64,000 nucleotides of DNA, taken from contig OY762940.1 in the NCBI GenBank assembly GCA_963667255.1, positions 384,001 to 448,000 on the forward strand. The letters run 5' to 3'. Source of the DNA: Candidatus Cloacimonadota bacterium. Its GTDB lineage: Bacteria > Cloacimonadota > Cloacimonadia > G963667145. The position numbers and the translations under genes are program-made. Numbering within the stretch: position 1 is the first letter of the stretch; the number at the start of each line of letters is the position of its first letter. The notes beneath the pieces were generated by a model. It did not search any database. It had not been told where the DNA came from and saw nothing but the letters and a program-made list of their open reading frames with translations. Of this stretch, positions 1-64,000 are shown piece by piece.

Positions 1-3000
1 CGAGCATACCCACACTGTCACATCCAGAGACCACAGCGTTGAAGGCGTAACATTCCTCTATAGAGGCAGAGCCGCTCATCTCTCCGACAAGCACACCCAG
101 ATTGGTTTTGCCACCACTGGAAGTGAAGGAAGAGCTCTCCAAGTCGCTCCTACGCAAATCCGCATCCCGCAGAGCACCCACGAGTCCACCGACTATTCTA
201 CCACTAGCACCGCTGAAAGCAAACTCAACATTGTCACAATTTTGAGTTTTAATGATAATATCGTGATTTCCTGTCAACTCGCCTGCCAATAGTCCGAAAT
301 AGGAGGTAGCCGAGCCACCGAAGACAGGAGATATCTTAGAAACATTGTAAACCTTGAAGGAGTCCGTAGTGTTCAGAGCCAAGCCACCGAACATCAATCC
401 GACCTTGGACGAACCACCAACACTGATAGACACATTGCTCTCGGAGATAGACTCGGAATACCAGGTCGCACTATCAATAGCACCCTTATTCCACTCGTCG
501 CACTTACCCATCAGCAAGCCGACATAGTTTCCTGTAGCGTTGGGAGAGGTCACTGTAAACTTCTTCAGAGTTACATCAAGATGCTTGGACAGCAAATTGG
601 TCACTTTGCCAGCATGCCCTATCAAACCACCGACATAAGAGCCTTTGGTGCTACGACCAGTAAAGGAGAGCGACAGAGGAATGGAGATATTTTGATTGCT
701 ACCGAAGGTAACATTGTCCACCTCTCCGAATAGTCCACCGACACTGGATGTCCCACCCAAATTACCTGTGATGTCAACTGTCTCTCCTACGGTTATCTTG
801 CCCACGACAACAGTATCCAAGCTACCAACCGCAGCTCCTATCCACAGAGAATCACTTGTGCCTCCATTACCGCAACTGAGGTCTATTCCAACAGATGTCA
901 CGGAATCTATAGTCACCAAACCTTTTCCAGAGATAAGCCCCGCAATACCGCCGAAGTAAGAATCACCTGTCAAGGAAGCTACTGTGATGCCACCTCCCGT
1001 GAGAGTAATATTCTTGATATGCAAGCTGTCAGCTATACTACCCTTAGCTATCAACCCGCCATAATAGTTACCTTTACTTGAACTAAACGAGCTAACAGCC
1101 GACGGCAAATTAACGCTTATATTGTTCAGGTTCACATAGCCTTTGCTATTGTCCAAAGAGCCAATAGTGCCGACAAAAACCGAATCGGAAGTGCTACCGG
1201 TAGAGGTCATAGTCCCGATATTCGTCGCTGTGACAGCGGAGACTGACCCTTTGCCGGACAAGATACCAGCAACAATACCGCCGTAGAATTTACTCGAGCC
1301 ATATTGCTTGTAGGCAGTGACTATCGATACACCAATATCGTTGATATAGAAAGAATCCGCTATTATCGCTCCGGCGAGAGCTCCAACCTTCACACCGGTC
1401 AAAGCCCCTATACCATTCAGCTTGATGCCACTAATATTCAGATCCACAGCACTGCTATCGAAGTTCCCGATGAATCCACCTGCATAATTCGTAGCAGTCA
1501 ACGCACTGATATTGGACACCTGAATGTTTCTGGCATACAGCCCCTTGCTCTCGGCGATAACTCCACCGACTGTCCCACCCTTAAAGCTGGAGCCTCCACC
1601 TATGATGACTATTCCATTCAAACTATCCAATTTGGAGGAAGCTATCAATCCTGCCGACTTATTTAAAGTGGTAAGTGTAATCTCATTAAGAGTCAGTCTC
1701 AAATCTTTATACTTGGAGTTTCTGCTCTCTCCCGCCAAAACAGCTATATTGGTTCCGCCAACTGCACTGGAGCCATCCAAAACTACGGACAAAGAATCAA
1801 CCAATAGAGAGTCGGCAATTCCTATCATGGCAAGATAGTTTCCATCAGAGCCTGCAACGGCACTGGAGAATTTTTCAAATCTGACGCTCTTATTGGAAGC
1901 AATAAAATGTCCCTTCAGAGGATAAGCAGCTGTCCCCAACGGAACAAGAGGAAGAGTATCAAAAGCTATATTGTCCAGTATTTTCACATTCAGCGAACGA
2001 GTGCCAAAGACACCACTTGCCAAAGTTTTAGCGAAATTGTTATAATCTTCCGGCAAATTCAAATAAGCCGTTCTCGTGATGCTATCGTATTTGTATTGTG
2101 ACCAAAGCGAATCGCTAAACCTACTGTAAACACCAAAGTTGAAATTGTTTACCTCTTTAAATCTGTAGTAATAAACTCGCCCTACACAGAGTGTCCCCAA
2201 ATCCCCGGGCAAGTCCTTCGATTGATAATCGAAATAACTGGAGTCCGTGAACAAGATGTCCTTGAGAGTGGAAGAAAGATTGATAGTGTCCGCTACCGCA
2301 CTGGCGAAAGTCGGAACAGTATCTTTCTCTATTACATAACCCTCTACTGTCTTGCCTGTGCCCTTCCAAACAATCTCGTAACCATCTATTCTACCATCGT
2401 TATCATAGTGGAGATGGATAGCCTTGATAGCTGCCGCTGTTCCCTTGAGCCAACCGGTTCCCTTGAGTTTGTGGAAGATACTGTCGGTGCTGTAGAATTT
2501 ATCCGGACTTTTGTTCACAGATACCATTCCCTTCACCCGATAGTTATATGCCTCGCCGGATACAGGAGCGGATAGAGTCCCTGTGCCACTCTTGTCGTAA
2601 TATGTATAGAAAGTGTCTGCACCTACAACGGTTTTCTTCATCTCACTCGGAGCAACCGTATCAAGCTCTACCAAGCCCGTGTTTACATTGCATCTGGAGA
2701 GGATATAGGCGGTAACTGTATCCGGAGCTTTTTCCACACCTTTGAGCAAATCGTAGTCAGTCGGCCAAGACGAAACCTTAATTCGTTTCCAAGAAACCGT
2801 AATAGTATCGTTGCTCGTCCCCTGCGTAGCAGACAGAGAGTCAAATTTTCCTGACCATTTGAAACCGTATCTTTGAGCCAAAGTATCGGATGGATGAGTA
2901 ATAGTAGTACCGTCATAGCTCAAGTGTGCATATAGTCTATAGTCATAATTCGTCCAAAAAGCAACCGCAGTATCCAAATATTTATACAAGGTATCCGCCG

Positions 3001-6000
3001 GACTGGTAATGACAGTAGTATCCAACTTGCCTGTCAAATCAACCACTTTCCAGTTACCATTATCTGTTTTCTTATACAAGGAATAGCTCGTAGGCATAGC
3101 TGTCCCGACATTCTTACTCTTGAGCCACTTCACAGAGATACCGCCGGAGTCTATCTGAACATCAACACTATCCAAATGCAAATACTTATATCCATGGTCG
3201 GTCTCAGGTAGAGAGTAAACAGTGTCTGTTCCCACCACCATAGCCGCTTTCAGTTGATAAAAATACAGATGCCCTTCAAGCACATCAGTATCTTTATAAG
3301 TCAATGTGTCGTTAGATTTGGTAATGTTGCCACTACTCAACGACAACTTCTTGTATACACTGCCAAAACTCTTGGAGTTTTCATTGCGATAGAGGTAGAA
3401 GAACGAAGAGCCGGCAACAGTATCAAACTGCACCTCAATGCCGGTAGTTTTCCCTTTGCTTGCTCTTAGGTTGACCTTGTCCAGTGGCAACGCCCCGAAA
3501 GTAGAAGTATCACTAAAGATAGATGTCGATTTGCCACCAGCATAAATGGTCTTCATCTTGTAATGGTAAATATGCCCTTTGCTCAGGTCATAAGCGTCAT
3601 AGTAAATCGTGTCGTTTGTTACATCTGCCGTAGAGAGCGTAGCCAATAGAGAGAAAGCTTCTGTATCTTTTTGCCGATAAATCTCATACCCTTGGATGTC
3701 CGCCTTGCCATATCTCGGCAAATCCCAGATAAGGCTTATCCTGTCCGAATAGGTGGCATTGGACCCACGGATATTGCTCACAGACAGACTCCTCACAGCA
3801 CCGCTGATTACCTTGGACAGAGCAGAGAAGACACTATCTGTGCCATTCGCTCTATACGCCCTTATAGCAAAGTTATACTTGTTGATGGAGTCATTGTTAT
3901 TGGCAAACTCTTTCGGGATAAATAGATACGAAGTGTCCGAAGACGAAGAGATTAAAGCCAAAGAATCGCAATTAGCCAGAGAAGGCGTTCCGCTCTTGCT
4001 GGCTAAAATCTGGAATCCTGAACCGAATTTTATGGTATCCCAAGTCAATTTAATCCGAGAAGTATCCGCAAAATTAGGGGCATATCGGTTGGAATCGTAA
4101 ACAACTTTGAAGTTGCCAGGCACATTCAGCAAGGCATAACCAGAGTCGGCTTTACAAGAATCCACTACGCTAAATCTAAAGGTCTTTATCTTGTAATAGT
4201 ATCTCTCCCCGGGTATCAAGTTGGAACTGCTGTCAATATAAGTAGTCCATGCTGGAGCGTTGACCGGTAAGCTGTCCAATCTTCCCCAAGTATAGCCCTT
4301 TTGCATACGATAGAGCACCGCAGAATCAATATATTGAGGAGTGCTGTAGGTTAAGTAAATGCTATCAATTTTCGTTCCCTTGCTCACACTGTGCAGCACA
4401 GCCGGTTCGGGGAAGATATATCCCGTGTCCGCAACAGAATATTCAGAAATCAGAGTTTTCTCGAACAAACTGTTGGGTATCGCTTCACTAATATTAACCA
4501 CAGCCCGAACCTTATAAGTATAGCCTCTACCCTTGAAAGTAGTGGTATTAAATCTCTTTTCGGTTGCGGAATCTATATAAACACTGTCTCCACCCGTAAC
4601 GGAAATCTCTCCGTCGGCAACACCGTCTATGTATCTGGAGATATAATAATTGTCCACAGTATCCCCAAGCACAGATGCTACCATAGACCAGCTAATACGC
4701 AATGTGTCTTTCAAACCATCACTGGCTACTACATTTTTCACCTTAGGCACATTGAGATAACCATAAACCAAATTGGAAGCGTTGGTAAGCTCTCCACCCT
4801 TAATCTTAGCCACAACCCTATAGAAATATACATTGCCTATCAAAAGAGATGCACTGGTATCACACGCAATATTTTTTATGCCGAGAGACGAGCTGTTTAC
4901 ACTGGATGTAACATTGTAAATACTGCCTTCACGGACACTATCCGTGTGTTTCAGAGAGTCGTAGCGGAAAATAAGTGTTGTATCCAAGTTAGGATAGATG
5001 TCAGCCGTATACGACCAGTTCAACTCCATAGTGTCGATTTTGGGGATGTTAAGAGAAACAAATTTCAAATCTGTCACACCACTGTATTTATAGTATCCGC
5101 TATCAATCGAAGAGTATACGGAGTTGTGATCGATACCGACAGCCAAAACCATGTAATAAACCTTCTTGAACGCTCCGTATTTGGTGACATCGTTCCATGT
5201 GGTATCAGCGGAAGCCTTGGAAACAGAAGTGAACGCCAAAGTATCGTATTTGGTAAAAATCCGCCCGTTGCTACCCGTAGTGGAGTCTCGCAAAATCAAA
5301 TATTGCAAAGCATCATTTGACTTGTGCCAAATCAACTTGATAGTATCAAAGAAAACTCCCTTGCTCACACTATCAATAGTGACAGAATCCAACTTGCGAT
5401 ATCCAGTATCTATCACCGTGCAGAAATCAGAAGTGGAAACGATATTTTTGAACGCAGCAGTATAAATATAGTCCAAACCATGTAGCCCTACACCACTATC
5501 GACATAGCTGAAATATTTGTTGCTATACCCCTTGGCAACTATAGTATCATACGCACTAAGCACGCCCAAATATGCCTGACCTCTCTTGATAATGATGGTA
5601 TCGATTATCGAAGCCGTAGTATCATTGGTGTATATCCTCATCCTAACGGAGTCTGAATAAAGACCGTTATCAACCACAACTATGCTGTCCGGCGAGTGCA
5701 GTCCGACATACCCGCTGTCAATCCCACTACTATCAACGGCTACACCCTTATAGGACTTTATCTTATATTGATAACGCATTCCGGGGAATACCTTCTTGTC
5801 ATACCAATTTCTTTCCACTGCACCGAAAGTCAAAGCGGAAACTTTTTGCCAATTATCTCCAGAAATATTCAAAGAATCTCTAAACAAAATAATGCTATCT
5901 CCATAAGTTGGCGTGGTATACCTAACTCTAATACTGTCTCCGGCTATCCCCTTGCTCACACTCACGAGGACAGGAGCATCCGGCTTGGTGTATCCAGTAT

Positions 6001-9000
6001 CAACCTTAGTATATGCAGAGGTAAATATCATAGATTTTTTGGCACCAGCGGCGGTATCCTCGGAGATATTCACTATCGGTCGAACCTTATACAAGTATTC
6101 CCTGCCTACACTTATCGGACTGGCAAATCTCACACCATATCCATTTGCAATCACAAAGCTGGCGGTATCAACGAAAGTGGTATCACTTCCCGTCAAGTAT
6201 AGAGAATCGGCTAAATTGCCATCAGTAGTAGACCTGAACAAGCAATAATTGGTAGCTGTATCGCCTACGGTATTCTTCACCTTAGACCAAGTAATCTTGA
6301 TAGCCTTGGGGGTGTAAGTCGCTTTAGTCGCAACGAGAGTATCCAAAGGAGCCAGCTTGGTGCATCCGAAGACCATATTGGAAACTTTATCAGAAGTCAC
6401 GCTACCTTTTGGGAAAACATCTACCAAGTAAAAATAGAAATTACCTCTCTTAATTGCACTGGAGGTATCCGAATAACTCATACTCGTGGCAAACCCAGCT
6501 TTGATGGTTTCTACCCTATATCTTTCGTTTAGATTGGCAGAAGTAGCTGTAGCCACAGTATCGTATCTGAAAATCCTGATACTGTCTATCCCGAAAGCAA
6601 TCAATTTGGCAGGCAAGCTATAGGTCAGCTTTATCGTATCAACCTTCAAGTCGGACATAGACACGAACTTCAAATCTTTTATACCAGTATATTTCAAGAA
6701 ACCGCTATCCACTGCGGAAGGCTTGGAGTTATACTCCTTGCCCAAAGCTACAACACTGTAGTAAACATTCGTATAAGAAACATAATCGTTGGTGTCAACA
6801 AAGGTCGTGTCCGCATTGGTAGCCCCAAAATTCGACCTGAACAGCATATCGTATTTGGTAAGTGGATTGCCACCTGTGCCGGTAGAATCACGCAAAATCA
6901 TGTAACCCTTGGTCGCAGCCTCGACTTTGCTCCATACTAATGTAATGCTATCAGAATAAGTCCCCTTGGAAATAGAATCTATCTTAGGAACGCTCACATC
7001 TCTGTGCACCAAAGTGTCGGTAGAGTAAGGAGAAAGTCCCGTAGTATCGTTGTATGAGGAGATAGCGTAATAGTAGGCTACACCTTGCGTAACCACAGAA
7101 TCTAAATAAGTAGAAAGATTTCCTGTTATCCTGTAGGTCTCCATAATGGTCAAATCAGACTTTCTTCTTTTTCTCACTTGATAAGAGTCCACTACCGTAT
7201 TGCCGGTCATACTCTTCAAACTCAACTTGATGCCGCTGGTATCCGAACTCAAAATCTTCAAAGTGTCCATAGTCTTCAGATAAGTGTAAGAAACTATGTC
7301 AAATGTATCGGCGGAGAGAGTATCGTTTTTCACCTTAAATCTATAGGAGTATCTCTTCCCTCGTGTCAAAGTAGTGTCCACTACAACTCCGTTGCTGGTT
7401 ACCGTGTCAAAGATAGTGAAAGCAGAATAAGGCTCACTAAAGAGTTTGCGATAAACAAAAGTCTCACGAGCATAGCTATTCACAGGATAGACCGTAATGC
7501 TAACCCTATCCACCACTCTGCTGTTGATAGACAATGGCGAACTCTTCTCTATCCATACGGTATCGTTGTAGCCATACACCTGCGTAGCATTAAGAGGTGG
7601 CATCTCCGACCATCCAGTATCTGTGCCACTCTCTGGCGAAACAAGTGAAATATCAAGATTGCCTGTTTGATTGCCGACAACTGTATCTTGCTTGATATCA
7701 CAAACATATCTCAAGCTATAAGCGTAGAATCTTCCGGGCTCAAAGTCTTTGCTAAATAGATTGCCTCCGTAATAGTCCACAACCGTAGAATCGGAAAGAA
7801 CGACAGAATACTTACTGTTCGTAGCCAACTCTTTTCTAAACAATTGGTATTTCTCTATACCCCGCATCGTATCCCACAAAATCTTCACGCTGTCTATCTT
7901 CGTGCCAAAAGTAGCGTCAGGTTTCTTCGGCGTAGACAAAGCCAAATATCCATAAGCAAAATCGGAAATCCTCGATACCTCACTACCAACTTTCACTACA
8001 ACCTTATAGAAGAACAATTTGCCCATTTGTAGAGCGGAAGAGGTATCATTAATAACATAACTCTTGATATCTCCACTGGTAGAATGATTAACAGTGTAAT
8101 TAGCTGCATCTACAGACCTGCCTGTGGTGTCGGTCGTGTTCTCCACATTGTCCCAGCGATACAGTTTTACCCCATTGTCTCCAAAGCTCGTTACTAGAGA
8201 AATCTGGTTGCTAATACTAAACCCAAGGGATATAGTATCCACCCTTTTACCAAGGAACGCCAAATTCGTTACCCTGTCAAAAGCTCTGTATCCCGAATCC
8301 AAATCCGAAGTATCCGAGTTTACATTCACACCGGCAGCCTGCACTCTGTATCTGATAAACTTGCAAGAGAGATACTCGGCTTTATCGTTATAGACCGTAT
8401 CCGTATTGTCGTCAAGCGTCCCTTCGTTGACCAACAAGCTGTCATGACCGTTATCCATCCTACGATATAGTCTGTAACCGACAGCATCGTTTATCTTGTT
8501 CCACCTCACAATTATAGAGTCCGTGCTTGTCCCTCTGCTCACCGTATCAAAGACCGGAGCTTGCAATTTGGCATAGCCGGTATCAAACGAACTGCTATAT
8601 TGAGACAGCCCTGTAACCTTATTGTAATAAGCAACTTTGTAAGTGTAGTATTTCCCTTGAACCATAGAGGTATCATTAAGAGTATCTTTATTCACATCAA
8701 ACGCACGAACTATCTTGTTGGTAATGCTGGAGTTGTTCCAGTCAGCCCTCAGGACAACCACAGAATCTATACTCTTCGTATTTCTGACATTCTTCACAGC
8801 TCGCAACTTGATGCGATTCAAATAAGTTCCTGAATTGACAACCGTAACAGTGTCAGGAGGTTGTAACGGTGTAAACGAAGCCAATGTCAAATAAGTGTCA
8901 GAGACAACATCATTAACAATTTTAAGCTTAAAGCTGTCCAATTCCCCGAAATTTTTGACCCTATATTTGAAGGTATCCGTCACGGTGGCACCCCGCACAG

Positions 9001-12000
9001 AGATAGTATAAACATGTCCAAAAGCACCATTGCTTATCGTATCCACTCTCACACTATCGATATAGGTTTTGCCGGAATTAATGCTAATCATGATGATGCT
9101 GTCGAAAGATTTCGGATCGATACCCAAAGAGGTGGAGATATTCGCCGTATCGTTGTTCACCCAAACATCCGATGTGCTAAGAGCCGGAATCCTGCCATAA
9201 CCGGAATCGACAGAATCGCGATAAATCGCTTTGTCACCACTGAGATAAACATTGTAATAATACCACTTCCCAGGTTGCAATCCGCTATCGGCAACGACCC
9301 TGTCCACAAAGCCTACGGAAGTCTTTTGCCCGTTGTGATAAGCCACCTTACCAGCTAACTCCAACACTCCGCTACTGTTTCGTTGCCTACGAATAACGGT
9401 GTAAGGCTCATCGACTATACCCTTCCAACTCAATTTAACAGTATCAAAATGAACGCCCTTGGTGGCAACTACATTTTTTACCTCATAAACTTTCGTATAG
9501 AGAGTGTCTGTCAGATATGAATATTTGGAGTCGCTGTTCAAAATTCCGTCAGAACCTACCAAAGCAGACAAATCGTTGAACGCCCTCACTCTGTATAAGA
9601 AAGCCTGATTCCTCTTGCTGAGGACAATCGTATCCAAATAGAAAGTATCCACCACCGTGTCTAAAGCCAAGTAGCTATTTTCGTTATATCTCGTCCGCTC
9701 CACTGCATAGTTTTCCGCATTGGCAACTTTGGTCCACTTAATCCCAAGAACAGCTGTGTCCAAACTACCTACGCCGAAAGTATCCACCGAAGTTGGAGGC
9801 ACCAGTTTTGTCCATCCAGAGTCAACGATGCTCTTATCGCTAAATCTATCAAACCCTTGCACCTGAGATGCTACTCTGAAATACAGCTTTTTGCCATACC
9901 AGCTACTATCGGTAAATACAGAACCCTTCAACGAATAAGTAGCCGCTCCCTTGATAGTGTCATAAAATCCCGTCAAAACAGTAGTATTGGCAAAATTCGT
10001 CTGAGCCTTATTGGTATCGATGTAAACCCGATAATTCATCTTCCCTATCAAAGAAGAAACTTCCATTATCTCAAAATAGATGCTGTCGTAATATTTCCCT
10101 TTGGAAGGTCTTACGGAGAAAGTAGGAGGATTTTGTTTACCAATACCCTCAGCGGTATCGCTCCAGGCGGAACTTCCATAAATAGTGTGAGTTTGCCTTA
10201 CCACTATCTTCTTTTTACCCTCAGCATACTTAGACTCAAATTTGTAGGAAGTATCGTTCGTAACTTTCACACTCTTAGGCGAGGCGTTATCACTTATAAT
10301 CTTAACTTCATAGGTAACATTGGCAACACTTGATTTGCCCCATCTTACCAAAATAGAGTCCGTAATACTGTCCGTAGCTGACACATTGGACAAAGGACTC
10401 AGCTTAGACCACCCGCTATCCACAGCAGACCAATAAGAAGAAACAGAATCCCAAACAGTCTCAGCACCTCCAGAATCTACCAGCCTAAGTTTGAAATAAT
10501 AGCTCTTGCCTTGGACAAGCGGAGACCTTATAAAATTATAAGAGCAGGTATCTTTAGCTGTGTTGTTGCGAATAGTCAAAGTGTCACAGTATGAAGATGA
10601 AAAACCAATCAAAGTATCGTATGCCAACAAGAATTTTGTAGCCAAATTGTTCGCAACCCAACTCAATTTAATCGTATCAACAAGAAGAGTATCGCTTTTT
10701 TTAACAGTCAAAACAGGAGTAACAAACCTCTTGCCGCCAAAAGTGCTGTCAGACCAATTTACGCTGACAAACCCATCTGATGACTGACCACTCCATGTCT
10801 CAACAGAGCTATTAATATTCAGGTAATCTGGATTATAAGCCTTCACATAATATTTATAAGCCATTCCCTTCGTAGCAGTATAATCTTTATACACCGTATC
10901 TGCCAAACTGGTGGCATAAATCGTATCGGAAGAGCTAACTCTCTTGAGCAAATATTTACCTCTCTCACACAGAGAAACTATAGCATTCCACTTAACCGTA
11001 ACAAAATCCACACTAGGACCAACAGTATCCGCAATCACACCTTTAATGTTTGGGATTTTCTTCCATCCGGTATCAACATCGGACATCACAGAAGATTTCC
11101 CATTTCTGTAAGATTTCACAGAATAGAGATATTTCTCACCCACAGTTCTATTCAATGAAGCATCAAAAAGCGTATCCTTGGTTTTCGTAAAATCGGCATG
11201 AACACTATCAATCCGACTGGGGTCACTTACCAAATTGATACTCTTTGCATATATCACAAAACTATCTACCTTTTGCACCAAGGAATCAATATTCCAAGAA
11301 ACAAAAATAGTATCAGACGAAACTCCGTTTGTAGCGGTAACTCCGGAAGGAGGAAGAGGACTCGTGCTGACAGCCAAAGAATCGGAATAAGCAGAGTAAC
11401 CTGTAGAATCGTTGTAAACTCTGACCTTGTAACATCCGTTATCCCCCGGGATAACCGAAGTATCCACTATTCTTGGCACAGTGGCAGAATCTATAGCTAC
11501 AAAAACTCCACCTGCATTTTTCTTATACAACTCATATCTATCAGCATTTTTCACTGTCTTGCACTTCAAGATGAACTTATTTGATTCAAGGCTATCCAGT
11601 CTTAAACTATCCGCAGTTAAGAGCAGAGCAAATCCTTTGACAGGAGCGGTAAACCTTGCTTTGCTTGCATCGTAATTGTCCAAAAAGTTAAGAGCGGCAA
11701 CTTTGAAATAAAGCAACTGACCCAAGTTCTCAACCTTCAACTCAGGAACTACAAATTTATAAGTGGTGTCCCCAGTCGAAATAGTCTTTTTGTATAGTGC
11801 ATCAGAATATTTGAAATCTTTGGCAGTATCTGCCACCAAATAATAGTGTCTGGCATTAGCCACTTTCCGCCATTTCACAACTATAGAATCGGAGAAACTG
11901 CTATCTGCAACATTATCTTTGGTAGTGTAATTAAACACTCCGGAAGGTTTCAATCCCGTAGGCTCTCCCAAAAGCGACCACGCACCGGAATAGATGCTTA

Positions 12001-15000
12001 TGCTACTGGCTAAGTTGTAAGTAAGCACTTCAACCGTGTCAGATTCCGCACCTTCAAACCCCTTCAAAGCCGTAGTGATATAATACCGATAAGGCTTACC
12101 TCTTTCGATTCCTCCGGTTTTAACATCCTTATCATAATAATATCCGGTATCAACTCCGATGGAATCCAACAAAGTTTTAGTTCCACCCCTCGTGGATGAC
12201 CTGTAGATATAGTAACGAAGGTTAGCAGTTTTTTTGACAGCCCAATTGAGCTTAATCGTATCGTATCTGATACTGTCATAGTAGAAATAGAACGAGTCCA
12301 CAGAAGACAATTTCAAGAATCCCGTATCAACAACAACACTTGTATCGGAAATAGCTGCCGTGCAATAAGAGTTTACCGGCTGCACTCTAAATAGATACTT
12401 CTCGCCTTGAGCAAACTTGGAGCTATAGTCAGTCAGAGTAAAAGAATATGTGGTATCGTCAGCTTCCACACCTACCTTAGACAAGAGAGAATATCCCGAA
12501 CTACCCAAAGTATCAAAGAAAACATTATACCCCGTTGCCAATGAAGACATGCTCCACTTGAGAGAGATATAACCCGCAGAACTGCCCTTGGAAGCCTCCA
12601 CCATAGTAATCCGTTTCAGCTTGGTAAACGCTCCAACACCTGTAGTAGATATAGGACCTATGTCAGATTTTCTGGTGCCGGCAACCCAATAATAGTAAAT
12701 CTTGCCCGGATTTAGCTTCAACTTTTCGCTACTATCCAAGTAAGTTGTTGCCTTGACAGTATCCAAGACAACACAATTAGCTACTCTGTTATCGTCGCTA
12801 CGATAGACAATATATGAGTCAACATCTTGCAAACTTTTCCAAGCCAATGAAATAGTATCATATTTATAACTGTTCGCAACTTGCCTTATGCTATCTACAT
12901 AGCCTACCTTAGCATAATTAGTAACATGCATCGAAGAATCGGAATACAAAACTCCAAATCTATTAGGAGCATAGGTATAAACATAGTATTCATAGTTTTC
13001 TACGGCAACCACATTAGAATCGAGATAAGTTATTTTCGTGCTGGCTGTCCCATCATATAGTGTATCAATAGTGTCAAAAGTGGTTACACCTTTCTTGGCT
13101 TTACAAAGCAAATATTTCAGAGTATCACCGCCAATATCTTTTTTAACCCAAGAAAGACTAATGAATCCTTGCTGAGCAGGCGTAACAGTAGAAAGCCCGA
13201 CAGACGGTATTCTGGAATAACCGCTATCAATTATCACCGCGGAAGTAGAATTGTATAAATCGTTAAGTGCACGAACTCCGACATAGTAGACATAGCCTGC
13301 ATAACTGCTACTCACATCAATAGTATCCAAAAGAGTATCAGCACTAAAATTAGCGGAAGACAACACAATATTCTGAGAACCATTAACAAAAAGCTCACTC
13401 TTATTCCTGACATAAGAAAGTTGATAAGTCGTAGAATTGTCTTTCGCAGCAACAGTAGACCTCTTTATCTTGATGGACAACTTATTCTTCAGTTCACCAT
13501 CCGTAACCTTAATCAAAGAAGGCGACGACAATTTAGTCCATCCGATAGCTAACGCTCCATCACTTGTTCCGAAATCGTTTTTAGCCCAAACTCGCACGAA
13601 AATTCTTCTTCCGGTTAAACTATCCTCCTTGATAGGAATAATAGCAGAATCGGTAGTATAAGTGTATGTGGAGTAGCTTCCGCAACTATCCAAAGGATAA
13701 AGGAATTTGCCCGTATTAGCATCAACATCGCCGTAAGCAGACCACTCAACGAAAAACGCCTTGTGAACAGACAATTTATTCCACTTCACAACGATAATAC
13801 TATCGTTCACTCCTCGGTCATACCTAGTGAACACAACAGAATCCAAAATAGAGTATCCGCGAACTGGTTTAGACAAGACTTTCTCTTTGCTGATATCGTT
13901 AAAGGCTGCCACCTTATACCAGCGAACTGAGCCGTGAATGAGATTATCGTTATCTACATAAATAGTGTCCGGTCCCGTAACAACAGTGTCCATAATTTTG
14001 CCTTGCCATGTATCAGATTGCGATGTGTCTCTCACGAATAGATACTGAACATCCGAAGCCATATTCGCCTTACCGTTCTTGTAACCCCAGCTCAAAGTAA
14101 TGCTATGTCCAGTGACAGTGGCAAACAGCGTATCAGGAGGAGCAAATCTGGCATAACCTGTATCCATAATGCTATCAGTAGAAATCACAGGCAAATAAGA
14201 AGGAGTGTTGTTCTTTTTACTCTTCAGAGAGTAAACATAATTTATACCATTTATCACAGAAGCAGTATCATACATCTCTTTAGGTGTTTTCGCTACAGTG
14301 TATGTTTTTTCCAGAGAGCCCGATTTGTATCTATTCAAGATAAAACTATCTACATTACCATCATAATCGGTTGCTCCCCACTTCCAAGAAATCTTGATAG
14401 TGTCAGCATATCCGCCCGTGCCAACTCGCAAAGTATCAGGAGCAGGCAAATAACAATATGTCGCCAAGGTGTCGCTCGCTACAGAGACCTGTTTAGAATC
14501 GTTTGTATTATTAATAACAGTTTGAATATAATACCTTACATGCTCACCATAGCTGGTAATCTTATCTACGAAAACATTGCTTGCACTCGCCAAAGTTGTT
14601 TTGGAGAGAGTAGTCAAAAGAGTAAAGGCACTACCGCTGATACTCCTATAAAGCCTGATGCTGTCCAAAGCACCAACATTAGCAGGATAGTTATTCCATT
14701 TAACCAAGTTGCCTGTATCGGTGACAGTTATAGCTCCCATAGATGGCTTAGGCAAAATAATTCCACCTTTTTTCAAAGCAGAAGAAAGCGGAGAAACAGA
14801 ATAAGCTACACCGTCATTCGCCGTCTCGTATGCCTCTGAACGAACTCTGAACCAATAAGGAACACCCTTTTTCAATTTATTGGCAACATCTGCTGCATAC
14901 ACTACTGTAGCAGTATCTGTAAGTGCCGTAGAATCCAAAAGAGTAGTATACGCTTGGTCAGAATAGCGATACAACCTATAGCGAACATTTGACAAACTCT

Positions 15001-18000
15001 TAACATCCAAATTAGCTCTATTAAACTTAATCGAGAGAGAATCGGCTTGAGGATAATTAATCTCAACTATTCCCACAGTATCAATCCTACTATAACCTGG
15101 CTTAGACAGTGTTTCCGTGTTTAAGGTATCGGAAACCCCGTTATAACCCGAGCGACTGGCTACGATTTTGTAGTAATAATAAGCACCATTTACTCTAGAG
15201 GCTGAGCCACCCAAACTATCCATAAACACATAATAACTATCAGCAGTTCCTACAGCTGTGGAAACCCATGCGGGAGAGGAAATCGCAGCAAAGCTACCGC
15301 CACGAAGTTTACGCCAAATAGCAAAATTGTATCCTCCACGATAACGAACTTTAACTTGAACTGAATCGGTTAAATTTTGGGAAACCCATACAGAATCTAT
15401 ATCGGCAGGACTCAAATACCCAACACCCCAAACTGTATCGGAATGGACTCTCTTGCTGTTAAATTTGTAGGAGTAAGCAGAAACTCCCAAAGTATAACGA
15501 TAACCGCAGATAAACTTGTAAGCAAGCGAATCTACAAACTGCTCCACAGAGCTGGTGACAGAAGTAACATTGGAGATTAGCACGGAATCTTTGCCCGTTG
15601 CCACATCTTTAACAACTATAGAATAGCCTTCAGCATCACTCTTGGCATTCCATGTAAGTTTGATTTTACTCTTGTATGCACCCTTGGAAACTGCAAGGTT
15701 TACGCAAGTATCCAACTTGGTATATCCTTTCACAGGACCGACCCACTCGGAAGTTTCGGTATTTTTCTTAGTCTTCACATAATAGTAATACAGCTTGCCG
15801 TTTGTAAGATTCTTATCAGTCAATCTGAAATAGGAAGCTAAAGGAACGGACAAATCTGTAGCTTTTATCTTCGCAATGAGAGTTGTATCTGTTTTCGCCT
15901 CATTCACTCTTCTAACAAAAATGCTATCTACACCTCTAGGTAACAAAACTTTAAGCCGAATACTGTCCGTGTAGAATGTATCTGCACTTACCAATTGGAT
16001 ATTAGACAAGGAGACAGCACATTTTCCGAGGACGGAATCTGTCCAAGGAGAAGAAGAGAGACTCTTGTTCCCACCAACAGCATTCGCCAGTCTCTTACTG
16101 TGCAATCGGACTCTGTAGTAATAATCAATACCAGCTTCCACTTCCGAAGAAGTGTCTATGAAACTCAAAGTATCCAAGCCTTGGAAACTATCTACAAGAA
16201 CATAAGAACCGGTAGCTGTTTTCTTCCTTTGAACCTCGATTTGCATTCCATAGTTTTTGTAAGCAACAGAATCTTTCGTAACAGTGGAAGAGATAGAGAA
16301 GCTTACCAATATCTCTCCGTTTCTCTTATCACTACATCCTGATATATAAACTTTCGGAGGCAAAATAAATCCTGAATCCACATTGGACAAAGAATCTGCA
16401 GGAGTTATGGAGGTTGTCCCACCAACTTTGAAATAGTATAAAATACCTGGGATAGAGCCTGCAACAGATTTCAAATTGAACCTATAATTATAAATTCCTG
16501 CTTCCGTTTTGTCCATCTCTTTAATCTTTTGAGACTCACCAAATGTGCCATTAGCACTATCGCTCATGTAAATTAAGTAATTTCCCGTATTATCATCAGC
16601 TACCACTCGGCTACCAAGATAGTTATCCCAAGTCAAAGTCAAAGAATCTGTGGAAACTCCTTTGCTGGCAGTCAAATTCTTAGGTCCTCTCAGTTTGCTG
16701 GCACCTGTCACCGTGGAAGAATAATCGGAACCACCCACAGTTCCTTCAAATCTGGCTTTAATATAAACCGGAATACCCATCAAGGTAGAATCAACAGCCA
16801 AAGAATAAACAGTATCCGTAGCTACTCTATATTTTACGACTACACTGTCCCAATTGCTCTTATTTGCTGACCACTTAATCTTGACGGAATCAACCATAAA
16901 CGATGAAAGCTGAGTCCAAGTGATTTTGATAGTATCAACAATGGTTCCATAGGTTGCACTCAAAGTCGGAGCAGGCACAGATGTGTAACCCGAGTCAATA
17001 ACTGAAACTTTGGAATAAGCAGTATCTTTCAAAGAAACAAATCTAACCTCAGCAGAGACATTGAAATAATATATTGTGCCCTGTGACAATCTTGACCCGA
17101 AGGCTCCGTTAGAGCGTAAATCCACAGAAGTGTCGGTAGTCACGAGCGAATCTACAACACTGCCACCTCTGGCGACAGATAGCCATCTGACAGTATAGAA
17201 CGGAGAGTATCCGCTAACTTTAACAGAATTCCAATTAGCCTTCACAACAGAAGCATCTTGTGCCTTAGCAACCGTAAACCCTTTAACTGTATCCAAAGAT
17301 GCAAAACCGAAATTAGCCGGACTAAAACCAGAATAATGAGTAGCATTAGCATTATCTACATTCTTAGTCCGCACACTATAGAAATAAGGGTTTCCTCTGT
17401 TAGGAACAGCATTCAGTTTAATGCTGTCAATATACACAGTGTCCAAAGCTCCCAAAACAGCCAAGGAGTCCATTCCAACAGAGAACCCGTCTATTGCCAT
17501 AGAACGATACAAAAGATAAGATTGTCCGTCTAAAGCCCTAGTCCAAGTAATTTTAATGCTATCTTTGAAATCGCCTCTCGTAGCGATAAGAGTTTCGGAA
17601 GCCCCCAAAGCCAAGCTCCCTGACAAGGTATCTGTCATTTCGGATTTATTGGAAATAGAAGTAGAAGACGCTTGCAAATAGTAGAAATAGTTCTTGCCTC
17701 GTTTCAGATTTCCTTGTGTCCAAGTGTAAACCGATTTCCCTCCGGAAGATGTAACGCTCAAATTCGATTTTTTCAGACCGAAAACAGATGGAGAATAAGG
17801 ACTTTTTAAGCTATCCAATCTGTAAACGATAAAAGAGTCCACCATAGAAGCAGGCAAAGCATCGTAAGACCAAACTAACTTCAAAGAATCTTTCCCGCTA
17901 ACTTGTGTCACAGAAGAAAGAACAGGTTTGGGCAAAGAAAGATATCCGGTATCCACAGCACTATAATGAGACTCACTAAATCTCTGAGTAACAACCTTAA

Positions 18001-21000
18001 CCTTGTAATAATAGAAAACACCCGCCTTCACATCTGTATCTACATAAGAATCCAATGTGGTTACAAAAGCACCGTCATCACTCAAGTCGTTCCGATGAAT
18101 TTTATATTTTTTCCAGCCCACATTGGTTGAAGCCAAAGTATCCCACTTCAAGATAATCTTATCTTTCCAAACAGCTTTCGTAGCTTTAAGATTAGTAAGT
18201 GTATCCAGTCTGCAATATCCGGAATCAACCGCACTATAAGGCGAACTAATCAAATCTCCCAAAGTCTCGTTTCTATAAACTTTGGCTCTCACATAGTACA
18301 TCTTAGCTGGATTTATACTGCTCAACACAGTTCTAGTGACAGCAGAAGAAACAAAACTACTCGAAGTGGGAGAACTAAAATCGGAATGAACAGAATACTC
18401 AAGAGTCATCTTGTTGACATTGGCTGCCCAAGTATTCCATTTCACTATCAACTTCTTATTGATAAGGCTGTCTTCCGCTGTCTCAACATCCACCACAGGA
18501 GCCTCAAACTGTCTCCAACCGCTATCACTCACAGCACTCTTCAGACTAACAGACAAGTTGCCTTTCCCAATCAAATAGTATTTATAGAATGTTCCTGGCA
18601 AAGCAGAGATGTCTTTGGCATAAAGGCTGTCTCCAAAGGCTGTCGTAGTCAAATCAAGCAAAGCAGTGTCTTTGGTTGGAGAAATCCTATAAACGGAATA
18701 TCCGTTAGAATAGTTCCCTTTCAACCACTTAACTTTAATAAAATCGACACTATCTCGTGAAGGAATTGGCGTTGCGGGAGCAGCCAAAGCCAAATATCCG
18801 TAAACCGAAGAACTAAGAACCGAACTGTCGTTTTTACCAAAACTGCGAACTTTGAAGAAATACTTTTTGTCTCGGGTCAAACTGGACAAATTAGTGGAAT
18901 TAACACAAGCAACCGTATCTGACAGAGAAGTGAATGTAGCTATTTTCTTATAAGTTTCGGTATCTTGTATAGTGTCATAATACAAAGCATATTTGGAAAT
19001 ATTTTTCTGGCTTGACCAAACAACCAAAATGGAATCCAAGTATGTAGCTTTGCTGGCGGACAAAATAGTCGTGGCAGGCACAGAAGCATGTCCGGAATCA
19101 ACATTGGAATAATTAATATAAGGGTCTGCCAAACTCTTGGTGAGCTCATTTCGTGCAAAGACTTTGTAATAATAAACAGTCCCATAATCTATCCTCCTGC
19201 CTACAGAATCACTGGCAGAAGAGGAAGTAAGCGTATCAATGGCGGTAAAACTGCTGTTATTTGCACTGGACAGAAGCACATACTCTGAGGCTCTATTAAC
19301 AAGCCCCCAAACCAAATTCACGGAATAGTAATTAGTTCCAGAAGAAGCACTGAGACTGCTTGGTGCCGGCAATTGTGAAAATCCCGAATCAGCGGAAGAG
19401 CGAACATTTGTGGCGGAAAGAGCGTTATAAGCCATCACTTTGTAATAAACCTTCAATCCGCTGTAGCCGGTCAACGCAGTGTCCACATAAACAGAATCTT
19501 GCTTGGTTATGTTAACTTCTATTTCTGATTTTACAGCAACATCAAACCAGCGATAAATCTTGTAACCGGTCGCATAAGGAATGGTGTCCCAACGCAATCT
19601 GATAGTGTCCAGATACAAACCGTCACTTGCCGAGACATTGCTCGGTGCAGCCAAAAGCAAATATCCACTGTCAACATCAGTAAAAAGCGAATAGCCGAAA
19701 GATCTAGTTTTCTTTCTAAGCTTGTAATAATATTTAATACCCTTGGAAAGAGAAGAGGAACTATCGACATACTTCCCAACATTCCCTACTACAGCCTTTA
19801 GATATGAGTCCGTAAAACCATTAACCGTAGATGCTCTGTAAACAAATACTGTATCGTTTGACGACAAATCGGATGTCCCCCAACTCACTAAGATGGTATC
19901 GGTATTCAGCCCCTTGGAAACGGAGAAATTCTTCGGACAAGCCGGCTTCTTCCATCCGGTGTCCACATCGCTGTATTCGGAAGTAACATCCAAATTAGGA
20001 CTTTCTTCTGTAAATCTGTATTTGAAAACATAATGATAGAACATATCATTAACCAAAATGTCTTTGTCATAATAAATTAGCGTATCGCCTTTTTGGATAC
20101 AATCGCTCTTCTTCAGCTCAAAATCGATGTAAACAGAATTCGATACATCCCCTTGATACCTTCTGAAAAGATACCGCTCTACTTTCTCCAAACCGAACCA
20201 ACTGAGCCTAATGGTATCAACTATCGTCCCCTTGGTGCACGACAAGAATTTAGGTTTGGACAATTTCAAATATCCATACCCCATATCACTTATCTTCGTT
20301 TGGCTGTTAGCGGTAGCTTGCACCCAATAATAGTAAACTTTCCCTGCAGAGATAGCTGTGTCAAGATACTCGCCCACACTGGAAAGAGGTGTAACATTAA
20401 TAGGAGTCGAAGGCTTGATAGTCACGGTGTCACGGTAAACATTAAATACTTTTTGCTCATAATCTTTCCAAGTGATTTTTACCGTATCATAGGACTCATT
20501 TTTACTCACAGTAATCACAGGTGGGAACAAAGCAGCACAGCCGGTATCGTGATAAGAAGTATCCGAGAAGCCAACTAACTTATTCCAAGCAACACTATAA
20601 TAACCATAAGTAACACCTGAGTAAACGGCAGTATCAATAAAAGAACCGTCAGCATTAAACCTATAAACAGTATCGATATTTGTAGCTCCGGATTTTTTGC
20701 GACAAACATACATACTATCGGCATTATCCACTATGTAGACAAAGACCTTAATTCCATTAATATTCTCATCATTATCGCTGGCACTCGGAGCTCTCGGAGT
20801 CTCCAACCTCGTATACCCTGTATCCATTGCACTCATAGAAGAAGTGCCAAAAACAGGATGTTTATAAGAAACCGTATAAGTATGAACTATTCCCTTGGAA
20901 CTGGCAACAAAACTTTTATCCGTATACTTTGTAACACCTGTGTCCGAACCGAGGAAATTGCCGTCTCTGTAAACAGAGTAAATAATCTGATTTAGATATG

Positions 21001-24000
21001 TGGCAACTGGAACGCTCCACGAAACAACTACAGAATCTTTGTAAGTTCCATCACTCGCCTGAATATTGGTGCACGGGAGCAATTTAACCCAGCCGGAATC
21101 AAGATTGGAACCAGTGGACTGCAATGAGCCGGCAACAGAATAGACCCTATAATAGAAAATCCCGTAAGTCGTTTTGTGACCAAGAGTATCACTATAAACT
21201 ATGTTCGTCAGAGATCCTGCATTGATAGTAGCAATAGTCGCCAAATTGCTGGAGGTAGCACCCCTTTTGATAACAAACTTCTCAGCACCAGCTCCCGGAG
21301 CTTTCTCTCCACTCTCTATCTTCCAAGTCAAAGAAACAGTATCAGACAAAGTTCCTTTCGTAGCAGTAATCTCAGGTGCTACAAGTCTAGCATATCCGCT
21401 ATCTTGGTTACTAAACTTGGAATAAGCTGCATCCATTTGAACAAAAGACTGCACGGAATATGTGTAGAATTTACCAGGGATAATAGCAACATCACTGTAA
21501 GTAGTATCGGTATAACTATTGGTAGCCGCTATGGTATCATATTTTCGCTCTCCGTTTACAACCCAACTCTTACGAAGTTTGTAGCCGTCTCCATAACTCA
21601 CTTTACGCCAATTTATAAGAATATATCCCAAGGAGTCTTGAGTAGCATCCACCAAAACAGGTGTTTCGGGGAGACACCATCCATAACTATTATTATTGTA
21701 AGTAGACAATGGAGACCAATTACGAGCATCACTACTTATGGTGTAATAAACACGATAGAAATATCTTTTCCCTTTCAAAATATCAGAAGAAATATCATTC
21801 AACAGATATGTATTTTCTGATTGCACCCATGCCTGCGTGTTAGCCACAGAAGCAGAGCCATTGACAGAAAAAGCAATTCTTGTGTAATTTGTACCATCTA
21901 TACAATCCGAATAACTTGGGTAACGATAAATAGCTATGAGATAAGGTGGTTTGTTAGGAGTAACGGAAATCTGTATAGTATCTACCTTCCCTCTGGAATA
22001 ACTGTTAACCGTTATAGCCTGCAATGGAGACAAAACACTATCGCGAACTTCAACAGATTTATTGTATTTCCCAATAGAAGTTATCGTTGCATAACCCATT
22101 TCCCCTTCTTTCAAAATTGTATCCCAATTTTCAAAGTTTGAAGGGAATGTTTTAGTGCAATTGAACGAAGAAGTAGACTTATACACAACTTTCAGAGAAT
22201 CAGTATTGTCAGCAGCTTTCCAATAAATTCTAACCTTTTCATCAGCTGCCAAAGCGGTCATCTCCAAAAGAGAAACAGGATAAAGCCTCGCCGAACCTAC
22301 TGACGACCTATCACTCATCGCAGTTACTTTGCCGGCAGAAGTAGTAGCTTTTGTATAGTAATAATATCCCAGTCCGGCATTGGATTTGGCAATAACATCC
22401 GTGTAGGAAGTCCCTGTAAGACTAGATACCAACAAAGTCGGCTCCGCTGTGCCATAGGTGCTCACCTCTTGTTTATAAAGAGAATAAGAAGATGCACCTG
22501 TATAAGCATTCCATTTTACTGTTATAAAATCAACAGAATCGGTGGTAGTGCTCACCATAGTAGGCGGAGTAAGAGCAAGCCAGCCCACAGGGTCAGTCGT
22601 GAACGAACTCTTATTCATAGTAGCCACAAACCGAGTCCCGTTTAGCCACTTAATCGGCTGAACTCTATACAAATATTCTTCCGTGTTAGTGGGGACATCG
22701 TAATATTTGCAAGAATCAACCGTAACACGAGAATAAGAACCTATATTATTCTTGCTCGTTGAACTATTCAAAATCCTGTAAATAGCATAACTATCTGCAA
22801 AAGGCACAGAGTCCCAAGTAACCGAGATATATTTGTAGCTGACACCATCACTCGCTTTAACCACATCTACTTCATCAAATAACACATAACCCGTAGCTCT
22901 GACGCTATCGGTGGAATTTTTGAGAACAGAATAACCGGTATACCCATATTTTGAACAATAGGAGTTTACATAATAAAGATACGCTTTGCCCTCTACAACA
23001 TTGTGATCTACATAAGTAATATTACCTGAACCGTCATCTGTCAACCCTGAAGATCCGATAGTAATTTTACTAAGGAGCACAGGATCATCGGAAGAACCAA
23101 GAATTACTCTCTTAACATCATAATATATAGCACTGTTTTTATTCTTCCATGTTACCTTTATAGTATCATCATAGGTAAACTTACTAGCATTCAAAGAGTC
23201 GGCAGGTTCAGGAGCTCGATAGCCCACCAAAGTATCACTATAGTGAATATCCTCTTTCCCATCATCTTTGATATGACCTGAAGTAGCTACAGCATATATC
23301 TCATATTGTTTCCTGTCAGGAGCAAGCCAACTCCCCTTATAACTTGTCGAACTTTCCACAGATTTAGCTAAGTTAATCTTAGTAAACGCTCCTGTCGTTC
23401 CCTTTACTCTCTGGTAAAAAGAGTAATTGGCACCGACACCTACCAATCCAACAGTCATGAAAATCGAATCTGCATCAGCAGTAGCATTATCTCCAGAAAC
23501 AGAGAAAGAGCTAATATCACTCAAACTCACAAACCCCGAATCAATATTAGAAAATTCGGAAACAACCAAACCGGAATCTACACCCAACAAAGCCTTTATC
23601 TTATTTTGCAAACTCGAACTGTAAGCCCTGACCTTGTAGGAATACATCGTTCCTCTGTCATACGAAACATCCAAACAATTCAAAGAACTTGTCGTGCAAA
23701 TCTTAGCAAAAGCATCGGTCGCAACATTAGTTTTTTTCTTCCAAACTTCATACCCATCTATTTCTTTAGCATAACTGGAATCCCAAGTAACATTAACATT
23801 GGTTATTCCTCCCTTAACCGCTTTGCAATTAGTAGGAGGAAGAAATTTAAGATAACTCGGTTTCTGGTTGCCAAGACTTGAAGCTCCATCGGATGAAGCA
23901 ATATTCCTTTTATCTGGATTATACGCTTTCATCGCCAATATCAAGAAAGACCCTTTGCTGATACCGGCATCAATAGCGTTAAAAGTATAACTAATCTCTG

Positions 24001-26722
24001 CTGTAGCTCCCACCTCTGAACTATTGATAACATTAGAAGAGTTTCTAAAATTCAACGCCTTAAAATCGGATAAAGTATCTTCCCTATAATACAACCAATA
24101 TTGCGTTGCAACCGAATTTCTCTCAAACTTAATCGTAATCTTAGCCGTATCCCATCCGAGAGATGCACTAATCAATTTTACAGGGGCGATAGAGATATAT
24201 CCCGTATCAGTGCTTGAAAAAATTCCTGATCCACTTTGAGCAGAATAATCTGTTCTATCAGCTTGCAAATAATAAATATAATACCTTGAGTTCTTCACCT
24301 CTTTGGAGTCGGAATGTGTCAAAGTTGTCTCGGTCGCACAAGTAACAGTTGTCAGCAGCGTAGGATTCTCCAACACAACTCTATTGGAATCCAAAACACC
24401 TCTGTAAATCTTATATTTTTCTGCTCCCCGACTGGGGCTCCCTGTCCAACTTACCTTAATCTCGTCAGAATAGCTCCCTTTGCTCACACTCAATCCCGTA
24501 GGAGCTGGCAACTTAGAAAATCCAATCACGGTATCACTGGTAGAAGACTCTCCCACACTTGGCAAATAAGCCGTCACAAAATATCTATAAACTTTACCCG
24601 GGACACCTGAATAATCACATCCTGAAGTTCCTGAAAGACTAAAATCGGTAAGTTCAACAATGGAATCCGCACTCGTCCCAAGAGGAAATCTGTAAACTTT
24701 AAATCGCATCAAACTATTGGTAGAAGAACAATTCCAAGACAATTTAACAAAACTCAAAGAATCTTTGGTCGCAGACAAACCAGTAGGAGCGGTAATATTC
24801 GTAAAAGTATCTACAGATAAATAGTCAGACATTCCGGCATAGCTACTGACAGCTTTAACCCAATAAGTATAAGAAGTAGCCGAAGAAAGACCCGTATTAG
24901 TGTATGTAAAATAACTCTGCCCTCCATCAGTAAAAGTAGCAATAGGCGTAACCCTGTTATCCCTATACAAGAGATAAGAAGAAGCACCCGGAGAATCTCC
25001 CCAAACCAAAGAAATACTATTCGCAGTGGTAGCAGAAACTTTAAAACTGTCAGGAGCCCCTATTCGCGACCAACCGGAATCAACATTAGAATAATTGGAA
25101 GTATTAGATCCTGCTACAGTTTTAGCCGCATAGCAATATTTAGTTCCCTTTTCAAAGGAGGATTGAGAAGACTTATTATGGATAAAACTGAACGATGAAG
25201 AACTAGAAGTAGAAGTTCCCAGTAAAGATAAAGCTTCTATACCTTTACTCTTATACTCAGTAAGAGTAGCATAATAGAGTTTACATTCAGTTATTCCCGT
25301 AGGTGCTTCCCAAGTAATTTTCAAAGTATCTGTAGATTTAGTTGCCGATAAATTGTATGGCTCTGCTATCGGCAGTGAACCTTGGATAGTGCTCGAGAAA
25401 GAAGAATAAACATTAATGCCAGTAGTAACCACCCTTCCTGCTCTAACCTTAAATACATAAGTATATCCCTTGGTTAAAGTAGGTTCAGAAAGAGAATAGC
25501 TTGCTATAGAATCAGTAAAAGTAAGATACGCATTATCCAGTTTAAGAGTATCAAAAGTCGCACCCAACACATTTTTGGCATACAACAACTCATAGAATCC
25601 AGCATTACTAACTTCTCTCCAAGATATTACCAACTTCCCAAGTTGTAGCGTATCTGCAATACTACTCGGAGTACCCACACCACAATATCCAACATTCAAC
25701 AAAACGCCATCAGAGCTTTTCGCTGTGCGAGTCTTCTCATCGGACTCCCCTTCATTAACAATACACCTAACATCATAAGTGTACATAGAACTACTTGAAG
25801 AAGGTGTATGGAATATCTGGCGACTATAATATGCAGCATCCTGATCTTTGGTAACAGTCTTTAAAAGTTGATAAACTTGATTAGTTAATTGATTGGTTAA
25901 TTTGCCATAAATTTTGTACGCAGAAACCCCATTAACAGCTGTCCAACCTACAGAAATAGAATCAGAATAAGTCCCTTTGGAAGCTATTACCGTGTCAGGA
26001 GAAGGTATTTTGGCAAATCCAGTCACATACGAAGACAAATCTGATTTGATAAAAGTATAGTTTTTAGAAACAACCTGAATAGCAAAATAGTAAGTGCTAT
26101 TAGTCTGTAATCCCGTAATAGAAATTCCCGTATTGCTTATATTTTGTAGATCTTTATACGAGCTCGAAGAAGTTGGGATAGAATCGTTTGCATAATAAAT
26201 TCTATAAAAGAAATCTGTAGAAGTGTAGTTACTCATCTCAGAAGAAGCCGACCAAGACAATTTAATAGTATCTTCGTATGTTCCTTGAGAAGCTGTTAAA
26301 GAATTACCGGAAATTGTATTAAGTTTAAAATACCCGTAAGCTACAGGACTATATCCTGAATAGCCTCCGTCTTTAACCTTTCGAGCCTTGTAGTAATAAA
26401 CCTGACCATACTTAAGACTACCGCTACTACTATACTCATCCACATAAGTTTTAGCACCCGAACCGGAAGAAATCTTAACAAAGCTACCATCTACCGACTC
26501 TGACCTATACAAGTCGTAAGTTGTGGTTCCTGATGTTGTGCTACCGGACGAATACCAATTGACAATTATATAAGTACTGTAAGTACCCTTGGAAACAGAC
26601 ACAGAGTCAGGAGCATCAACAGAATTGTCTGTGGAGACTACATCCGTACAGCTAGCAAAAAACAGCAAAGACAACAAGCAAAAAAACAAAGAAAAGCAAG
26701 AAAACCTTCTTAAATTTTTTAT
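1..26722 (-). CDS. Giant surface lipoprotein (at least 8,900 aa, 3' end outside window): lipobox, tandem fibronectin type III-like repeats (~26640 to ~2100), GLUG-motif repeat region (~2070 to 1)
   Basis: The same minus frame reads as coherent protein wherever I translated it (26650, 13400, 7300, 2900, 1). The ORF track lists no long minus-strand ORF here, as expected if the frame has no stop within the window. N-terminus (I/M)KNLRRFSCFSLFFCLLSLLFFAS-C-TDVVSTDNSVDAPDSVSVSKGTYSTYIIVNW. Recurring P..ASKGT..D.I.I.W...Y.IYR...Y.D...G..YYY.V.A...D.G[YWF] pattern. Distal YVGGLIG/VGGLFG/FGGIAG/VGGLVG motifs. Start uncertain (ATA 26722, GTG 26773 or TTG 26689). Confidence 0.92.
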   Translation of the reverse strand, partial: MKNLRRFSCFSLFFCLLSLLFFASCTDVVSTDNSVDAPDSVSVSKGTYSTYIIVNWYSSGSTTSGTTTYDLYRSESVDGSFVKISSGSGAKTYVDEYSSSGSLKYGQVYYYKARKVKDGGYSGYSPVAYGYFKLNTISGNSLTASQGTYEDTIKLSWSASSEMSNYTSTDFFYRIYYANDSIPTSSSSYKDLQNISNTGISITGLQTNSTYYFAIQVVSKNYTFIKSDLSSYVTGFAKIPSPDTVIASKGTYSDSISVGWTAVNGVSAYKIYGKLTNQLTNQVYQLLKTVTKDQDAAYYSRQIFHTPSSSSSMYTYDVRCIVNEGESDEKTRTAKSSDGVLLNVGYCGVGTPSSIADTLQLGKLVISWREVSNAGFYELLYAKNVLGATFDTLKLDNAYLTFTDSIASYSLSEPTLTKGYTYVFKVRAGRVVTTGINVYSSFSSTIQGSLPIAEPYNLSATKSTDTLKITWEAPTGITECKLYYATLTEYKSKGIEALSLLGTSTSSSSSFSFIHNKSSQSSFEKGTKYCYAAKTVAGSNTSNYSNVDSGWSRIGAPDSFKVSATTANSISLVWGDSPGASSYLLYRDNRVTPIATFTDGGQSYFTYTNTGLSSATSYTYWVKAVSSYAGMSDYLSVDTFTNITAPTGLSATKDSLSFVKLSWNCSSTNSLMRFKVYRFPLGTSADSIVELTDFSLSGTSGCDYSGVPGKVYRYFVTAYLPSVGESSTSDTVIGFSKLPAPTGLSVSKGSYSDEIKVSWTGSPSRGAEKYKIYRGVLDSNRVVLENPTLLTTVTCATETTLTHSDSKEVKNSRYYIYYLQADRTDYSAQSGSGIFSSTDTGYISIAPVKLISASLGWDTAKITIKFERNSVATQYWLYYREDTLSDFKALNFRNSSNVINSSEVGATAEISYTFNAIDAGISKGSFLILAMKAYNPDKRNIASSDGASSLGNQKPSYLKFLPPTNCKAVKGGITNVNVTWDSSYAKEIDGYEVWKKKTNVATDAFAKICTTSSLNCLDVSYDRGTMYSYKVRAYSSSLQNKIKALLGVDSGLVVSEFSNIDSGFVSLSDISSFSVSGDNATADADSIFMTVGLVGVGANYSFYQRVKGTTGAFTKINLAKSVESSTSYKGSWLAPDRKQYEIYAVATSGHIKDDGKEDIHYSDTLVGYRAPEPADSLNASKFTYDDTIKVTWKNKNSAIYYDVKRVILGSSDDPVLLSKITIGSSGLTDDGSGNITYVDHNVVEGKAYLYYVNSYCSKYGYTGYSVLKNSTDSVRATGYVLFDEVDVVKASDGVSYKYISVTWDSVPFADSYAIYRILNSSTSKNNIGSYSRVTVDSCKYYDVPTNTEEYLYRVQPIKWLNGTRFVATMNKSSFTTDPVGWLALTPPTMVSTTTDSVDFITVKWNAYTGASSYSLYKQEVSTYGTAEPTLLVSSLTGTSYTDVIAKSNAGLGYYYYTKATTSAGKVTAMSDRSSVGSARLYPVSLLEMTALAADEKVRIYWKAADNTDSLKVVYKSTSSFNCTKTFPSNFENWDTILKEGEMGYATITSIGKYNKSVEVRDSVLSPLQAITVNSYSRGKVDTIQISVTPNKPPYLIAIYRYPSYSDCIDGTNYTRIAFSVNGSASVANTQAWVQSENTYLLNDISSDILKGKRYFYRVYYTISSDARNWSPLSTYNNNSYGWCLPETPVLVDATQDSLGYILINWRKVSYGDGYKLRKSWVVNGERKYDTIAATNSYTDTTYSDVAIIPGKFYTYSVQSFVQMDAAYSKFSNQDSGYARLVAPEITATKGTLSDTVSLTWKIESGEKAPGAGAEKFVIKRGATSSNLATIATINAGSLTNIVYSDTLGHKTTYGIFYYRVYSVAGSLQSTGSNLDSGWVKLLPCTNIQASDGTYKDSVVVSWSVPVATYLNQIIYSVYRDGNFLGSDTGVTKYTDKSFVASSKGIVHTYTVSYKHPVFGTSSMSAMDTGYTRLETPRAPSASDNDENINGIKVFVYIVDNADSMYVCRKKSGATNIDTVYRFNADGSFIDTAVYSGVTYGYYSVAWNKLVGFSDTSYHDTGCAALFPPVITVSKNESYDTVKITWKDYEQKVFNVYRDTVTIKPSTPINVTPLSSVGEYLDTAISAGKVYYYWVQATANSQTKISDMGYGYLKLSKPKFLSCTKGTIVDTIRLSWFGLEKVERYLFRRYQGDVSNSVYIDFELKKSDCIQKGDTLIYYDKDILVNDMFYHYVFKYRFTEESPNLDVTSEYSDVDTGWKKPACPKNFSVSKGLNTDTILVSWGTSDLSSNDTVFVYRASTVNGFTDSYLKAVVGNVGKYVDSSSSLSKGIKYYYKLRKKTRSFGYSLFTDVDSGYLLLAAPSNVSASDGLYLDTIRLRWDTIPYATGYKIYRWFDVAVKSEIEVNITKQDSVYVDTALTGYSGLKVYYKVMAYNALSATNVRSSADSGFSQLPAPSSLSASSGTNYYSVNLVWGLVNRASEYVLLSSANNSSFTAIDTLTSSSASDSVGRRIDYGTVYYYKVFARNELTKSLADPYINYSNVDSGHASVPATTILSASKATYLDSILVVWSSQKNISKYALYYDTIQDTETYKKIATFTSLSDTVACVNSTNLSSLTRDKKYFFKVRSFGKNDSSVLSSSVYGYLALAAPATPIPSRDSVDFIKVKWLKGNYSNGYSVYRISPTKDTALLDLTTTAFGDSLYAKDISALPGTFYKYYLIGKGNLSVSLKSAVSDSGWRQFEAPVVDVETAEDSLINKKLIVKWNTWAANVNKMTLEYSVHSDFSSPTSSSFVSSAVTRTVLSSINPAKMYYVRAKVYRNETLGDLISSPYSAVDSGYCRLDTLTNLKATKAVWKDKIILKWDTLASTNVGWKKYKIHRNDLSDDGAFVTTLDSYVDTDVKAGVFYYYKVKVVTQRFSESHYSAVDTGYLSLPKPVLSSVTQVSGKDSLKLVWSYDALPASMVDSFIVYRLDSLKSPYSPSVFGLKKSNLSVTSSGGKSVYTWTQGNLKRGKNYFYYLQASSTSISNKSEMTDTLSGSLALGASETLIATRGDFKDSIKITWTRALDGQSYLLYRSMAIDGFSVGMDSLAVLGALDTVYIDSIKLNAVPNRGNPYFYSVRTKNVDNANATHYSGFSPANFGFASLDTVKGFTVAKAQDASVVKANWNSVKVSGYSPFYTVRWLSVARGGSVVDSLVTTDTSVDLRSNGAFGSRLSQGTIYYFNVSAEVRFVSLKDTAYSKVSVIDSGYTSVPAPTLSATYGTIVDTIKITWTQLSSFMVDSVKIKWSANKSNWDSVVVKYRVATDTVYSLAVDSTLMGIPVYIKARFEGTVGGSDYSSTVTGASKLRGPKNLTASKGVSTDSLTLTWDNYLGSRVVADDNTGNYLIYMSDSANGTFGESQKIKEMDKTEAGIYNYRFNLKSVAGSIPGILYYFKVGGTTSITPADSLSNVDSGFILPPKVYISGCSDKRNGEILVSFSISSTVTKDSVAYKNYGMQIEVQRKKTATGSYVLVDSFQGLDTLSFIDTSSEVEAGIDYYYRVRLHSKRLANAVGGNKSLSSSPWTDSVLGKCAVSLSNIQLVSADTFYTDSIRLKVLLPRGVDSIFVRRVNEAKTDTTLIAKIKATDLSVPLASYFRLTDKNLTNGKLYYYYVKTKKNTETSEWVGPVKGYTKLDTCVNLAVSKGAYKSKIKLTWNAKSDAEGYSIVVKDVATGKDSVLISNVTSVTSSVEQFVDSLAYKFICGYRYTLGVSAYSYKFNSKRVHSDTVWGVGYLSPADIDSVWVSQNLTDSVQVKVRYRGGYNFAIWRKLRGGSFAAISSPAWVSTAVGTADSYYVFMDSLGGSASRVNGAYYYYKIVASRSGYNGVSDTLNTETLSKPGYSRIDTVGIVEINYPQADSLSIKFNRANLDVKSLSNVRYRLYRYSDQAYTTLLDSTALTDTATVVYAADVANKLKKGVPYWFRVRSEAYETANDGVAYSVSPLSSALKKGGIILPKPSMGAITVTDTGNLVKWNNYPANVGALDSIRLYRSISGSAFTLLTTLSKTTLASASNVFVDKITSYGEHVRYYIQTVINNTNDSKQVSVASDTLATYCYLPAPDTLRVGTGGYADTIKISWKWGATDYDGNVDSFILNRYKSGSLEKTYTVAKTPKEMYDTASVINGINYVYSLKSKKNNTPSYLPVISTDSIMDTGYARFAPPDTLFATVTGHSITLSWGYKNGKANMASDVQYLFVRDTSQSDTWQGKIMDTVVTGPDTIYVDNDNLIHGSVRWYKVAAFNDISKEKVLSKPVRGYSILDSVVFTRYDRGVNDSIIVVKWNKLSVHKAFFVEWSAYGDVDANTGKFLYPLDSCGSYSTYTYTTDSAIIPIKEDSLTGRRIFVRVWAKNDFGTSDGALAIGWTKLSSPSLIKVTDGELKNKLSIKIKRSTVAAKDNSTTYQLSYVRNKSELFVNGSQNIVLSSANFSADTLLDTIDVSSSYAGYVYYVGVRALNDLYNSTSAVIIDSGYSRIPSVGLSTVTPAQQGFISLSWVKKDIGGDTLKYLLCKAKKGVTTFDTIDTLYDGTASTKITYLDSNVVAVENYEYYVYTYAPNRFGVLYSDSSMHVTNYAKVGYVDSIRQVANSYKYDTISLAWKSLQDVDSYIVYRSDDNRVANCVVLDTVKATTYLDSSEKLKLNPGKIYYYWVAGTRKSDIGPISTTGVGAFTKLKRITMVEASKGSSAGYISLKWSMSSLATGYNVFFDTLGSSGYSLLSKVGVEADDTTYSFTLTDYSSKFAQGEKYLFRVQPVNSYCTAAISDTSVVVDTGFLKLSSVDSFYFYYDSIRYDTIKLNWAVKKTANLRYYIYRSSTRGGTKTLLDSIGVDTGYYYDKDVKTGGIERGKPYRYYITTALKGFEGAESDTVEVLTYNLASSISIYSGAWSLLGEPTGLKPSGVFNYTTKDNVADSSFSDSIVVKWRKVANARHYYLVADTAKDFKYSDALYKKTISTGDTTYKFVVPELKVENLGQLLYFKVAALNFLDNYDASKARFTAPVKGFALLLTADSLRLDSLESNKFILKCKTVKNADRYELYKKNAGGVFVAIDSATVPRIVDTSVIPGDNGCYKVRVYNDSTGYSAYSDSLAVSTSPLPPSGVTATNGVSSDTIFVSWNIDSLVQKVDSFVIYAKSINLVSDPSRIDSVHADFTKTKDTLFDASLNRTVGEKYLYSVKSYRNGKSSVMSDVDTGWKKIPNIKGVIADTVGPSVDFVTVKWNAIVSLCERGKYLLKRVSSSDTIYATSLADTVYKDYTATKGMAYKYYVKAYNPDYLNINSSVETWSGQSSDGFVSVNWSDSTFGGKRFVTPVLTVKKSDTLLVDTIKLSWVANNLATKFLLAYDTLIGFSSSYCDTLTIRNNTAKDTCSYNFIRSPLVQGKSYYFKLRLVDSGGAETVWDSVSSYWSAVDSGWSKLSPLSNVSATDSITDSILVRWGKSSVANVTYEVKIISDNASPKSVKVTNDTSYKFESKYAEGKKKIVVRQTHTIYGSSAWSDTAEGIGKQNPPTFSVRPSKGKYYDSIYFEIMEVSSLIGKMNYRVYIDTNKAQTNFANTTVLTGFYDTIKGAATYSLKGSVFTDSSWYGKKLYFRVASQVQGFDRFSDKSIVDSGWTKLVPPTSVDTFGVGSLDTAVLGIKWTKVANAENYAVERTRYNENSYLALDTVVDTFYLDTIVLSKRNQAFLYRVRAFNDLSALVGSDGILNSDSKYSYLTDTLYTKVYEVKNVVATKGVHFDTVKLSWKGIVDEPYTVIRRQRNSSGVLELAGKVAYHNGQKTSVGFVDRVVADSGLQPGKWYYYNVYLSGDKAIYRDSVDSGYGRIPALSTSDVWVNNDTANISTSLGIDPKSFDSIIMISINSGKTYIDSVRVDTISNGAFGHVYTISVRGATVTDTFKYRVKNFGELDSFKLKIVNDVVSDTYLTLASFTPLQPPDTVTVVNSGTYLNRIKLRAVKNVRNTKSIDSVVVLRADWNNSSITNKIVRAFDVNKDTLNDTSMVQGKYYTYKVAYYNKVTGLSQYSSSFDTGYAKLQAPVFDTVSRGTSTDSIIVRWNKINDAVGYRLYRRMDNGHDSLLVNEGTLDDNTDTVYNDKAEYLSCKFIRYRVQAAGVNVNSDTSDLDSGYRAFDRVTNLAFLGKRVDTISLGFSISNQISLVTSFGDNGVKLYRWDNVENTTDTTGRSVDAANYTVNHSTSGDIKSYVINDTSSALQMGKLFFYKVVVKVGSEVSRISDFAYGYLALSTPKKPDATFGTKIDSVKILWDTMRGIEKYQLFRKELATNSKYSVVLSDSTVVDYYGGNLFSKDFEPGRFYAYSLRYVCDIKQDTVVGNQTGNLDISLVSPESGTDTGWSEMPPLNATQVYGYNDTVWIEKSSPLSINSRVVDRVSITVYPVNSYARETFVYRKLFSEPYSAFTIFDTVTSNGVVVDTTLTRGKRYSYRFKVKNDTLSADTFDIVSYTYLKTMDTLKILSSDTSGIKLSLKSMTGNTVVDSYQVRKRRKSDLTIMETYRITGNLSTYLDSVVTQGVAYYYAISSYNDTTGLSPYSTDTLVHRDVSVPKIDSISKGTYSDSITLVWSKVEAATKGYMILRDSTGTGGNPLTKYDMLFRSNFGATNADTTFVDTNDYVSYTNVYYSVVALGKEYNSKPSAVDSGFLKYTGIKDLKFVSMSDLKVDTIKLTYSLPAKLIAFGIDSIRIFRYDTVATATSANLNERYRVETIKAGFATSMSYSDTSSAIKRGNFYFYLVDVFPKGSVTSDKVSNMVFGCTKLAPLDTLVATKATYTPKAIKITWSKVKNTVGDTATNYCLFRSTTDGNLADSLYLTGSDTTFVDTASFVIANGYGVRFASPISVGREYLYKVRPIVNISEDTAAGAKKSMIFTSAYTKVDTGYTKPDAPVLVSVSKGIAGDSIRVRYTTPTYGDSIILFRDSLNISGDNWQKVSALTFGAVERNWYDKKVFPGMRYQYKIKSYKGVAVDSSGIDSGYVGLHSPDSIVVVDNGLYSDSVRMRIYTNDTTASIIDTIIIKRGQAYLGVLSAYDTIVAKGYSNKYFSYVDSGVGLHGLDYIYTAAFKNIVSTSDFCTVIDTGYRKLDSVTIDSVSKGVFFDTIKLIWHKSNDALQYLILRDSTTGSNGRIFTKYDTLAFTSVSKASADTTWNDVTKYGAFKKVYYMVLAVGIDHNSVYSSIDSGYYKYSGVTDLKFVSLNIPKIDTMELNWSYTADIYPNLDTTLIFRYDSLKHTDSVREGSIYNVTSSVNSSSLGIKNIACDTSASLLIGNVYFYRVVAKIKGGELTNASNLVYGYLNVPKVKNVVASDGLKDTLRISWSMVASVLGDTVDNYYISRYIDGVADGEISVTGGDSVYIDSATEKRFNTTTFKGRGYTYKVRAVVNISEAIPNSLFEKTLISEYSVADTGYIFPEPAVLHSVSKGTKIDSIYLTYSTPQYIDSAVLYRMQKGYTWGRLDSLPVNAPAWTTYIDSSSNLIPGERYYYKIKTFRFSVVDSCKADSGYALLNVPGNFKVVYDSNRYAPNFADTSRIKLTWDTIKFGSGFQILASKSGTPSLANCDSLALISSSSDTSYLFIPKEFANNNDSINKYNFAIRAYRANGTDSVFSALSKVISGAVRSLSVSNIRGSNATYSDRISLIWDLPRYGKADIQGYEIYRQKDTEAFSLLATLSTADVTNDTIYYDAYDLSKGHIYHYKMKTIYAGGKSTSIFSDTSTFGALPLDKVNLRASKGKTTGIEVQFDTVAGSSFFYLYRNENSKSFGSVYKKLSLSSGNITKSNDTLTYKDTDVLEGHLYFYQLKAAMVVGTDTVYSLPETDHGYKYLHLDSVDVQIDSGGISVKWLKSKNVGTAMPTSYSLYKKTDNGNWKVVDLTGKLDTTVITSPADTLYKYLDTAVAFWTNYDYRLYAHLSYDGTTITHPSDTLAQRYGFKWSGKFDSLSATQGTSNDTITVSWKRIKVSSWPTDYDLLKGVEKAPDTVTAYILSRCNVNTGLVELDTVAPSEMKKTVVGADTFYTYYDKSGTGTLSAPVSGEAYNYRVKGMVSVNKSPDKFYSTDSIFHKLKGTGWLKGTAAAIKAIHLHYDNDGRIDGYEIVWKGTGKTVEGYVIEKDTVPTFASAVADTINLSSTLKDILFTDSSYFDYQSKDLPGDLGTLCVGRVYYYRFKEVNNFNFGVYSRFSDSLWSQYKYDSITRTAYLNLPEDYNNFAKTLASGVFGTRSLNVKILDNIAFDTLPLVPLGTAAYPLKGHFIASNKSVRFEKFSSAVAGSDGNYLAMIGIADSLLVDSLSVVLDGSSAVGGTNIAVLAGESRNSKYKDLRLTLNEITLTTLNKSAGLIASSKLDSLNGIVIIGGGSSFKGGTVGGVIAESKGLYARNIQVSNISALTATNYAGGFIGNFDSSAVDLNISGIKLNGIGALTGVKVGALAGAIIADSFYINDIGVSIVTAYKQYGSSKFYGGIVAGILSGKGSVSAVTATNIGTMTSTGSTSDSVFVGTIGSLDNSKGYVNLNNISVNLPSAVSSFSSSKGNYYGGLIAKGSIADSLHIKNITLTGGGITVASLTGDSYFGGIAGLISGKGLVTIDSVTSVGIDLSCGNGGTSDSLWIGAAVGSLDTVVVGKITVGETVDITGNLGGTSSVGGLFGEVDNVTFGSNQNISIPLSLSFTGRSTKGSYVGGLIGHAGKVTNLLSKHLDVTLKKFTVTSPNATGNYVGLLMGKCDEWNKGAIDSATWYSESISESNVSISVGGSSKVGLMFGGLALNTTDSFKVYNVSKISPVFGGSATSYFGLLAGELTGNHDIIIKTQNCDNVEFAFSGASGRIVGGLVGALRDADLRRSDLESSSFTSSGGKTNLGVLVGEMSGSASIEECYAFNAVVSGCDSVGML

Positions 26723-27272
26723 ACAAAACTCCTTACTGAAATTACAGTCGACATCAAATAACTTAGTTTGCACAAATTTTCACAATATCCATCCATATTA
26801 CCAACGATTAACAAATGAAAGAGTTGTCAACAAAAATTATGTTTTTTCAAAAGAGATATCCACATATGGCTAACACCCTAAAATGTAATAAGATATAAGT
26901 TCTCTTCTCACATAAAATAAACATTTTTTGCTTATTTTTGAACTCCTTTTGCACAAATTTTTATCCAATTTTCACTTTTATTCTCCTATCTTGTTTTAAG
27001 TAACTGCTTAAATTTCAATAAAATACTATCTTAGTTTAAATTTATAAGTCTTTTTAGTATTTTTTTCAGTGTCTTGCTTTTCAAAGTGTTAACTATTACT
27101 TTAATTCCAGCATCTTACTCCCAAAAACACCATTTTCTGATTTTTCAGCTCCCACAACCTTTTGATGATTTCCCTTTTTTCAGTAAAAATAATGATTTAT
27201 CATCTTTTCCTTTACAAATATACCCTACTCCATTGCAATTGCAAGCAATATCTTGTCGCTTTAGGGGGAAAA

Positions 27273-28559
27273 TTGAAAGAGAAGAAAATCGAGCTGTCAG
27301 AGTTTTTTCAGGGATTAAACTCATCTGCCATTCGTCATGCACAACAATGCTATGCTGAACGCAAAGATGCGGTAAAAGCTGTAAACGCTTCCATCGGTAA
27401 TGTTGGATTGCCTGTGCATCCAGCTATGCACAGCAGGATAAAAAATCTGTCTCAGCATGCAGAATTTGGACAAGGGATAGTAAAATACACCTCAACCGCT
27501 GGTCTAAAAGAGACCAAAGAAGCGTTCAAAAAAGTCATTTCCCTCTGCGGAGCGAATACAGAAGACCTCGACCTCATCATCACCAGTGGTGGTTCGCAAG
27601 CTATAGATTTGGTTTTGTTAGGATGTTGCCAAGACAATCGCCCCTTGATAATATCCGAGCCGGCATATTCCAACTACATAAGCATAGCTGAAGCCTACAA
27701 AATCCCCATAATCGCTCTGCCACACCAACTAAACGACGATGGCGACTTCCAAAATCTTGACGACTTGGAAAGGACTATAAAGGAAAACAACCCGGGTGCA
27801 ATAGTTGTTATCCCCTATGACAACCCCACGGGAAAACTAATAACCCAAGAGAAATTGAACGAAATAGCAAAACTGTGCGTGAAATACGACCTTTGGATGA
27901 TTAGCGACGAAGCATACAGACTTCTGCATTACACAGAAAACGAACCGCCATCTATCTGGAAAATAACAGAAAAAGAAGCTCCGGGAATTACCGGTAGAAA
28001 AATCGGGATAGAAACTGTCTCCAAATATTTGAACGGCTGCGGACTCAGAATCGGAGCTCTTGTCAGCGACAACAAAGAGTTTATACAAAAAGCAACAATT
28101 TTCGCTTCCTCTCACCTATGTGCTGGAGCTATCGCCCAATACATAGTTGGAGGGGTAAACGAAGAAAAAGACGAAAATTTGCTGAAATGGATAGAAAATT
28201 TGCGAAATCACTACCAAAATTTGCTAATTTCCACCTCAAATGAACTAAAAAAGAGATTGCCAAATATAATAGTGTCTGCTCCGCAATCGGCTATATACTT
28301 AGTTGTCGATCTTAGAAAACTTGTGCCAAACTCGTTCAAAATAAGCGATTTTTGCCATTTTTGTGCTGAAAAAGGCAAAATTAGCACAAATTTAGGTGAT
28401 TTTACCCTACTTTTCACTCCTATGGAAAGTTTTTATCACTCAGACCCCGAGTTTGGAAGATATCAAATGAGACTTTCTTTCGTCGCCCATGAAAAAGAAA
28501 TCAAACTGATTCCCGAATTGCTCGAAAAATTGTTAGAAAGCTATTTGAAACAAAATTGA
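27273..28559 (+). CDS. PLP-dependent aminotransferase class I/II (aspartate aminotransferase-like)
   Basis: Motifs TSGGSQA, PAYSNY, PYDNPTG, ISDEAY, SKYLNGCGLRIG (PLP lysine) and MRLSF. The probable start is TTG 27273 after GGGGGA; the ORF track starts at 27162. Confidence 0.88.
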   Translation: MKEKKIELSEFFQGLNSSAIRHAQQCYAERKDAVKAVNASIGNVGLPVHPAMHSRIKNLSQHAEFGQGIVKYTSTAGLKETKEAFKKVISLCGANTEDLDLIITSGGSQAIDLVLLGCCQDNRPLIISEPAYSNYISIAEAYKIPIIALPHQLNDDGDFQNLDDLERTIKENNPGAIVVIPYDNPTGKLITQEKLNEIAKLCVKYDLWMISDEAYRLLHYTENEPPSIWKITEKEAPGITGRKIGIETVSKYLNGCGLRIGALVSDNKEFIQKATIFASSHLCAGAIAQYIVGGVNEEKDENLLKWIENLRNHYQNLLISTSNELKKRLPNIIVSAPQSAIYLVVDLRKLVPNSFKISDFCHFCAEKGKISTNLGDFTLLFTPMESFYHSDPEFGRYQMRLSFVAHEKEIKLIPELLEKLLESYLKQN

Positions 28560-28569
28560 ATTACAAATT

Positions 28570-29262
28570 TTAATAATGGCTCAGGTATTCTAAGCAACTG
28601 GCTATATGCCCTTCAATCAATGCTTTAGCGGCTATTCCTGTGCCTTCATACAGAGATTCTACTATTCTCCTATGTTCCCAAATCATTCGTTGTTCTTTTT
28701 CGGCAGAACCCAAAAAATATTTTCGAGAATCTTTAATTCTTTCAAATAAATACTCTAAAAAAGCAAAATAAAAAAGATTTTGGGAAAAACTAGCCAATAA
28801 ATAGTGAAATTCGTTATCTATTTCAATTAACTTTTTGAGCCTTTCTCCCAAATCGACCTCTTTCTCCGAACATTTGACAAATCTAATCAAATTCTCATCC
28901 AATTTTTCTTTCTGTTCTATAGAAATTGTAGAAGCAATCTCAGACAAATTCTGACCTTCTAATATCTTAACTATAGAGTATGCCTTTTTTAATTCATCAA
29001 AATTTTCCAATTGGTCTCGTAATGTCAAAACAGGTTTTTGTTTAGTGCTGGCAACAAACAAACCTTTGCCCTGTCTGACAGAGAGTAGATCTTCAGCAAT
29101 TAGAGTGCTTGTTGCCTCTCTTACAGTCGATCTGCTCACAGAAAACAGCTTGGTAAGCTCATTTTCCGAGGGCAATTTAAACCCTGCCGGTTTATTGAAT
29201 ACAAGTTTTCGCAACCTCTTACACACTTGTTCTGACAGCTTTTGTCTTCTCACTACAGTCAT
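28570..29262 (-). CDS. GntR/FadR-family transcriptional regulator
   Basis: N-terminal wHTH KLPSENELTKLFSVSRSTVREA...RQGKGLFV. C-terminal FCD-like domain (DNEFH, EHRRIV). Confidence 0.9.
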   Translation of the reverse strand: MTVVRRQKLSEQVCKRLRKLVFNKPAGFKLPSENELTKLFSVSRSTVREATSTLIAEDLLSVRQGKGLFVASTKQKPVLTLRDQLENFDELKKAYSIVKILEGQNLSEIASTISIEQKEKLDENLIRFVKCSEKEVDLGERLKKLIEIDNEFHYLLASFSQNLFYFAFLEYLFERIKDSRKYFLGSAEKEQRMIWEHRRIVESLYEGTGIAAKALIEGHIASCLEYLSHY

Positions 29263-29274
29263 ATTAATCTCCTA

Positions 29275-29312
29275 AAATATTTGTCAGACTCTCTGATGTC
29301 AGACAAATATTT
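29275..29312. promoter_or_regulatory. Putative FadR-type operator in the divergent gntR/hydE promoter
   Basis: Inverted repeat AAATATTTGTC..GACAAATATTT containing two TGTCAGAC boxes (the FadR family consensus resembles TNGTCNGACNA). Adjacent TTGACA (minus, 29320-29315) and TTGACT (plus, 29332). Confidence 0.6.
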
Positions 29313-29381
29313 CTTGTCAAGTCTTTATTTCTTGACTTTTCTACATTTCTTCTTCTTATGACAATGAGAGGTTATCATAAA

Positions 29382-30419
29382 ATGAACAAAAATGATATAG
29401 TAAACCTACTAAAAACCAACAACACTAAAAGTTTGTTTGAGACCGCTTATGCTGTAAAGTTAGCCGAAGTCGGTCCATACTCCTATCTCAGAGCATTAAT
29501 CGAATACTCAAACTACTGCCAACGCAACTGCTACTATTGTGGCATTCGTAGAGACAATATAAACTGCAAAAGATATAATATTCCTTTAGAACAAGCAAAA
29601 AACATCATTTTCGGCATAAATAAACAAAAATATGCCTCTTTTTTGATACAATCTGGTGAAAACACAAGCAAAAACTTCATTTCCGAGATAAGTCAGCTCA
29701 TAGAGTATGCCAAAAATCTAAATCCCAATTTTGCAATAGTCCTCTCTGTAGGCGAACAAACAAAAGAAACCTACAAAAAATGGTTTGAATTGGGTGCTGA
29801 GCGGTATTTGCTCCGTATAGAGACCTCCGATAAAGCCCTCTACAACAAGGTTCATCCTCCCGAAATGAGCTACGAAAACCGCATCAGATGCTTGATAAAC
29901 CTCAAAGAGATAGGATATCAAACAGGAACCGGAAACCTCATTGGATTGCCTAACCAAACGATTGAAAGCCTTGCAGACGACATTCTGTTCTTTAAAAAAA
30001 TGGATATCGATATGCTGGGATTAGGACCATACATTCCGTGCAAAGACACTCCCCTATTTTTAACTGGAAAAAGCGTAAGAATCCAAAAAAACTTCGATTT
30101 TGCCCTAAAAACTATCGCAATTTGCCGAATTTTGCTCAAAAATGTCAATATTGCGGCTTCCACTGCCCTGCAGACGATAGACACAGAAGGCTACATCAAG
30201 GGAATAAAAGCCGGAGCCAATGTGATAATGCCAAATGTAACTCCCGATATTTACAAAAAAGAGTATTCTCTCTACAGCGACAAATCCTTTGTGGACGATT
30301 CACAAATTTTAAATTACTCAAAAATCTTGCACGAAACCATTAACCCAAGTTTAAAGGGAACGCCTCTACACTATATTGAATCAACCTCTTCTCGAACGGA
30401 AAACAAGGAGAAATCATGA
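29382..30419 (+). CDS. hydE: [FeFe]-hydrogenase maturase HydE (radical SAM)
   Basis: RALIEYSNYCQRNCYYCGIR (CxxxCxxC), RYLLRIET, GANVIMPN and YSLY motifs. Overlaps the hydF start. Confidence 0.88.
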   Translation: MNKNDIVNLLKTNNTKSLFETAYAVKLAEVGPYSYLRALIEYSNYCQRNCYYCGIRRDNINCKRYNIPLEQAKNIIFGINKQKYASFLIQSGENTSKNFISEISQLIEYAKNLNPNFAIVLSVGEQTKETYKKWFELGAERYLLRIETSDKALYNKVHPPEMSYENRIRCLINLKEIGYQTGTGNLIGLPNQTIESLADDILFFKKMDIDMLGLGPYIPCKDTPLFLTGKSVRIQKNFDFALKTIAICRILLKNVNIAASTALQTIDTEGYIKGIKAGANVIMPNVTPDIYKKEYSLYSDKSFVDDSQILNYSKILHETINPSLKGTPLHYIESTSSRTENKEKS

Positions 30420-31630
30420 AACAATTGGAACCCAAGGGCGAACGGCTCAACATCGCTATTTTGGGGAAAATAAATGCCGGAAAATCGTCTCTCATCAACG
30501 CTCTGACCAACCAAAACATCTCTATTGTGGACTCCACGAGAGGAACCACAACTGACCCTGTAGCAAAAAGATACGAATTAGTTCCCGTTGGTCCGGTTAC
30601 CTTTTATGACACTGCGGGGATAGATGATAGGGGAGAACTGGGGGATAAACGCAAAAAAGCCTCATTTCAAGTGCTGATGAAAACAGATTTGGCAATTTTG
30701 GTAGTTGCGGAAGAGGGGATACAAGAAGAAGACAAAGAATTGATAAAAAAACTGCAAAATTTGGAAATTGGGACGATTTTAGCCTTCAATAAAGCAGATT
30801 TACTGAAATTTGAGCAAAAAGACAAAGATTTTTGTGAGAATTTGAATATTTTTTGGATAGAGGTTTCTTGTAACAACCAAATCTCCATAACCAAACTGAA
30901 AAATAAGATAATAGAATTTTTGCCTGAAAAACACAAAAAAAAGCAGTTTTTATTAGATGATTTGCTAAAAAAAGGCGATAAAATCGTTTTAAACTGCCCA
31001 ATTGACAATTCTGCCCCAAAACACAGACTCATTTTGCCCCAAGTGCAAGCTCTAAGAAACATTCTTGACAACGAAGCTGTAGCTATCGTTACCCAAAATG
31101 AGCAACTTACAGTAGCTTTGCAGGACAGTCCCAAGATGGTAATCACTGACTCGCAAGCTGTTGCCAAAATCAAGGATTTAATCCCCAAACACATCCTTTT
31201 TACCACTTTTTCCATTGTTTTCGCCCGATACAAAGGGAATTTGGATTTGCTAATAAACGGAATAAAGCAGATAGGAAAACTCAAGGAAAACGACAACATC
31301 CTGATAGCGGAAGCGTGCTCACACCATTTGCAAGACGACGATATAGGGCGATACAAAATCCCTACTTGGTTGCAAGAATACACGGGGAAGAGGTTGAATT
31401 TTGAGTTTTCCGTTGGTAGCGATTATCCGGAAAATTTGAAAAAATACTCCCTGATTATCCACTGTGGTGGCTGTATGATGAGTGCAAATGAGGTAAATAG
31501 GAGGCTGCTCATCGCAAAAGAGCAAAATGTCGCCATAACGAATTACGGAATATTAATCTGCAAAATCAACAACATTTTGGAAAGGGCAATCGAGCCTTTT
31601 GGGAAAACGATTACAGATGACAGAAAATAG
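30416..31630 (+). CDS. hydF: [FeFe]-hydrogenase maturation GTPase HydF
   Basis: GKINAGKSS, GTTTDPV, DTAG and NKAD GTPase motifs; RLILPQVQ; EACSHH...IHCGGC cluster-binding motif. Confidence 0.95.
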   Translation: MKQLEPKGERLNIAILGKINAGKSSLINALTNQNISIVDSTRGTTTDPVAKRYELVPVGPVTFYDTAGIDDRGELGDKRKKASFQVLMKTDLAILVVAEEGIQEEDKELIKKLQNLEIGTILAFNKADLLKFEQKDKDFCENLNIFWIEVSCNNQISITKLKNKIIEFLPEKHKKKQFLLDDLLKKGDKIVLNCPIDNSAPKHRLILPQVQALRNILDNEAVAIVTQNEQLTVALQDSPKMVITDSQAVAKIKDLIPKHILFTTFSIVFARYKGNLDLLINGIKQIGKLKENDNILIAEACSHHLQDDDIGRYKIPTWLQEYTGKRLNFEFSVGSDYPENLKKYSLIIHCGGCMMSANEVNRRLLIAKEQNVAITNYGILICKINNILERAIEPFGKTITDDRK

Positions 31631-32815
31631 AGAGATTTTTAGTGTCAGCGAGATTAACGCCCACTTAAAAAACATCATCAAGAGCAATATTCCTCAGCTC
31701 TTCGTGCAGGGAGAGCTAACGAATTGCACGCTACATCGGTCAGGACACCTGTATTTCGGGCTTAAGGACGAAAAATCGTCGCTAAAAGGCGTTATGTTCA
31801 AGTATTACGCTTCGATGCTCGATTTCGTCCCGCAGAATGGGGATGAGGTTGTTTGTTTCGGGAAATTGGACTTATACGAAGCGTCAGGAAATTACCAAAT
31901 AGTTGCCAGTTCCATGGAAAAGAAGGGTTTGGGAGAATTAAACAAAAAATTCGAGATTTTGAAGAAAAAACTGGAAAATGAAGGACTTTTTGAGCAAATT
32001 TACAAGAAAAACATCCCAGAATATCCCAAAAAAATCGGTATCGTTACCTCGCCGACAGGAGCTGCCATCCAAGACATCAAAATGTGCTTGCCAGAAGATT
32101 TCCGTGTGAAATTTACCTCTATCCCGTCTTGGTGCAGGGAGAAAGAGCATCAAAATCAATAATACAGGGAATCGAATATTTTGAAGAAAAATATCCGGTT
32201 GACTTGCTGATAGTCGGTAGGGGAGGAGGAAGCCAAGAAGATTTGTTTTGTTTCAACTCCGAAGAGCTGGCACGAACGATTTTCGCTGCCAAAACTCCTA
32301 TAATCACGGGAATAGGACACGAAATAGACTACACTATCGCCGATTTTGTCGCCGATTTGCGAGCTCCTACTCCATCCGCCGCCGCAGAACTTGCCGTGCC
32401 GGACAAAACAAAATTGATAGAAAAACTGATGGACGCAAAAAGCCTAATTTCCCTCAATTCTCAAGCAAAAATCTCCGATTTTAAGCTGAAAATCAACAAA
32501 TTACAGCAAAATTTGCAATTATACTCTCCATACACCAAATTGGAAAACCTAAGAACCAGAATCGAAAAATCTCATTTGATGATAAAGCACTTGGTAGAAA
32601 CGAAAATCTATCAAAATAGGCAGAAAGTCGAGGTCGCACAAAGCAAATTGGAGGAATTATCCCCGCTAAAAACACTGGATAGGGGATACGCTGTAGTGAG
32701 ACAAGAACAAAAAACAATAAGAGCGACAGAGCAAATCAGCACTGACAAACCGTTGGAAATCATTCTAAAGGACGGAACTGTCTATTTGGCAATAAAGAGG
32801 GTTGAAAAAGCTTAG
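31617..32815 (+). pseudogene. xseA: Exodeoxyribonuclease VII large subunit, split by a 1-nt frameshift at ~32080
   Basis: The N-half (SGHLYFGLKDE, GIVTSPTGAAIQDI) and C-half (VQGE, RGGGSQEDL, GIGHEID, RAPTPSAAAE, TLDRGYA) are in different frames. Adding one A to AAAA 32079-32082 restores DIKNVLARRFP. This may be a sequencing error. Confidence 0.85.
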
Positions 32816-33504
32816 AAACTCTTTACCAAAACCTCTGCCACCAGAAAATCGAAAGGCGTGGTTATCTTGATGTTGGATGGCTCGTCTTCCACCCAAAAAA
32901 CCAAATGCCCCAAGAACTCCAAAAGACTGGCATCATCCGTAAACTCAACACGCTCTTGAAGAGCTTTTTCGTAAGATTTTTTGAGCAAATCATAAGAAAA
33001 CGCCTGTGGAGTTGTCGCTCCGAAGATAACCGCTCTATTCAGCGTTTTTTCGACTCTATCCGAATTAACCGATTTTAGCGTATTTGTCGTGGGAACAGCA
33101 GGAATAACGGCATATTTCGCCTTTACCAAATCAACCAACTTCAAAATCAGGCTTTCCCTCACAAAGGGTCGCACACCGTCATGCACGAAGACAAAATCAG
33201 CTTTTTCGATGTATTTGAGAGCATTGAACACGGAATCTTGGCGAAATTTGCCACCTTGGACAAACTCCAAAGACGGAAATAGGGTGAATAATCTGCCTCG
33301 CTCCGTCGGAAATTCGTCCTCGGGCAAAACAACTACGATACGACTGAAAACGCCAACCGACAAAAATCTCTCTATCGTATGCTCCAAAACAGACTTGCCT
33401 TGTAGCAAAAGGAACTGCTTTTTCTTGTCGGAAACCATCCGCCTGCCACTACCACCGGCAGTAATAATGGCTACAAAATCGGACATCTCTCGGGGATTTA
33501 TCAA
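32812..33504 (-). CDS. ispD: 2-C-methyl-D-erythritol 4-phosphate cytidylyltransferase
   Basis: AGGSGRRM..KKQF, RQDSVFNAL, VHDGVRPF, TPQAF, TDDASL and NIKITTPFD motifs. Confidence 0.93.
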   Translation of the reverse strand: MINPREMSDFVAIITAGGSGRRMVSDKKKQFLLLQGKSVLEHTIERFLSVGVFSRIVVVLPEDEFPTERGRLFTLFPSLEFVQGGKFRQDSVFNALKYIEKADFVFVHDGVRPFVRESLILKLVDLVKAKYAVIPAVPTTNTLKSVNSDRVEKTLNRAVIFGATTPQAFSYDLLKKSYEKALQERVEFTDDASLLEFLGHLVFWVEDEPSNIKITTPFDFLVAEVLVKSF

Positions 33505-34856
33505 AAAGTAACAGTCACATAGCCGTAACTTTTGTCGCTATGTATCACATAAAAGAGGAGCTTATCGCCAGCTTTAACTTTGCTCAGCTCTTGCTCAAAT
33601 TGAGATTCGCCCTCTATCAGAACATCTTGAATTTCCTGAATGATATCGCCTTCTTTGATGCCTGCCTTGGCAAAAGCTGATTCGGGTTGCACGGAAGAAA
33701 CCACAACCCCGAAGTCCAACTCCTTTTTCCTCTCGGCACTCAGCGGAGCAACGCTCACACCAAAGTTGGAATTCGGCTCAGGAGGAGCCAATCCGGGCAA
33801 AGCTGGAGCGACAGACTCTTTCAAATCCAAATAAATATTCTCTCGCTTCCCGTTTTTGTGGACAAAAACAGCCAATGTCCCTCTATTCCTGACCAGCTTC
33901 TCTATCTTTTCCAAAGTAACAACATTCGAAACACCATACTTATCTGCACCCACAATATAATCTCCAACTCTGAAACCGGCTTTCTCTCCTGCACTTCCCG
34001 GCATGATACTCTCCACAACGATACCGCCCTTGTAAGGAGACTTGTATCTCTGCAAATCCTCATCAGTTGCATTTCGCAAAACCAACCCGTAAAATGTGCT
34101 ACTAACAACAGGAGTAGGCAAAATAGGAGCTGCCTCTTCCTCCGTAACAGTAGGTGCAGGACTCGAAATTATCTTATCCGTAACAGCCAAGAAAGAAGCC
34201 GAAGACAAAATCAAGCCTTGTTGCATATAGCCGTCATCGCCACGAGTAGTAGCATCTATCGCAAACCCGACCATGTTTCCGGAATTGTCTATCACGATGC
34301 CACCAAGACCTGCCAGCGTAACAAGAGCATCAACCTCAAAAATCTGTAAATCGCTGTTACCATCCTGCAGAGTAACGCCTGTCTTCGCTACGATACCAGA
34401 AGAAGCACTCAAATGCAAACTTCCCGTTTGATTTAAACTGCTCCCCAAAACACAAATATCTTTGCCCAAATCGGCAGAAGAACCCCTCAATTTGACATCC
34501 AGTTTTTCCTCGGAAGTGAACTTATAAACCGCAAGGTTCACGCTCTCTTGCCTTCCCACAAACTCCAACGGATATTTTGCACCACCGGAAGCAACTGCGA
34601 AAAATTTCTTATGCTCTATTCCGGCAATATTTGCATTGACCGTAGCCAAATAGTAAGCGTCAGACTCTTTTTTGAAAATAACGCCCGAACCCATACTGAC
34701 CATTTCGGCTGACTTCCCCTGATCGACACTCTCTTCGACCACGACATTGACCACAACACCAGAAACCTCTTTCACAGAACTCTGCCAACTCTCAGAACCC
34801 CACAGTCCGAAACTAAAAAAACTCAAAAAAACTATCCCAAATAGCAATTTATTCAT
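33501..34856 (-). CDS. HtrA/DegP-like periplasmic protein with two PDZ domains, catalytic triad absent
   Basis: Signal peptide, VVNV, GSGVIF, SSGIVA and two PDZ domains (PGSAGEKAGFRVGD, PESAFAKAGIKEGDII). TNNHV, DLAV and GNSGG are replaced by TVNANI, NLAV and AGLGG. Confidence 0.8.
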   Translation of the reverse strand: MNKLLFGIVFLSFFSFGLWGSESWQSSVKEVSGVVVNVVVEESVDQGKSAEMVSMGSGVIFKKESDAYYLATVNANIAGIEHKKFFAVASGGAKYPLEFVGRQESVNLAVYKFTSEEKLDVKLRGSSADLGKDICVLGSSLNQTGSLHLSASSGIVAKTGVTLQDGNSDLQIFEVDALVTLAGLGGIVIDNSGNMVGFAIDATTRGDDGYMQQGLILSSASFLAVTDKIISSPAPTVTEEEAAPILPTPVVSSTFYGLVLRNATDEDLQRYKSPYKGGIVVESIMPGSAGEKAGFRVGDYIVGADKYGVSNVVTLEKIEKLVRNRGTLAVFVHKNGKRENIYLDLKESVAPALPGLAPPEPNSNFGVSVAPLSAERKKELDFGVVVSSVQPESAFAKAGIKEGDIIQEIQDVLIEGESQFEQELSKVKAGDKLLFYVIHSDKSYGYVTVTF

Positions 34857-34936
34857 CTAACCCTCCACGGAATATCTCGCTTCCGTCTCTTTTAAATCTA
34901 CCGAAATATTAGTCAAATTTTTTCTTGACTAAAAAA

Positions 34937-34963
34937 GTAGCAATCGCATTCTGACACTGCTAA
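34937..34963 (+). promoter_or_regulatory. CIRCE-like (HrcA) operator upstream of groES
   Basis: GTAGCAATC-N9-CACTGCTAA versus consensus TTAGCACTC-N9-GAGTGCTAA (7/9 in each arm, exact spacing). It lies between TTGACT at 34925 and the AAGGAG RBS. Confidence 0.7.
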
Positions 34964-34986
34964 ATAATTTCAAAAGGAGTTTTATT

Positions 34987-35256
34987 ATGAAGATTAAACC
35001 TTTAGACAAAAGAGTTGTTATAGAAAAAAAAGAGGCTGAAGAGAAAAACATCGGTGGTATCATCTTGCCAGATTCTGCCAAAGAGAAGCCTCAAACTGGT
35101 AAAATCGTGGCTGTAGGCACTGACGAAGATTTGAAAAAATTGGTCAAAGTTGGCGACGAAGTTCTTTTCTCCAAATACGGTGGAACCGAAGTCAAACTTG
35201 ACGGCAAAGAGTATATGATACTTTCTCAAGACGACATTTTGGCTGTGATAGAATAG
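34987..35256 (+). CDS. groES: Co-chaperonin GroES
   Basis: [57 protein letters not shown]. Confidence 0.97.
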
Positions 35257-35275
35257 GCATAACTGAAAATATTTT

Positions 35276-35309
35276 AAAAGGCACTCTCCATTGGGAAAGT
35301 GCCTTTTTT
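35276..35309 (+). terminator. Intrinsic terminator after groES (probably bidirectional)
   Basis: AAAAGGCACTCTCC-ATTGGGAA-AGTGCCTTTTTT hairpin with T tail, between convergent genes. Confidence 0.8.
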
Positions 35310-35334
35310 ATTATCCGAAATTTTACTCAAACAA

Positions 35335-36408
35335 TCACAGAATATTTATATCCGTTTCATGGATTACCGCATAAATATTCGAATCTATTTTATCTCTCAA
35401 TCTATCAACTGTCCAATGCGGAATCACAGCTCTAAAATCATTACCTTTGGCTTCAACCAAACCGAAATAAACATTGCCTTCGCTGATGATATCTGTCAAT
35501 TTTGCTTCAAAAAGGTTCTTTCTCCCTGATTTATAAGGCGTAATATCGTCGGTGATGATAATATTTTCCGGTCTTATTGCCACAGTCACTTCTCGTTTTT
35601 TATCGGTTATCTCTGCCGATTTTAACAGTAAGCCGTTCAAATCTATCGCGGAATAATCAGCAGTGACTTCACTAATTTTGCCTTCATACAAGAGAGTGCC
35701 CACAAAGGATGCCACAAAATCGTTTTTCGGCTTTGCAAACACATCGGAAATCGTCCCGAATTGGATTTGCTCTCCACCTTTGAAGATAGAAACTTTATTG
35801 GCAAAAGACCAAACATCCTCAAAGTCGTGAGTTATATGAATTACCGTCATTCCGATTTTTTTTATTATTTTCTTGAGCAAAATTCTCGTTTCCCTCCTCG
35901 TGGAAGGGTCAAGAGCGGACAACGGTTCATCCATAAGTAGCATTTTCGGCTCTACAACCAAAGCTCTGGCAAGAGATGCTCTCTGCTGCTCTCCACCGGA
36001 CAATGTCCCCGGAGTTCTTTTTAGCAAATGTATAATATTCAACGCAGCGGAGATTTCTGTGATTTTCTTCCTAATTAACTCTTTTTCCGTCTTCTTGTTA
36101 TAGACCTTATCCAAACCGTATTCGATATTCCTATAAATAGTAAAATGAGGCATCAAAGCGTAGTCCTGATAAACTATTCCGATTTTTCTCTTTTCCGGCA
36201 ACTGATGTGTTATCTCTTTGTCGCCCAAAAAAATTCTGCCGCTTTCCAACTCATGAAACCCGATAATGCTCTCAAGAAGAATAGTTTTGCCAGCACCTGT
36301 CGGACCTATTATTGTGCAATAATCGCCCTTATCCAAAGACAAACTTATGTTTTTTAGCTTAAACTCTTTTAAATCAACGGAAAAATTCTCAACAGAGAGA
36401 AAATTCAT
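35335..36408 (-). CDS. modC: Molybdate/tungstate ABC transporter ATP-binding protein (ModC/WtpC-like, C-terminal TOBE)
   Basis: GPTGAGKT, VYQDYALMPH, LSGGEQQR, LLMDEPLSALD and HITHD motifs; operon context. Confidence 0.82.
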   Translation of the reverse strand: MNFLSVENFSVDLKEFKLKNISLSLDKGDYCTIIGPTGAGKTILLESIIGFHELESGRIFLGDKEITHQLPEKRKIGIVYQDYALMPHFTIYRNIEYGLDKVYNKKTEKELIRKKITEISAALNIIHLLKRTPGTLSGGEQQRASLARALVVEPKMLLMDEPLSALDPSTRRETRILLKKIIKKIGMTVIHITHDFEDVWSFANKVSIFKGGEQIQFGTISDVFAKPKNDFVASFVGTLLYEGKISEVTADYSAIDLNGLLLKSAEITDKKREVTVAIRPENIIITDDITPYKSGRKNLFEAKLTDIISEGNVYFGLVEAKGNDFRAVIPHWTVDRLRDKIDSNIYAVIHETDINIL

Positions 36409-37187
36409 AATTTTACCTCCGTCTTCTCAAAAACAAAGATTGCAAAGAATGAAACTAAAATCAAAATTATGCCGCTGGTCAAAGCCATACCCATATTGCC
36501 GTAAGAGATATTTAAGTATAGAGTAATCGGTAGAGTGTTCGTGAGCCCCATAGAGCCTCCGGCGAGAATAAGCACGGTGCCGAATGTCCCGATACATCTG
36601 GCAAAAGAGATGACCACCGAGGCTACCAAGCCGTTCTTGGCAAGAGGAATGGAAATCCTAAAAAAAGTCTCCAACTGAGAGTATCCGAGAGTCCGAGAAA
36701 TAAACTCATATCGCGGATTAATGTAATCAAAGGTTGACTTGATGATTCTAATCGAATAAGGTAAAGCTGTGAAAAACTGAGCGGCTACAACACCTTTTTG
36801 CGTAAAGACAAAGTTCAAACCCAATTTCTCAAACAAAGTGCCGATAGGTGTGTTGCCAAAAAGAAGCAAAAGAGCCAACCCCAAAACGAGCTCGGGGAAC
36901 GCCACAGGCAAATCGATAACCGTCTTCATGGCACTCTTGCCGATAAAATCAAATCGCGAAAGAGCGTATCCGATTGGTATAGCGAAAATAATAACTAAAG
37001 CGGTGGAGATTATTCCCGTCCACAAAGACAAAAACAACGAAAATTTCATCTCCTCACAAAAGAGATTTTGCATCACATCACTCCAATCTGGGACATAGAA
37101 AAACGCCCCTATGGCAATTATCAAAAGTGAGGTAATTATGAGCGATAGTAGGACTAAAAAGTATTTGAAAAAATTTACTTTTCGCAC
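36405..37187 (-). CDS. modB: Molybdate/tungstate ABC transporter permease
   Basis: DLPVAFPELVLGLALL, EAA-like loop YEFISRTLG, FARCIGTFG and TLPITLY motifs. Confidence 0.85.
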   Translation of the reverse strand: MRKVNFFKYFLVLLSLIITSLLIIAIGAFFYVPDWSDVMQNLFCEEMKFSLFLSLWTGIISTALVIIFAIPIGYALSRFDFIGKSAMKTVIDLPVAFPELVLGLALLLLFGNTPIGTLFEKLGLNFVFTQKGVVAAQFFTALPYSIRIIKSTFDYINPRYEFISRTLGYSQLETFFRISIPLAKNGLVASVVISFARCIGTFGTVLILAGGSMGLTNTLPITLYLNISYGNMGMALTSGIILILVSFFAIFVFEKTEVKL

Positions 37188-37951
37188 TTTTCAAAACCCC
37201 AATTACCCCAGATTTTCATTCCTTCGTCCGACAACATAAAAGCGTTGAACTTCTCTGCCAAATCTTTTGCCTTGCTCTCTACGGTAATTGAGGTTGGAAT
37301 AGTCATAATTATATTTTTCTTAGGGTCAATGCTGACACATTCAACCTTTCCCTTATCTTCCGCCCACTCGGTAATATCTAACCAAACTATTGCGGCATCT
37401 ACTTGCCCCAATGCAGGATATATCAAAAGTTGATTTACTGTAGGACCTTTCACCGTCACATTTTTGTTTACCGCATCCCACAATTTATTTTTTTCCAAAA
37501 GTTTCTTTGTCACTCTTCCGATTGCTGGACCTTTTGGGTCTCCGACAGCCACTTTTACATTAGGTTTAGCTAAATCTTCCAAGCATGTTATATTTGCCGG
37601 ATTGCCCTTAGGGACAATAATGGTAGGAATGTGCAAAACCAGCTTTTTGGTGCTGTTCTCGATTAACCAACCGTTTTTTAGAGCATCGTCCGTGTATTTT
37701 TCCGCTCCCGGTATCAAAATATCGCAATATTGACCTGCGGCGACCATTCCGAATATCTCTCCGGATGATCCGTAATGCATGTTTATTTTTACATTTTCCG
37801 CTTCTTCGAAAGATTTGACCAAATCGGTCATAGGTTTGATTAAGCCTGCTCCTGCAAAAATAACCAAATCGTACTCCGACTTCTTTCCACATCCGGTGAT
37901 TGATAGCAAGAAAAGACCAACTGATAAGATGACAAATAAGAATTTTTTCAT
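37175..37951 (-). CDS. modA: Molybdate ABC transporter substrate-binding lipoprotein
   Basis: Lipobox ITGC; FAGAGL, YGSSG, VPKGNPANI, GDPKGPAIG and VDAAIVW motifs. Confidence 0.88.
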   Translation of the reverse strand: MKKFLFVILSVGLFLLSITGCGKKSEYDLVIFAGAGLIKPMTDLVKSFEEAENVKINMHYGSSGEIFGMVAAGQYCDILIPGAEKYTDDALKNGWLIENSTKKLVLHIPTIIVPKGNPANITCLEDLAKPNVKVAVGDPKGPAIGRVTKKLLEKNKLWDAVNKNVTVKGPTVNQLLIYPALGQVDAAIVWLDITEWAEDKGKVECVSIDPKKNIIMTIPTSITVESKAKDLAEKFNAFMLSDEGMKIWGNWGFEKCEK

Positions 37952-38086
37952 CTTCGTTCCCCCTAATTATTAATTTCGCCCCACAATGTACTCATCGGGA
38001 GTTTTAAGTCAATCAGATTTTCAGAAGAAATTTTGAAATTGCCAAATTACTTTTGTAACCTAACTTTATCTCAACATTTTAGTTAC

Positions 38087-38119
38087 AAAAAAGGCACTTC
38101 CAACTATGAGAGTGCCTTC
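38087..38119 (-). terminator. Intrinsic terminator after metG
   Basis: Minus strand GAAGGCACTCTC-ATAGTTG-GAAGTGCCTTTTTT, just downstream of the metG stop. Confidence 0.75.
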
Positions 38120-38136
38120 CTATTTTCTTGTGTTAA

Positions 38137-40164
38137 TCAACTCACCGTGCTGCCTGCTTGTATCTCCTTGTCTGCAAAGAGCAGAGACAAGTTTCCATCC
38201 GCATCTTCCACAGCCAAAATCATTCCTTGAGATTCCATACCCATAATTTTTCTGGCTTCCAAATTCGCCAAAATAACCACTGATTTTCCCAAAAGTTGAC
38301 TGGGTGTATAATATTTAGAAATTCCCGAGAGGATTTGCCTTTTTTCAGCACCTAAATTGATTTGAAGTTTCAAGAGCTTCTTCGATTTCGGAACAACTTC
38401 ACATTCCAAAATTTTGCCCATACGCAAATCCATCTCTTGAAATTTATCGAACGGAATTGTTGTTTTCATCTCAGGGACATTCACAGCTTTTTTCGTCTCA
38501 GCCTTTTTCAATTTATCAACTTGAGCCTGAATTATGTCGTCCTCAATCTTCGGGAAAAGCGGTTCGACTCCGCTGAACACATAGGTTTCGCGGGAATTTC
38601 CGATATTCGCCCAAGCAATCTCGGTGTCTATTCCCAACATACCAAACAGCTTTTTGCACGCTCTCGGCAAAATCGGCGAATACACTATGCTAAAAATTCG
38701 CAAGAGTTCGCAACAAACATAAAGCGACTGTTCGGCTTGGGCTTTGTCCGTTTTCACAGATTTCCACGGAGCTGTCTCATCAAAATATTTATTGCCCAAT
38801 CTGGCGATGTTCATGCCCAACTCGGCGTTTCGCTTAACTTTGTAATTCCGATAATTCTCATCAATCTCATCGACCAAAGCATAAGCCTCTTGCAGAACAG
38901 AATTGGCTTTGTCGTCCAATTTGGACGGCTTGGAGATTTTCCCCTCAAAAAATTTATTGCCAAAAGTGAAAACCCGATTAGCAAGATTTCCCAAAATGTT
39001 GGCAAGCTCGCCGTTGACTTTTGCCTGAAAATCTTTCCACACAAAATCGGAATCTTTGGTCTCGGGAGCTATCCTCGCCACATAATATCGCAAAAGTTCG
39101 CCGTCAAATGATGCCAAAAAATCTTTAATCCAAATCGCCCAATTTTTGCTCGTGGAGAGCTTTTCACCTTCCAAATTGAGAAACTCGTTAGCCGGAATAT
39201 CGTGGGGGAGAACATAGCTGTCGTCCTGTCCCATCAGCACAGCAGGCCAAAAAATTGCGTGGAAAATATTGTTGTCCTTGCCGATAAAATGCACGAGTTT
39301 TGTCTGCGGATTGAGCCAATAATCTCGCCAGCCGTCAGGGTTGTCCGTCTTGGCAAAATACTCGATAGAGCTGGAAACATAGCCGATGGGAGCATCAAAC
39401 CAAACATAAAGAACTTTGCCTTCGGTATTCTCAAGAGGGACAGGAACTCCCCAGTCGATGTCGCGGGTTACTGCTCGCATTTTCAGACCTTCATCAACCA
39501 AGCCCATAATGAACTTCAAAATGTTCTCTTTCCAGTTCGACTTGGTGGACAGCCACTCTTTGAGCCTCGGGACAAAAGCGGGTAAATCCAACATCCAGTG
39601 CGTAGTGGAGCGAACCTCGGGAGTTGTGCCACAAATCTTGCACTCCGGCTCAACCAAACCTGTGGAATCCATCAGCTTGCCACAAGCGTCGCACTGGTCG
39701 CCTCTGGCTCCGGGCTTGCCACAGTAGGGACAAATCCCCTCCACATATCTATCTGCCAAAAATCGCTGGCACTTCGGACAATAGTATTGCTCGGAAATCT
39801 GTGTGGAAATGTAGCCTTTCTTCAGAAGATTCAAGAAAAATTCTTGAGACAACTTGTGATGCGGAGGACGAGCCGTGCCAGAGAAATTGTCGAACTCGAT
39901 GCCCAGACCGTCAAAATCTTCGACCATCCGCTGATGATAAAAATCAACTATCTGTTGTGGCGTCTTGCCTTCCGCTTCAGCCTTGATAGAAATGGGTGCC
40001 CCGTGTTCATCCGTTCCGCAAAAATACAAAACATCTTCACCTTTCAATCGCAAGTATTTAACAAAAATATCTCCGGGCAAATACGCACCAGCGATGTGTC
40101 CGACATGCAAATCTCCATTGGCATAAGGCAAAGCCGAGGTAACCAAAAATCTATCTTTTCCCAT
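38137..40164 (-). CDS. metG: Methionine--tRNA ligase with C-terminal tRNA-binding domain
   Basis: TSALPYANGDLHVGH (HIGH), GTDEHG, Zn knuckle CxxC motifs, YVWFDA, KLSTS and the C-terminal OB fold (SQGMILA). Confidence 0.97.
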   Translation of the reverse strand: MGKDRFLVTSALPYANGDLHVGHIAGAYLPGDIFVKYLRLKGEDVLYFCGTDEHGAPISIKAEAEGKTPQQIVDFYHQRMVEDFDGLGIEFDNFSGTARPPHHKLSQEFFLNLLKKGYISTQISEQYYCPKCQRFLADRYVEGICPYCGKPGARGDQCDACGKLMDSTGLVEPECKICGTTPEVRSTTHWMLDLPAFVPRLKEWLSTKSNWKENILKFIMGLVDEGLKMRAVTRDIDWGVPVPLENTEGKVLYVWFDAPIGYVSSSIEYFAKTDNPDGWRDYWLNPQTKLVHFIGKDNNIFHAIFWPAVLMGQDDSYVLPHDIPANEFLNLEGEKLSTSKNWAIWIKDFLASFDGELLRYYVARIAPETKDSDFVWKDFQAKVNGELANILGNLANRVFTFGNKFFEGKISKPSKLDDKANSVLQEAYALVDEIDENYRNYKVKRNAELGMNIARLGNKYFDETAPWKSVKTDKAQAEQSLYVCCELLRIFSIVYSPILPRACKKLFGMLGIDTEIAWANIGNSRETYVFSGVEPLFPKIEDDIIQAQVDKLKKAETKKAVNVPEMKTTIPFDKFQEMDLRMGKILECEVVPKSKKLLKLQINLGAEKRQILSGISKYYTPSQLLGKSVVILANLEARKIMGMESQGMILAVEDADGNLSLLFADKEIQAGSTVS

Positions 40165-40238
40165 TTAATTCTCCTTAACTCACAGGCTATACGCTTTCAA
40201 AATTATCCGAGACCTCACAAGTCAACAAAATTTCAAAA

Positions 40239-41606
40239 TTAATTGCTTTCTGCTCGTTTCAAAATCTTCGGGAATAAAAACACATAAAAAATTGATATCA
40301 CGATGAAGGAAGCTACCTCAGATAAAGGAATGGAATACCAAAGCCCCGCAAATCCATACCACTTACCAAAGAGCCACATAACTGGAAGCATCACCAAAAT
40401 CTGACGGATAATAGACTCGATAAAAGCAAGATAGCCTATGCCAAAACCTTGGAAAGAGACTCCGCCAACGATACATATTCCCACGAGTGGAAATCCCCAA
40501 GCGGTAATCTTCAGAGCTATTATTCCCAGCGAGAACAACTCGCCTTTCGCTCCGAAGAGCAAGAGTAACCACTCGGGAAACCAATAAAATAATGCGAAAC
40601 CTATCATACAAATCACAGTGCCGAGAGCCATTCCCGAAAAAATGGTTTTCTTCACCCGATGCACAGCTTTCAGACCGAAATTGTAACCAACTATCGGCAT
40701 TACACCCTGACCTATGCCGAAAATCGGCAAGATGATGAATAGATGCAAGCGGAAGTAGATTCCCAAGACTGCCAAAGCGTTTATCCCGTAAGCACCGACA
40801 ATCCTGCTGGCTCCTGCCATCATCACACTGCCGAGCATCTCCACCGTGGAGACGGGAACCCCGACTTTGAAAATTTCCGCAATTAAATGGTAATCGAAAG
40901 CGAAGTGAAATCTTTTCACGGAAATCTGATTGTCGCCTTTCAAGAGAGCAAGCAAAACAAATACTGAGGAGAAAACTCTCGCCAAGACTGTCGCCCAAGC
41001 AGCACCTTCTACGCCCATAGGATTTAGTCCCCAACCGCCGAAGATGAACCAAGGGTCGAGAATTATGTTGAGGATTCCGCCCAAAGACATGGTAATCATC
41101 GGAATCAAAGCGTTGCCCTCAGCTCGCAAAACCCCGCACAGCACCATGGGAGCGTAAACGAAGACGGAATTTATCAAGATTATCCTGATGTAAGACTCCC
41201 CGACAGCCAAGAGTTGCGGGTCGTCCGTGAAGATAGCTACCAGACTTTCGCTAAAGAAAAAGCCTACCAGAGAAGTGAGCAAACCGAAAATAACTATCAA
41301 TCCCAAGAGATGTTCGGCAGCTTCGTTGGCTCTAACGAGTTCGTTCCTGCCCAGTAGTCGCGAGATGAGGGAGTTGCCTCCTACTTCCAAACCAACAGCT
41401 ATGGAGATAATTACCATCTGCACCGGAAAACAAATCGTCAAGGCGGAAAGCCCTATCGTGGAATAGTGAGCAACAAAAATGCTGTCCACGACATTGTATA
41501 ACGCCTGAACGAATAACCCAATCACAGCGGGAATGGAAAGTTTGACCAACAAGCCAAACTCCTTGTCAGTCCCCAATCTTCTTGTTCTTTCTTTTTGCTC
41601 TAACAT
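40239..41606 (-). CDS. MATE family efflux transporter (MepA-like)
   Basis: LSIPAVIG, YNVVDSIFV, NIILDPWFI, GVEGAAWATV and QGVMPIVGYNFG. Start at ATG 41606 behind an AGGAG that overlaps the upstream stop. Confidence 0.92.
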   Translation of the reverse strand: MLEQKERTRRLGTDKEFGLLVKLSIPAVIGLFVQALYNVVDSIFVAHYSTIGLSALTICFPVQMVIISIAVGLEVGGNSLISRLLGRNELVRANEAAEHLLGLIVIFGLLTSLVGFFFSESLVAIFTDDPQLLAVGESYIRIILINSVFVYAPMVLCGVLRAEGNALIPMITMSLGGILNIILDPWFIFGGWGLNPMGVEGAAWATVLARVFSSVFVLLALLKGDNQISVKRFHFAFDYHLIAEIFKVGVPVSTVEMLGSVMMAGASRIVGAYGINALAVLGIYFRLHLFIILPIFGIGQGVMPIVGYNFGLKAVHRVKKTIFSGMALGTVICMIGFALFYWFPEWLLLLFGAKGELFSLGIIALKITAWGFPLVGICIVGGVSFQGFGIGYLAFIESIIRQILVMLPVMWLFGKWYGFAGLWYSIPLSEVASFIVISIFYVFLFPKILKRAESN

Positions 41607-41614
41607 CTCTACTC

Positions 41615-42973
41615 CTAAGCAATCGCTTTCAATTTTTTCGGAAAAACTGTCCACAACAAAAACAACATTAAACAGAAGGAAACGATAGCACCGAGAGGCA
41701 TAGCATACCACAACGCTTCCAAACCGAATTTATTACTGAGAAACCACATAGCCGGCAAAAGCACAAGCACTTGTCTGATGAGCGAAGAAAACATAGACGG
41801 AAATCCATTGCCCAAAGCCTGAAACGCCATACCACCCAGCATCACCACAGCCGTAAAAGGCATACCGTAACTACAAGCAATCAAAGCAGTTTCCCCAATA
41901 TTTAGAACTTCTCCCTCAAGTCCAAACAGCCTCAAAATAGGCACGGAAAAAAATCTCATCACTATAAATCCTAAAACACAAATAGCCGTTCCCAAAATGA
42001 AAGAAGATTTCATCGCCTGCACAATTCTCTCAGGTTTTTTGTGCCCGAAATTGTAACCAACAATTGGCATCAACCCTCGTCCCAAGCCATGCAAAGGCAT
42101 CATAATCAGCGAGTGCAACTTGAAATAAAGATTCATCACTGCCAAGGCTCCGGCTCCGTAACCTCCCAAAATCCTGTTCGCTCCGGCAAAAGTAACCCCC
42201 GCAAAAAGCTGAATGAGAGCGATAGGAATACCAACTTTGAAAATATCAAGGTAAATTTTCCAGTTGAACGAGAAATACCTCAGATTGAGCTTTATCTGAT
42301 TTTTCCCAAAAAACAAAATGAAAAAAGCAAAAGAAGAATTTACTATCCGTGAAAAAACAGTCGCCAAAGCAGCCCCTTTCACGCCCATAGCGGGGAAAAT
42401 CCACCAACCAAAAATCAAAAACGGGTCTAAAGCGATATTGATGAAAGCACCTATAAACATCGCCAACATCGGGATAAAGGTGTTTCCCTCAGCACGCAAA
42501 ATATCGCTGAGAACCATCGGAAACTGAAGAAAAATAGAACCCATGAGAATAATCCTCAAATAGTCGACTGCCATCGCCAAAAGTTGCTCATCTTTCACAA
42601 AGAAAGACAACAAAAAATGACTTCCGTAACAACCCACAAAGAAGGTCGCCACACTAAAAAATATGAAGAAGATAAAAGAGTGCAAAGCTATATTGTTCGC
42701 CAAATCGTTCTTCTGAGCTCCGAGAGTTCTGGAGAGAAGCGAAGATGTGCCGACACCGACTCCCGCGGTGATAACCATCATCAAAATCTGGATAGGAAAG
42801 CACAAGCCGACAGCAGCAAGTCCGAGATGAGAATAATGCCCCACAAAGATGCTGTCCACGATGTTGTAAGTGGACTGGATTAGCATTCCGCCCATCGCAG
42901 GAACTGACAGTTTGAAAAGCAAGCGAGAAACCGAAGCTGTTCCCAACCGTGCTGTTCTTTCTGTTTGTCCCAT
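41615..42973 (-). CDS. MATE family efflux transporter (MepA-like)
   Basis: YNIVDSIFVG, RAEGNT, NIALDPFLI, GVKGAALATV and PIVGYNFG motifs. Confidence 0.92.
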   Translation of the reverse strand: MGQTERTARLGTASVSRLLFKLSVPAMGGMLIQSTYNIVDSIFVGHYSHLGLAAVGLCFPIQILMMVITAGVGVGTSSLLSRTLGAQKNDLANNIALHSFIFFIFFSVATFFVGCYGSHFLLSFFVKDEQLLAMAVDYLRIILMGSIFLQFPMVLSDILRAEGNTFIPMLAMFIGAFINIALDPFLIFGWWIFPAMGVKGAALATVFSRIVNSSFAFFILFFGKNQIKLNLRYFSFNWKIYLDIFKVGIPIALIQLFAGVTFAGANRILGGYGAGALAVMNLYFKLHSLIMMPLHGLGRGLMPIVGYNFGHKKPERIVQAMKSSFILGTAICVLGFIVMRFFSVPILRLFGLEGEVLNIGETALIACSYGMPFTAVVMLGGMAFQALGNGFPSMFSSLIRQVLVLLPAMWFLSNKFGLEALWYAMPLGAIVSFCLMLFLLWTVFPKKLKAIA

Positions 42974-42986
42974 ATTAAACTCGCTC

Positions 42987-44342
42987 CTAAGCTATGAGCC
43001 TTAGTTTTCGCGGGAAAAGGGTAATCAACAACGAAACCATAAAACAAAAAGAGATAAAAGAAGCAAGAGGAACAGCATACCACAACACACTCAAGCCGAA
43101 CTTATAGTTAAGAAACCACATCATGGGCAAAAGGACAATAACTTGTCTGATAAGCGAAGAAAGCATAGAGGGGATGCCAACTCCGAGAGCCTGAAAAACC
43201 ATACCGCTCAACATCTCCACAGCCACAAACGGAGTGCCGTAACTACAAGCAATCAAGGCAATTACCCCAAGATTTAGGACATCTCCCTCAAGTCCGAAAA
43301 TCTTCAAAATGGGAACTGGGAAAAACCTCATCACCAAAAATCCCGTAATACAAATCAAAGTTCCCGTAACAATGGCAATCTTCACAGTTTGCACGATTCT
43401 ATCGGGTTTTCTGTGTCCGAAATTATAACCAACCATCGGCATCAGACCTTGTCCCAAACCGAACAAAGGCATCATCACGAGAGACTGCAATCTAAAATAA
43501 AGCCCCATCACAGCCAACGCTCCAGCTCCATAGCTTCCCAAAATTTTGTTCGCTCCGGCGATGGTTATTCCTCCGAAAAACTGAATGAGAGCAACGGGAA
43601 CGCCGATTTTGAAAATCTCAAAATAAATCTTCCAATCAAACGAGAAATACCTCAACTTGAGTTTAATTTGGTTCTTGCCAAAAAGCAAAACGCATAGAAC
43701 AAAACAGGAGTTCACAATACGAGAAAACACTGTGGCTACAGCAGCTCCTTCCACACCCATAGAGGGAAAAATCCACCACCCAAAAATCAATATCGGGTCT
43801 AAAACGATATTGAGAAAAGCCCCTATCAGCATCGTAAGCATCGGGATAAAAGTGTTGCCCTCCGACCGCAAAATATCGTTGAGTATCATCGGGAAATAAA
43901 GGAAAATAGAACCGGTGAGAATTATCCGCAAATACCCCTCAGCCATCGTCAAGAGCTGCTCATCTTTCACAAAAAGCGACAACAAAAAATGACTTCCGTA
44001 TTGTCCCACGAAAAAGGTCAAAACTCCGAAAAATAAGATGAGGGAAAAGGAGTGCAAAGCTATATTGTTCGCCAAATCGTTCTTCTGAGCTCCGAGAGTC
44101 CTAGACAATAGGGAAGAAGAGCCAACGCCAATACCGGCGGCTATCACCATCATTAAAATCTGAATAGGAAAACACAATCCAAGAGCCGCAAGTCCGAGAT
44201 GAGAATAATGCCCCACGAAAATGCTGTCCACAATATTGTAAGCCGCTTGGATTAACATTCCAGCAACAGCAGGAACAGACAACTTAAAAAGCAACCGAGA
44301 GACAGGAGCAGTCCCCAAGCGAGCTGTTCTTTCATTTTGCAT
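42987..44342 (-). CDS. MATE family efflux transporter (MepA-like)
   Basis: Same MATE motifs; close paralogue of the adjacent gene. Confidence 0.92.
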   Translation of the reverse strand: MQNERTARLGTAPVSRLLFKLSVPAVAGMLIQAAYNIVDSIFVGHYSHLGLAALGLCFPIQILMMVIAAGIGVGSSSLLSRTLGAQKNDLANNIALHSFSLILFFGVLTFFVGQYGSHFLLSLFVKDEQLLTMAEGYLRIILTGSIFLYFPMILNDILRSEGNTFIPMLTMLIGAFLNIVLDPILIFGWWIFPSMGVEGAAVATVFSRIVNSCFVLCVLLFGKNQIKLKLRYFSFDWKIYFEIFKIGVPVALIQFFGGITIAGANKILGSYGAGALAVMGLYFRLQSLVMMPLFGLGQGLMPMVGYNFGHRKPDRIVQTVKIAIVTGTLICITGFLVMRFFPVPILKIFGLEGDVLNLGVIALIACSYGTPFVAVEMLSGMVFQALGVGIPSMLSSLIRQVIVLLPMMWFLNYKFGLSVLWYAVPLASFISFCFMVSLLITLFPRKLRLIA

Positions 44343-44772
44343 CGATATTCCCTTGTTGCAAATTCCTCACAATTCTCTCCAAAAAATCCAAAAGTTGTCC
44401 CTTTTCTTCCGCACTAAACCCCGCAAAAGCCAGCTTTTCCATCAAATCCAAATACTCCTTAAACTTCGGAGCGAGATTTTTCGCCTTTTCCGTAGGCACA
44501 AGGGAGTGCTTTCTCTTATCCAGCGAATCGACATTTTTCTCCAGATAGCCATTCTGCACCAACTTGTTCACAGCCCTGCTAATGGCGGCTTTATCCGTAT
44601 GCCGATTGTGACAAATATCTTTGCTACACACTGTGCCTTTGAACAAAATATGTTTCAAAATAAATACTTGCCCATGCCACAAATCGTAAGGCTTCAGCAG
44701 TTCATCCAAAATCTTCGACTGAAATCTGTGTGCTACGCCTATGTATCCGAGTAAATGTTCTTTCTTTTTCAT
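44332..44772 (-). CDS. MarR-family transcriptional regulator
   Basis: DKAAISRAVNKLVQNGYL...DSLDKR winged helix; overlaps the first MATE gene. ATG at 44772 (ORF track starts at TTG 44784). Confidence 0.9.
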   Translation of the reverse strand: MKKKEHLLGYIGVAHRFQSKILDELLKPYDLWHGQVFILKHILFKGTVCSKDICHNRHTDKAAISRAVNKLVQNGYLEKNVDSLDKRKHSLVPTEKAKNLAPKFKEYLDLMEKLAFAGFSAEEKGQLLDFLERIVRNLQQGNIDAK

Positions 44773-44792
44773 AATGGAAGTCAAAGAGAAAT

Positions 44793-44816
44793 ATTTGTTT
44801 GACCTGTCAACTAAAT
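44793..44816. promoter_or_regulatory. Putative MarR operator overlapping the -35 box
   Basis: ATTTGTTTGAC-CT-GTCAACTAAAT imperfect palindrome containing minus-strand TTGACA, about 20-45 bp upstream of the marR ATG. Confidence 0.6.
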
Positions 44817-44854
44817 AAAAATAGTATCTTCTTTTAGGGGAAATTCGTTAGAAA

Positions 44855-45568
44855 TTAGTCTCGCTTATCTTTGATGTAAAGCCCTTTGTTTTCAACCTTA
44901 TTGAAAAGAAACAAATCCGAAATTCTCACCAAATCACTGAGCTTTTTGTAGCCGTAATTTATGGGAGAGAACGACGAATTGTTGGAAATATATTGCCCCA
45001 CAGTCGCCAAATTTGCCCAACCTTCCTCATCACTTATCTGCTCCACAGCAGTCCTGAGCAAGTTAACCAATTTGGTATCAGCTCTGAGCTGCTCCTTTTT
45101 ATAAGCCTTTGCCACACCGTCTTTTTGCTTGCTCTCTTCCAGATTTTCCGTATAGATAAACAGCGAGCAGGCGTTGACGAAAGGCTCAGGTGTTTTCTCC
45201 TCGCCAAAGCCGTAAACAGTGCAACCGTTGGAGAGAAGTCGCATCACGAGTGGCGTAAAGTCACTATCGCTGGTCATTAGGGCAAATCCATCAACATCTT
45301 TTGAATACAGAATATCCATCGCATCAATTATCATCGCCGCATCCGTGGCGTTCTTGCCCTTGGTGTAGTCAAACTGTTGCACAGGCATTATCGCCTGCAG
45401 ATGCAACTGCTCCTCCCAACTCTTCAATCTCGACGATTTCCAATTGCCATAAGCCCTGCGAATATTCGTAACGCCATACTTGGCAAGCTCGTTCAAAACT
45501 CCGTCAATCGACTTCGCACTGGCGTTATCACAGTCAATCAACAAAGCTATACTTTTTTTATTTTCCAA
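44855..45568 (-). CDS. NYN (LabA/DUF88, PIN-like) domain protein with C-terminal OST-HTH/LOTUS domain
   Basis: IALLIDCDN, RRAYGNW, GKNATD..MIIDAMD, TSDSDFTPL and VYGFG motifs; C-terminal GWANLATVG...NYGYKKLSDL. Confidence 0.9.
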   Translation of the reverse strand: MENKKSIALLIDCDNASAKSIDGVLNELAKYGVTNIRRAYGNWKSSRLKSWEEQLHLQAIMPVQQFDYTKGKNATDAAMIIDAMDILYSKDVDGFALMTSDSDFTPLVMRLLSNGCTVYGFGEEKTPEPFVNACSLFIYTENLEESKQKDGVAKAYKKEQLRADTKLVNLLRTAVEQISDEEGWANLATVGQYISNNSSFSPINYGYKKLSDLVRISDLFLFNKVENKGLYIKDKRD

Positions 45569-45594
45569 TTTTCTTCCTTTTTTTTAAATCCAAA

Positions 45595-46554
45595 TTAATT
45601 CAACAAATTTACCGGTTTTCCATCAATAAATCCAACCACTGTCTCCGTGATGATTCTCGGCAAATTAACCATACTGGCTTCCGTAGTCAGCGACCCGCTA
45701 TGCCAACTGAAAACCACATTTTTATATTTCAAGAGCGGATGACTCTTGGGTAAAGGCTCTATCACATCAAGACCTACACCCGCTATTTCTCGGGCTTCCA
45801 GAGCCATTACCAAGTCAGACAAGCAGACAATTCCCGCCCTCCCTGTATTGATAAGATAAGCTGTTTTCTTCATCAACTTCATCTTCTCCAGCCCAATCAT
45901 CCCTCTCGTTTCATCGTTCAGCGGAATATTAACCGTAACAAAATCGCTCTCTCGGAGCAACGACTGCATATCCACAAAATCCGCCAAATCGGATTTCATG
46001 GGATTTCTATTGCAAACTAACACCTTCATTCCCAAAGCGTTAGCCTTTTTTGCCAAAGACTGCCCGATGTTCCCAAAACCGATACTCCCCAAAGTTTTGC
46101 CCTCAACCTCCATCCCAAAATACGGCAACATCTCCACATCGAACGGATAACAATCGGGAATTTGCGGTTCCGCTCTGAAACTCTCGTCAAGCAAAAAGAG
46201 CTTGCGAGCCAAAGCAAAAATCAACACAAGGTTCAACTCTGCCACGGAGTTTGTGCAGAAATTCGGCGTATTGCCAACCTTCACTCCGTGCCGTGTCGCC
46301 GCCTGCAAATCGACTTTGTCATAACCCGTGGAACTAATAACCACCAACTCCAAATGTGAACAAGCCGAAAAAAACTCCTCATCGAGAGACAGAACGAAGC
46401 TATCAACAACCGCAATCTGTGCATCTTCCAGTCGCTCCCGTGCCAACTCCAAAGTAGCGGTGTCTTTATAAACGGCAACTTCAGCCACTTCCCGCAAATT
46501 CGCAAGATGGCTTTCGCTCATAAAAACTTCGTTCAGAACAACAACTTTTTTCAT
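45595..46554 (-). CDS. D-isomer-specific 2-hydroxyacid dehydrogenase
   Basis: STGYDKVD, SVAE, GFGNIG Rossmann motif, PLNDETRG, INTGRAG, GLDV and WHSG. Confidence 0.9.
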   Translation of the reverse strand: MKKVVVLNEVFMSESHLANLREVAEVAVYKDTATLELARERLEDAQIAVVDSFVLSLDEEFFSACSHLELVVISSTGYDKVDLQAATRHGVKVGNTPNFCTNSVAELNLVLIFALARKLFLLDESFRAEPQIPDCYPFDVEMLPYFGMEVEGKTLGSIGFGNIGQSLAKKANALGMKVLVCNRNPMKSDLADFVDMQSLLRESDFVTVNIPLNDETRGMIGLEKMKLMKKTAYLINTGRAGIVCLSDLVMALEAREIAGVGLDVIEPLPKSHPLLKYKNVVFSWHSGSLTTEASMVNLPRIITETVVGFIDGKPVNLLN

Positions 46555-46555
46555 T

Positions 46556-47137
46556 CTATTTCAACGCGTTACGCACAGGTTCAAAGCTCTTGCGATGAAT
46601 TTCACACGCTCCGTATTTTCCCAAAGCCTCTATATGCTCTTTCGTAGGATAACCCTTGTGTTTAGCGAAATTGTATTGTGGGTATTTGCCAGACAATCTG
46701 ACCATTATGCGGTCTCGGGTAACCTTCGCCAAAATAGATGCAGCGGAGATACAATCGTGGTAAGCGTCGCCACCAACCACCGCTTTGGCAATATCCCGCA
46801 AATCATAAGGGACTTGATTGCCGTCTATCAGCACAAACTCTGGCTTCGGGTTTAACTCCTTGACAGCCTTGCTCATCCCAAACAAAGTCGCCTGCAAAAT
46901 GTTCATCTCGTCTATCTGCTTGGGGTCAACCTCCACTATCGAGTAGCCCAAGGCTCGCTCCACTATCAACTCGAACAACTCCTCCCGTTTTTTTTCGGAG
47001 AGTTTTTTGGAATCGTCCAACCCCTCTATGTGATTAGCTTTGTCCAATATCACGGCTGCTACAACCACAGGCCCCGCCAAAGGTCCTCGACCCGCTTCGT
47101 CCACACCTGCCGTCAAAAAATTTCTAAAACAATTCAT
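46556..47137 (-). CDS. rnhB: Ribonuclease HII
   Basis: GVDEAGRGPLAGPV, DSKKLS, LIDGN, AASILAKVTRD, HKGYPT and HRKSF motifs. Confidence 0.97.
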   Translation of the reverse strand: MNCFRNFLTAGVDEAGRGPLAGPVVVAAVILDKANHIEGLDDSKKLSEKKREELFELIVERALGYSIVEVDPKQIDEMNILQATLFGMSKAVKELNPKPEFVLIDGNQVPYDLRDIAKAVVGGDAYHDCISAASILAKVTRDRIMVRLSGKYPQYNFAKHKGYPTKEHIEALGKYGACEIHRKSFEPVRNALK

Positions 47138-48042
47138 CTATTCAAGTCCTCTATTTTGTCTTTCCAATCGTCCATAAAACCCATTTTACCAATATCTATG
47201 CAAGGGAAGTCATCAAACAGTTTTTTAACTTTATCAAAAAAATCAAATTTAGAATTGATTTTCATCAACAAATAATTTATAATCAGAACAATTATAAAAA
47301 TCCTATTATTGCAAGACCCTCTCAACTCTTTCCAATACTTTGATTTATCTGGAAGCAATGGTTTAATTCCCAACTCCCTATTCCAAACCCTAGAGTAATG
47401 AGCACACATATTTCTCACTGTCCTAAGAGAATTTAGCCAAGAAATCAAAACCTTATGATGAACACCAAACTCTTTGGCTATCTCAGACTTAAGCTCATTT
47501 GTAAAGCCACCATAAAGTAAATTTAAGTTTCCAAATGATAATAGTTCTACCCCCATCCAAAGTGGCAAAAAATCGTGATTGTCTCCATAAGTAGCAAAAA
47601 AATGTTTAACATAAATTTCGCTAGTCTTTTTGACATTCAAGAGATAATCAGAACTAAGATATTTCAAAATTCTAGTATGCTGATCCTTTCTCAATTTAGG
47701 CAAATTATTTTTGTTTATATAGGCAAAACCATCATCATATTTACGAGTAAAATGATAAGTAAACTTCATTCTAAAGCAAATTTCAAGAATTTTAATGCTT
47801 TCAAAAAGTAACAGTCTTAACTTCTTGTCAAAATTGTAAATATCAACTATTTCTTTGAAAGTAGTGCCCTCTATAAAAAAATCAGTTTCTTTGTTTTTGA
47901 AAGGAAAAGTATAACCACTTAACTTATAATAATTTACTTTGTTTAGAAAATCAATTATTTCTGATTTATCTCCCATCAAGCCTCGTGCTAACAATTTCTC
48001 GGCTTGTTGTTCTACAGACAGTGGCTTTTTAGGGTATTTCAT
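47134..48042 (-). CDS. Abi family (Abi_2/AbiD-AbiF) HEPN ribonuclease
   Basis: KKPLSVEQQ..L..RGL, NYYKLSGY, YNFDKKLR, PLWMGVELLSFG and HEPN motif RNMCAH.SRVWN. Low GC. ATG at 48042; the ORF track's extension to 48102 runs through the hairpin. Confidence 0.9.
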   Translation of the reverse strand: MKYPKKPLSVEQQAEKLLARGLMGDKSEIIDFLNKVNYYKLSGYTFPFKNKETDFFIEGTTFKEIVDIYNFDKKLRLLLFESIKILEICFRMKFTYHFTRKYDDGFAYINKNNLPKLRKDQHTRILKYLSSDYLLNVKKTSEIYVKHFFATYGDNHDFLPLWMGVELLSFGNLNLLYGGFTNELKSEIAKEFGVHHKVLISWLNSLRTVRNMCAHYSRVWNRELGIKPLLPDKSKYWKELRGSCNNRIFIIVLIINYLLMKINSKFDFFDKVKKLFDDFPCIDIGKMGFMDDWKDKIEDLNR

Positions 48043-48047
48043 AAAAT

Positions 48048-48091
48048 AAAAAAACCCATCGAGTAAGCTACATAAATGTAGCCCGACGGGT
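48048..48091 (-). ncRNA. Structured leader RNA upstream of the abi gene, candidate abiF-type antitoxin or attenuator
   Basis: Minus strand ACCCGTCG-GGCTACAT-TT-ATGTAGCT-TACT-CGATGGGT followed by a U tract: a bulged hairpin between TTGACA (48130-48125) and the ATG. Confidence 0.65.
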
Positions 48092-48149
48092 ATGATAAGC
48101 ACAAATCATTCTTATCTTGCTTTGTGTCAACAAAAATCTTCATTATTCC

Positions 48150-49649
48150 CTATAAATATATATCCCGATTGCCTTTCGCTGTCTCTTCGTAATTCTTGAG
48201 GAACAGTTCGAGGAGGTTATGCTCTTGGAAAAATGGTGTTTTCTTAATCTCCTCAATCTCTTTGGCAATAACAGCTTCTCCGGCTTTTTTCGTCTCCTCA
48301 CTGGCATAATCGTCCAAAAACTCTCTGAAAGTTAAAACGGCGTTGAGTTTGCAAAACTTCCCCTCAGTGCAACTCCGCAAAAGCCCCATTATCTTGTCTC
48401 CCGTGCGACCACATCTGTAGCCCGCAGTGCAAAACGAACTGATATAACCCATCTTCGCATATTCGCCAACAGTGTAGTCCAAAGACGCTTGATCGCCAAG
48501 CGTGAACTGCACTTTGTCGGGATTTTCCTCTTGCAACTGGCTGGCACTATAAGCTCCAACTCCTATCTTGGAAGAGGCGTCCGTCTGCGTGCAACCAATC
48601 TGTATCATCTCCTTGCGGATGTGCTCTGGCTCTCTGGCGGTAACTATCATCCCCGTGTAAGGCACGGAAAGACGAAGAATTGCCACGATTTTTTTGAAAT
48701 CCTCATCGCTCACCAAATACTTGGAATTTTTGCTCATCTCCGCACCGAGAGCCTCTTTAAGCCGTGGAAACGAGATTGTATGAGGACCTATGCCCGTCTG
48801 TCTCTCCAAATCCAAGGCGTGATAAACCAGACCCATCACCTCAAATCGCCAGTCGTAAAGCCCGAACAACGCACCAATCGCCATATCGTCGATACCCGCA
48901 TCCATCGCTCTGTGCATAGCGTAGAGCCTCCAGCGATAATTCCCCTTAATCGTGTTCGCAGGATGCAATTTGGCGTAAGTCTCTTTGTGATAAGTCTCTT
49001 GGAAAACCTGATAAGTCCCGATTCCCGAAGCTTTCAATTTTTTCAAATCAGCGATGCACATCGGAGCGGCGTTGATATTCACTCGTCTTATCGCATTCTC
49101 GCCATTGCCCTTGGGAGTCTTCCGCTTCACACTGTAAATCGTCTTCACCGTGTCCACGATGTAGTTTATATCCGACTTGGGATGCTCTCCAAAAACCAAA
49201 ATCAACCGCTTGTGCCCCTCGTCAACCACAGCAGCAGTCTCGTTCTTGACCTCATCCATAGTAAGGATTTTACGCGTTTCCTGACAATTATCCGACCGAA
49301 ATCCGCAATAAGCACAATTGTTGACACACAAGTTCGCAGCATAAAGAGGAGCGAAAAATACCACCCGATTGTCATAAACCTTTCTCTTAATCTCGCCCGC
49401 AGCCTTATAAATTTTCTTCCAAAGTTTTTCGTCTTTCAAGTTGATAAGTTTCGCCGTCTCATTGGGAGTTAAAGTTTGGATGCTCAGAGACTTATCAATT
49501 ATCGCCAAAATCTCCTCTTCGCTGGGATTTGCTCCATCGTCAATCTGCTTCCAAATCTTGTCCTCATCTATAAAATCTTTGCCCTCAAGCAAAAATTTAT
49601 CAATCTCATCTTGCTTAATAACGCTGTCGCACCAATCTTTTACATTCAT
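48150..49649 (-). CDS. hydG: [FeFe]-hydrogenase maturase HydG (radical SAM tyrosine lyase)
   Basis: FAPLY.ANLCVNNCAYC, GHKRL, FQETYH, GPHTISFPR and C-terminal SFCTAGYRCGRTG...KFCKLNA; GGAGG RBS. Confidence 0.95.
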   Translation of the reverse strand: MNVKDWCDSVIKQDEIDKFLLEGKDFIDEDKIWKQIDDGANPSEEEILAIIDKSLSIQTLTPNETAKLINLKDEKLWKKIYKAAGEIKRKVYDNRVVFFAPLYAANLCVNNCAYCGFRSDNCQETRKILTMDEVKNETAAVVDEGHKRLILVFGEHPKSDINYIVDTVKTIYSVKRKTPKGNGENAIRRVNINAAPMCIADLKKLKASGIGTYQVFQETYHKETYAKLHPANTIKGNYRWRLYAMHRAMDAGIDDMAIGALFGLYDWRFEVMGLVYHALDLERQTGIGPHTISFPRLKEALGAEMSKNSKYLVSDEDFKKIVAILRLSVPYTGMIVTAREPEHIRKEMIQIGCTQTDASSKIGVGAYSASQLQEENPDKVQFTLGDQASLDYTVGEYAKMGYISSFCTAGYRCGRTGDKIMGLLRSCTEGKFCKLNAVLTFREFLDDYASEETKKAGEAVIAKEIEEIKKTPFFQEHNLLELFLKNYEETAKGNRDIYL

Positions 49650-49824
49650 CTGAAACCTCCCAAATCTTTCTCGTTACCAACTCTTCCTATCACAAAAACA
49701 ACTCGCCATTTGTCAAGCCATTAATAATATCTAACGCTTTATAAACTTCTTAGGAAAAATTATTTGTTGACAAAAAATATAAACATATTTAAAAAACCAC
49801 AAATAAAATTTAAGGAGAAGTCGA

Positions 49825-50310
49825 ATGAAAAAATTTCTAAAAACTCTAATATATCTCTTGCCTTTACTCATAATAATTGCAGGATGTGATTTACCCTTCG
49901 GTAACGATGACGACGATGACAAAAATAGCACTACTTCAGTCGAAGGAACATGGATTAAAACCAATAACACAGGGAACAATAGTTTAAAAAGAATTCTTAG
50001 CGGAACTAGTTATTATTATTTAGAACTAACCTATAATACTACTCAAACAAACACTTACACAGAGTCGGAATGTTACGGAACCTTTTCAACTAATACCAGT
50101 TCATCCCCCAAAACAATTACTATCACCTACAACAGAATTCGAACAAGAGTCACTACCAACGGAACAACTGCTGACTGGTCAAGTTGGACAACTATAACAA
50201 ATGATGTAGCAACAAGATACTATAAACTTGAAAACAACTATTGGTACACCGTACCAACTTCAGACTATGATGCAAGTTGGTCTAAAGCACAAATATTTAG
50301 AAAACAATAA
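49825..50310 (+). CDS. Hypothetical Thr-rich lipoprotein (possible lipocalin-like beta barrel)
   Basis: TTGACA, AAGGAG RBS, signal peptide with lipobox IIAGC, acidic linker, VEGTW motif and its own terminator. Confidence 0.8.
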   Translation: MKKFLKTLIYLLPLLIIIAGCDLPFGNDDDDDKNSTTSVEGTWIKTNNTGNNSLKRILSGTSYYYLELTYNTTQTNTYTESECYGTFSTNTSSSPKTITITYNRIRTRVTTNGTTADWSSWTTITNDVATRYYKLENNYWYTVPTSDYDASWSKAQIFRKQ

Positions 50311-50328
50311 ATTTAGTTTGTTATGACG

Positions 50329-50359
50329 AAAGGGAATAGAAAATTCTGTTCCCTTTTTT
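50329..50359. terminator. Intrinsic terminator between convergent genes
   Basis: AAAGGGAATAGAA-AA-TTCTGTTCCCTTTTTT hairpin with T tail. Confidence 0.8.
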
Positions 50360-50364
50360 ATTCC

Positions 50365-51627
50365 TCAAAAATACCTCAGCATAATATACAAATGCGAGAT
50401 TGCCAAAAGAAACAAAGTAATTGGGATTCCGTATTTTAGAAATCTGCCAAAGCTGATTTTGTTGCCGGTTTTGGCTGCCATATTTGCCACGATGATATTT
50501 GCCGAAGCCCCTATCAGAGAGCCGTTTCCGCCAAGGCACGAGCCGATGGACAAAGCCCACCAAAGTCCGTTATTGCCCGAAGAATTGAGATGAACCTGCA
50601 CATCTTGCAAAAGCGGAATCATCGTTGCCACAAAAGGAATATTGTCCACAACAGCGGAAGCAATGCCCGAAAACCACAAAAGCACCTGAGCGGTAAACTG
50701 CAAATTGCCGTGAGTGAAAGCCAGCATCTTACTGCTGACAAGGGAGATAGCTCCCACTTCCACAAGTCCACCAACCATAATAAAAAGCCCCGAGAAGAAG
50801 AAAATGCTCGACCATTCCACTTTGCGAAAAATCGACTCCGCCTCGGTTTTGCCGATAATCATCAAGACGGAAGCCCCCGTCATCGCAATGGTGGCAGCCT
50901 CCAAATCCACAAATCCGTGAATGGCGAAACCCAAAATTACCAAAGCCAAAACCCAAAGCGACTTGAACAAAAGCTTGGTGTCCTTGATAGACATCCGCTC
51001 GTCAAAAGCCATAATTCTCGCCTTGTCCTCGTTGCTCACTCGCATCTGCTTGGCAAAGAGAAAATAGAAAATCACCGAGACCAAAATCAGTTGCACAACT
51101 ATGAGCGGAGCGACATTGAACACAAAATCCATAAACGACAAACCGGCGGCACTTCCTATCATAATGTTCGGCGGGTCGCCTATGAGAGTGGCTGTTCCTC
51201 CGATGTTGGAGGCGAAAATCTGCGAGAGTAGAAATGGAAGCGGGGAAATTCGCAACTCCTCAGCTATCAAAACCGAGACCGGAGTGATGAGCAAAACCGT
51301 GGTTATATTGTCCAAAAGTGCCGAAAAAACCGCCGTAATCATAAAAAGCATAATCAATATCTTTACCGGAGATCCGCCCACTGATTTTGCCAGTTTTATC
51401 GCCACAAACTCAAAAACACCCGTTCGCTCCACCGTGCTAACCAACACCATCATACTTATCAGCAGGACAATCACATTGAAATCGATGTGTCCCATCGCCG
51501 TTTCTTGAGGCAAAATATGCAAAATCAACATCAACGAAGCACCGAGGAGAGCCACCAAAGTTTTGTTGATTTTTTCCCAAGCTATCATCAAATATGACAA
51601 AACAAAAATCGTTATCGCACCCGCCAT
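50365..51627 (-). CDS. ArsB/NhaD-family (SLC13-like) ion permease
   Basis: SALLDNITTVLL, ASNIGGTATLIGDPPNIMI, SAVVDNIPF and LGGNGSLIGASAN motifs. Confidence 0.9.
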   Translation of the reverse strand: MAGAITIFVLSYLMIAWEKINKTLVALLGASLMLILHILPQETAMGHIDFNVIVLLISMMVLVSTVERTGVFEFVAIKLAKSVGGSPVKILIMLFMITAVFSALLDNITTVLLITPVSVLIAEELRISPLPFLLSQIFASNIGGTATLIGDPPNIMIGSAAGLSFMDFVFNVAPLIVVQLILVSVIFYFLFAKQMRVSNEDKARIMAFDERMSIKDTKLLFKSLWVLALVILGFAIHGFVDLEAATIAMTGASVLMIIGKTEAESIFRKVEWSSIFFFSGLFIMVGGLVEVGAISLVSSKMLAFTHGNLQFTAQVLLWFSGIASAVVDNIPFVATMIPLLQDVQVHLNSSGNNGLWWALSIGSCLGGNGSLIGASANIIVANMAAKTGNKISFGRFLKYGIPITLFLLAISHLYIMLRYF

Positions 51628-51628
51628 T

Positions 51629-52525
51629 TTATGCCCTCAACACCTTGCTGACAAAAGACCTGTCGCTCAACACCGCCAAAGGTTTGCCCTGCTCATCGAC
51701 CACCGTGAGATGATGCCAGCCGTTTTTGAGCATCTTAAATCCCACTTGCAAAACCTGCTCATTTTCCCTGACAATCCGCAACTTGTCGTCAGAACAAATA
51801 TCGCCGACTTTCAGAGTTTTTTCCATCTGATGAAACTTCTCAAAGCTACGACTGGTGGACATAAAGCTAAGCGTGGACATCAAAAATGAAGACTTGGGGT
51901 AAGCCGCTCTGATGATGTCAAAAGCGTCCAACTTGCCAACATAACACCCTTTTTCATCGACAACCGGCAAATATTTCAGTGACTTTTCTTTCATCTTATC
52001 CACAGCCTCCGCCACACTATCGCCCTTTTGCACGGTCAAAACCGCTTCGGGATTGATAATATCCGAAATAAGCAAACTCTTATCGACATCCAAATCCAAG
52101 CTCTTTATGAGCTCAATCAACTGACGAGGAGCTTTGCAATCGCGGATTTTCGCCTGATGTCTCTGCACGATTTTGGCAAAAGAAGCTAGCACCATCAGAT
52201 AGCGGTTGCTACCCGAATTGGAAGTCAAAGTGCAATAAAAAACATCAGCCTTTTTGCCCGCAAAATCGATGGGCTTTTTGGTCTTAACCAAAGAGATGAT
52301 GAGGTCTTCAAAGCCTTCTATCCTGCCGTGCGGCACGGAACTGCCATCGGGGAAAACCACATAACCAAGCTTTTCTCTCTCCAAAAAAGCGTCCAAAATT
52401 TCCTGTTTGGACAGAGAAAACATCTTTTCAATTTGGGCGGAAATCATCTCATACATCTGCAAAGAGTTAGCGACATCCACATCCCAAAAAATCAACTCCG
52501 AATTAAGCAAATTATCTAATTTCAT
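51629..52525 (-). CDS. PTS EIIA(Fru/Ntr-type) domain fused to a CBS pair
   Basis: LEREKLG...SVPHGR (EIIA phospho-His); C-terminal AVDKMKEKSLKYLPVVD and HHLTVVD CBS motifs. Confidence 0.82.
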   Translation of the reverse strand: MKLDNLLNSELIFWDVDVANSLQMYEMISAQIEKMFSLSKQEILDAFLEREKLGYVVFPDGSSVPHGRIEGFEDLIISLVKTKKPIDFAGKKADVFYCTLTSNSGSNRYLMVLASFAKIVQRHQAKIRDCKAPRQLIELIKSLDLDVDKSLLISDIINPEAVLTVQKGDSVAEAVDKMKEKSLKYLPVVDEKGCYVGKLDAFDIIRAAYPKSSFLMSTLSFMSTSRSFEKFHQMEKTLKVGDICSDDKLRIVRENEQVLQVGFKMLKNGWHHLTVVDEQGKPLAVLSDRSFVSKVLRA

Positions 52526-52546
52526 CTTAATCCCATCCTTATTTAT

Positions 52547-53284
52547 TTAAAACTCCAACACCAATTTAACGATGCTCATTACCATCGCCACGACCAGCAA
52601 AATCTTGGCAAAACCCTCACCTTTTTTGATAGCAATACTGCAAGAAGCATACGAGCCGAGCAATCCGCCAATCACCAGAGCCGGTGCATAGTGCCAACAA
52701 ATCTTGCCATGATAAGCCAAAATAGCCACTCCCACGATGTTATACAACATAATTATCACGAGCTTATTGGCATTCGCCGAAATCAAATCCAGATTTTTTA
52801 CCATACCCAAACCCGCAAGGAGCAAAAGCCCGGCTCCCACTTGCACAAATCCGCCGTAAAAACCGATGGCTACGAAAATCACAATCTGCAACCAGACCGG
52901 AAATTCCTTGTGTGTCAGCCCATTTTTTTGTCGCAAAATCACAAACAAAGCCACAAAAACAATCACTCCGGCAAGAGCATAGTCGAAAATCTCCTTGGGA
53001 ATGTTCGCCGAAACTTGAGTTCCGAGCAGGCTCCCTATGAAAATCGGCACAAATATCCGCCAATCAAACTCGATTTTCTTGTGCTTGCGGTGCAGAATGC
53101 TCGCTCCCAAAAGCGATTGACAAACCAAAGCAACCCGAAAGGTAGAAATAGCAACGATGGAAGGAATGTCGATAAACAGCATCGCCGTGATCACCACGAT
53201 AGAGCCAGCACCAGCCATCACATTGATGAACGAAGCCACAAAAGAGGCAGCCACCAACAACAAATTAATCCAAAGTTCTTCCAT
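52547..53284 (-). CDS. Sulfite exporter TauE/SafE family membrane protein
   Basis: ASFINVMAGAGS and GFYGGFVQVGAG repeats, ANANK, multiple TM segments. Confidence 0.88.
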   Translation of the reverse strand: MEELWINLLLVAASFVASFINVMAGAGSIVVITAMLFIDIPSIVAISTFRVALVCQSLLGASILHRKHKKIEFDWRIFVPIFIGSLLGTQVSANIPKEIFDYALAGVIVFVALFVILRQKNGLTHKEFPVWLQIVIFVAIGFYGGFVQVGAGLLLLAGLGMVKNLDLISANANKLVIIMLYNIVGVAILAYHGKICWHYAPALVIGGLLGSYASCSIAIKKGEGFAKILLVVAMVMSIVKLVLEF

Positions 53285-53395
53285 TTATGATTGTTCCTAA
53301 AGCTTTTAAATTCTTAAACTACAATTTAACAACTCGCTCCCCAGCTCCAGACAAGCAACCATTTATTTCCTGTGCTAATGTCCCACAAGCCCCAA

Positions 53396-53419
53396 CTGGA
53401 TTCCCGCTTTCGCGGGAAA
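53396..53419. repeat. dRS3/RPE-like palindromic repeat remnant
   Basis: CTGGATTCCCGCTTTCGCGGGAAA matches ATTCCC-N8-GGGAAT with one mismatch; a GC-rich hairpin in an AT-rich spacer. Confidence 0.55.
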
Positions 53420-53464
53420 GAGGGCGAGATATATCTTTTTCATTCTTTGTTCTCGTTCCCAAGC

Positions 53465-55372
53465 TCATTTTCGCCTTGTGTAATGTCGCAAAGAAGTAAC
53501 CAACTGATAACCCAAAAATACAGAAAACAGTTTGAATAGGATAAAAGGAAATGTAGCTACTTGCTTTCCACAATGTAAAATACCTTCAGTATTGAAAGGA
53601 TTGATAAAACTTAAAAATTCTTTTTCTTTTTGAAAATAATGAACAACATAGATTAAAACAATAAAAGACAAAACGACAAAAGGCAAATAAACAAATAAAT
53701 TGATAGAACCTTTTAAAAATTTTTTGTCTAATGACAAATTCTTTGTCCCTAAATAACCAGTAAAAAATACTATCAGAGAAAGAACTCCTAAAACAATACT
53801 TAACTTAATAACTTTATTGTAATTGCAAAAATTATAATATAATAAAATCCCCAGAAAAAGCAAAAATAAATTCAAAGTCAAATATAGAAAGTAAATCCCC
53901 CTTCGATAAGCAAATTTTAAATTCATAAAGTGTTTGCTTTTCGAAATAAGAAAAATAAAAATTAGTATTGAACTAAAAAATAAAATTATAGGGTATCTAT
54001 AAAAATCTATATTTTTTTTTATCAAGAAATCAAAGTTATAAAAAAAGAGTCCTATAGCAAAATACCAAAAAAAAGGTAACATCCAATTTTGAGAAAAATT
54101 AGACACCAATTTCCCAAACGAAAAGACTAGACCTTGACTTATTGATTTTTTCTGCCAAAAATACTCATTCATTTCCAAAGAGTAAAAAACATTCGCATCG
54201 ATTATATTCCCCTGCAAATCGTTCACATGTTTCAATTGTCTCAAAGTATCTCTTGTCGCCTTTTCAAGTCTATACCCAAGATTTTCTCCCCAATTAACCC
54301 CATTAAAAATAGAGTTGCCGTTAGAGCCTATAAAAGAAGCATTTTCCAAATTAATTTCTTTTGCCTTAGATACATCAAAGTTATTAAATTCAACTCTTGA
54401 CAAATTACTATGATAAAAAGACAATTTTGAGTTTACACAAACATCTGTAAGTCTAAAAATTTTTGCAGAATTAGTAAAATATGCTAATTTAAAACTATCA
54501 ACGGCAACATTCTCTATAAAAACACTTCCATTTTCTTCAAAAGTAGGATTAGAAAAGATTATTTCACTTCTTTTATGTTTCTCTTCATTCTCATAATCTT
54601 CCATTATGTAGGTATTCGCTTTAAATTTGCAATCATCAAAGAAAACAGAATTAAAGTAAAACCAATTATTTTCCTCAAAAGTAACTTTTTGAAATTTCAC
54701 ATTTAGTTCTCGAATCTCTTTTGAGAAAAAAGGTTCAAAACTATTCCCTATATTTAAAACAGAACCATTAATAGATTTTGCTCCATTCAAGATTAAAACG
54801 CATATTTCTTTGTCTTTCAAACAAAGTGAAGAATCTTTATAAAAAGAAGATTCTCTAAAAAATAACTTTGAACATTTAATATCAAGAATAGAAACTTCAT
54901 CAAGAAAAATAGCTTTGTTAAATAGTAAATTGCTAAAAATACTGTTTTGGAAAAATATCTTTTCCTTAAACTTACATTCGCTAAAGCTAACACTATCATT
55001 AAATTTTACAAAAATATCATTGGTTTCACTAAAAGAAAAATCACTATAAAAAAAAGCTCCCTTAAAATTGAAAGATTTATTAAATTCGTTAACATCTATA
55101 AGTGTAGAAGGGTGGATATAAGAAAAAATAGAACCCCTTGTCTTTGGAAAAATAATGCCTGTAAAATCATGTTCTTTTACATTATCATTAGTTTCGTTTT
55201 TTGCTAACTCTTCTCTAAATTTATCCCAAAACTTTTTACATTTCTCTTCAGATTTACTCCAATCCCTATTTCCTTTATTGTCTTTTATATACCAATCTGT
55301 CTTCTCACAATGGAAGATACACTTATCTCCCTCGTAAACCTCGCTTCCACACCAACATTTATCTTCGGGCAT
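53465..55372 (-). CDS. Low-GC hypothetical membrane protein with N-terminal Cys/His motif and pentapeptide-like repeats
   Basis: CWC...KCIFHCEK, many F-x4 repeats (FSECKFKEKIFFQNSIF), RQLK...GNIIDANVFYSLEM, SNFSQNWMLP and a hydrophobic C-terminus; GGGAG RBS. Confidence 0.75.
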   Translation of the reverse strand: MPEDKCWCGSEVYEGDKCIFHCEKTDWYIKDNKGNRDWSKSEEKCKKFWDKFREELAKNETNDNVKEHDFTGIIFPKTRGSIFSYIHPSTLIDVNEFNKSFNFKGAFFYSDFSFSETNDIFVKFNDSVSFSECKFKEKIFFQNSIFSNLLFNKAIFLDEVSILDIKCSKLFFRESSFYKDSSLCLKDKEICVLILNGAKSINGSVLNIGNSFEPFFSKEIRELNVKFQKVTFEENNWFYFNSVFFDDCKFKANTYIMEDYENEEKHKRSEIIFSNPTFEENGSVFIENVAVDSFKLAYFTNSAKIFRLTDVCVNSKLSFYHSNLSRVEFNNFDVSKAKEINLENASFIGSNGNSIFNGVNWGENLGYRLEKATRDTLRQLKHVNDLQGNIIDANVFYSLEMNEYFWQKKSISQGLVFSFGKLVSNFSQNWMLPFFWYFAIGLFFYNFDFLIKKNIDFYRYPIILFFSSILIFIFLISKSKHFMNLKFAYRRGIYFLYLTLNLFLLFLGILLYYNFCNYNKVIKLSIVLGVLSLIVFFTGYLGTKNLSLDKKFLKGSINLFVYLPFVVLSFIVLIYVVHYFQKEKEFLSFINPFNTEGILHCGKQVATFPFILFKLFSVFLGYQLVTSLRHYTRRK

Positions 55373-55399
55373 TCTATTCTCCCTGCTCCTTTGTCCTCA

Positions 55400-55434
55400 A
55401 ATTATCAATCATCCATTGTCAATTATCAATTACT
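55400..55434. repeat. Heptanucleotide tandem repeat (AATTATC-like x5)
   Basis: AATTATC AATCATC CATTGTC AATTATC AATTACT, followed by the hairpin ACTATGCTC-TT-GGGCATAGT. Confidence 0.6.
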
Positions 55435-55462
55435 ATGCTCTTGGGCATAGTCAAGCACAACT

Positions 55463-56512
55463 CTATTCCACTTCTTCTTGCTTTTGTGCTTGATCACATC
55501 CCCTGCTTTCATATCTAATAAACCACAGCATCACCAGCATACCCACCACAACAAAGAGAAGTGTGGTCAATAGTTGCCCGACATCCGACGGCAAAGCAAG
55601 CTTATTGGTCATCAAAGACTGGTTTTGCAAAAGCACGATACTTCCATCAACTTTGCTATAAATATCAGTTATCCTACAAGCCTTGAACGGCCATATCGCA
55701 TACAACGAACCGAGCATCAAGCCGATGAGAAAATACAAAGTCTGGTCTTTGAAGCGATTGAATAGGTAGTTAAGCACTCTCACGAAAAGCAAAATGCCGA
55801 AAATCACACCCAGACCAAAGGCAAACAAGAGCATAATGTCGTCAGGATTGAAGCGATTAAGCCGCGAAACCGCACCGATTATCTGCGAATATCGCCCAAA
55901 AAGCAAGAGAATAAACGAACCGCTCACACCCGGAAGCACCATCACACTGATAGCCAGCATCCCCACGAGGAACAGGGAAACATACTCCATTATCGCATGA
56001 GAACCGCCTGCATTGGCTCCATAAAGAAAAATTTGTTGCAAATTGGCACTTTTTTGCAAGATTTTGGAAGACGGATCAACCATAGCTGAAATAATCACCG
56101 TCACACACAAACCCAAAATTAACCAAAAAATGAACGAATTTCGCCTATTTTTTATCATTTTATAGGGCAAATATAGCGAAAATAGGATTAAACCGAAGAA
56201 AAACCCGTAAGTCGGCGAATAATGATTTGCCAAAAGATACTTCATCAATCTGCTCATCAAAAGCAAGGCAATCACATCTCCAACGACTATTTTACCCAAG
56301 AAAAGGTTGTCATCTGCGAACAACTCCCCGAAAAACTCCTTGAATTTCCCCTTAAACAACTTACCAAACAAACTTTTCACATATTGCACATTCCAGCCCG
56401 CCACAGCATGCAAAAGGCGGTGGTAAATCCCCAAAACAAGAGCAAAAGTCCCGCCAGAAACTCCCGGAATAATGTCGGCTATACCGATAATCGCACCAAA
56501 AATAAACTCCAT
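55463..56512 (-). CDS. DUF368 family membrane protein (putative undecaprenyl-phosphate translocase)
   Basis: GIADIIPGVSGGTFALVLGIY and second repeat MVLPGVSGSFILLLFG; FFFGLIL; GLMLGSL..IWPF. Start ATG 56512 (GGGAG) or 56548. Confidence 0.88.
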   Translation of the reverse strand: MEFIFGAIIGIADIIPGVSGGTFALVLGIYHRLLHAVAGWNVQYVKSLFGKLFKGKFKEFFGELFADDNLFLGKIVVGDVIALLLMSRLMKYLLANHYSPTYGFFFGLILFSLYLPYKMIKNRRNSFIFWLILGLCVTVIISAMVDPSSKILQKSANLQQIFLYGANAGGSHAIMEYVSLFLVGMLAISVMVLPGVSGSFILLLFGRYSQIIGAVSRLNRFNPDDIMLLFAFGLGVIFGILLFVRVLNYLFNRFKDQTLYFLIGLMLGSLYAIWPFKACRITDIYSKVDGSIVLLQNQSLMTNKLALPSDVGQLLTTLLFVVVGMLVMLWFIRYESRGCDQAQKQEEVE

Positions 56513-56576
56513 TTTTTCTATCTCCCTATAAATCAATCCATTATTCAATTGTTCCCCGAATAACCGACCAAGTTTT

Positions 56577-57563
56577 TTATATCAATTTTCTTTTTTTTTT
56601 TGCCAGTTTATCACAAATCTCTTTCACTTTCTGACTCTCGCCCTTCTTGCAAACCAAAATATTGTCGCTCTGAGCAATAATGATGCTGTCTTTCACACCA
56701 ACGAGACCCACGGTTTTCCCCTCGGCGATTACCAAATTATTATTGCTATCCACTTGGATACTCGCCGTAGAATCCACCACCTCAAAAAGCGAGTCGAAAC
56801 TCCCCAAATCGTTCCACTTTCCGATAAAAGGTACAACTTTAACCTTTTTAGAACGCTCCATCACGGCATAATCGATGCTATCCTTAGGAATATTGAGCAT
56901 ATCGTCCATATTTATCAAGCCGTCAGTGCTTTTTTCGTGAGCAATCTTCGCCATCTCGTAAATTTTGGGGGCATATTTCTTCAATTCCGCAAGATAAGCA
57001 CCCGCTTTGAAGCAAAACATCCCGCTATTCCACAGATAATTGCCCGAATCGAGATAACTCTCCGCTGTTTTCAAGTCAGGTTTCTCGCAAAAAGCCAAAA
57101 CATCATCACTTTTAGCACAAATGTAACCGTAACCGGTCTCAGCGTATGTCGGCAAAATCCCAAAAGTCACCAAATTCCCTTCTTCCGCCAAGCTCTCAGC
57201 TTCAAACAGAGATTTTCGATAATATTTGTCCGCAACAATCAAATGGTCGGCAGGACTAACCAAGAGAATCTCCTCCGAATCAACGGAAAAACAAGCCAAA
57301 GCAATAGCTGGAGCGGTATTTCGTCCTATAGGCTCTTGAATAAAATCGACTTGCGAATCCTCATCAATCTGCTTTTTCGCTAAATTTAAGTGTTTTTGCC
57401 CCAAAATTACCAAAAATCCATCACAAAAAGGCGAATTTCGCTCTAAAGTTAGCTGGAAAAGCGATTTTTTTTTGAATAATGGCAGAAATTGTTTTGGGTG
57501 TTCCGGCATACTTATAGGCCAAAGCCTCGTTCCCGAACCTCCGCAAATTACCAAATTTTTCAT
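56577..57563 (-). CDS. manC: Mannose-1-phosphate guanylyltransferase (no C-terminal isomerase domain)
   Basis: CGGSGTRLWP, PKQF, EPIGRNTAPA, PADH, ETGYGYI, EKP, WNSGMF, SIDYAVME and WNDLGS motifs. Confidence 0.92.
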   Translation of the reverse strand: MKNLVICGGSGTRLWPISMPEHPKQFLPLFKKKSLFQLTLERNSPFCDGFLVILGQKHLNLAKKQIDEDSQVDFIQEPIGRNTAPAIALACFSVDSEEILLVSPADHLIVADKYYRKSLFEAESLAEEGNLVTFGILPTYAETGYGYICAKSDDVLAFCEKPDLKTAESYLDSGNYLWNSGMFCFKAGAYLAELKKYAPKIYEMAKIAHEKSTDGLINMDDMLNIPKDSIDYAVMERSKKVKVVPFIGKWNDLGSFDSLFEVVDSTASIQVDSNNNLVIAEGKTVGLVGVKDSIIIAQSDNILVCKKGESQKVKEICDKLAKKKRKLI

Positions 57564-57612
57564 AAAATCTCCTAAATTTACTCAAATTTTGCTGAAAATT
57601 AGCAAATTTTTA

Positions 57613-59685
57613 TCAATATCCTCTTGTTTTTTCTATTATGGCTTCTTTTACTCTCTCCGGAACTAAGTCGTATTTCAAAAACTCCATACTCATCGAAGCC
57701 CTTCCCTTGGACAAATTACGCAACCTCGTTGTGTAGCCAAATAGCTCACTAACCGGCACTTCGCAAACAACCTGTTGCCTCGCATCCATATGCTTGATAT
57801 CGAGGACTTTACCTCGCTTGCCATTGAGGTCGGCAATGATATCTCCAACATACTCCTCTGGGGACAAGACCACAGCCTTGACAATAGGCTCAAGGAAAGT
57901 TGCCGTTGCCTCGGACAAAGCCCTGCTGACAGCAGTAGAGGTCACGATGGAAAAAGCCATTTCCGAAGATTCGCCCTCTTTGGTTTCCACATTCACAATC
58001 TCGATTTTCACATTCCGCACCGGCCAAGAAAAAATAGGTCCTGCCGCACAGCCACCCAAAGCACCTTCCTTGATAGCACGCATAAACTCTGGCAATAAGT
58101 CGCTCTTCTTTACTGGATTCTCATAAACATTCTTGCTCTTTTCTTCGTTATCAGGCATAGGGGAGAGACGCACCTTGACCTTCGCATAGTGCTTTTTGCC
58201 CTTAATCTCACGGTCAAACTCTTCCTCAAACTCAACTGAACTCAAAATCGTCTCTCTGTAAGCCACCTGAGGCGTTCCCACATTCGCATTAACACAAAAC
58301 TCATTTTTTAGACGATAAACCAACACTTCCAAGTGCAACTCGCCCATACCGGAAATCACAATTTGACCGGAATTTTTGTCCTCTTTCACGAAGAAAGTAG
58401 GGTCTTCATCCTCCAATCTCTTCAGAGAATCCATCAATTTGTCGTAATCGCCCTTAGTCTCAGGCTCTATCACCATAGAAATTACCGCCTCGGGAAAATT
58501 CATCTTGGGCAATTCAAAATCAACTCCTCTTCCTCCCAGCGTCTGTCCGGTTTTCACATCTTTCGGACCCACAAAAGTGGCAATATCTCCATACGAAATC
58601 TCGTTCAAATCTTGAGTCTTATTGGAATGCATCTGCAAAATCCGCATAACTCGCTCTTTCTTGCCTGTCTCTTGGTTTGTGAGAGTATCGCCCTTTTTTA
58701 TCGTCCCCGAGTAAACTCTGCCATACAACAGCTTACCCATATGCTTGTCACTCTGTATCTTGTATATCAACGCCAAGGGGACATTATCAGACGGAGAAAA
58801 AGATGAAAGCTTTCCATCCTTAATGATTTGGAAATCAGCCTTGTCAACGGGGGAGGGCAACAAGTCGCCAATCGCATCCATCAGAAGCCTAACTCCCATA
58901 TTTTTGAACGAAGAACCACAAAGAACAGGTGTAACCTTCAGCGAAATCGTCGCTTTCCGCAAAACAGGAACAATCTCCTCCGCCGTCAGCTCTTGCTCCT
59001 CCAAAACCTTTTCCATCAAAGAATCGTCGTATTCCGACAAAACATCCAACAGCAACTCGCGATACATATTGTATTCATCAAGAGCATCTTCGGGAATCTC
59101 TTTGGCAATCATTTTGCTTCCATATTCCTCTTGGTCAAAATAGTAAGCAACACCCCTCACAACATCCACAATAGCCTCAAAATCCGCTTCTTTCCCGATG
59201 GGAAACTGGATAGCCAAAGCCCCGGGAGACAATCGTTCTCTTATATCTTCCAAAGTCCGCTCAAAATCGGCACCCATTCTATCCATTTTGTTCACATAGG
59301 CTATCTTGGGGATGCTATATCTCTCTGACTGTGCCCAAACCGTTTCGCTCTGGGGCTCCACACCTCCGACACCACAAAAAACGCCAACAGCTCCATCCAA
59401 TACCCGTAGGCTTCTCTCCACCTCAGCAGTAAAATCAACATGCCCCGGAGTATCAATAATATTAATCTGTCGCTTCTTCCAGCTCAAAGATGTCACAGCC
59501 GAAGTTATAGTAATGCCTCTATCCTGCTCTTGGTCCATCCAATCCATCGTCGCATTTCCATCGTGCACCTCTCCCATACGATGAATCCGTCCGGAATAAA
59601 ACAAAATCCTCTCGGTAGTTGTAGTTTTGCCCGCATCGATGTGAGCCATAATTCCGATATTTCTGATATTTTCTCTACTCGCCAT
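57613..59685 (-). CDS. fusA: Elongation factor G, stand-alone divergent paralogue (EF-G2-like)
   Basis: AHIDAGKTTTTER, RGITITSA, DTPGHVDF, NKMD, GMGELHL and PQVAYRET motifs. Not next to rpsL/rpsG/tuf. Confidence 0.93.
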   Translation of the reverse strand: MASRENIRNIGIMAHIDAGKTTTTERILFYSGRIHRMGEVHDGNATMDWMDQEQDRGITITSAVTSLSWKKRQINIIDTPGHVDFTAEVERSLRVLDGAVGVFCGVGGVEPQSETVWAQSERYSIPKIAYVNKMDRMGADFERTLEDIRERLSPGALAIQFPIGKEADFEAIVDVVRGVAYYFDQEEYGSKMIAKEIPEDALDEYNMYRELLLDVLSEYDDSLMEKVLEEQELTAEEIVPVLRKATISLKVTPVLCGSSFKNMGVRLLMDAIGDLLPSPVDKADFQIIKDGKLSSFSPSDNVPLALIYKIQSDKHMGKLLYGRVYSGTIKKGDTLTNQETGKKERVMRILQMHSNKTQDLNEISYGDIATFVGPKDVKTGQTLGGRGVDFELPKMNFPEAVISMVIEPETKGDYDKLMDSLKRLEDEDPTFFVKEDKNSGQIVISGMGELHLEVLVYRLKNEFCVNANVGTPQVAYRETILSSVEFEEEFDREIKGKKHYAKVKVRLSPMPDNEEKSKNVYENPVKKSDLLPEFMRAIKEGALGGCAAGPIFSWPVRNVKIEIVNVETKEGESSEMAFSIVTSTAVSRALSEATATFLEPIVKAVVLSPEEYVGDIIADLNGKRGKVLDIKHMDARQQVVCEVPVSELFGYTTRLRNLSKGRASMSMEFLKYDLVPERVKEAIIEKTRGY

Positions 59686-60189
59686 AATAAACTCCTAAGA
59701 AAGCAAATTTTTGTCTCTCCACGATTTTTCAAGCAAAAAAAAGGTCAAACTCTTTTTGAGAAAGTAAAATTTTGATTTTCAACGAAAATTCTTCCCTGAT
59801 TTTTACAAAAATTACCCGATTTTAGCAAAATATCGCCAAATTAGCACAAAAAACAGCAAATTTTCCGTTTTTAGGGTCTATAGTCTCCCAATTTTAACAT
59901 CTTTTCTCCGAAATTTGATTTCTTCAAAAACCCATTATAATATTCGAGGAGAATTTAAAAGAAAACTAAAATTTTAATGTATTCAAATAATTTTGATGAA
60001 AATTTAGTCAATTCTTTAGAAATTTGCTAAAATTAAGTAAAAATAGCGAGAAAAGAAGAAAAACTCCCCTTAATCCAAAAGTTCCTCATAGAACAAAGGA
60101 GTTTAATAATAGAAATTCAGTAAGATAGGAAATTTTTTGGTTTTCCCTATTTTATAAATTTTTTTTCTAACTAATAGAAAAATAAAATA

Positions 60190-60798
60190 TTACAGGCTTT
60201 CTATAATTTCGACATCTTCAGGGAAAGAAAGATTGAAAATAGAATCGTCCAAAAAATTCTTAAACCTCAAATCAGAAAATTCGTAAGATACGGAATTTTC
60301 CTCAAAATCGCAATATTTCACCTTGTTTATTTTCCCGTTTTTGATTCCGATTTCCACTTTGGCAATATTCTCATTTTTGGCTATATCTGGTGAAAAACTG
60401 TAAAAAATCTCCTCTTTTTGAGTAAATTTGCGGAAATTCTTAGCATTTTTCACAAATTTGGAGACCATCACATTAGGCCAAAAAACCAAAGTCGGAGCGG
60501 AAACAATCTTTTGATTACTCTTTTCGATATAAACTATCGACTGCAAAGTGTCGGCGTAAATCAATTGTTTGTCCGGCTTTTCATAATCAATCAAAAGTCT
60601 CTTGTTATCAAAAAAAATCTTTCCGACATAAACTTCTCTGCTTTTGGCAAGACTGACGAAATTTGTCTGCTTAATCTCTGCTTGAAACGCTTTTATCTGC
60701 AAGAATCCATCGACAGCCTTTTGCAACTCGCTCGGTATCTCTTCAGCCCAAAGAAGCCCGAAACACAAAAAAATAAAAACCCAAACTTTATTAAACAT
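60190..60798 (-). CDS. lolA: Outer-membrane lipoprotein carrier protein LolA
   Basis: Signal peptide, FQAEIKQ, IDYEKPDKQLI and FNLSFPEDVEII motifs; canonical position directly after ftsK. Confidence 0.8.
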   Translation of the reverse strand: MFNKVWVFIFLCFGLLWAEEIPSELQKAVDGFLQIKAFQAEIKQTNFVSLAKSREVYVGKIFFDNKRLLIDYEKPDKQLIYADTLQSIVYIEKSNQKIVSAPTLVFWPNVMVSKFVKNAKNFRKFTQKEEIFYSFSPDIAKNENIAKVEIGIKNGKINKVKYCDFEENSVSYEFSDLRFKNFLDDSIFNLSFPEDVEIIESL

Positions 60799-63085
60799 AG
60801 CCCAAAATCCTCAACTCTTCTTCCGTCGCTCTCACTTCCCGCGGCTTGCTCCCCAGATGTGGTCCGATTATCCCCGCTTGCTCCAACAAATCGATTAATC
60901 TGCCCGCTCTGGCGTAACCTATTTTGAAATGCCTCTGCAGCATCGAAACCGAAGCCGTTTTGCTCTCAACGATAAACTTCGCTGCCTCCACAAATAGGTC
61001 ATCTTCCTGCTCAAAACCATTGCTTATAATGTCGGCTTCCTCGGTAAACAATTGCAAATTATCTTTCGGTTTCGGCTGAGTTTTCAGATACTCCACCACG
61101 CTCTCTATCTCCTCATCAGAGATATAAGCACCGTGAACCCTTATCACATCAGATTTCCCCGGAGCCAAAAACAACATATCGCCTCGTCCCAGCAATTTTT
61201 CCGCTCCATTAGCATCCAAGATAACGCGAGAATCTATTTTGGAGGAAACCCGAAAAGCTATTCGCGAAGGGAAATTCGCCTTAATGATACCGGTAATAAC
61301 TTGGGTTGACGGGCGTTGAGTCGCCAAAATCAGATGAAATCCCACAGCTCTACCCATCTGTGCCAAACGGGTAATCGGCTTTTCGATGTCCTTTCCTGCG
61401 GTCATTATCAAATCCGCAAATTCATCCACCACCAACACAATATACGGCAATTTCTTCACTCTCTCCGCTTCCGCCAGATGTCCCTGTTTCAGACCATCAA
61501 CTACTTTATTAAACGAAAACAAATCACGAACATTGTATTTTTGCAACAACATATACCGCTCATCCATCTCCTTCGCAGCCCAGTTCAAAGCTCCCAAACT
61601 ATCCTCAGGCAAAGTTATGATTTCGTGCAAAAGATGGGGGATATCCGCATAACCTGATAACTCAATTTTCTTTGGGTCTATCATTATCATCCGCATCTCG
61701 TCCGGCGTGAGATTAAACAGCAGAGAGTTTATTATCGTATTAATGCAAACACTTTTGCCCGAGCCGGTAGCACCAGCGATGAGCAAATGCGGTGTTTTGG
61801 ACAAATCGGTTACCACAGGATTTCCCACAATATCCACACCCAGAGCGATAGGCAAAAACATATTTTTTTTGTATCCCTCCAAAACTTTGCGGAGAGTAAT
61901 CGTCTCTATTTTCTCATTGGGAAGCTCTATGCCAATCTTGTCCTCGCCTGGAATAGGAGCTTGCACTCTTATGGAGAAGGCTCTCAACGCCAAAGAAAGG
62001 TCGTCTTGCAAAGAGATAAACCGACTAACCTTAACTCCGGGGGAGGGCTTCAACTCAAATTGCGTAATCACAGGTCCATAATTGACCCCGACAACCTTGG
62101 CTTCCACTCCGAACTCAGCCAATTTTTTCTCCAAAATAGAAGCAATTTTATCCGACCTGCTCTTCAATTTGGAGAGATTTTTCGCCGTTTCTACGGGAAC
62201 AGCTTTTAGAAAAACATCAACTCTCGGCAAAACAAATTTTTCAGTGCTGCTAACTTGTTGATTATGCTCTTTTTGTGAAGATGTTCCATGTGGAACAAAT
62301 TTTTCAGTATTTTTTGTATCAGACTTATTTTCCTTTATCTTATCATTCTTCGGTTCTTCTGGAAAAGCGAACTCTTCAAATACGCTTTCACTAACACCAT
62401 CAAACACAATTTCTCTCGTTTGCTCGGTAGTAAGTTCTTTTGGAGTTCTTTTAAAAATTCCCGAAAGAGTTTTTGGCGTATTTAACGGGTTTCCGAAACA
62501 GAATATCTTTTTAATCCAAACACAAATTTTTTCCGTTTCTTTGTATGTTTTGTTTATTCCTTTACCAATTGCTTCAAAAAAAGAGAAGATTTTGTTCAGT
62601 TCCAAAAACAAAACAAAGAAGAAACAAGAAACAAAAAAAGAGACGATTGCCGAACCGACTTTGCCAAGAACTTGCGAAAAGAAAGATAAATAGTTCTCAC
62701 CCAAAATTCCAACAGGGGAAGAGAAAGCATTCAGGTGAATGAGAAAAAAATAGAAGAAAGATGCAAACAGAAAAAAGCCGAAAAGTTTACTAACCCAAAG
62801 ACCTATTCGAACAGGCAAAAGCAAAATCAATCCCAAGAGAAAAAGAACGAAGCTGACCAAGTAAACAAAGTAGTTTCCAAAAATCAAATATCCCCAAAAA
62901 CTAATCACGAGACCAAAAACTCCTACGGGATTAGAAGTGACAACGCCAAACTTCTCACTGCCCTTTATGGAGGCAAAAGTCCGATAGTCAAAAAGCGTGT
63001 CCACATATCCGGCAGACAGAGCGATAAAAACAAGGGCGGAAAATAAAATAATTACTCCGCCCCAAAAAAATCTTCTTTTACTCAT
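60791..63085 (-). CDS. ftsK: DNA translocase FtsK/SpoIIIE
   Basis: N-terminal TM region, GPVITQFE, PHLLIAGATGSGKS, IDPK, VVDEFADL, ATQRPS, LLGRGDML and gamma domain SVSMLQR..IGYARAGRL. Confidence 0.96.
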   Translation of the reverse strand: MSKRRFFWGGVIILFSALVFIALSAGYVDTLFDYRTFASIKGSEKFGVVTSNPVGVFGLVISFWGYLIFGNYFVYLVSFVLFLLGLILLLPVRIGLWVSKLFGFFLFASFFYFFLIHLNAFSSPVGILGENYLSFFSQVLGKVGSAIVSFFVSCFFFVLFLELNKIFSFFEAIGKGINKTYKETEKICVWIKKIFCFGNPLNTPKTLSGIFKRTPKELTTEQTREIVFDGVSESVFEEFAFPEEPKNDKIKENKSDTKNTEKFVPHGTSSQKEHNQQVSSTEKFVLPRVDVFLKAVPVETAKNLSKLKSRSDKIASILEKKLAEFGVEAKVVGVNYGPVITQFELKPSPGVKVSRFISLQDDLSLALRAFSIRVQAPIPGEDKIGIELPNEKIETITLRKVLEGYKKNMFLPIALGVDIVGNPVVTDLSKTPHLLIAGATGSGKSVCINTIINSLLFNLTPDEMRMIMIDPKKIELSGYADIPHLLHEIITLPEDSLGALNWAAKEMDERYMLLQKYNVRDLFSFNKVVDGLKQGHLAEAERVKKLPYIVLVVDEFADLIMTAGKDIEKPITRLAQMGRAVGFHLILATQRPSTQVITGIIKANFPSRIAFRVSSKIDSRVILDANGAEKLLGRGDMLFLAPGKSDVIRVHGAYISDEEIESVVEYLKTQPKPKDNLQLFTEEADIISNGFEQEDDLFVEAAKFIVESKTASVSMLQRHFKIGYARAGRLIDLLEQAGIIGPHLGSKPREVRATEEELRILGYV

Positions 63086-63111
63086 TATAAACCAAACTCT
63101 CCTAACAGCTC

Positions 63112-64000
63112 TTAAACATTAAATCTAAAATTGATAATATCTCCATCCTTGACCACATACTCTTTTCCCTCCAGACGCAAAAGTCCTTTACTCTTGGCAA
63201 CAAACATAGAGCCACACTCCTTGAAATCGGTAAACGAAATGGTCTCGGCTCTAATAAACCCTCTCTGAATATCGGAATGAATTTTGCCCGCAGCCTCGGG
63301 AGCAAGAGTCCCGTTTTTGATAGTCCAAGCTCGCACTTCCTTTTCTCCAGCTGTAAGGAAGCTAATCAAATTCAGAAGCTTGTAACTGCTAAGCACAATT
63401 TTATCCAAACCAGACTTGTCCAAACCCATATCTTGCAAAAATTCCGCCTTGTCTTCCAGTTGAGCAATTTCGTTCTCTATCTCCGCAGAAATCATCACCA
63501 CTTGGTCATCGCCAACCTCTTTCTCCAAATCTCGCACAAATTCGTTACCGCTCAAAATATCCTCTTCTCCCACATTTGCCACATACAACACCGGTTTGTA
63601 GCTGAGAAGATTCAAATTTTTGACCTCTTCTCGCTCATCATCGGAAAAAGCAATCTCTCTTATCGATTTGCCCTCATCCAATTGTGCGGACAGCCTCTCC
63701 AGCAAATCCACTCTCTTGGCAATAGTTTTGTCCGCCTTCAGCTGCTTTTTCGCCTTCTCAATCTGCCTCTCCAAAAACTGTTGGTCGGCAATCATCAGTT
63801 CCAGATTAATCGTCTGCACATCTCCCACAGGGTCAACTTTCCCATTCACATGAATAATCTTGTCGTTCTCAAAACATCTGACCAAATGCACTATCGCCGC
63901 AACCTCTCGAATGTTCGCCAAAAATTTATTCCCAAGACCTTCTCCTTGAGAAGCACCTTTTACCAAACCTGCAATATCGTAAAACTCAATGGAAGTATAA
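63112..64000 (-). CDS. ychF: Redox-regulated ATPase YchF (5' end outside window)
   Basis: EFYDIAGLVKGASQGEGLGNKFL, HLVRCF, FLTAGEKEVRAW, AAGKIHSD and EGKEYVVKDGD..FRFNV. The frame is open to the window edge. Confidence 0.96.
   Translation of the reverse strand, partial: YTSIEFYDIAGLVKGASQGEGLGNKFLANIREVAAIVHLVRCFENDKIIHVNGKVDPVGDVQTINLELMIADQQFLERQIEKAKKQLKADKTIAKRVDLLERLSAQLDEGKSIREIAFSDDEREEVKNLNLLSYKPVLYVANVGEEDILSGNEFVRDLEKEVGDDQVVMISAEIENEIAQLEDKAEFLQDMGLDKSGLDKIVLSSYKLLNLISFLTAGEKEVRAWTIKNGTLAPEAAGKIHSDIQRGFIRAETISFTDFKECGSMFVAKSKGLLRLEGKEYVVKDGDIINFRFNV

Follow-up and report, generated by a model that had tools for sequence, protein, structure and literature searches.

Does a protein crowded with Asp-Ser and Asp-Thr dipeptides, encoded outside Bacteroidota, carry the O-glycosylation sequons of that phylum, or does the pattern follow from the way its domains fold? 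The question is raised by a giant gene (G1) at the left end of a 64,000-nucleotide stretch of a Candidatus Cloacimonadota genome (hereafter, the window), in which the initial annotation had proposed, between positions 2100 and 26650, probably hundreds of O-glycosylation sequons on a mucin-like bottle-brush filament. The host genome (G000) is one contig of 1,587,896 bases, 98.9% complete. Its placement outside Bacteroidota, on which a proposed extension of the system to another lineage depended, is borne out: MetG is 72–89% identical to six Ca. Cloacimonadota records and at most 46% identical to full-length Bacteroidota matches. With the phylum assigned from MetG, likeness here means that something works like the Bacteroidota system, not membership by taxonomy.

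In Bacteroidota, an extended motif D-(S/T)-(A/I/L/V/M/T/S/C/G/F) was described from Tannerella forsythia (PMC8550257), and the third residues found in the glycoproteome are ranked in the legend of figure 1 of a 2025 review (PMC12871550). The text of this review takes the system as Bacteroidota-specific, with Fibrobacterota as the sole likely extension, and the transferase as undiscovered; it also describes the metG-wzx locus as a feature of Bacteroides rather than of the whole phylum. The transferase is likewise given as undiscovered in the text of a 2026 preprint (bioRxiv 10.64898/2026.07.27.740950), which proposes YfhO, a protein absent from P. gingivalis. Among the matches listed, no paper ties Cloacimonadota to the D-S/T motif or to giant FN3 proteins, the figure image and supplements of the review lying outside this scope. 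In that system the Ser/Thr bears a glycan whose core is of the Man-Rha-GlcA type. Below, D-[ST]-[AILVMT] is called the core motif and the T. forsythia form the extended motif.

The features of the giant gene within the window are the following:

2..26773, minus strand: giant lipoprotein gene G1 (lipidation predicted), open at the left end of the window, with the gene end at G000:C1:377030
26720..26734, minus strand: Shine-Dalgarno sequence AAGGAG (26734-26729), 6 nt spacing, and probable start codon ATA at 26722
26648..26722, minus strand: predicted lipoprotein signal peptide; its last residue is the lipobox Cys (codon 26650-26648)
2048..26656, minus strand: FN3 stalk with 75 or more FN3 domains and 342 D[ST] sites, of which 321 (94%) fit the extended motif
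18788..19945, minus strand: four-domain segment modelled with AlphaFold2 (pLDDT 83.7), with 18 D[ST] sites
7199..7438, minus strand: 80-aa example singled out by the initial annotation, with Thr after six of seven Asp
74..1936, minus strand: start of a Gly-rich all-beta domain (beta-solenoid) distal to the stalk (pLDDT 89.8, pTM 0.90)

The flagged range is held by a single stop-free minus-strand frame that runs from window position 26773 to below 1, and, with the first GTG taken as the start, the product has 11,247 aa. The 80-aa example had been placed at 7201-7440 with no strand given; it holds once moved to the position listed above. A plus-strand reading of the flagged coordinates meets many stops. 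The start of G1 is probably the non-canonical ATA, and all five orthologs have ATA or ATC at this place. The lipoprotein signal, judged by eye and with a hydropathy/regex heuristic, is conserved in orthologs and paralogs. An iterated profile recovers 75 FN3 repeats, which extend to residue 8242 with a median period of 102 aa, and the four-repeat model consists of tandem beta-sandwiches whose best Foldseek matches are FN3 arrays. The Gly-rich distal domain gives weak beta-helix matches (E > 0.1) and no Foldseek match at E <= 0.001. Beyond the window, G1 goes on with ten Listeria-Bacteroides repeats and then a GH19 chitinase-like tip. This tip holds no core motif; the five orthologs lack it and stop at 9,942-10,196 aa, so that it looks exchangeable. 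An Rfam search of the window returned no match.

Mucins and serine-rich repeat adhesins are long surface proteins with many O-glycans, and in being a long surface protein with many predicted O-glycans the giant resembles them. Unlike them, it has folded FN3 domains, 2.6% Pro and a strict three-residue motif, at about one D[ST] site per 25 residues. The mucin-like bottle-brush was accordingly discarded, on the fold (pLDDT 83.7, Foldseek matches to FN3 tandems) and the Pro content.

The density of D-S and D-T dipeptides itself was confirmed. Over the flagged range (8,183 aa), Ser or Thr follows 341 of the 586 Asp (observed/expected ratio, O/E, 2.64), whereas 1,000 shuffles within 100-aa blocks yielded a mean of 127.5 (s.d. 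9.3, maximum 159); for the core motif, 234 occurrences compare with 48.5 in shuffles (maximum 72). In the whole of G1, Ser/Thr follows 397 of 743 Asp, giving 274 core and 368 extended motifs. Among the 400 dipeptides, DT (z 22.7) and DS (z 17.1) are the most over-represented in the three giants of this genome, the next reaching 10.7. No enrichment was found for E[ST] (O/E 0.84), N[ST] (0.73), [ST]D (1.11) or Dx[ST] (0.84). The D[ST] excess is present for GAT and GAC as well as for TCN, AGY and ACN codons (1.9-3.4). It is weaker in both remaining frames of that strand (1.57 and 1.23), and together these results indicate a signal at the protein level.

The bias is not shared by the proteome. Cytoplasmic proteins had been said to lack it, and indeed the 723 predicted ones have a D[ST] O/E of 0.88. 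Pooled classes (these 723, 127 signal-peptide proteins, 46 lipoproteins and membrane proteins) range from 0.77 to 0.90, versus 2.64 for the giant, and strong enrichment is limited to four proteins in the genome. For the core motif, ordinary exported classes reach 1.12 and 1.15 versus 0.97 in cytoplasmic proteins. Two paralogous giants of 11,057 and 10,918 aa (D[ST] O/E 2.03 and 2.47) lie in tandem at another site of the genome; the three giants, each with about 200-270 copies of the core motif, make up 6.3% of it. A GLUG-repeat protein of 1,558 aa reaches 2.58. Similar giants are encoded by all five congeners, whose orthologs show a D[ST] bias as in G1, and at least 42 scored repeat matches occur in just these six of the 121 genomes of the class, the next highest count being 15.

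The residue that follows the dipeptide is not random. At the 1,033 sites of the three giants, it is I (20%), V (16%), L (16%), G (10%), T (9%), S (9%), A (7%) or F (4%), while K, E, D, P, Q and R each account for less than 2%. I, V or L thus occupy this position at 52% of sites, and A, I, L, V, M or T follow D[ST] in 69% of cases versus 36% after other Ser/Thr. In its motif, in this ranking and in not accepting Glu for Asp, the pattern resembles Bacteroidota O-glycosylation as ranked in the review legend, here from sequence alone.

The sites also behave as units in evolution. The six orthologs, including that of the host genome (the other five being 48-73% identical), were compared over 7,668 gap-free triplet columns, and 205 of 475 sites are common to all six. 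Ser/Thr was lost after a retained Asp in 1-9% of cases in the five orthologs, versus 28-59% for other Ser/Thr; where Asp was lost in one species alone, Ser/Thr was also gone in 28 of 40 cases, against 16 of 1,314 with Asp kept. N[ST] and E[ST] are kept at 23% and 19%, respectively. Sites with a permissive third residue are kept at 74-84%, those with a non-permissive one at 51% (n = 20), and sites in inserts and loops at 84% (n = 64), versus 23% for the other Ser/Thr dipeptides of such regions. The number of sites holds steady at 293-328 across orthologs while Asp varies from 7.1 to 10.0% and Ser + Thr from 16 to 22%. Newly gained sites are not in excess: a private Asp stands before Ser/Thr in 12% of 529 cases, versus 13% in the other species. 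What selection preserves in the stalk appears to be an old set of sites. In the distal solenoid, 36% of 26 sites are kept versus 17%, and D[ST] is enriched in this host, with an O/E below 1 in three of the five orthologs.

Could the fold itself produce these sites? In this first alternative, Asp-Ser/Thr would cap turns into beta-strands, the hydrophobic third residue would be the first buried residue of the strand, and repeat expansion would have amplified the whole. Several observations lend it weight. The dipeptides had been described as recurring at variable positions within repeats, which is only partly so: 475 of 844 in-domain sites of the three giants (56%) fall in four FN3 columns, namely column 24 at the start of strand B (132 sites), column 48 in a strand of the gappy middle (137), column 58, the Y-x-D-[ST] of strand E (94), and column 85, the D-[ST]-G at the domain end (112). 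In the four-domain model, sites sit at strand starts and strand ends, as well as in loops. The coupled loss of Asp and Ser/Thr would also be expected of a hydrogen-bonded pair, and newly gained sites are not in excess.

The sites were compared with FN3 arrays from other lineages. The reference consisted of the best 150 FN3-array proteins of a representative library (median O/E 1.06); nine with a full-motif O/E of at least 2.7 were set aside, leaving 141. By their termini, seven or eight of these nine resemble the giants of this genus, and one carries a T9SS-like domain at its C-terminus. The probability of Ser/Thr given Asp in column 58 is 0.61 both in the giants and in the 141 library proteins, and in column 85 it is 0.91 versus 0.71. 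Being equally or nearly as common elsewhere, these two columns are generic FN3 motifs, and their 206 sites, about a quarter of the 844, would be expected without glycosylation. One unrelated FN3 array (P0125) even reaches a D[ST] O/E of 2.46 from column 58 alone. Column 24 is different: 0.80 in the giants versus 0.30 in the library, where Lys and Arg are the commonest residues after Asp, and taken together as common as Ser/Thr. The contrast in column 48 is inflated, since the region is gappy and the profile was trained on these proteins. Outside the four columns, Ser/Thr follows 40% of 919 Asp in the giants (background 22%) and 14% of 9,687 in the library (background 25%), so that homologous repeats have no such excess. 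The column-stratified odds ratio is 3.07 for Asp and 0.85-0.94 for Asn and Glu. Asn usually replaces Asp in such turn caps, yet here it is neither enriched nor conserved. Moreover, loop sites are conserved as well as canonical ones. A second reference set comprises the 113 homologs, out of 120 listed, that have three repeats or more. Its median O/E is 1.10; a Chitinispirillaceae protein among them reaches 2.37, which fits the remark of the review on Fibrobacterota.

A further comparison, independent of the FN3 fold, contrasts exported with cytoplasmic proteins. Between the host genome and one congener (G002), 946 of 1,175 host proteins were matched and pairs of 30-85% identity were used, after removal of the three giants and three proteins of the GLUG locus. 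Core motifs are retained at 67% of the 151 sites that lie in 66 predicted exported proteins, against 53% of 379 cytoplasmic sites, the exported sites being better kept despite a lower local identity; for other x[ST] triplets the values are 35-45% in exported and 53% in cytoplasmic proteins. The interaction for D, controlling for local identity, is 1.57 (protein bootstrap 1.12-1.99) for this one genome pair with localization from a crude hydropathy rule, and with N, E, G or K in place of D it lies between -0.12 and -0.36. Exported proteins are often beta-rich, a point on the side of turn caps. The effect, however, is seen in 66 unrelated exported proteins and absent from cytoplasmic ones. We regard a structural motif alone as unlikely; about a quarter of the in-domain sites are ordinary FN3 motifs, and the others behave as sequons would.

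A second alternative accepts a real modification site and changes its chemistry: in place of a mannose-initiated glycan of the Bacteroidota type, it would bear another sugar, a phospho-substituent or, through one of the other GT-C proteins, a group specific to the genus. The conservation tests identify a recognized motif but say nothing on the chemistry, the genome has three further weak PMT_2-type GT-C genes, and outside this genus the signal is not strong. However, the third-residue ranking and the preference for Asp over Glu closely match the Bacteroidota motif, and both published or proposed enzyme candidates are shared with Bacteroidota, which makes a different chemistry very unlikely. 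The weakest alternative, an artefact of composition, codons or DNA words in an acidic surface protein rich in Ser and Thr (22%) with repeated hexamers, is already largely refuted by the local shuffles (maximum 159 versus 341), by the excess in all codon classes with much weaker signals in other frames, and by a site number that stays constant while the composition of orthologs shifts.

We consider it probable, from the protein sequences and their models, that O-glycosylation of the Bacteroidota type coats a folded FN3 rod, predicted to be lipid-anchored, rather than a mucin. The sequons of the initial annotation are retained to that extent: they follow the Bacteroidota rule and are conserved as units beyond what the fold imposes, except for Y-x-D-[ST] and D-[ST]-G. 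The G1 protein would be exported and lipidated, and a membrane GT-C enzyme would move a lipid-linked sugar, probably mannose first, onto Ser/Thr in the periplasm. Were the D-S/T-x sites glycosylated, each FN3 domain would bear about four glycans. An FN3 domain adds approximately 3.5 nm to the length of a rod, and at this value the finished rod would be approximately 270 nm long. The glycan coat may stiffen the rod and shield it from proteases, and the rod may hold the variable tip away from the cell.

Like the Bacteroidota system as the sources describe it, the motif signal is confined to non-cytoplasmic proteins, with lipoproteins among the carriers. It differs in its Cloacimonadota host, in the lack of a metG-wzx-type locus in this genome and in a general secretome that is barely enriched. 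Whole Bacteroidota glycoproteomes comprise 257-443 identified sites, with 10 in the most modified P. intermedia protein, and in T. forsythia 120 sites were reported in 18 T9SS cargo proteins (PMC10897501). The 274 core (368 extended) motifs of G1 are thus similar in number to the identified sites of such whole glycoproteomes, and if glycosylated, the giants would rank with the bacterial proteins richest in O-glycans. As for TfsA/TfsB and other T9SS cargo of T. forsythia, described in PMC8550257, surface proteins are the main carriers of the motif; TfsA/TfsB, however, are T9SS cargo in a lattice, whereas the giant is a predicted N-terminally lipidated FN3 rod, from a genome that has a single weak FlgD-Ig C-terminal domain match. 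The four-domain fragment with its 18 sites offers a ready reporter substrate.

The system likely operates in Cloacimonadota too, judging from motif conservation in this genus. FN3-bearing proteins from 23 loci of other Cloacimonadia families hold 222 D[ST] versus 235 expected, hence no enrichment; a 24th locus (L109, 0.97) stands outside this pooled figure. In the conservation test, a pair from a second family (G008 versus G032), too close at a median identity of about 90%, gave 23 exported sites and an interval of -2.2 to 6.4, and comparisons of the host with these two genomes gave only 7-13 exported sites, several misclassified, with one or two kept. Conservation by localization could show where the system operates among uncultured phyla in which composition by itself does not reveal it.

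As to the enzyme, a streamlined 1.6-Mb genome that keeps the motif under selection would leave a handful of GT-C genes as candidates. A TMEM260-like gene (G000:C1:966325; PF11028, 143 bits versus a cut-off of 24.2), the only one in the genome, matches human TMEM260 (PDB 9rql) at E 8.9e-9, its Asp36 aligning to the catalytic Asp52, which is needed for O-mannosylation (PMC10214176). No tail of self-sequons was seen on the TMEM260-like protein of G000 or of G008. In IPT domains, which are beta-sandwiches, it is the B strand that human TMEM260 (CAZy GT117) mannosylates; likewise, the main lineage-specific site of the giants opens FN3 strand B. The human enzyme is domain-specific and uses Dol-P-Man, and the family of the bacterial homolog extends to some Planctomycetota (17 of 61 for PF11028). 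TMEM260-like proteins occur in all 151 Bacteroidota genomes sampled, in 39 of 41 from Cloacimonadia and in 14 of a mixed set of 22; the streamlined host genome points to this homolog. In the literature searched, no Bacteroidota transferase was assigned to a TMEM260 homolog, and 'DUF2723' appeared in the human TMEM260 study alone.

The second candidate, a YfhO-like membrane protein of approximately 840 aa (C1:1492794-1495304), recalls the putative oligosaccharyltransferase of Bacteroidales, whose role is itself a prediction; the match covers the C-terminal 80 profile positions alone. YfhO-like proteins are present in 143 of 151 Bacteroidota and 36 of 41 Cloacimonadia genomes. Two GtrA, 14 GT2, three Wzx-like, three weak PMT_2 and one Wzy_C matches complete the inventory. 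N-glycosylation by PglB/STT3 was rejected, as the STT3 search of the 98.9% complete genome gave no match and Nx[ST] O/E in the giants is 0.91-1.28. The metG-wzx-glycosyltransferase locus of Bacteroides is not reproduced in this genome: the tested gene that precedes metG encodes a MATE transporter, and the Wzx-like matches lie elsewhere. No transferase candidate was found near the giant gene.

The assignment of enzymes is the most speculative part of the scheme. From its sequence, the TMEM260-like protein could be the initiating transferase, at slightly under an even chance in our judgement, and the YfhO-like protein might add the outer glycan or, just as speculatively, be the transferase itself. 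Two conserved GT-C proteins would fit the model of a core transferase and a ligase outlined in the review. On a wider and distinctly tentative reading, D-S/T O-glycosylation would be ancestral to FCB-related phyla, started by the TMEM260 homolog, with YfhO as ligase of the outer glycan, and would serve this genus as a building principle: three rods of approximately 270 nm with 250-370 glycans each and an exchangeable tip beyond the coat. Each rod would then carry as many glycans as a whole Bacteroidota glycoproteome.

One further gene of the window touches on the sugar supply:

56577..57563, minus strand: mannose-1-phosphate guanylyltransferase-like gene (TIGR01479, E 1e-91, below the cut-off)

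Its product could possibly supply GDP-mannose, with a candidate tie to the giant.

Along all three giant FN3 proteins, the proposed O-glycosylation signal, Asp followed by Ser or Thr (D[ST]), is unevenly distributed. Over the first 1500–2000 residues, the observed/expected ratio (O/E) of D[ST] is 1.0–2.2, with the exception of one 500-aa block at 2.7, whereas in the middle and distal stalk it is higher, mostly 2.0–3.7. The relevant parts of the giant whose gene begins in the window and runs on beyond its left end are:

window 21000–26650, minus strand: proximal part with low D[ST] O/E
window 26720–26734, minus strand: apparent start and Shine–Dalgarno site, compared with orthologues (L077–L086)
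G000:C1:377030–377800 (L001:1033–1800): GH19 chitinase-like tip, from its match to 8x2v

The tip (E = 3.5e-33 against 8x2v) is found only in the orthologue from this species (G000), the remaining ones stopping after the solenoid or the Listeria–Bacteroides repeats. At the other end, the apparent start codon is ATA in G000 and G001 and ATC in the congeners G002–G005, lying 6–7 nt downstream of AGGAG in all of them. In G004 and G005, a stop codon immediately 5′ of the Shine–Dalgarno site makes an ATG, GTG or TTG start farther upstream impossible. This conserved non-canonical start may hold down production of the 11 000-aa protein.

Further repeat proteins were located:

G000:C1:491876–558840 (L002–L007): two further 11 000-aa FN3 lipoproteins, in tandem
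G004:C1:685000–724999 (L087–L088): three additional FN3 proteins of 3400–3700 aa
G000:C1:173129–182658 (L008): GLUG-type exported protein cluster

The counterpart of the tandem giants is broken into frames of 4256 and 6719 aa in G001, and in G002 is divided across a contig end (5179 and 5506 aa). The additional G004 proteins, two of which have a visible lipoprotein-type start, adjoin nucleotide-sugar genes; their repeats are of a different type (D[ST] O/E 1.6–2.3), almost devoid of Asp at FN3 position 24, the strand-B column. In the 1558-aa GLUG-type protein of G000, Ser or Thr follows 34 of 56 Asp, at a fixed position within the repeat.

The genomic context comprises:

window 40239–44342, minus strand: three similar genes for MATE-like transporters, arranged in tandem on the upstream side of metG; a single one of them was tested
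G000:C1:11000–53000 and 857000–880000: large polysaccharide and GtrA/GT2/GT-C gene clusters

The whole G000 genome yields one weak match to the FlgD-Ig C-terminal domain, against 54–73 in four genomes of family f4, which suggests that a T9SS-like secretome was lost in this genus. An outer glycan could possibly originate from the polysaccharide and GtrA/GT2/GT-C clusters. Several IS copies interrupt these clusters.
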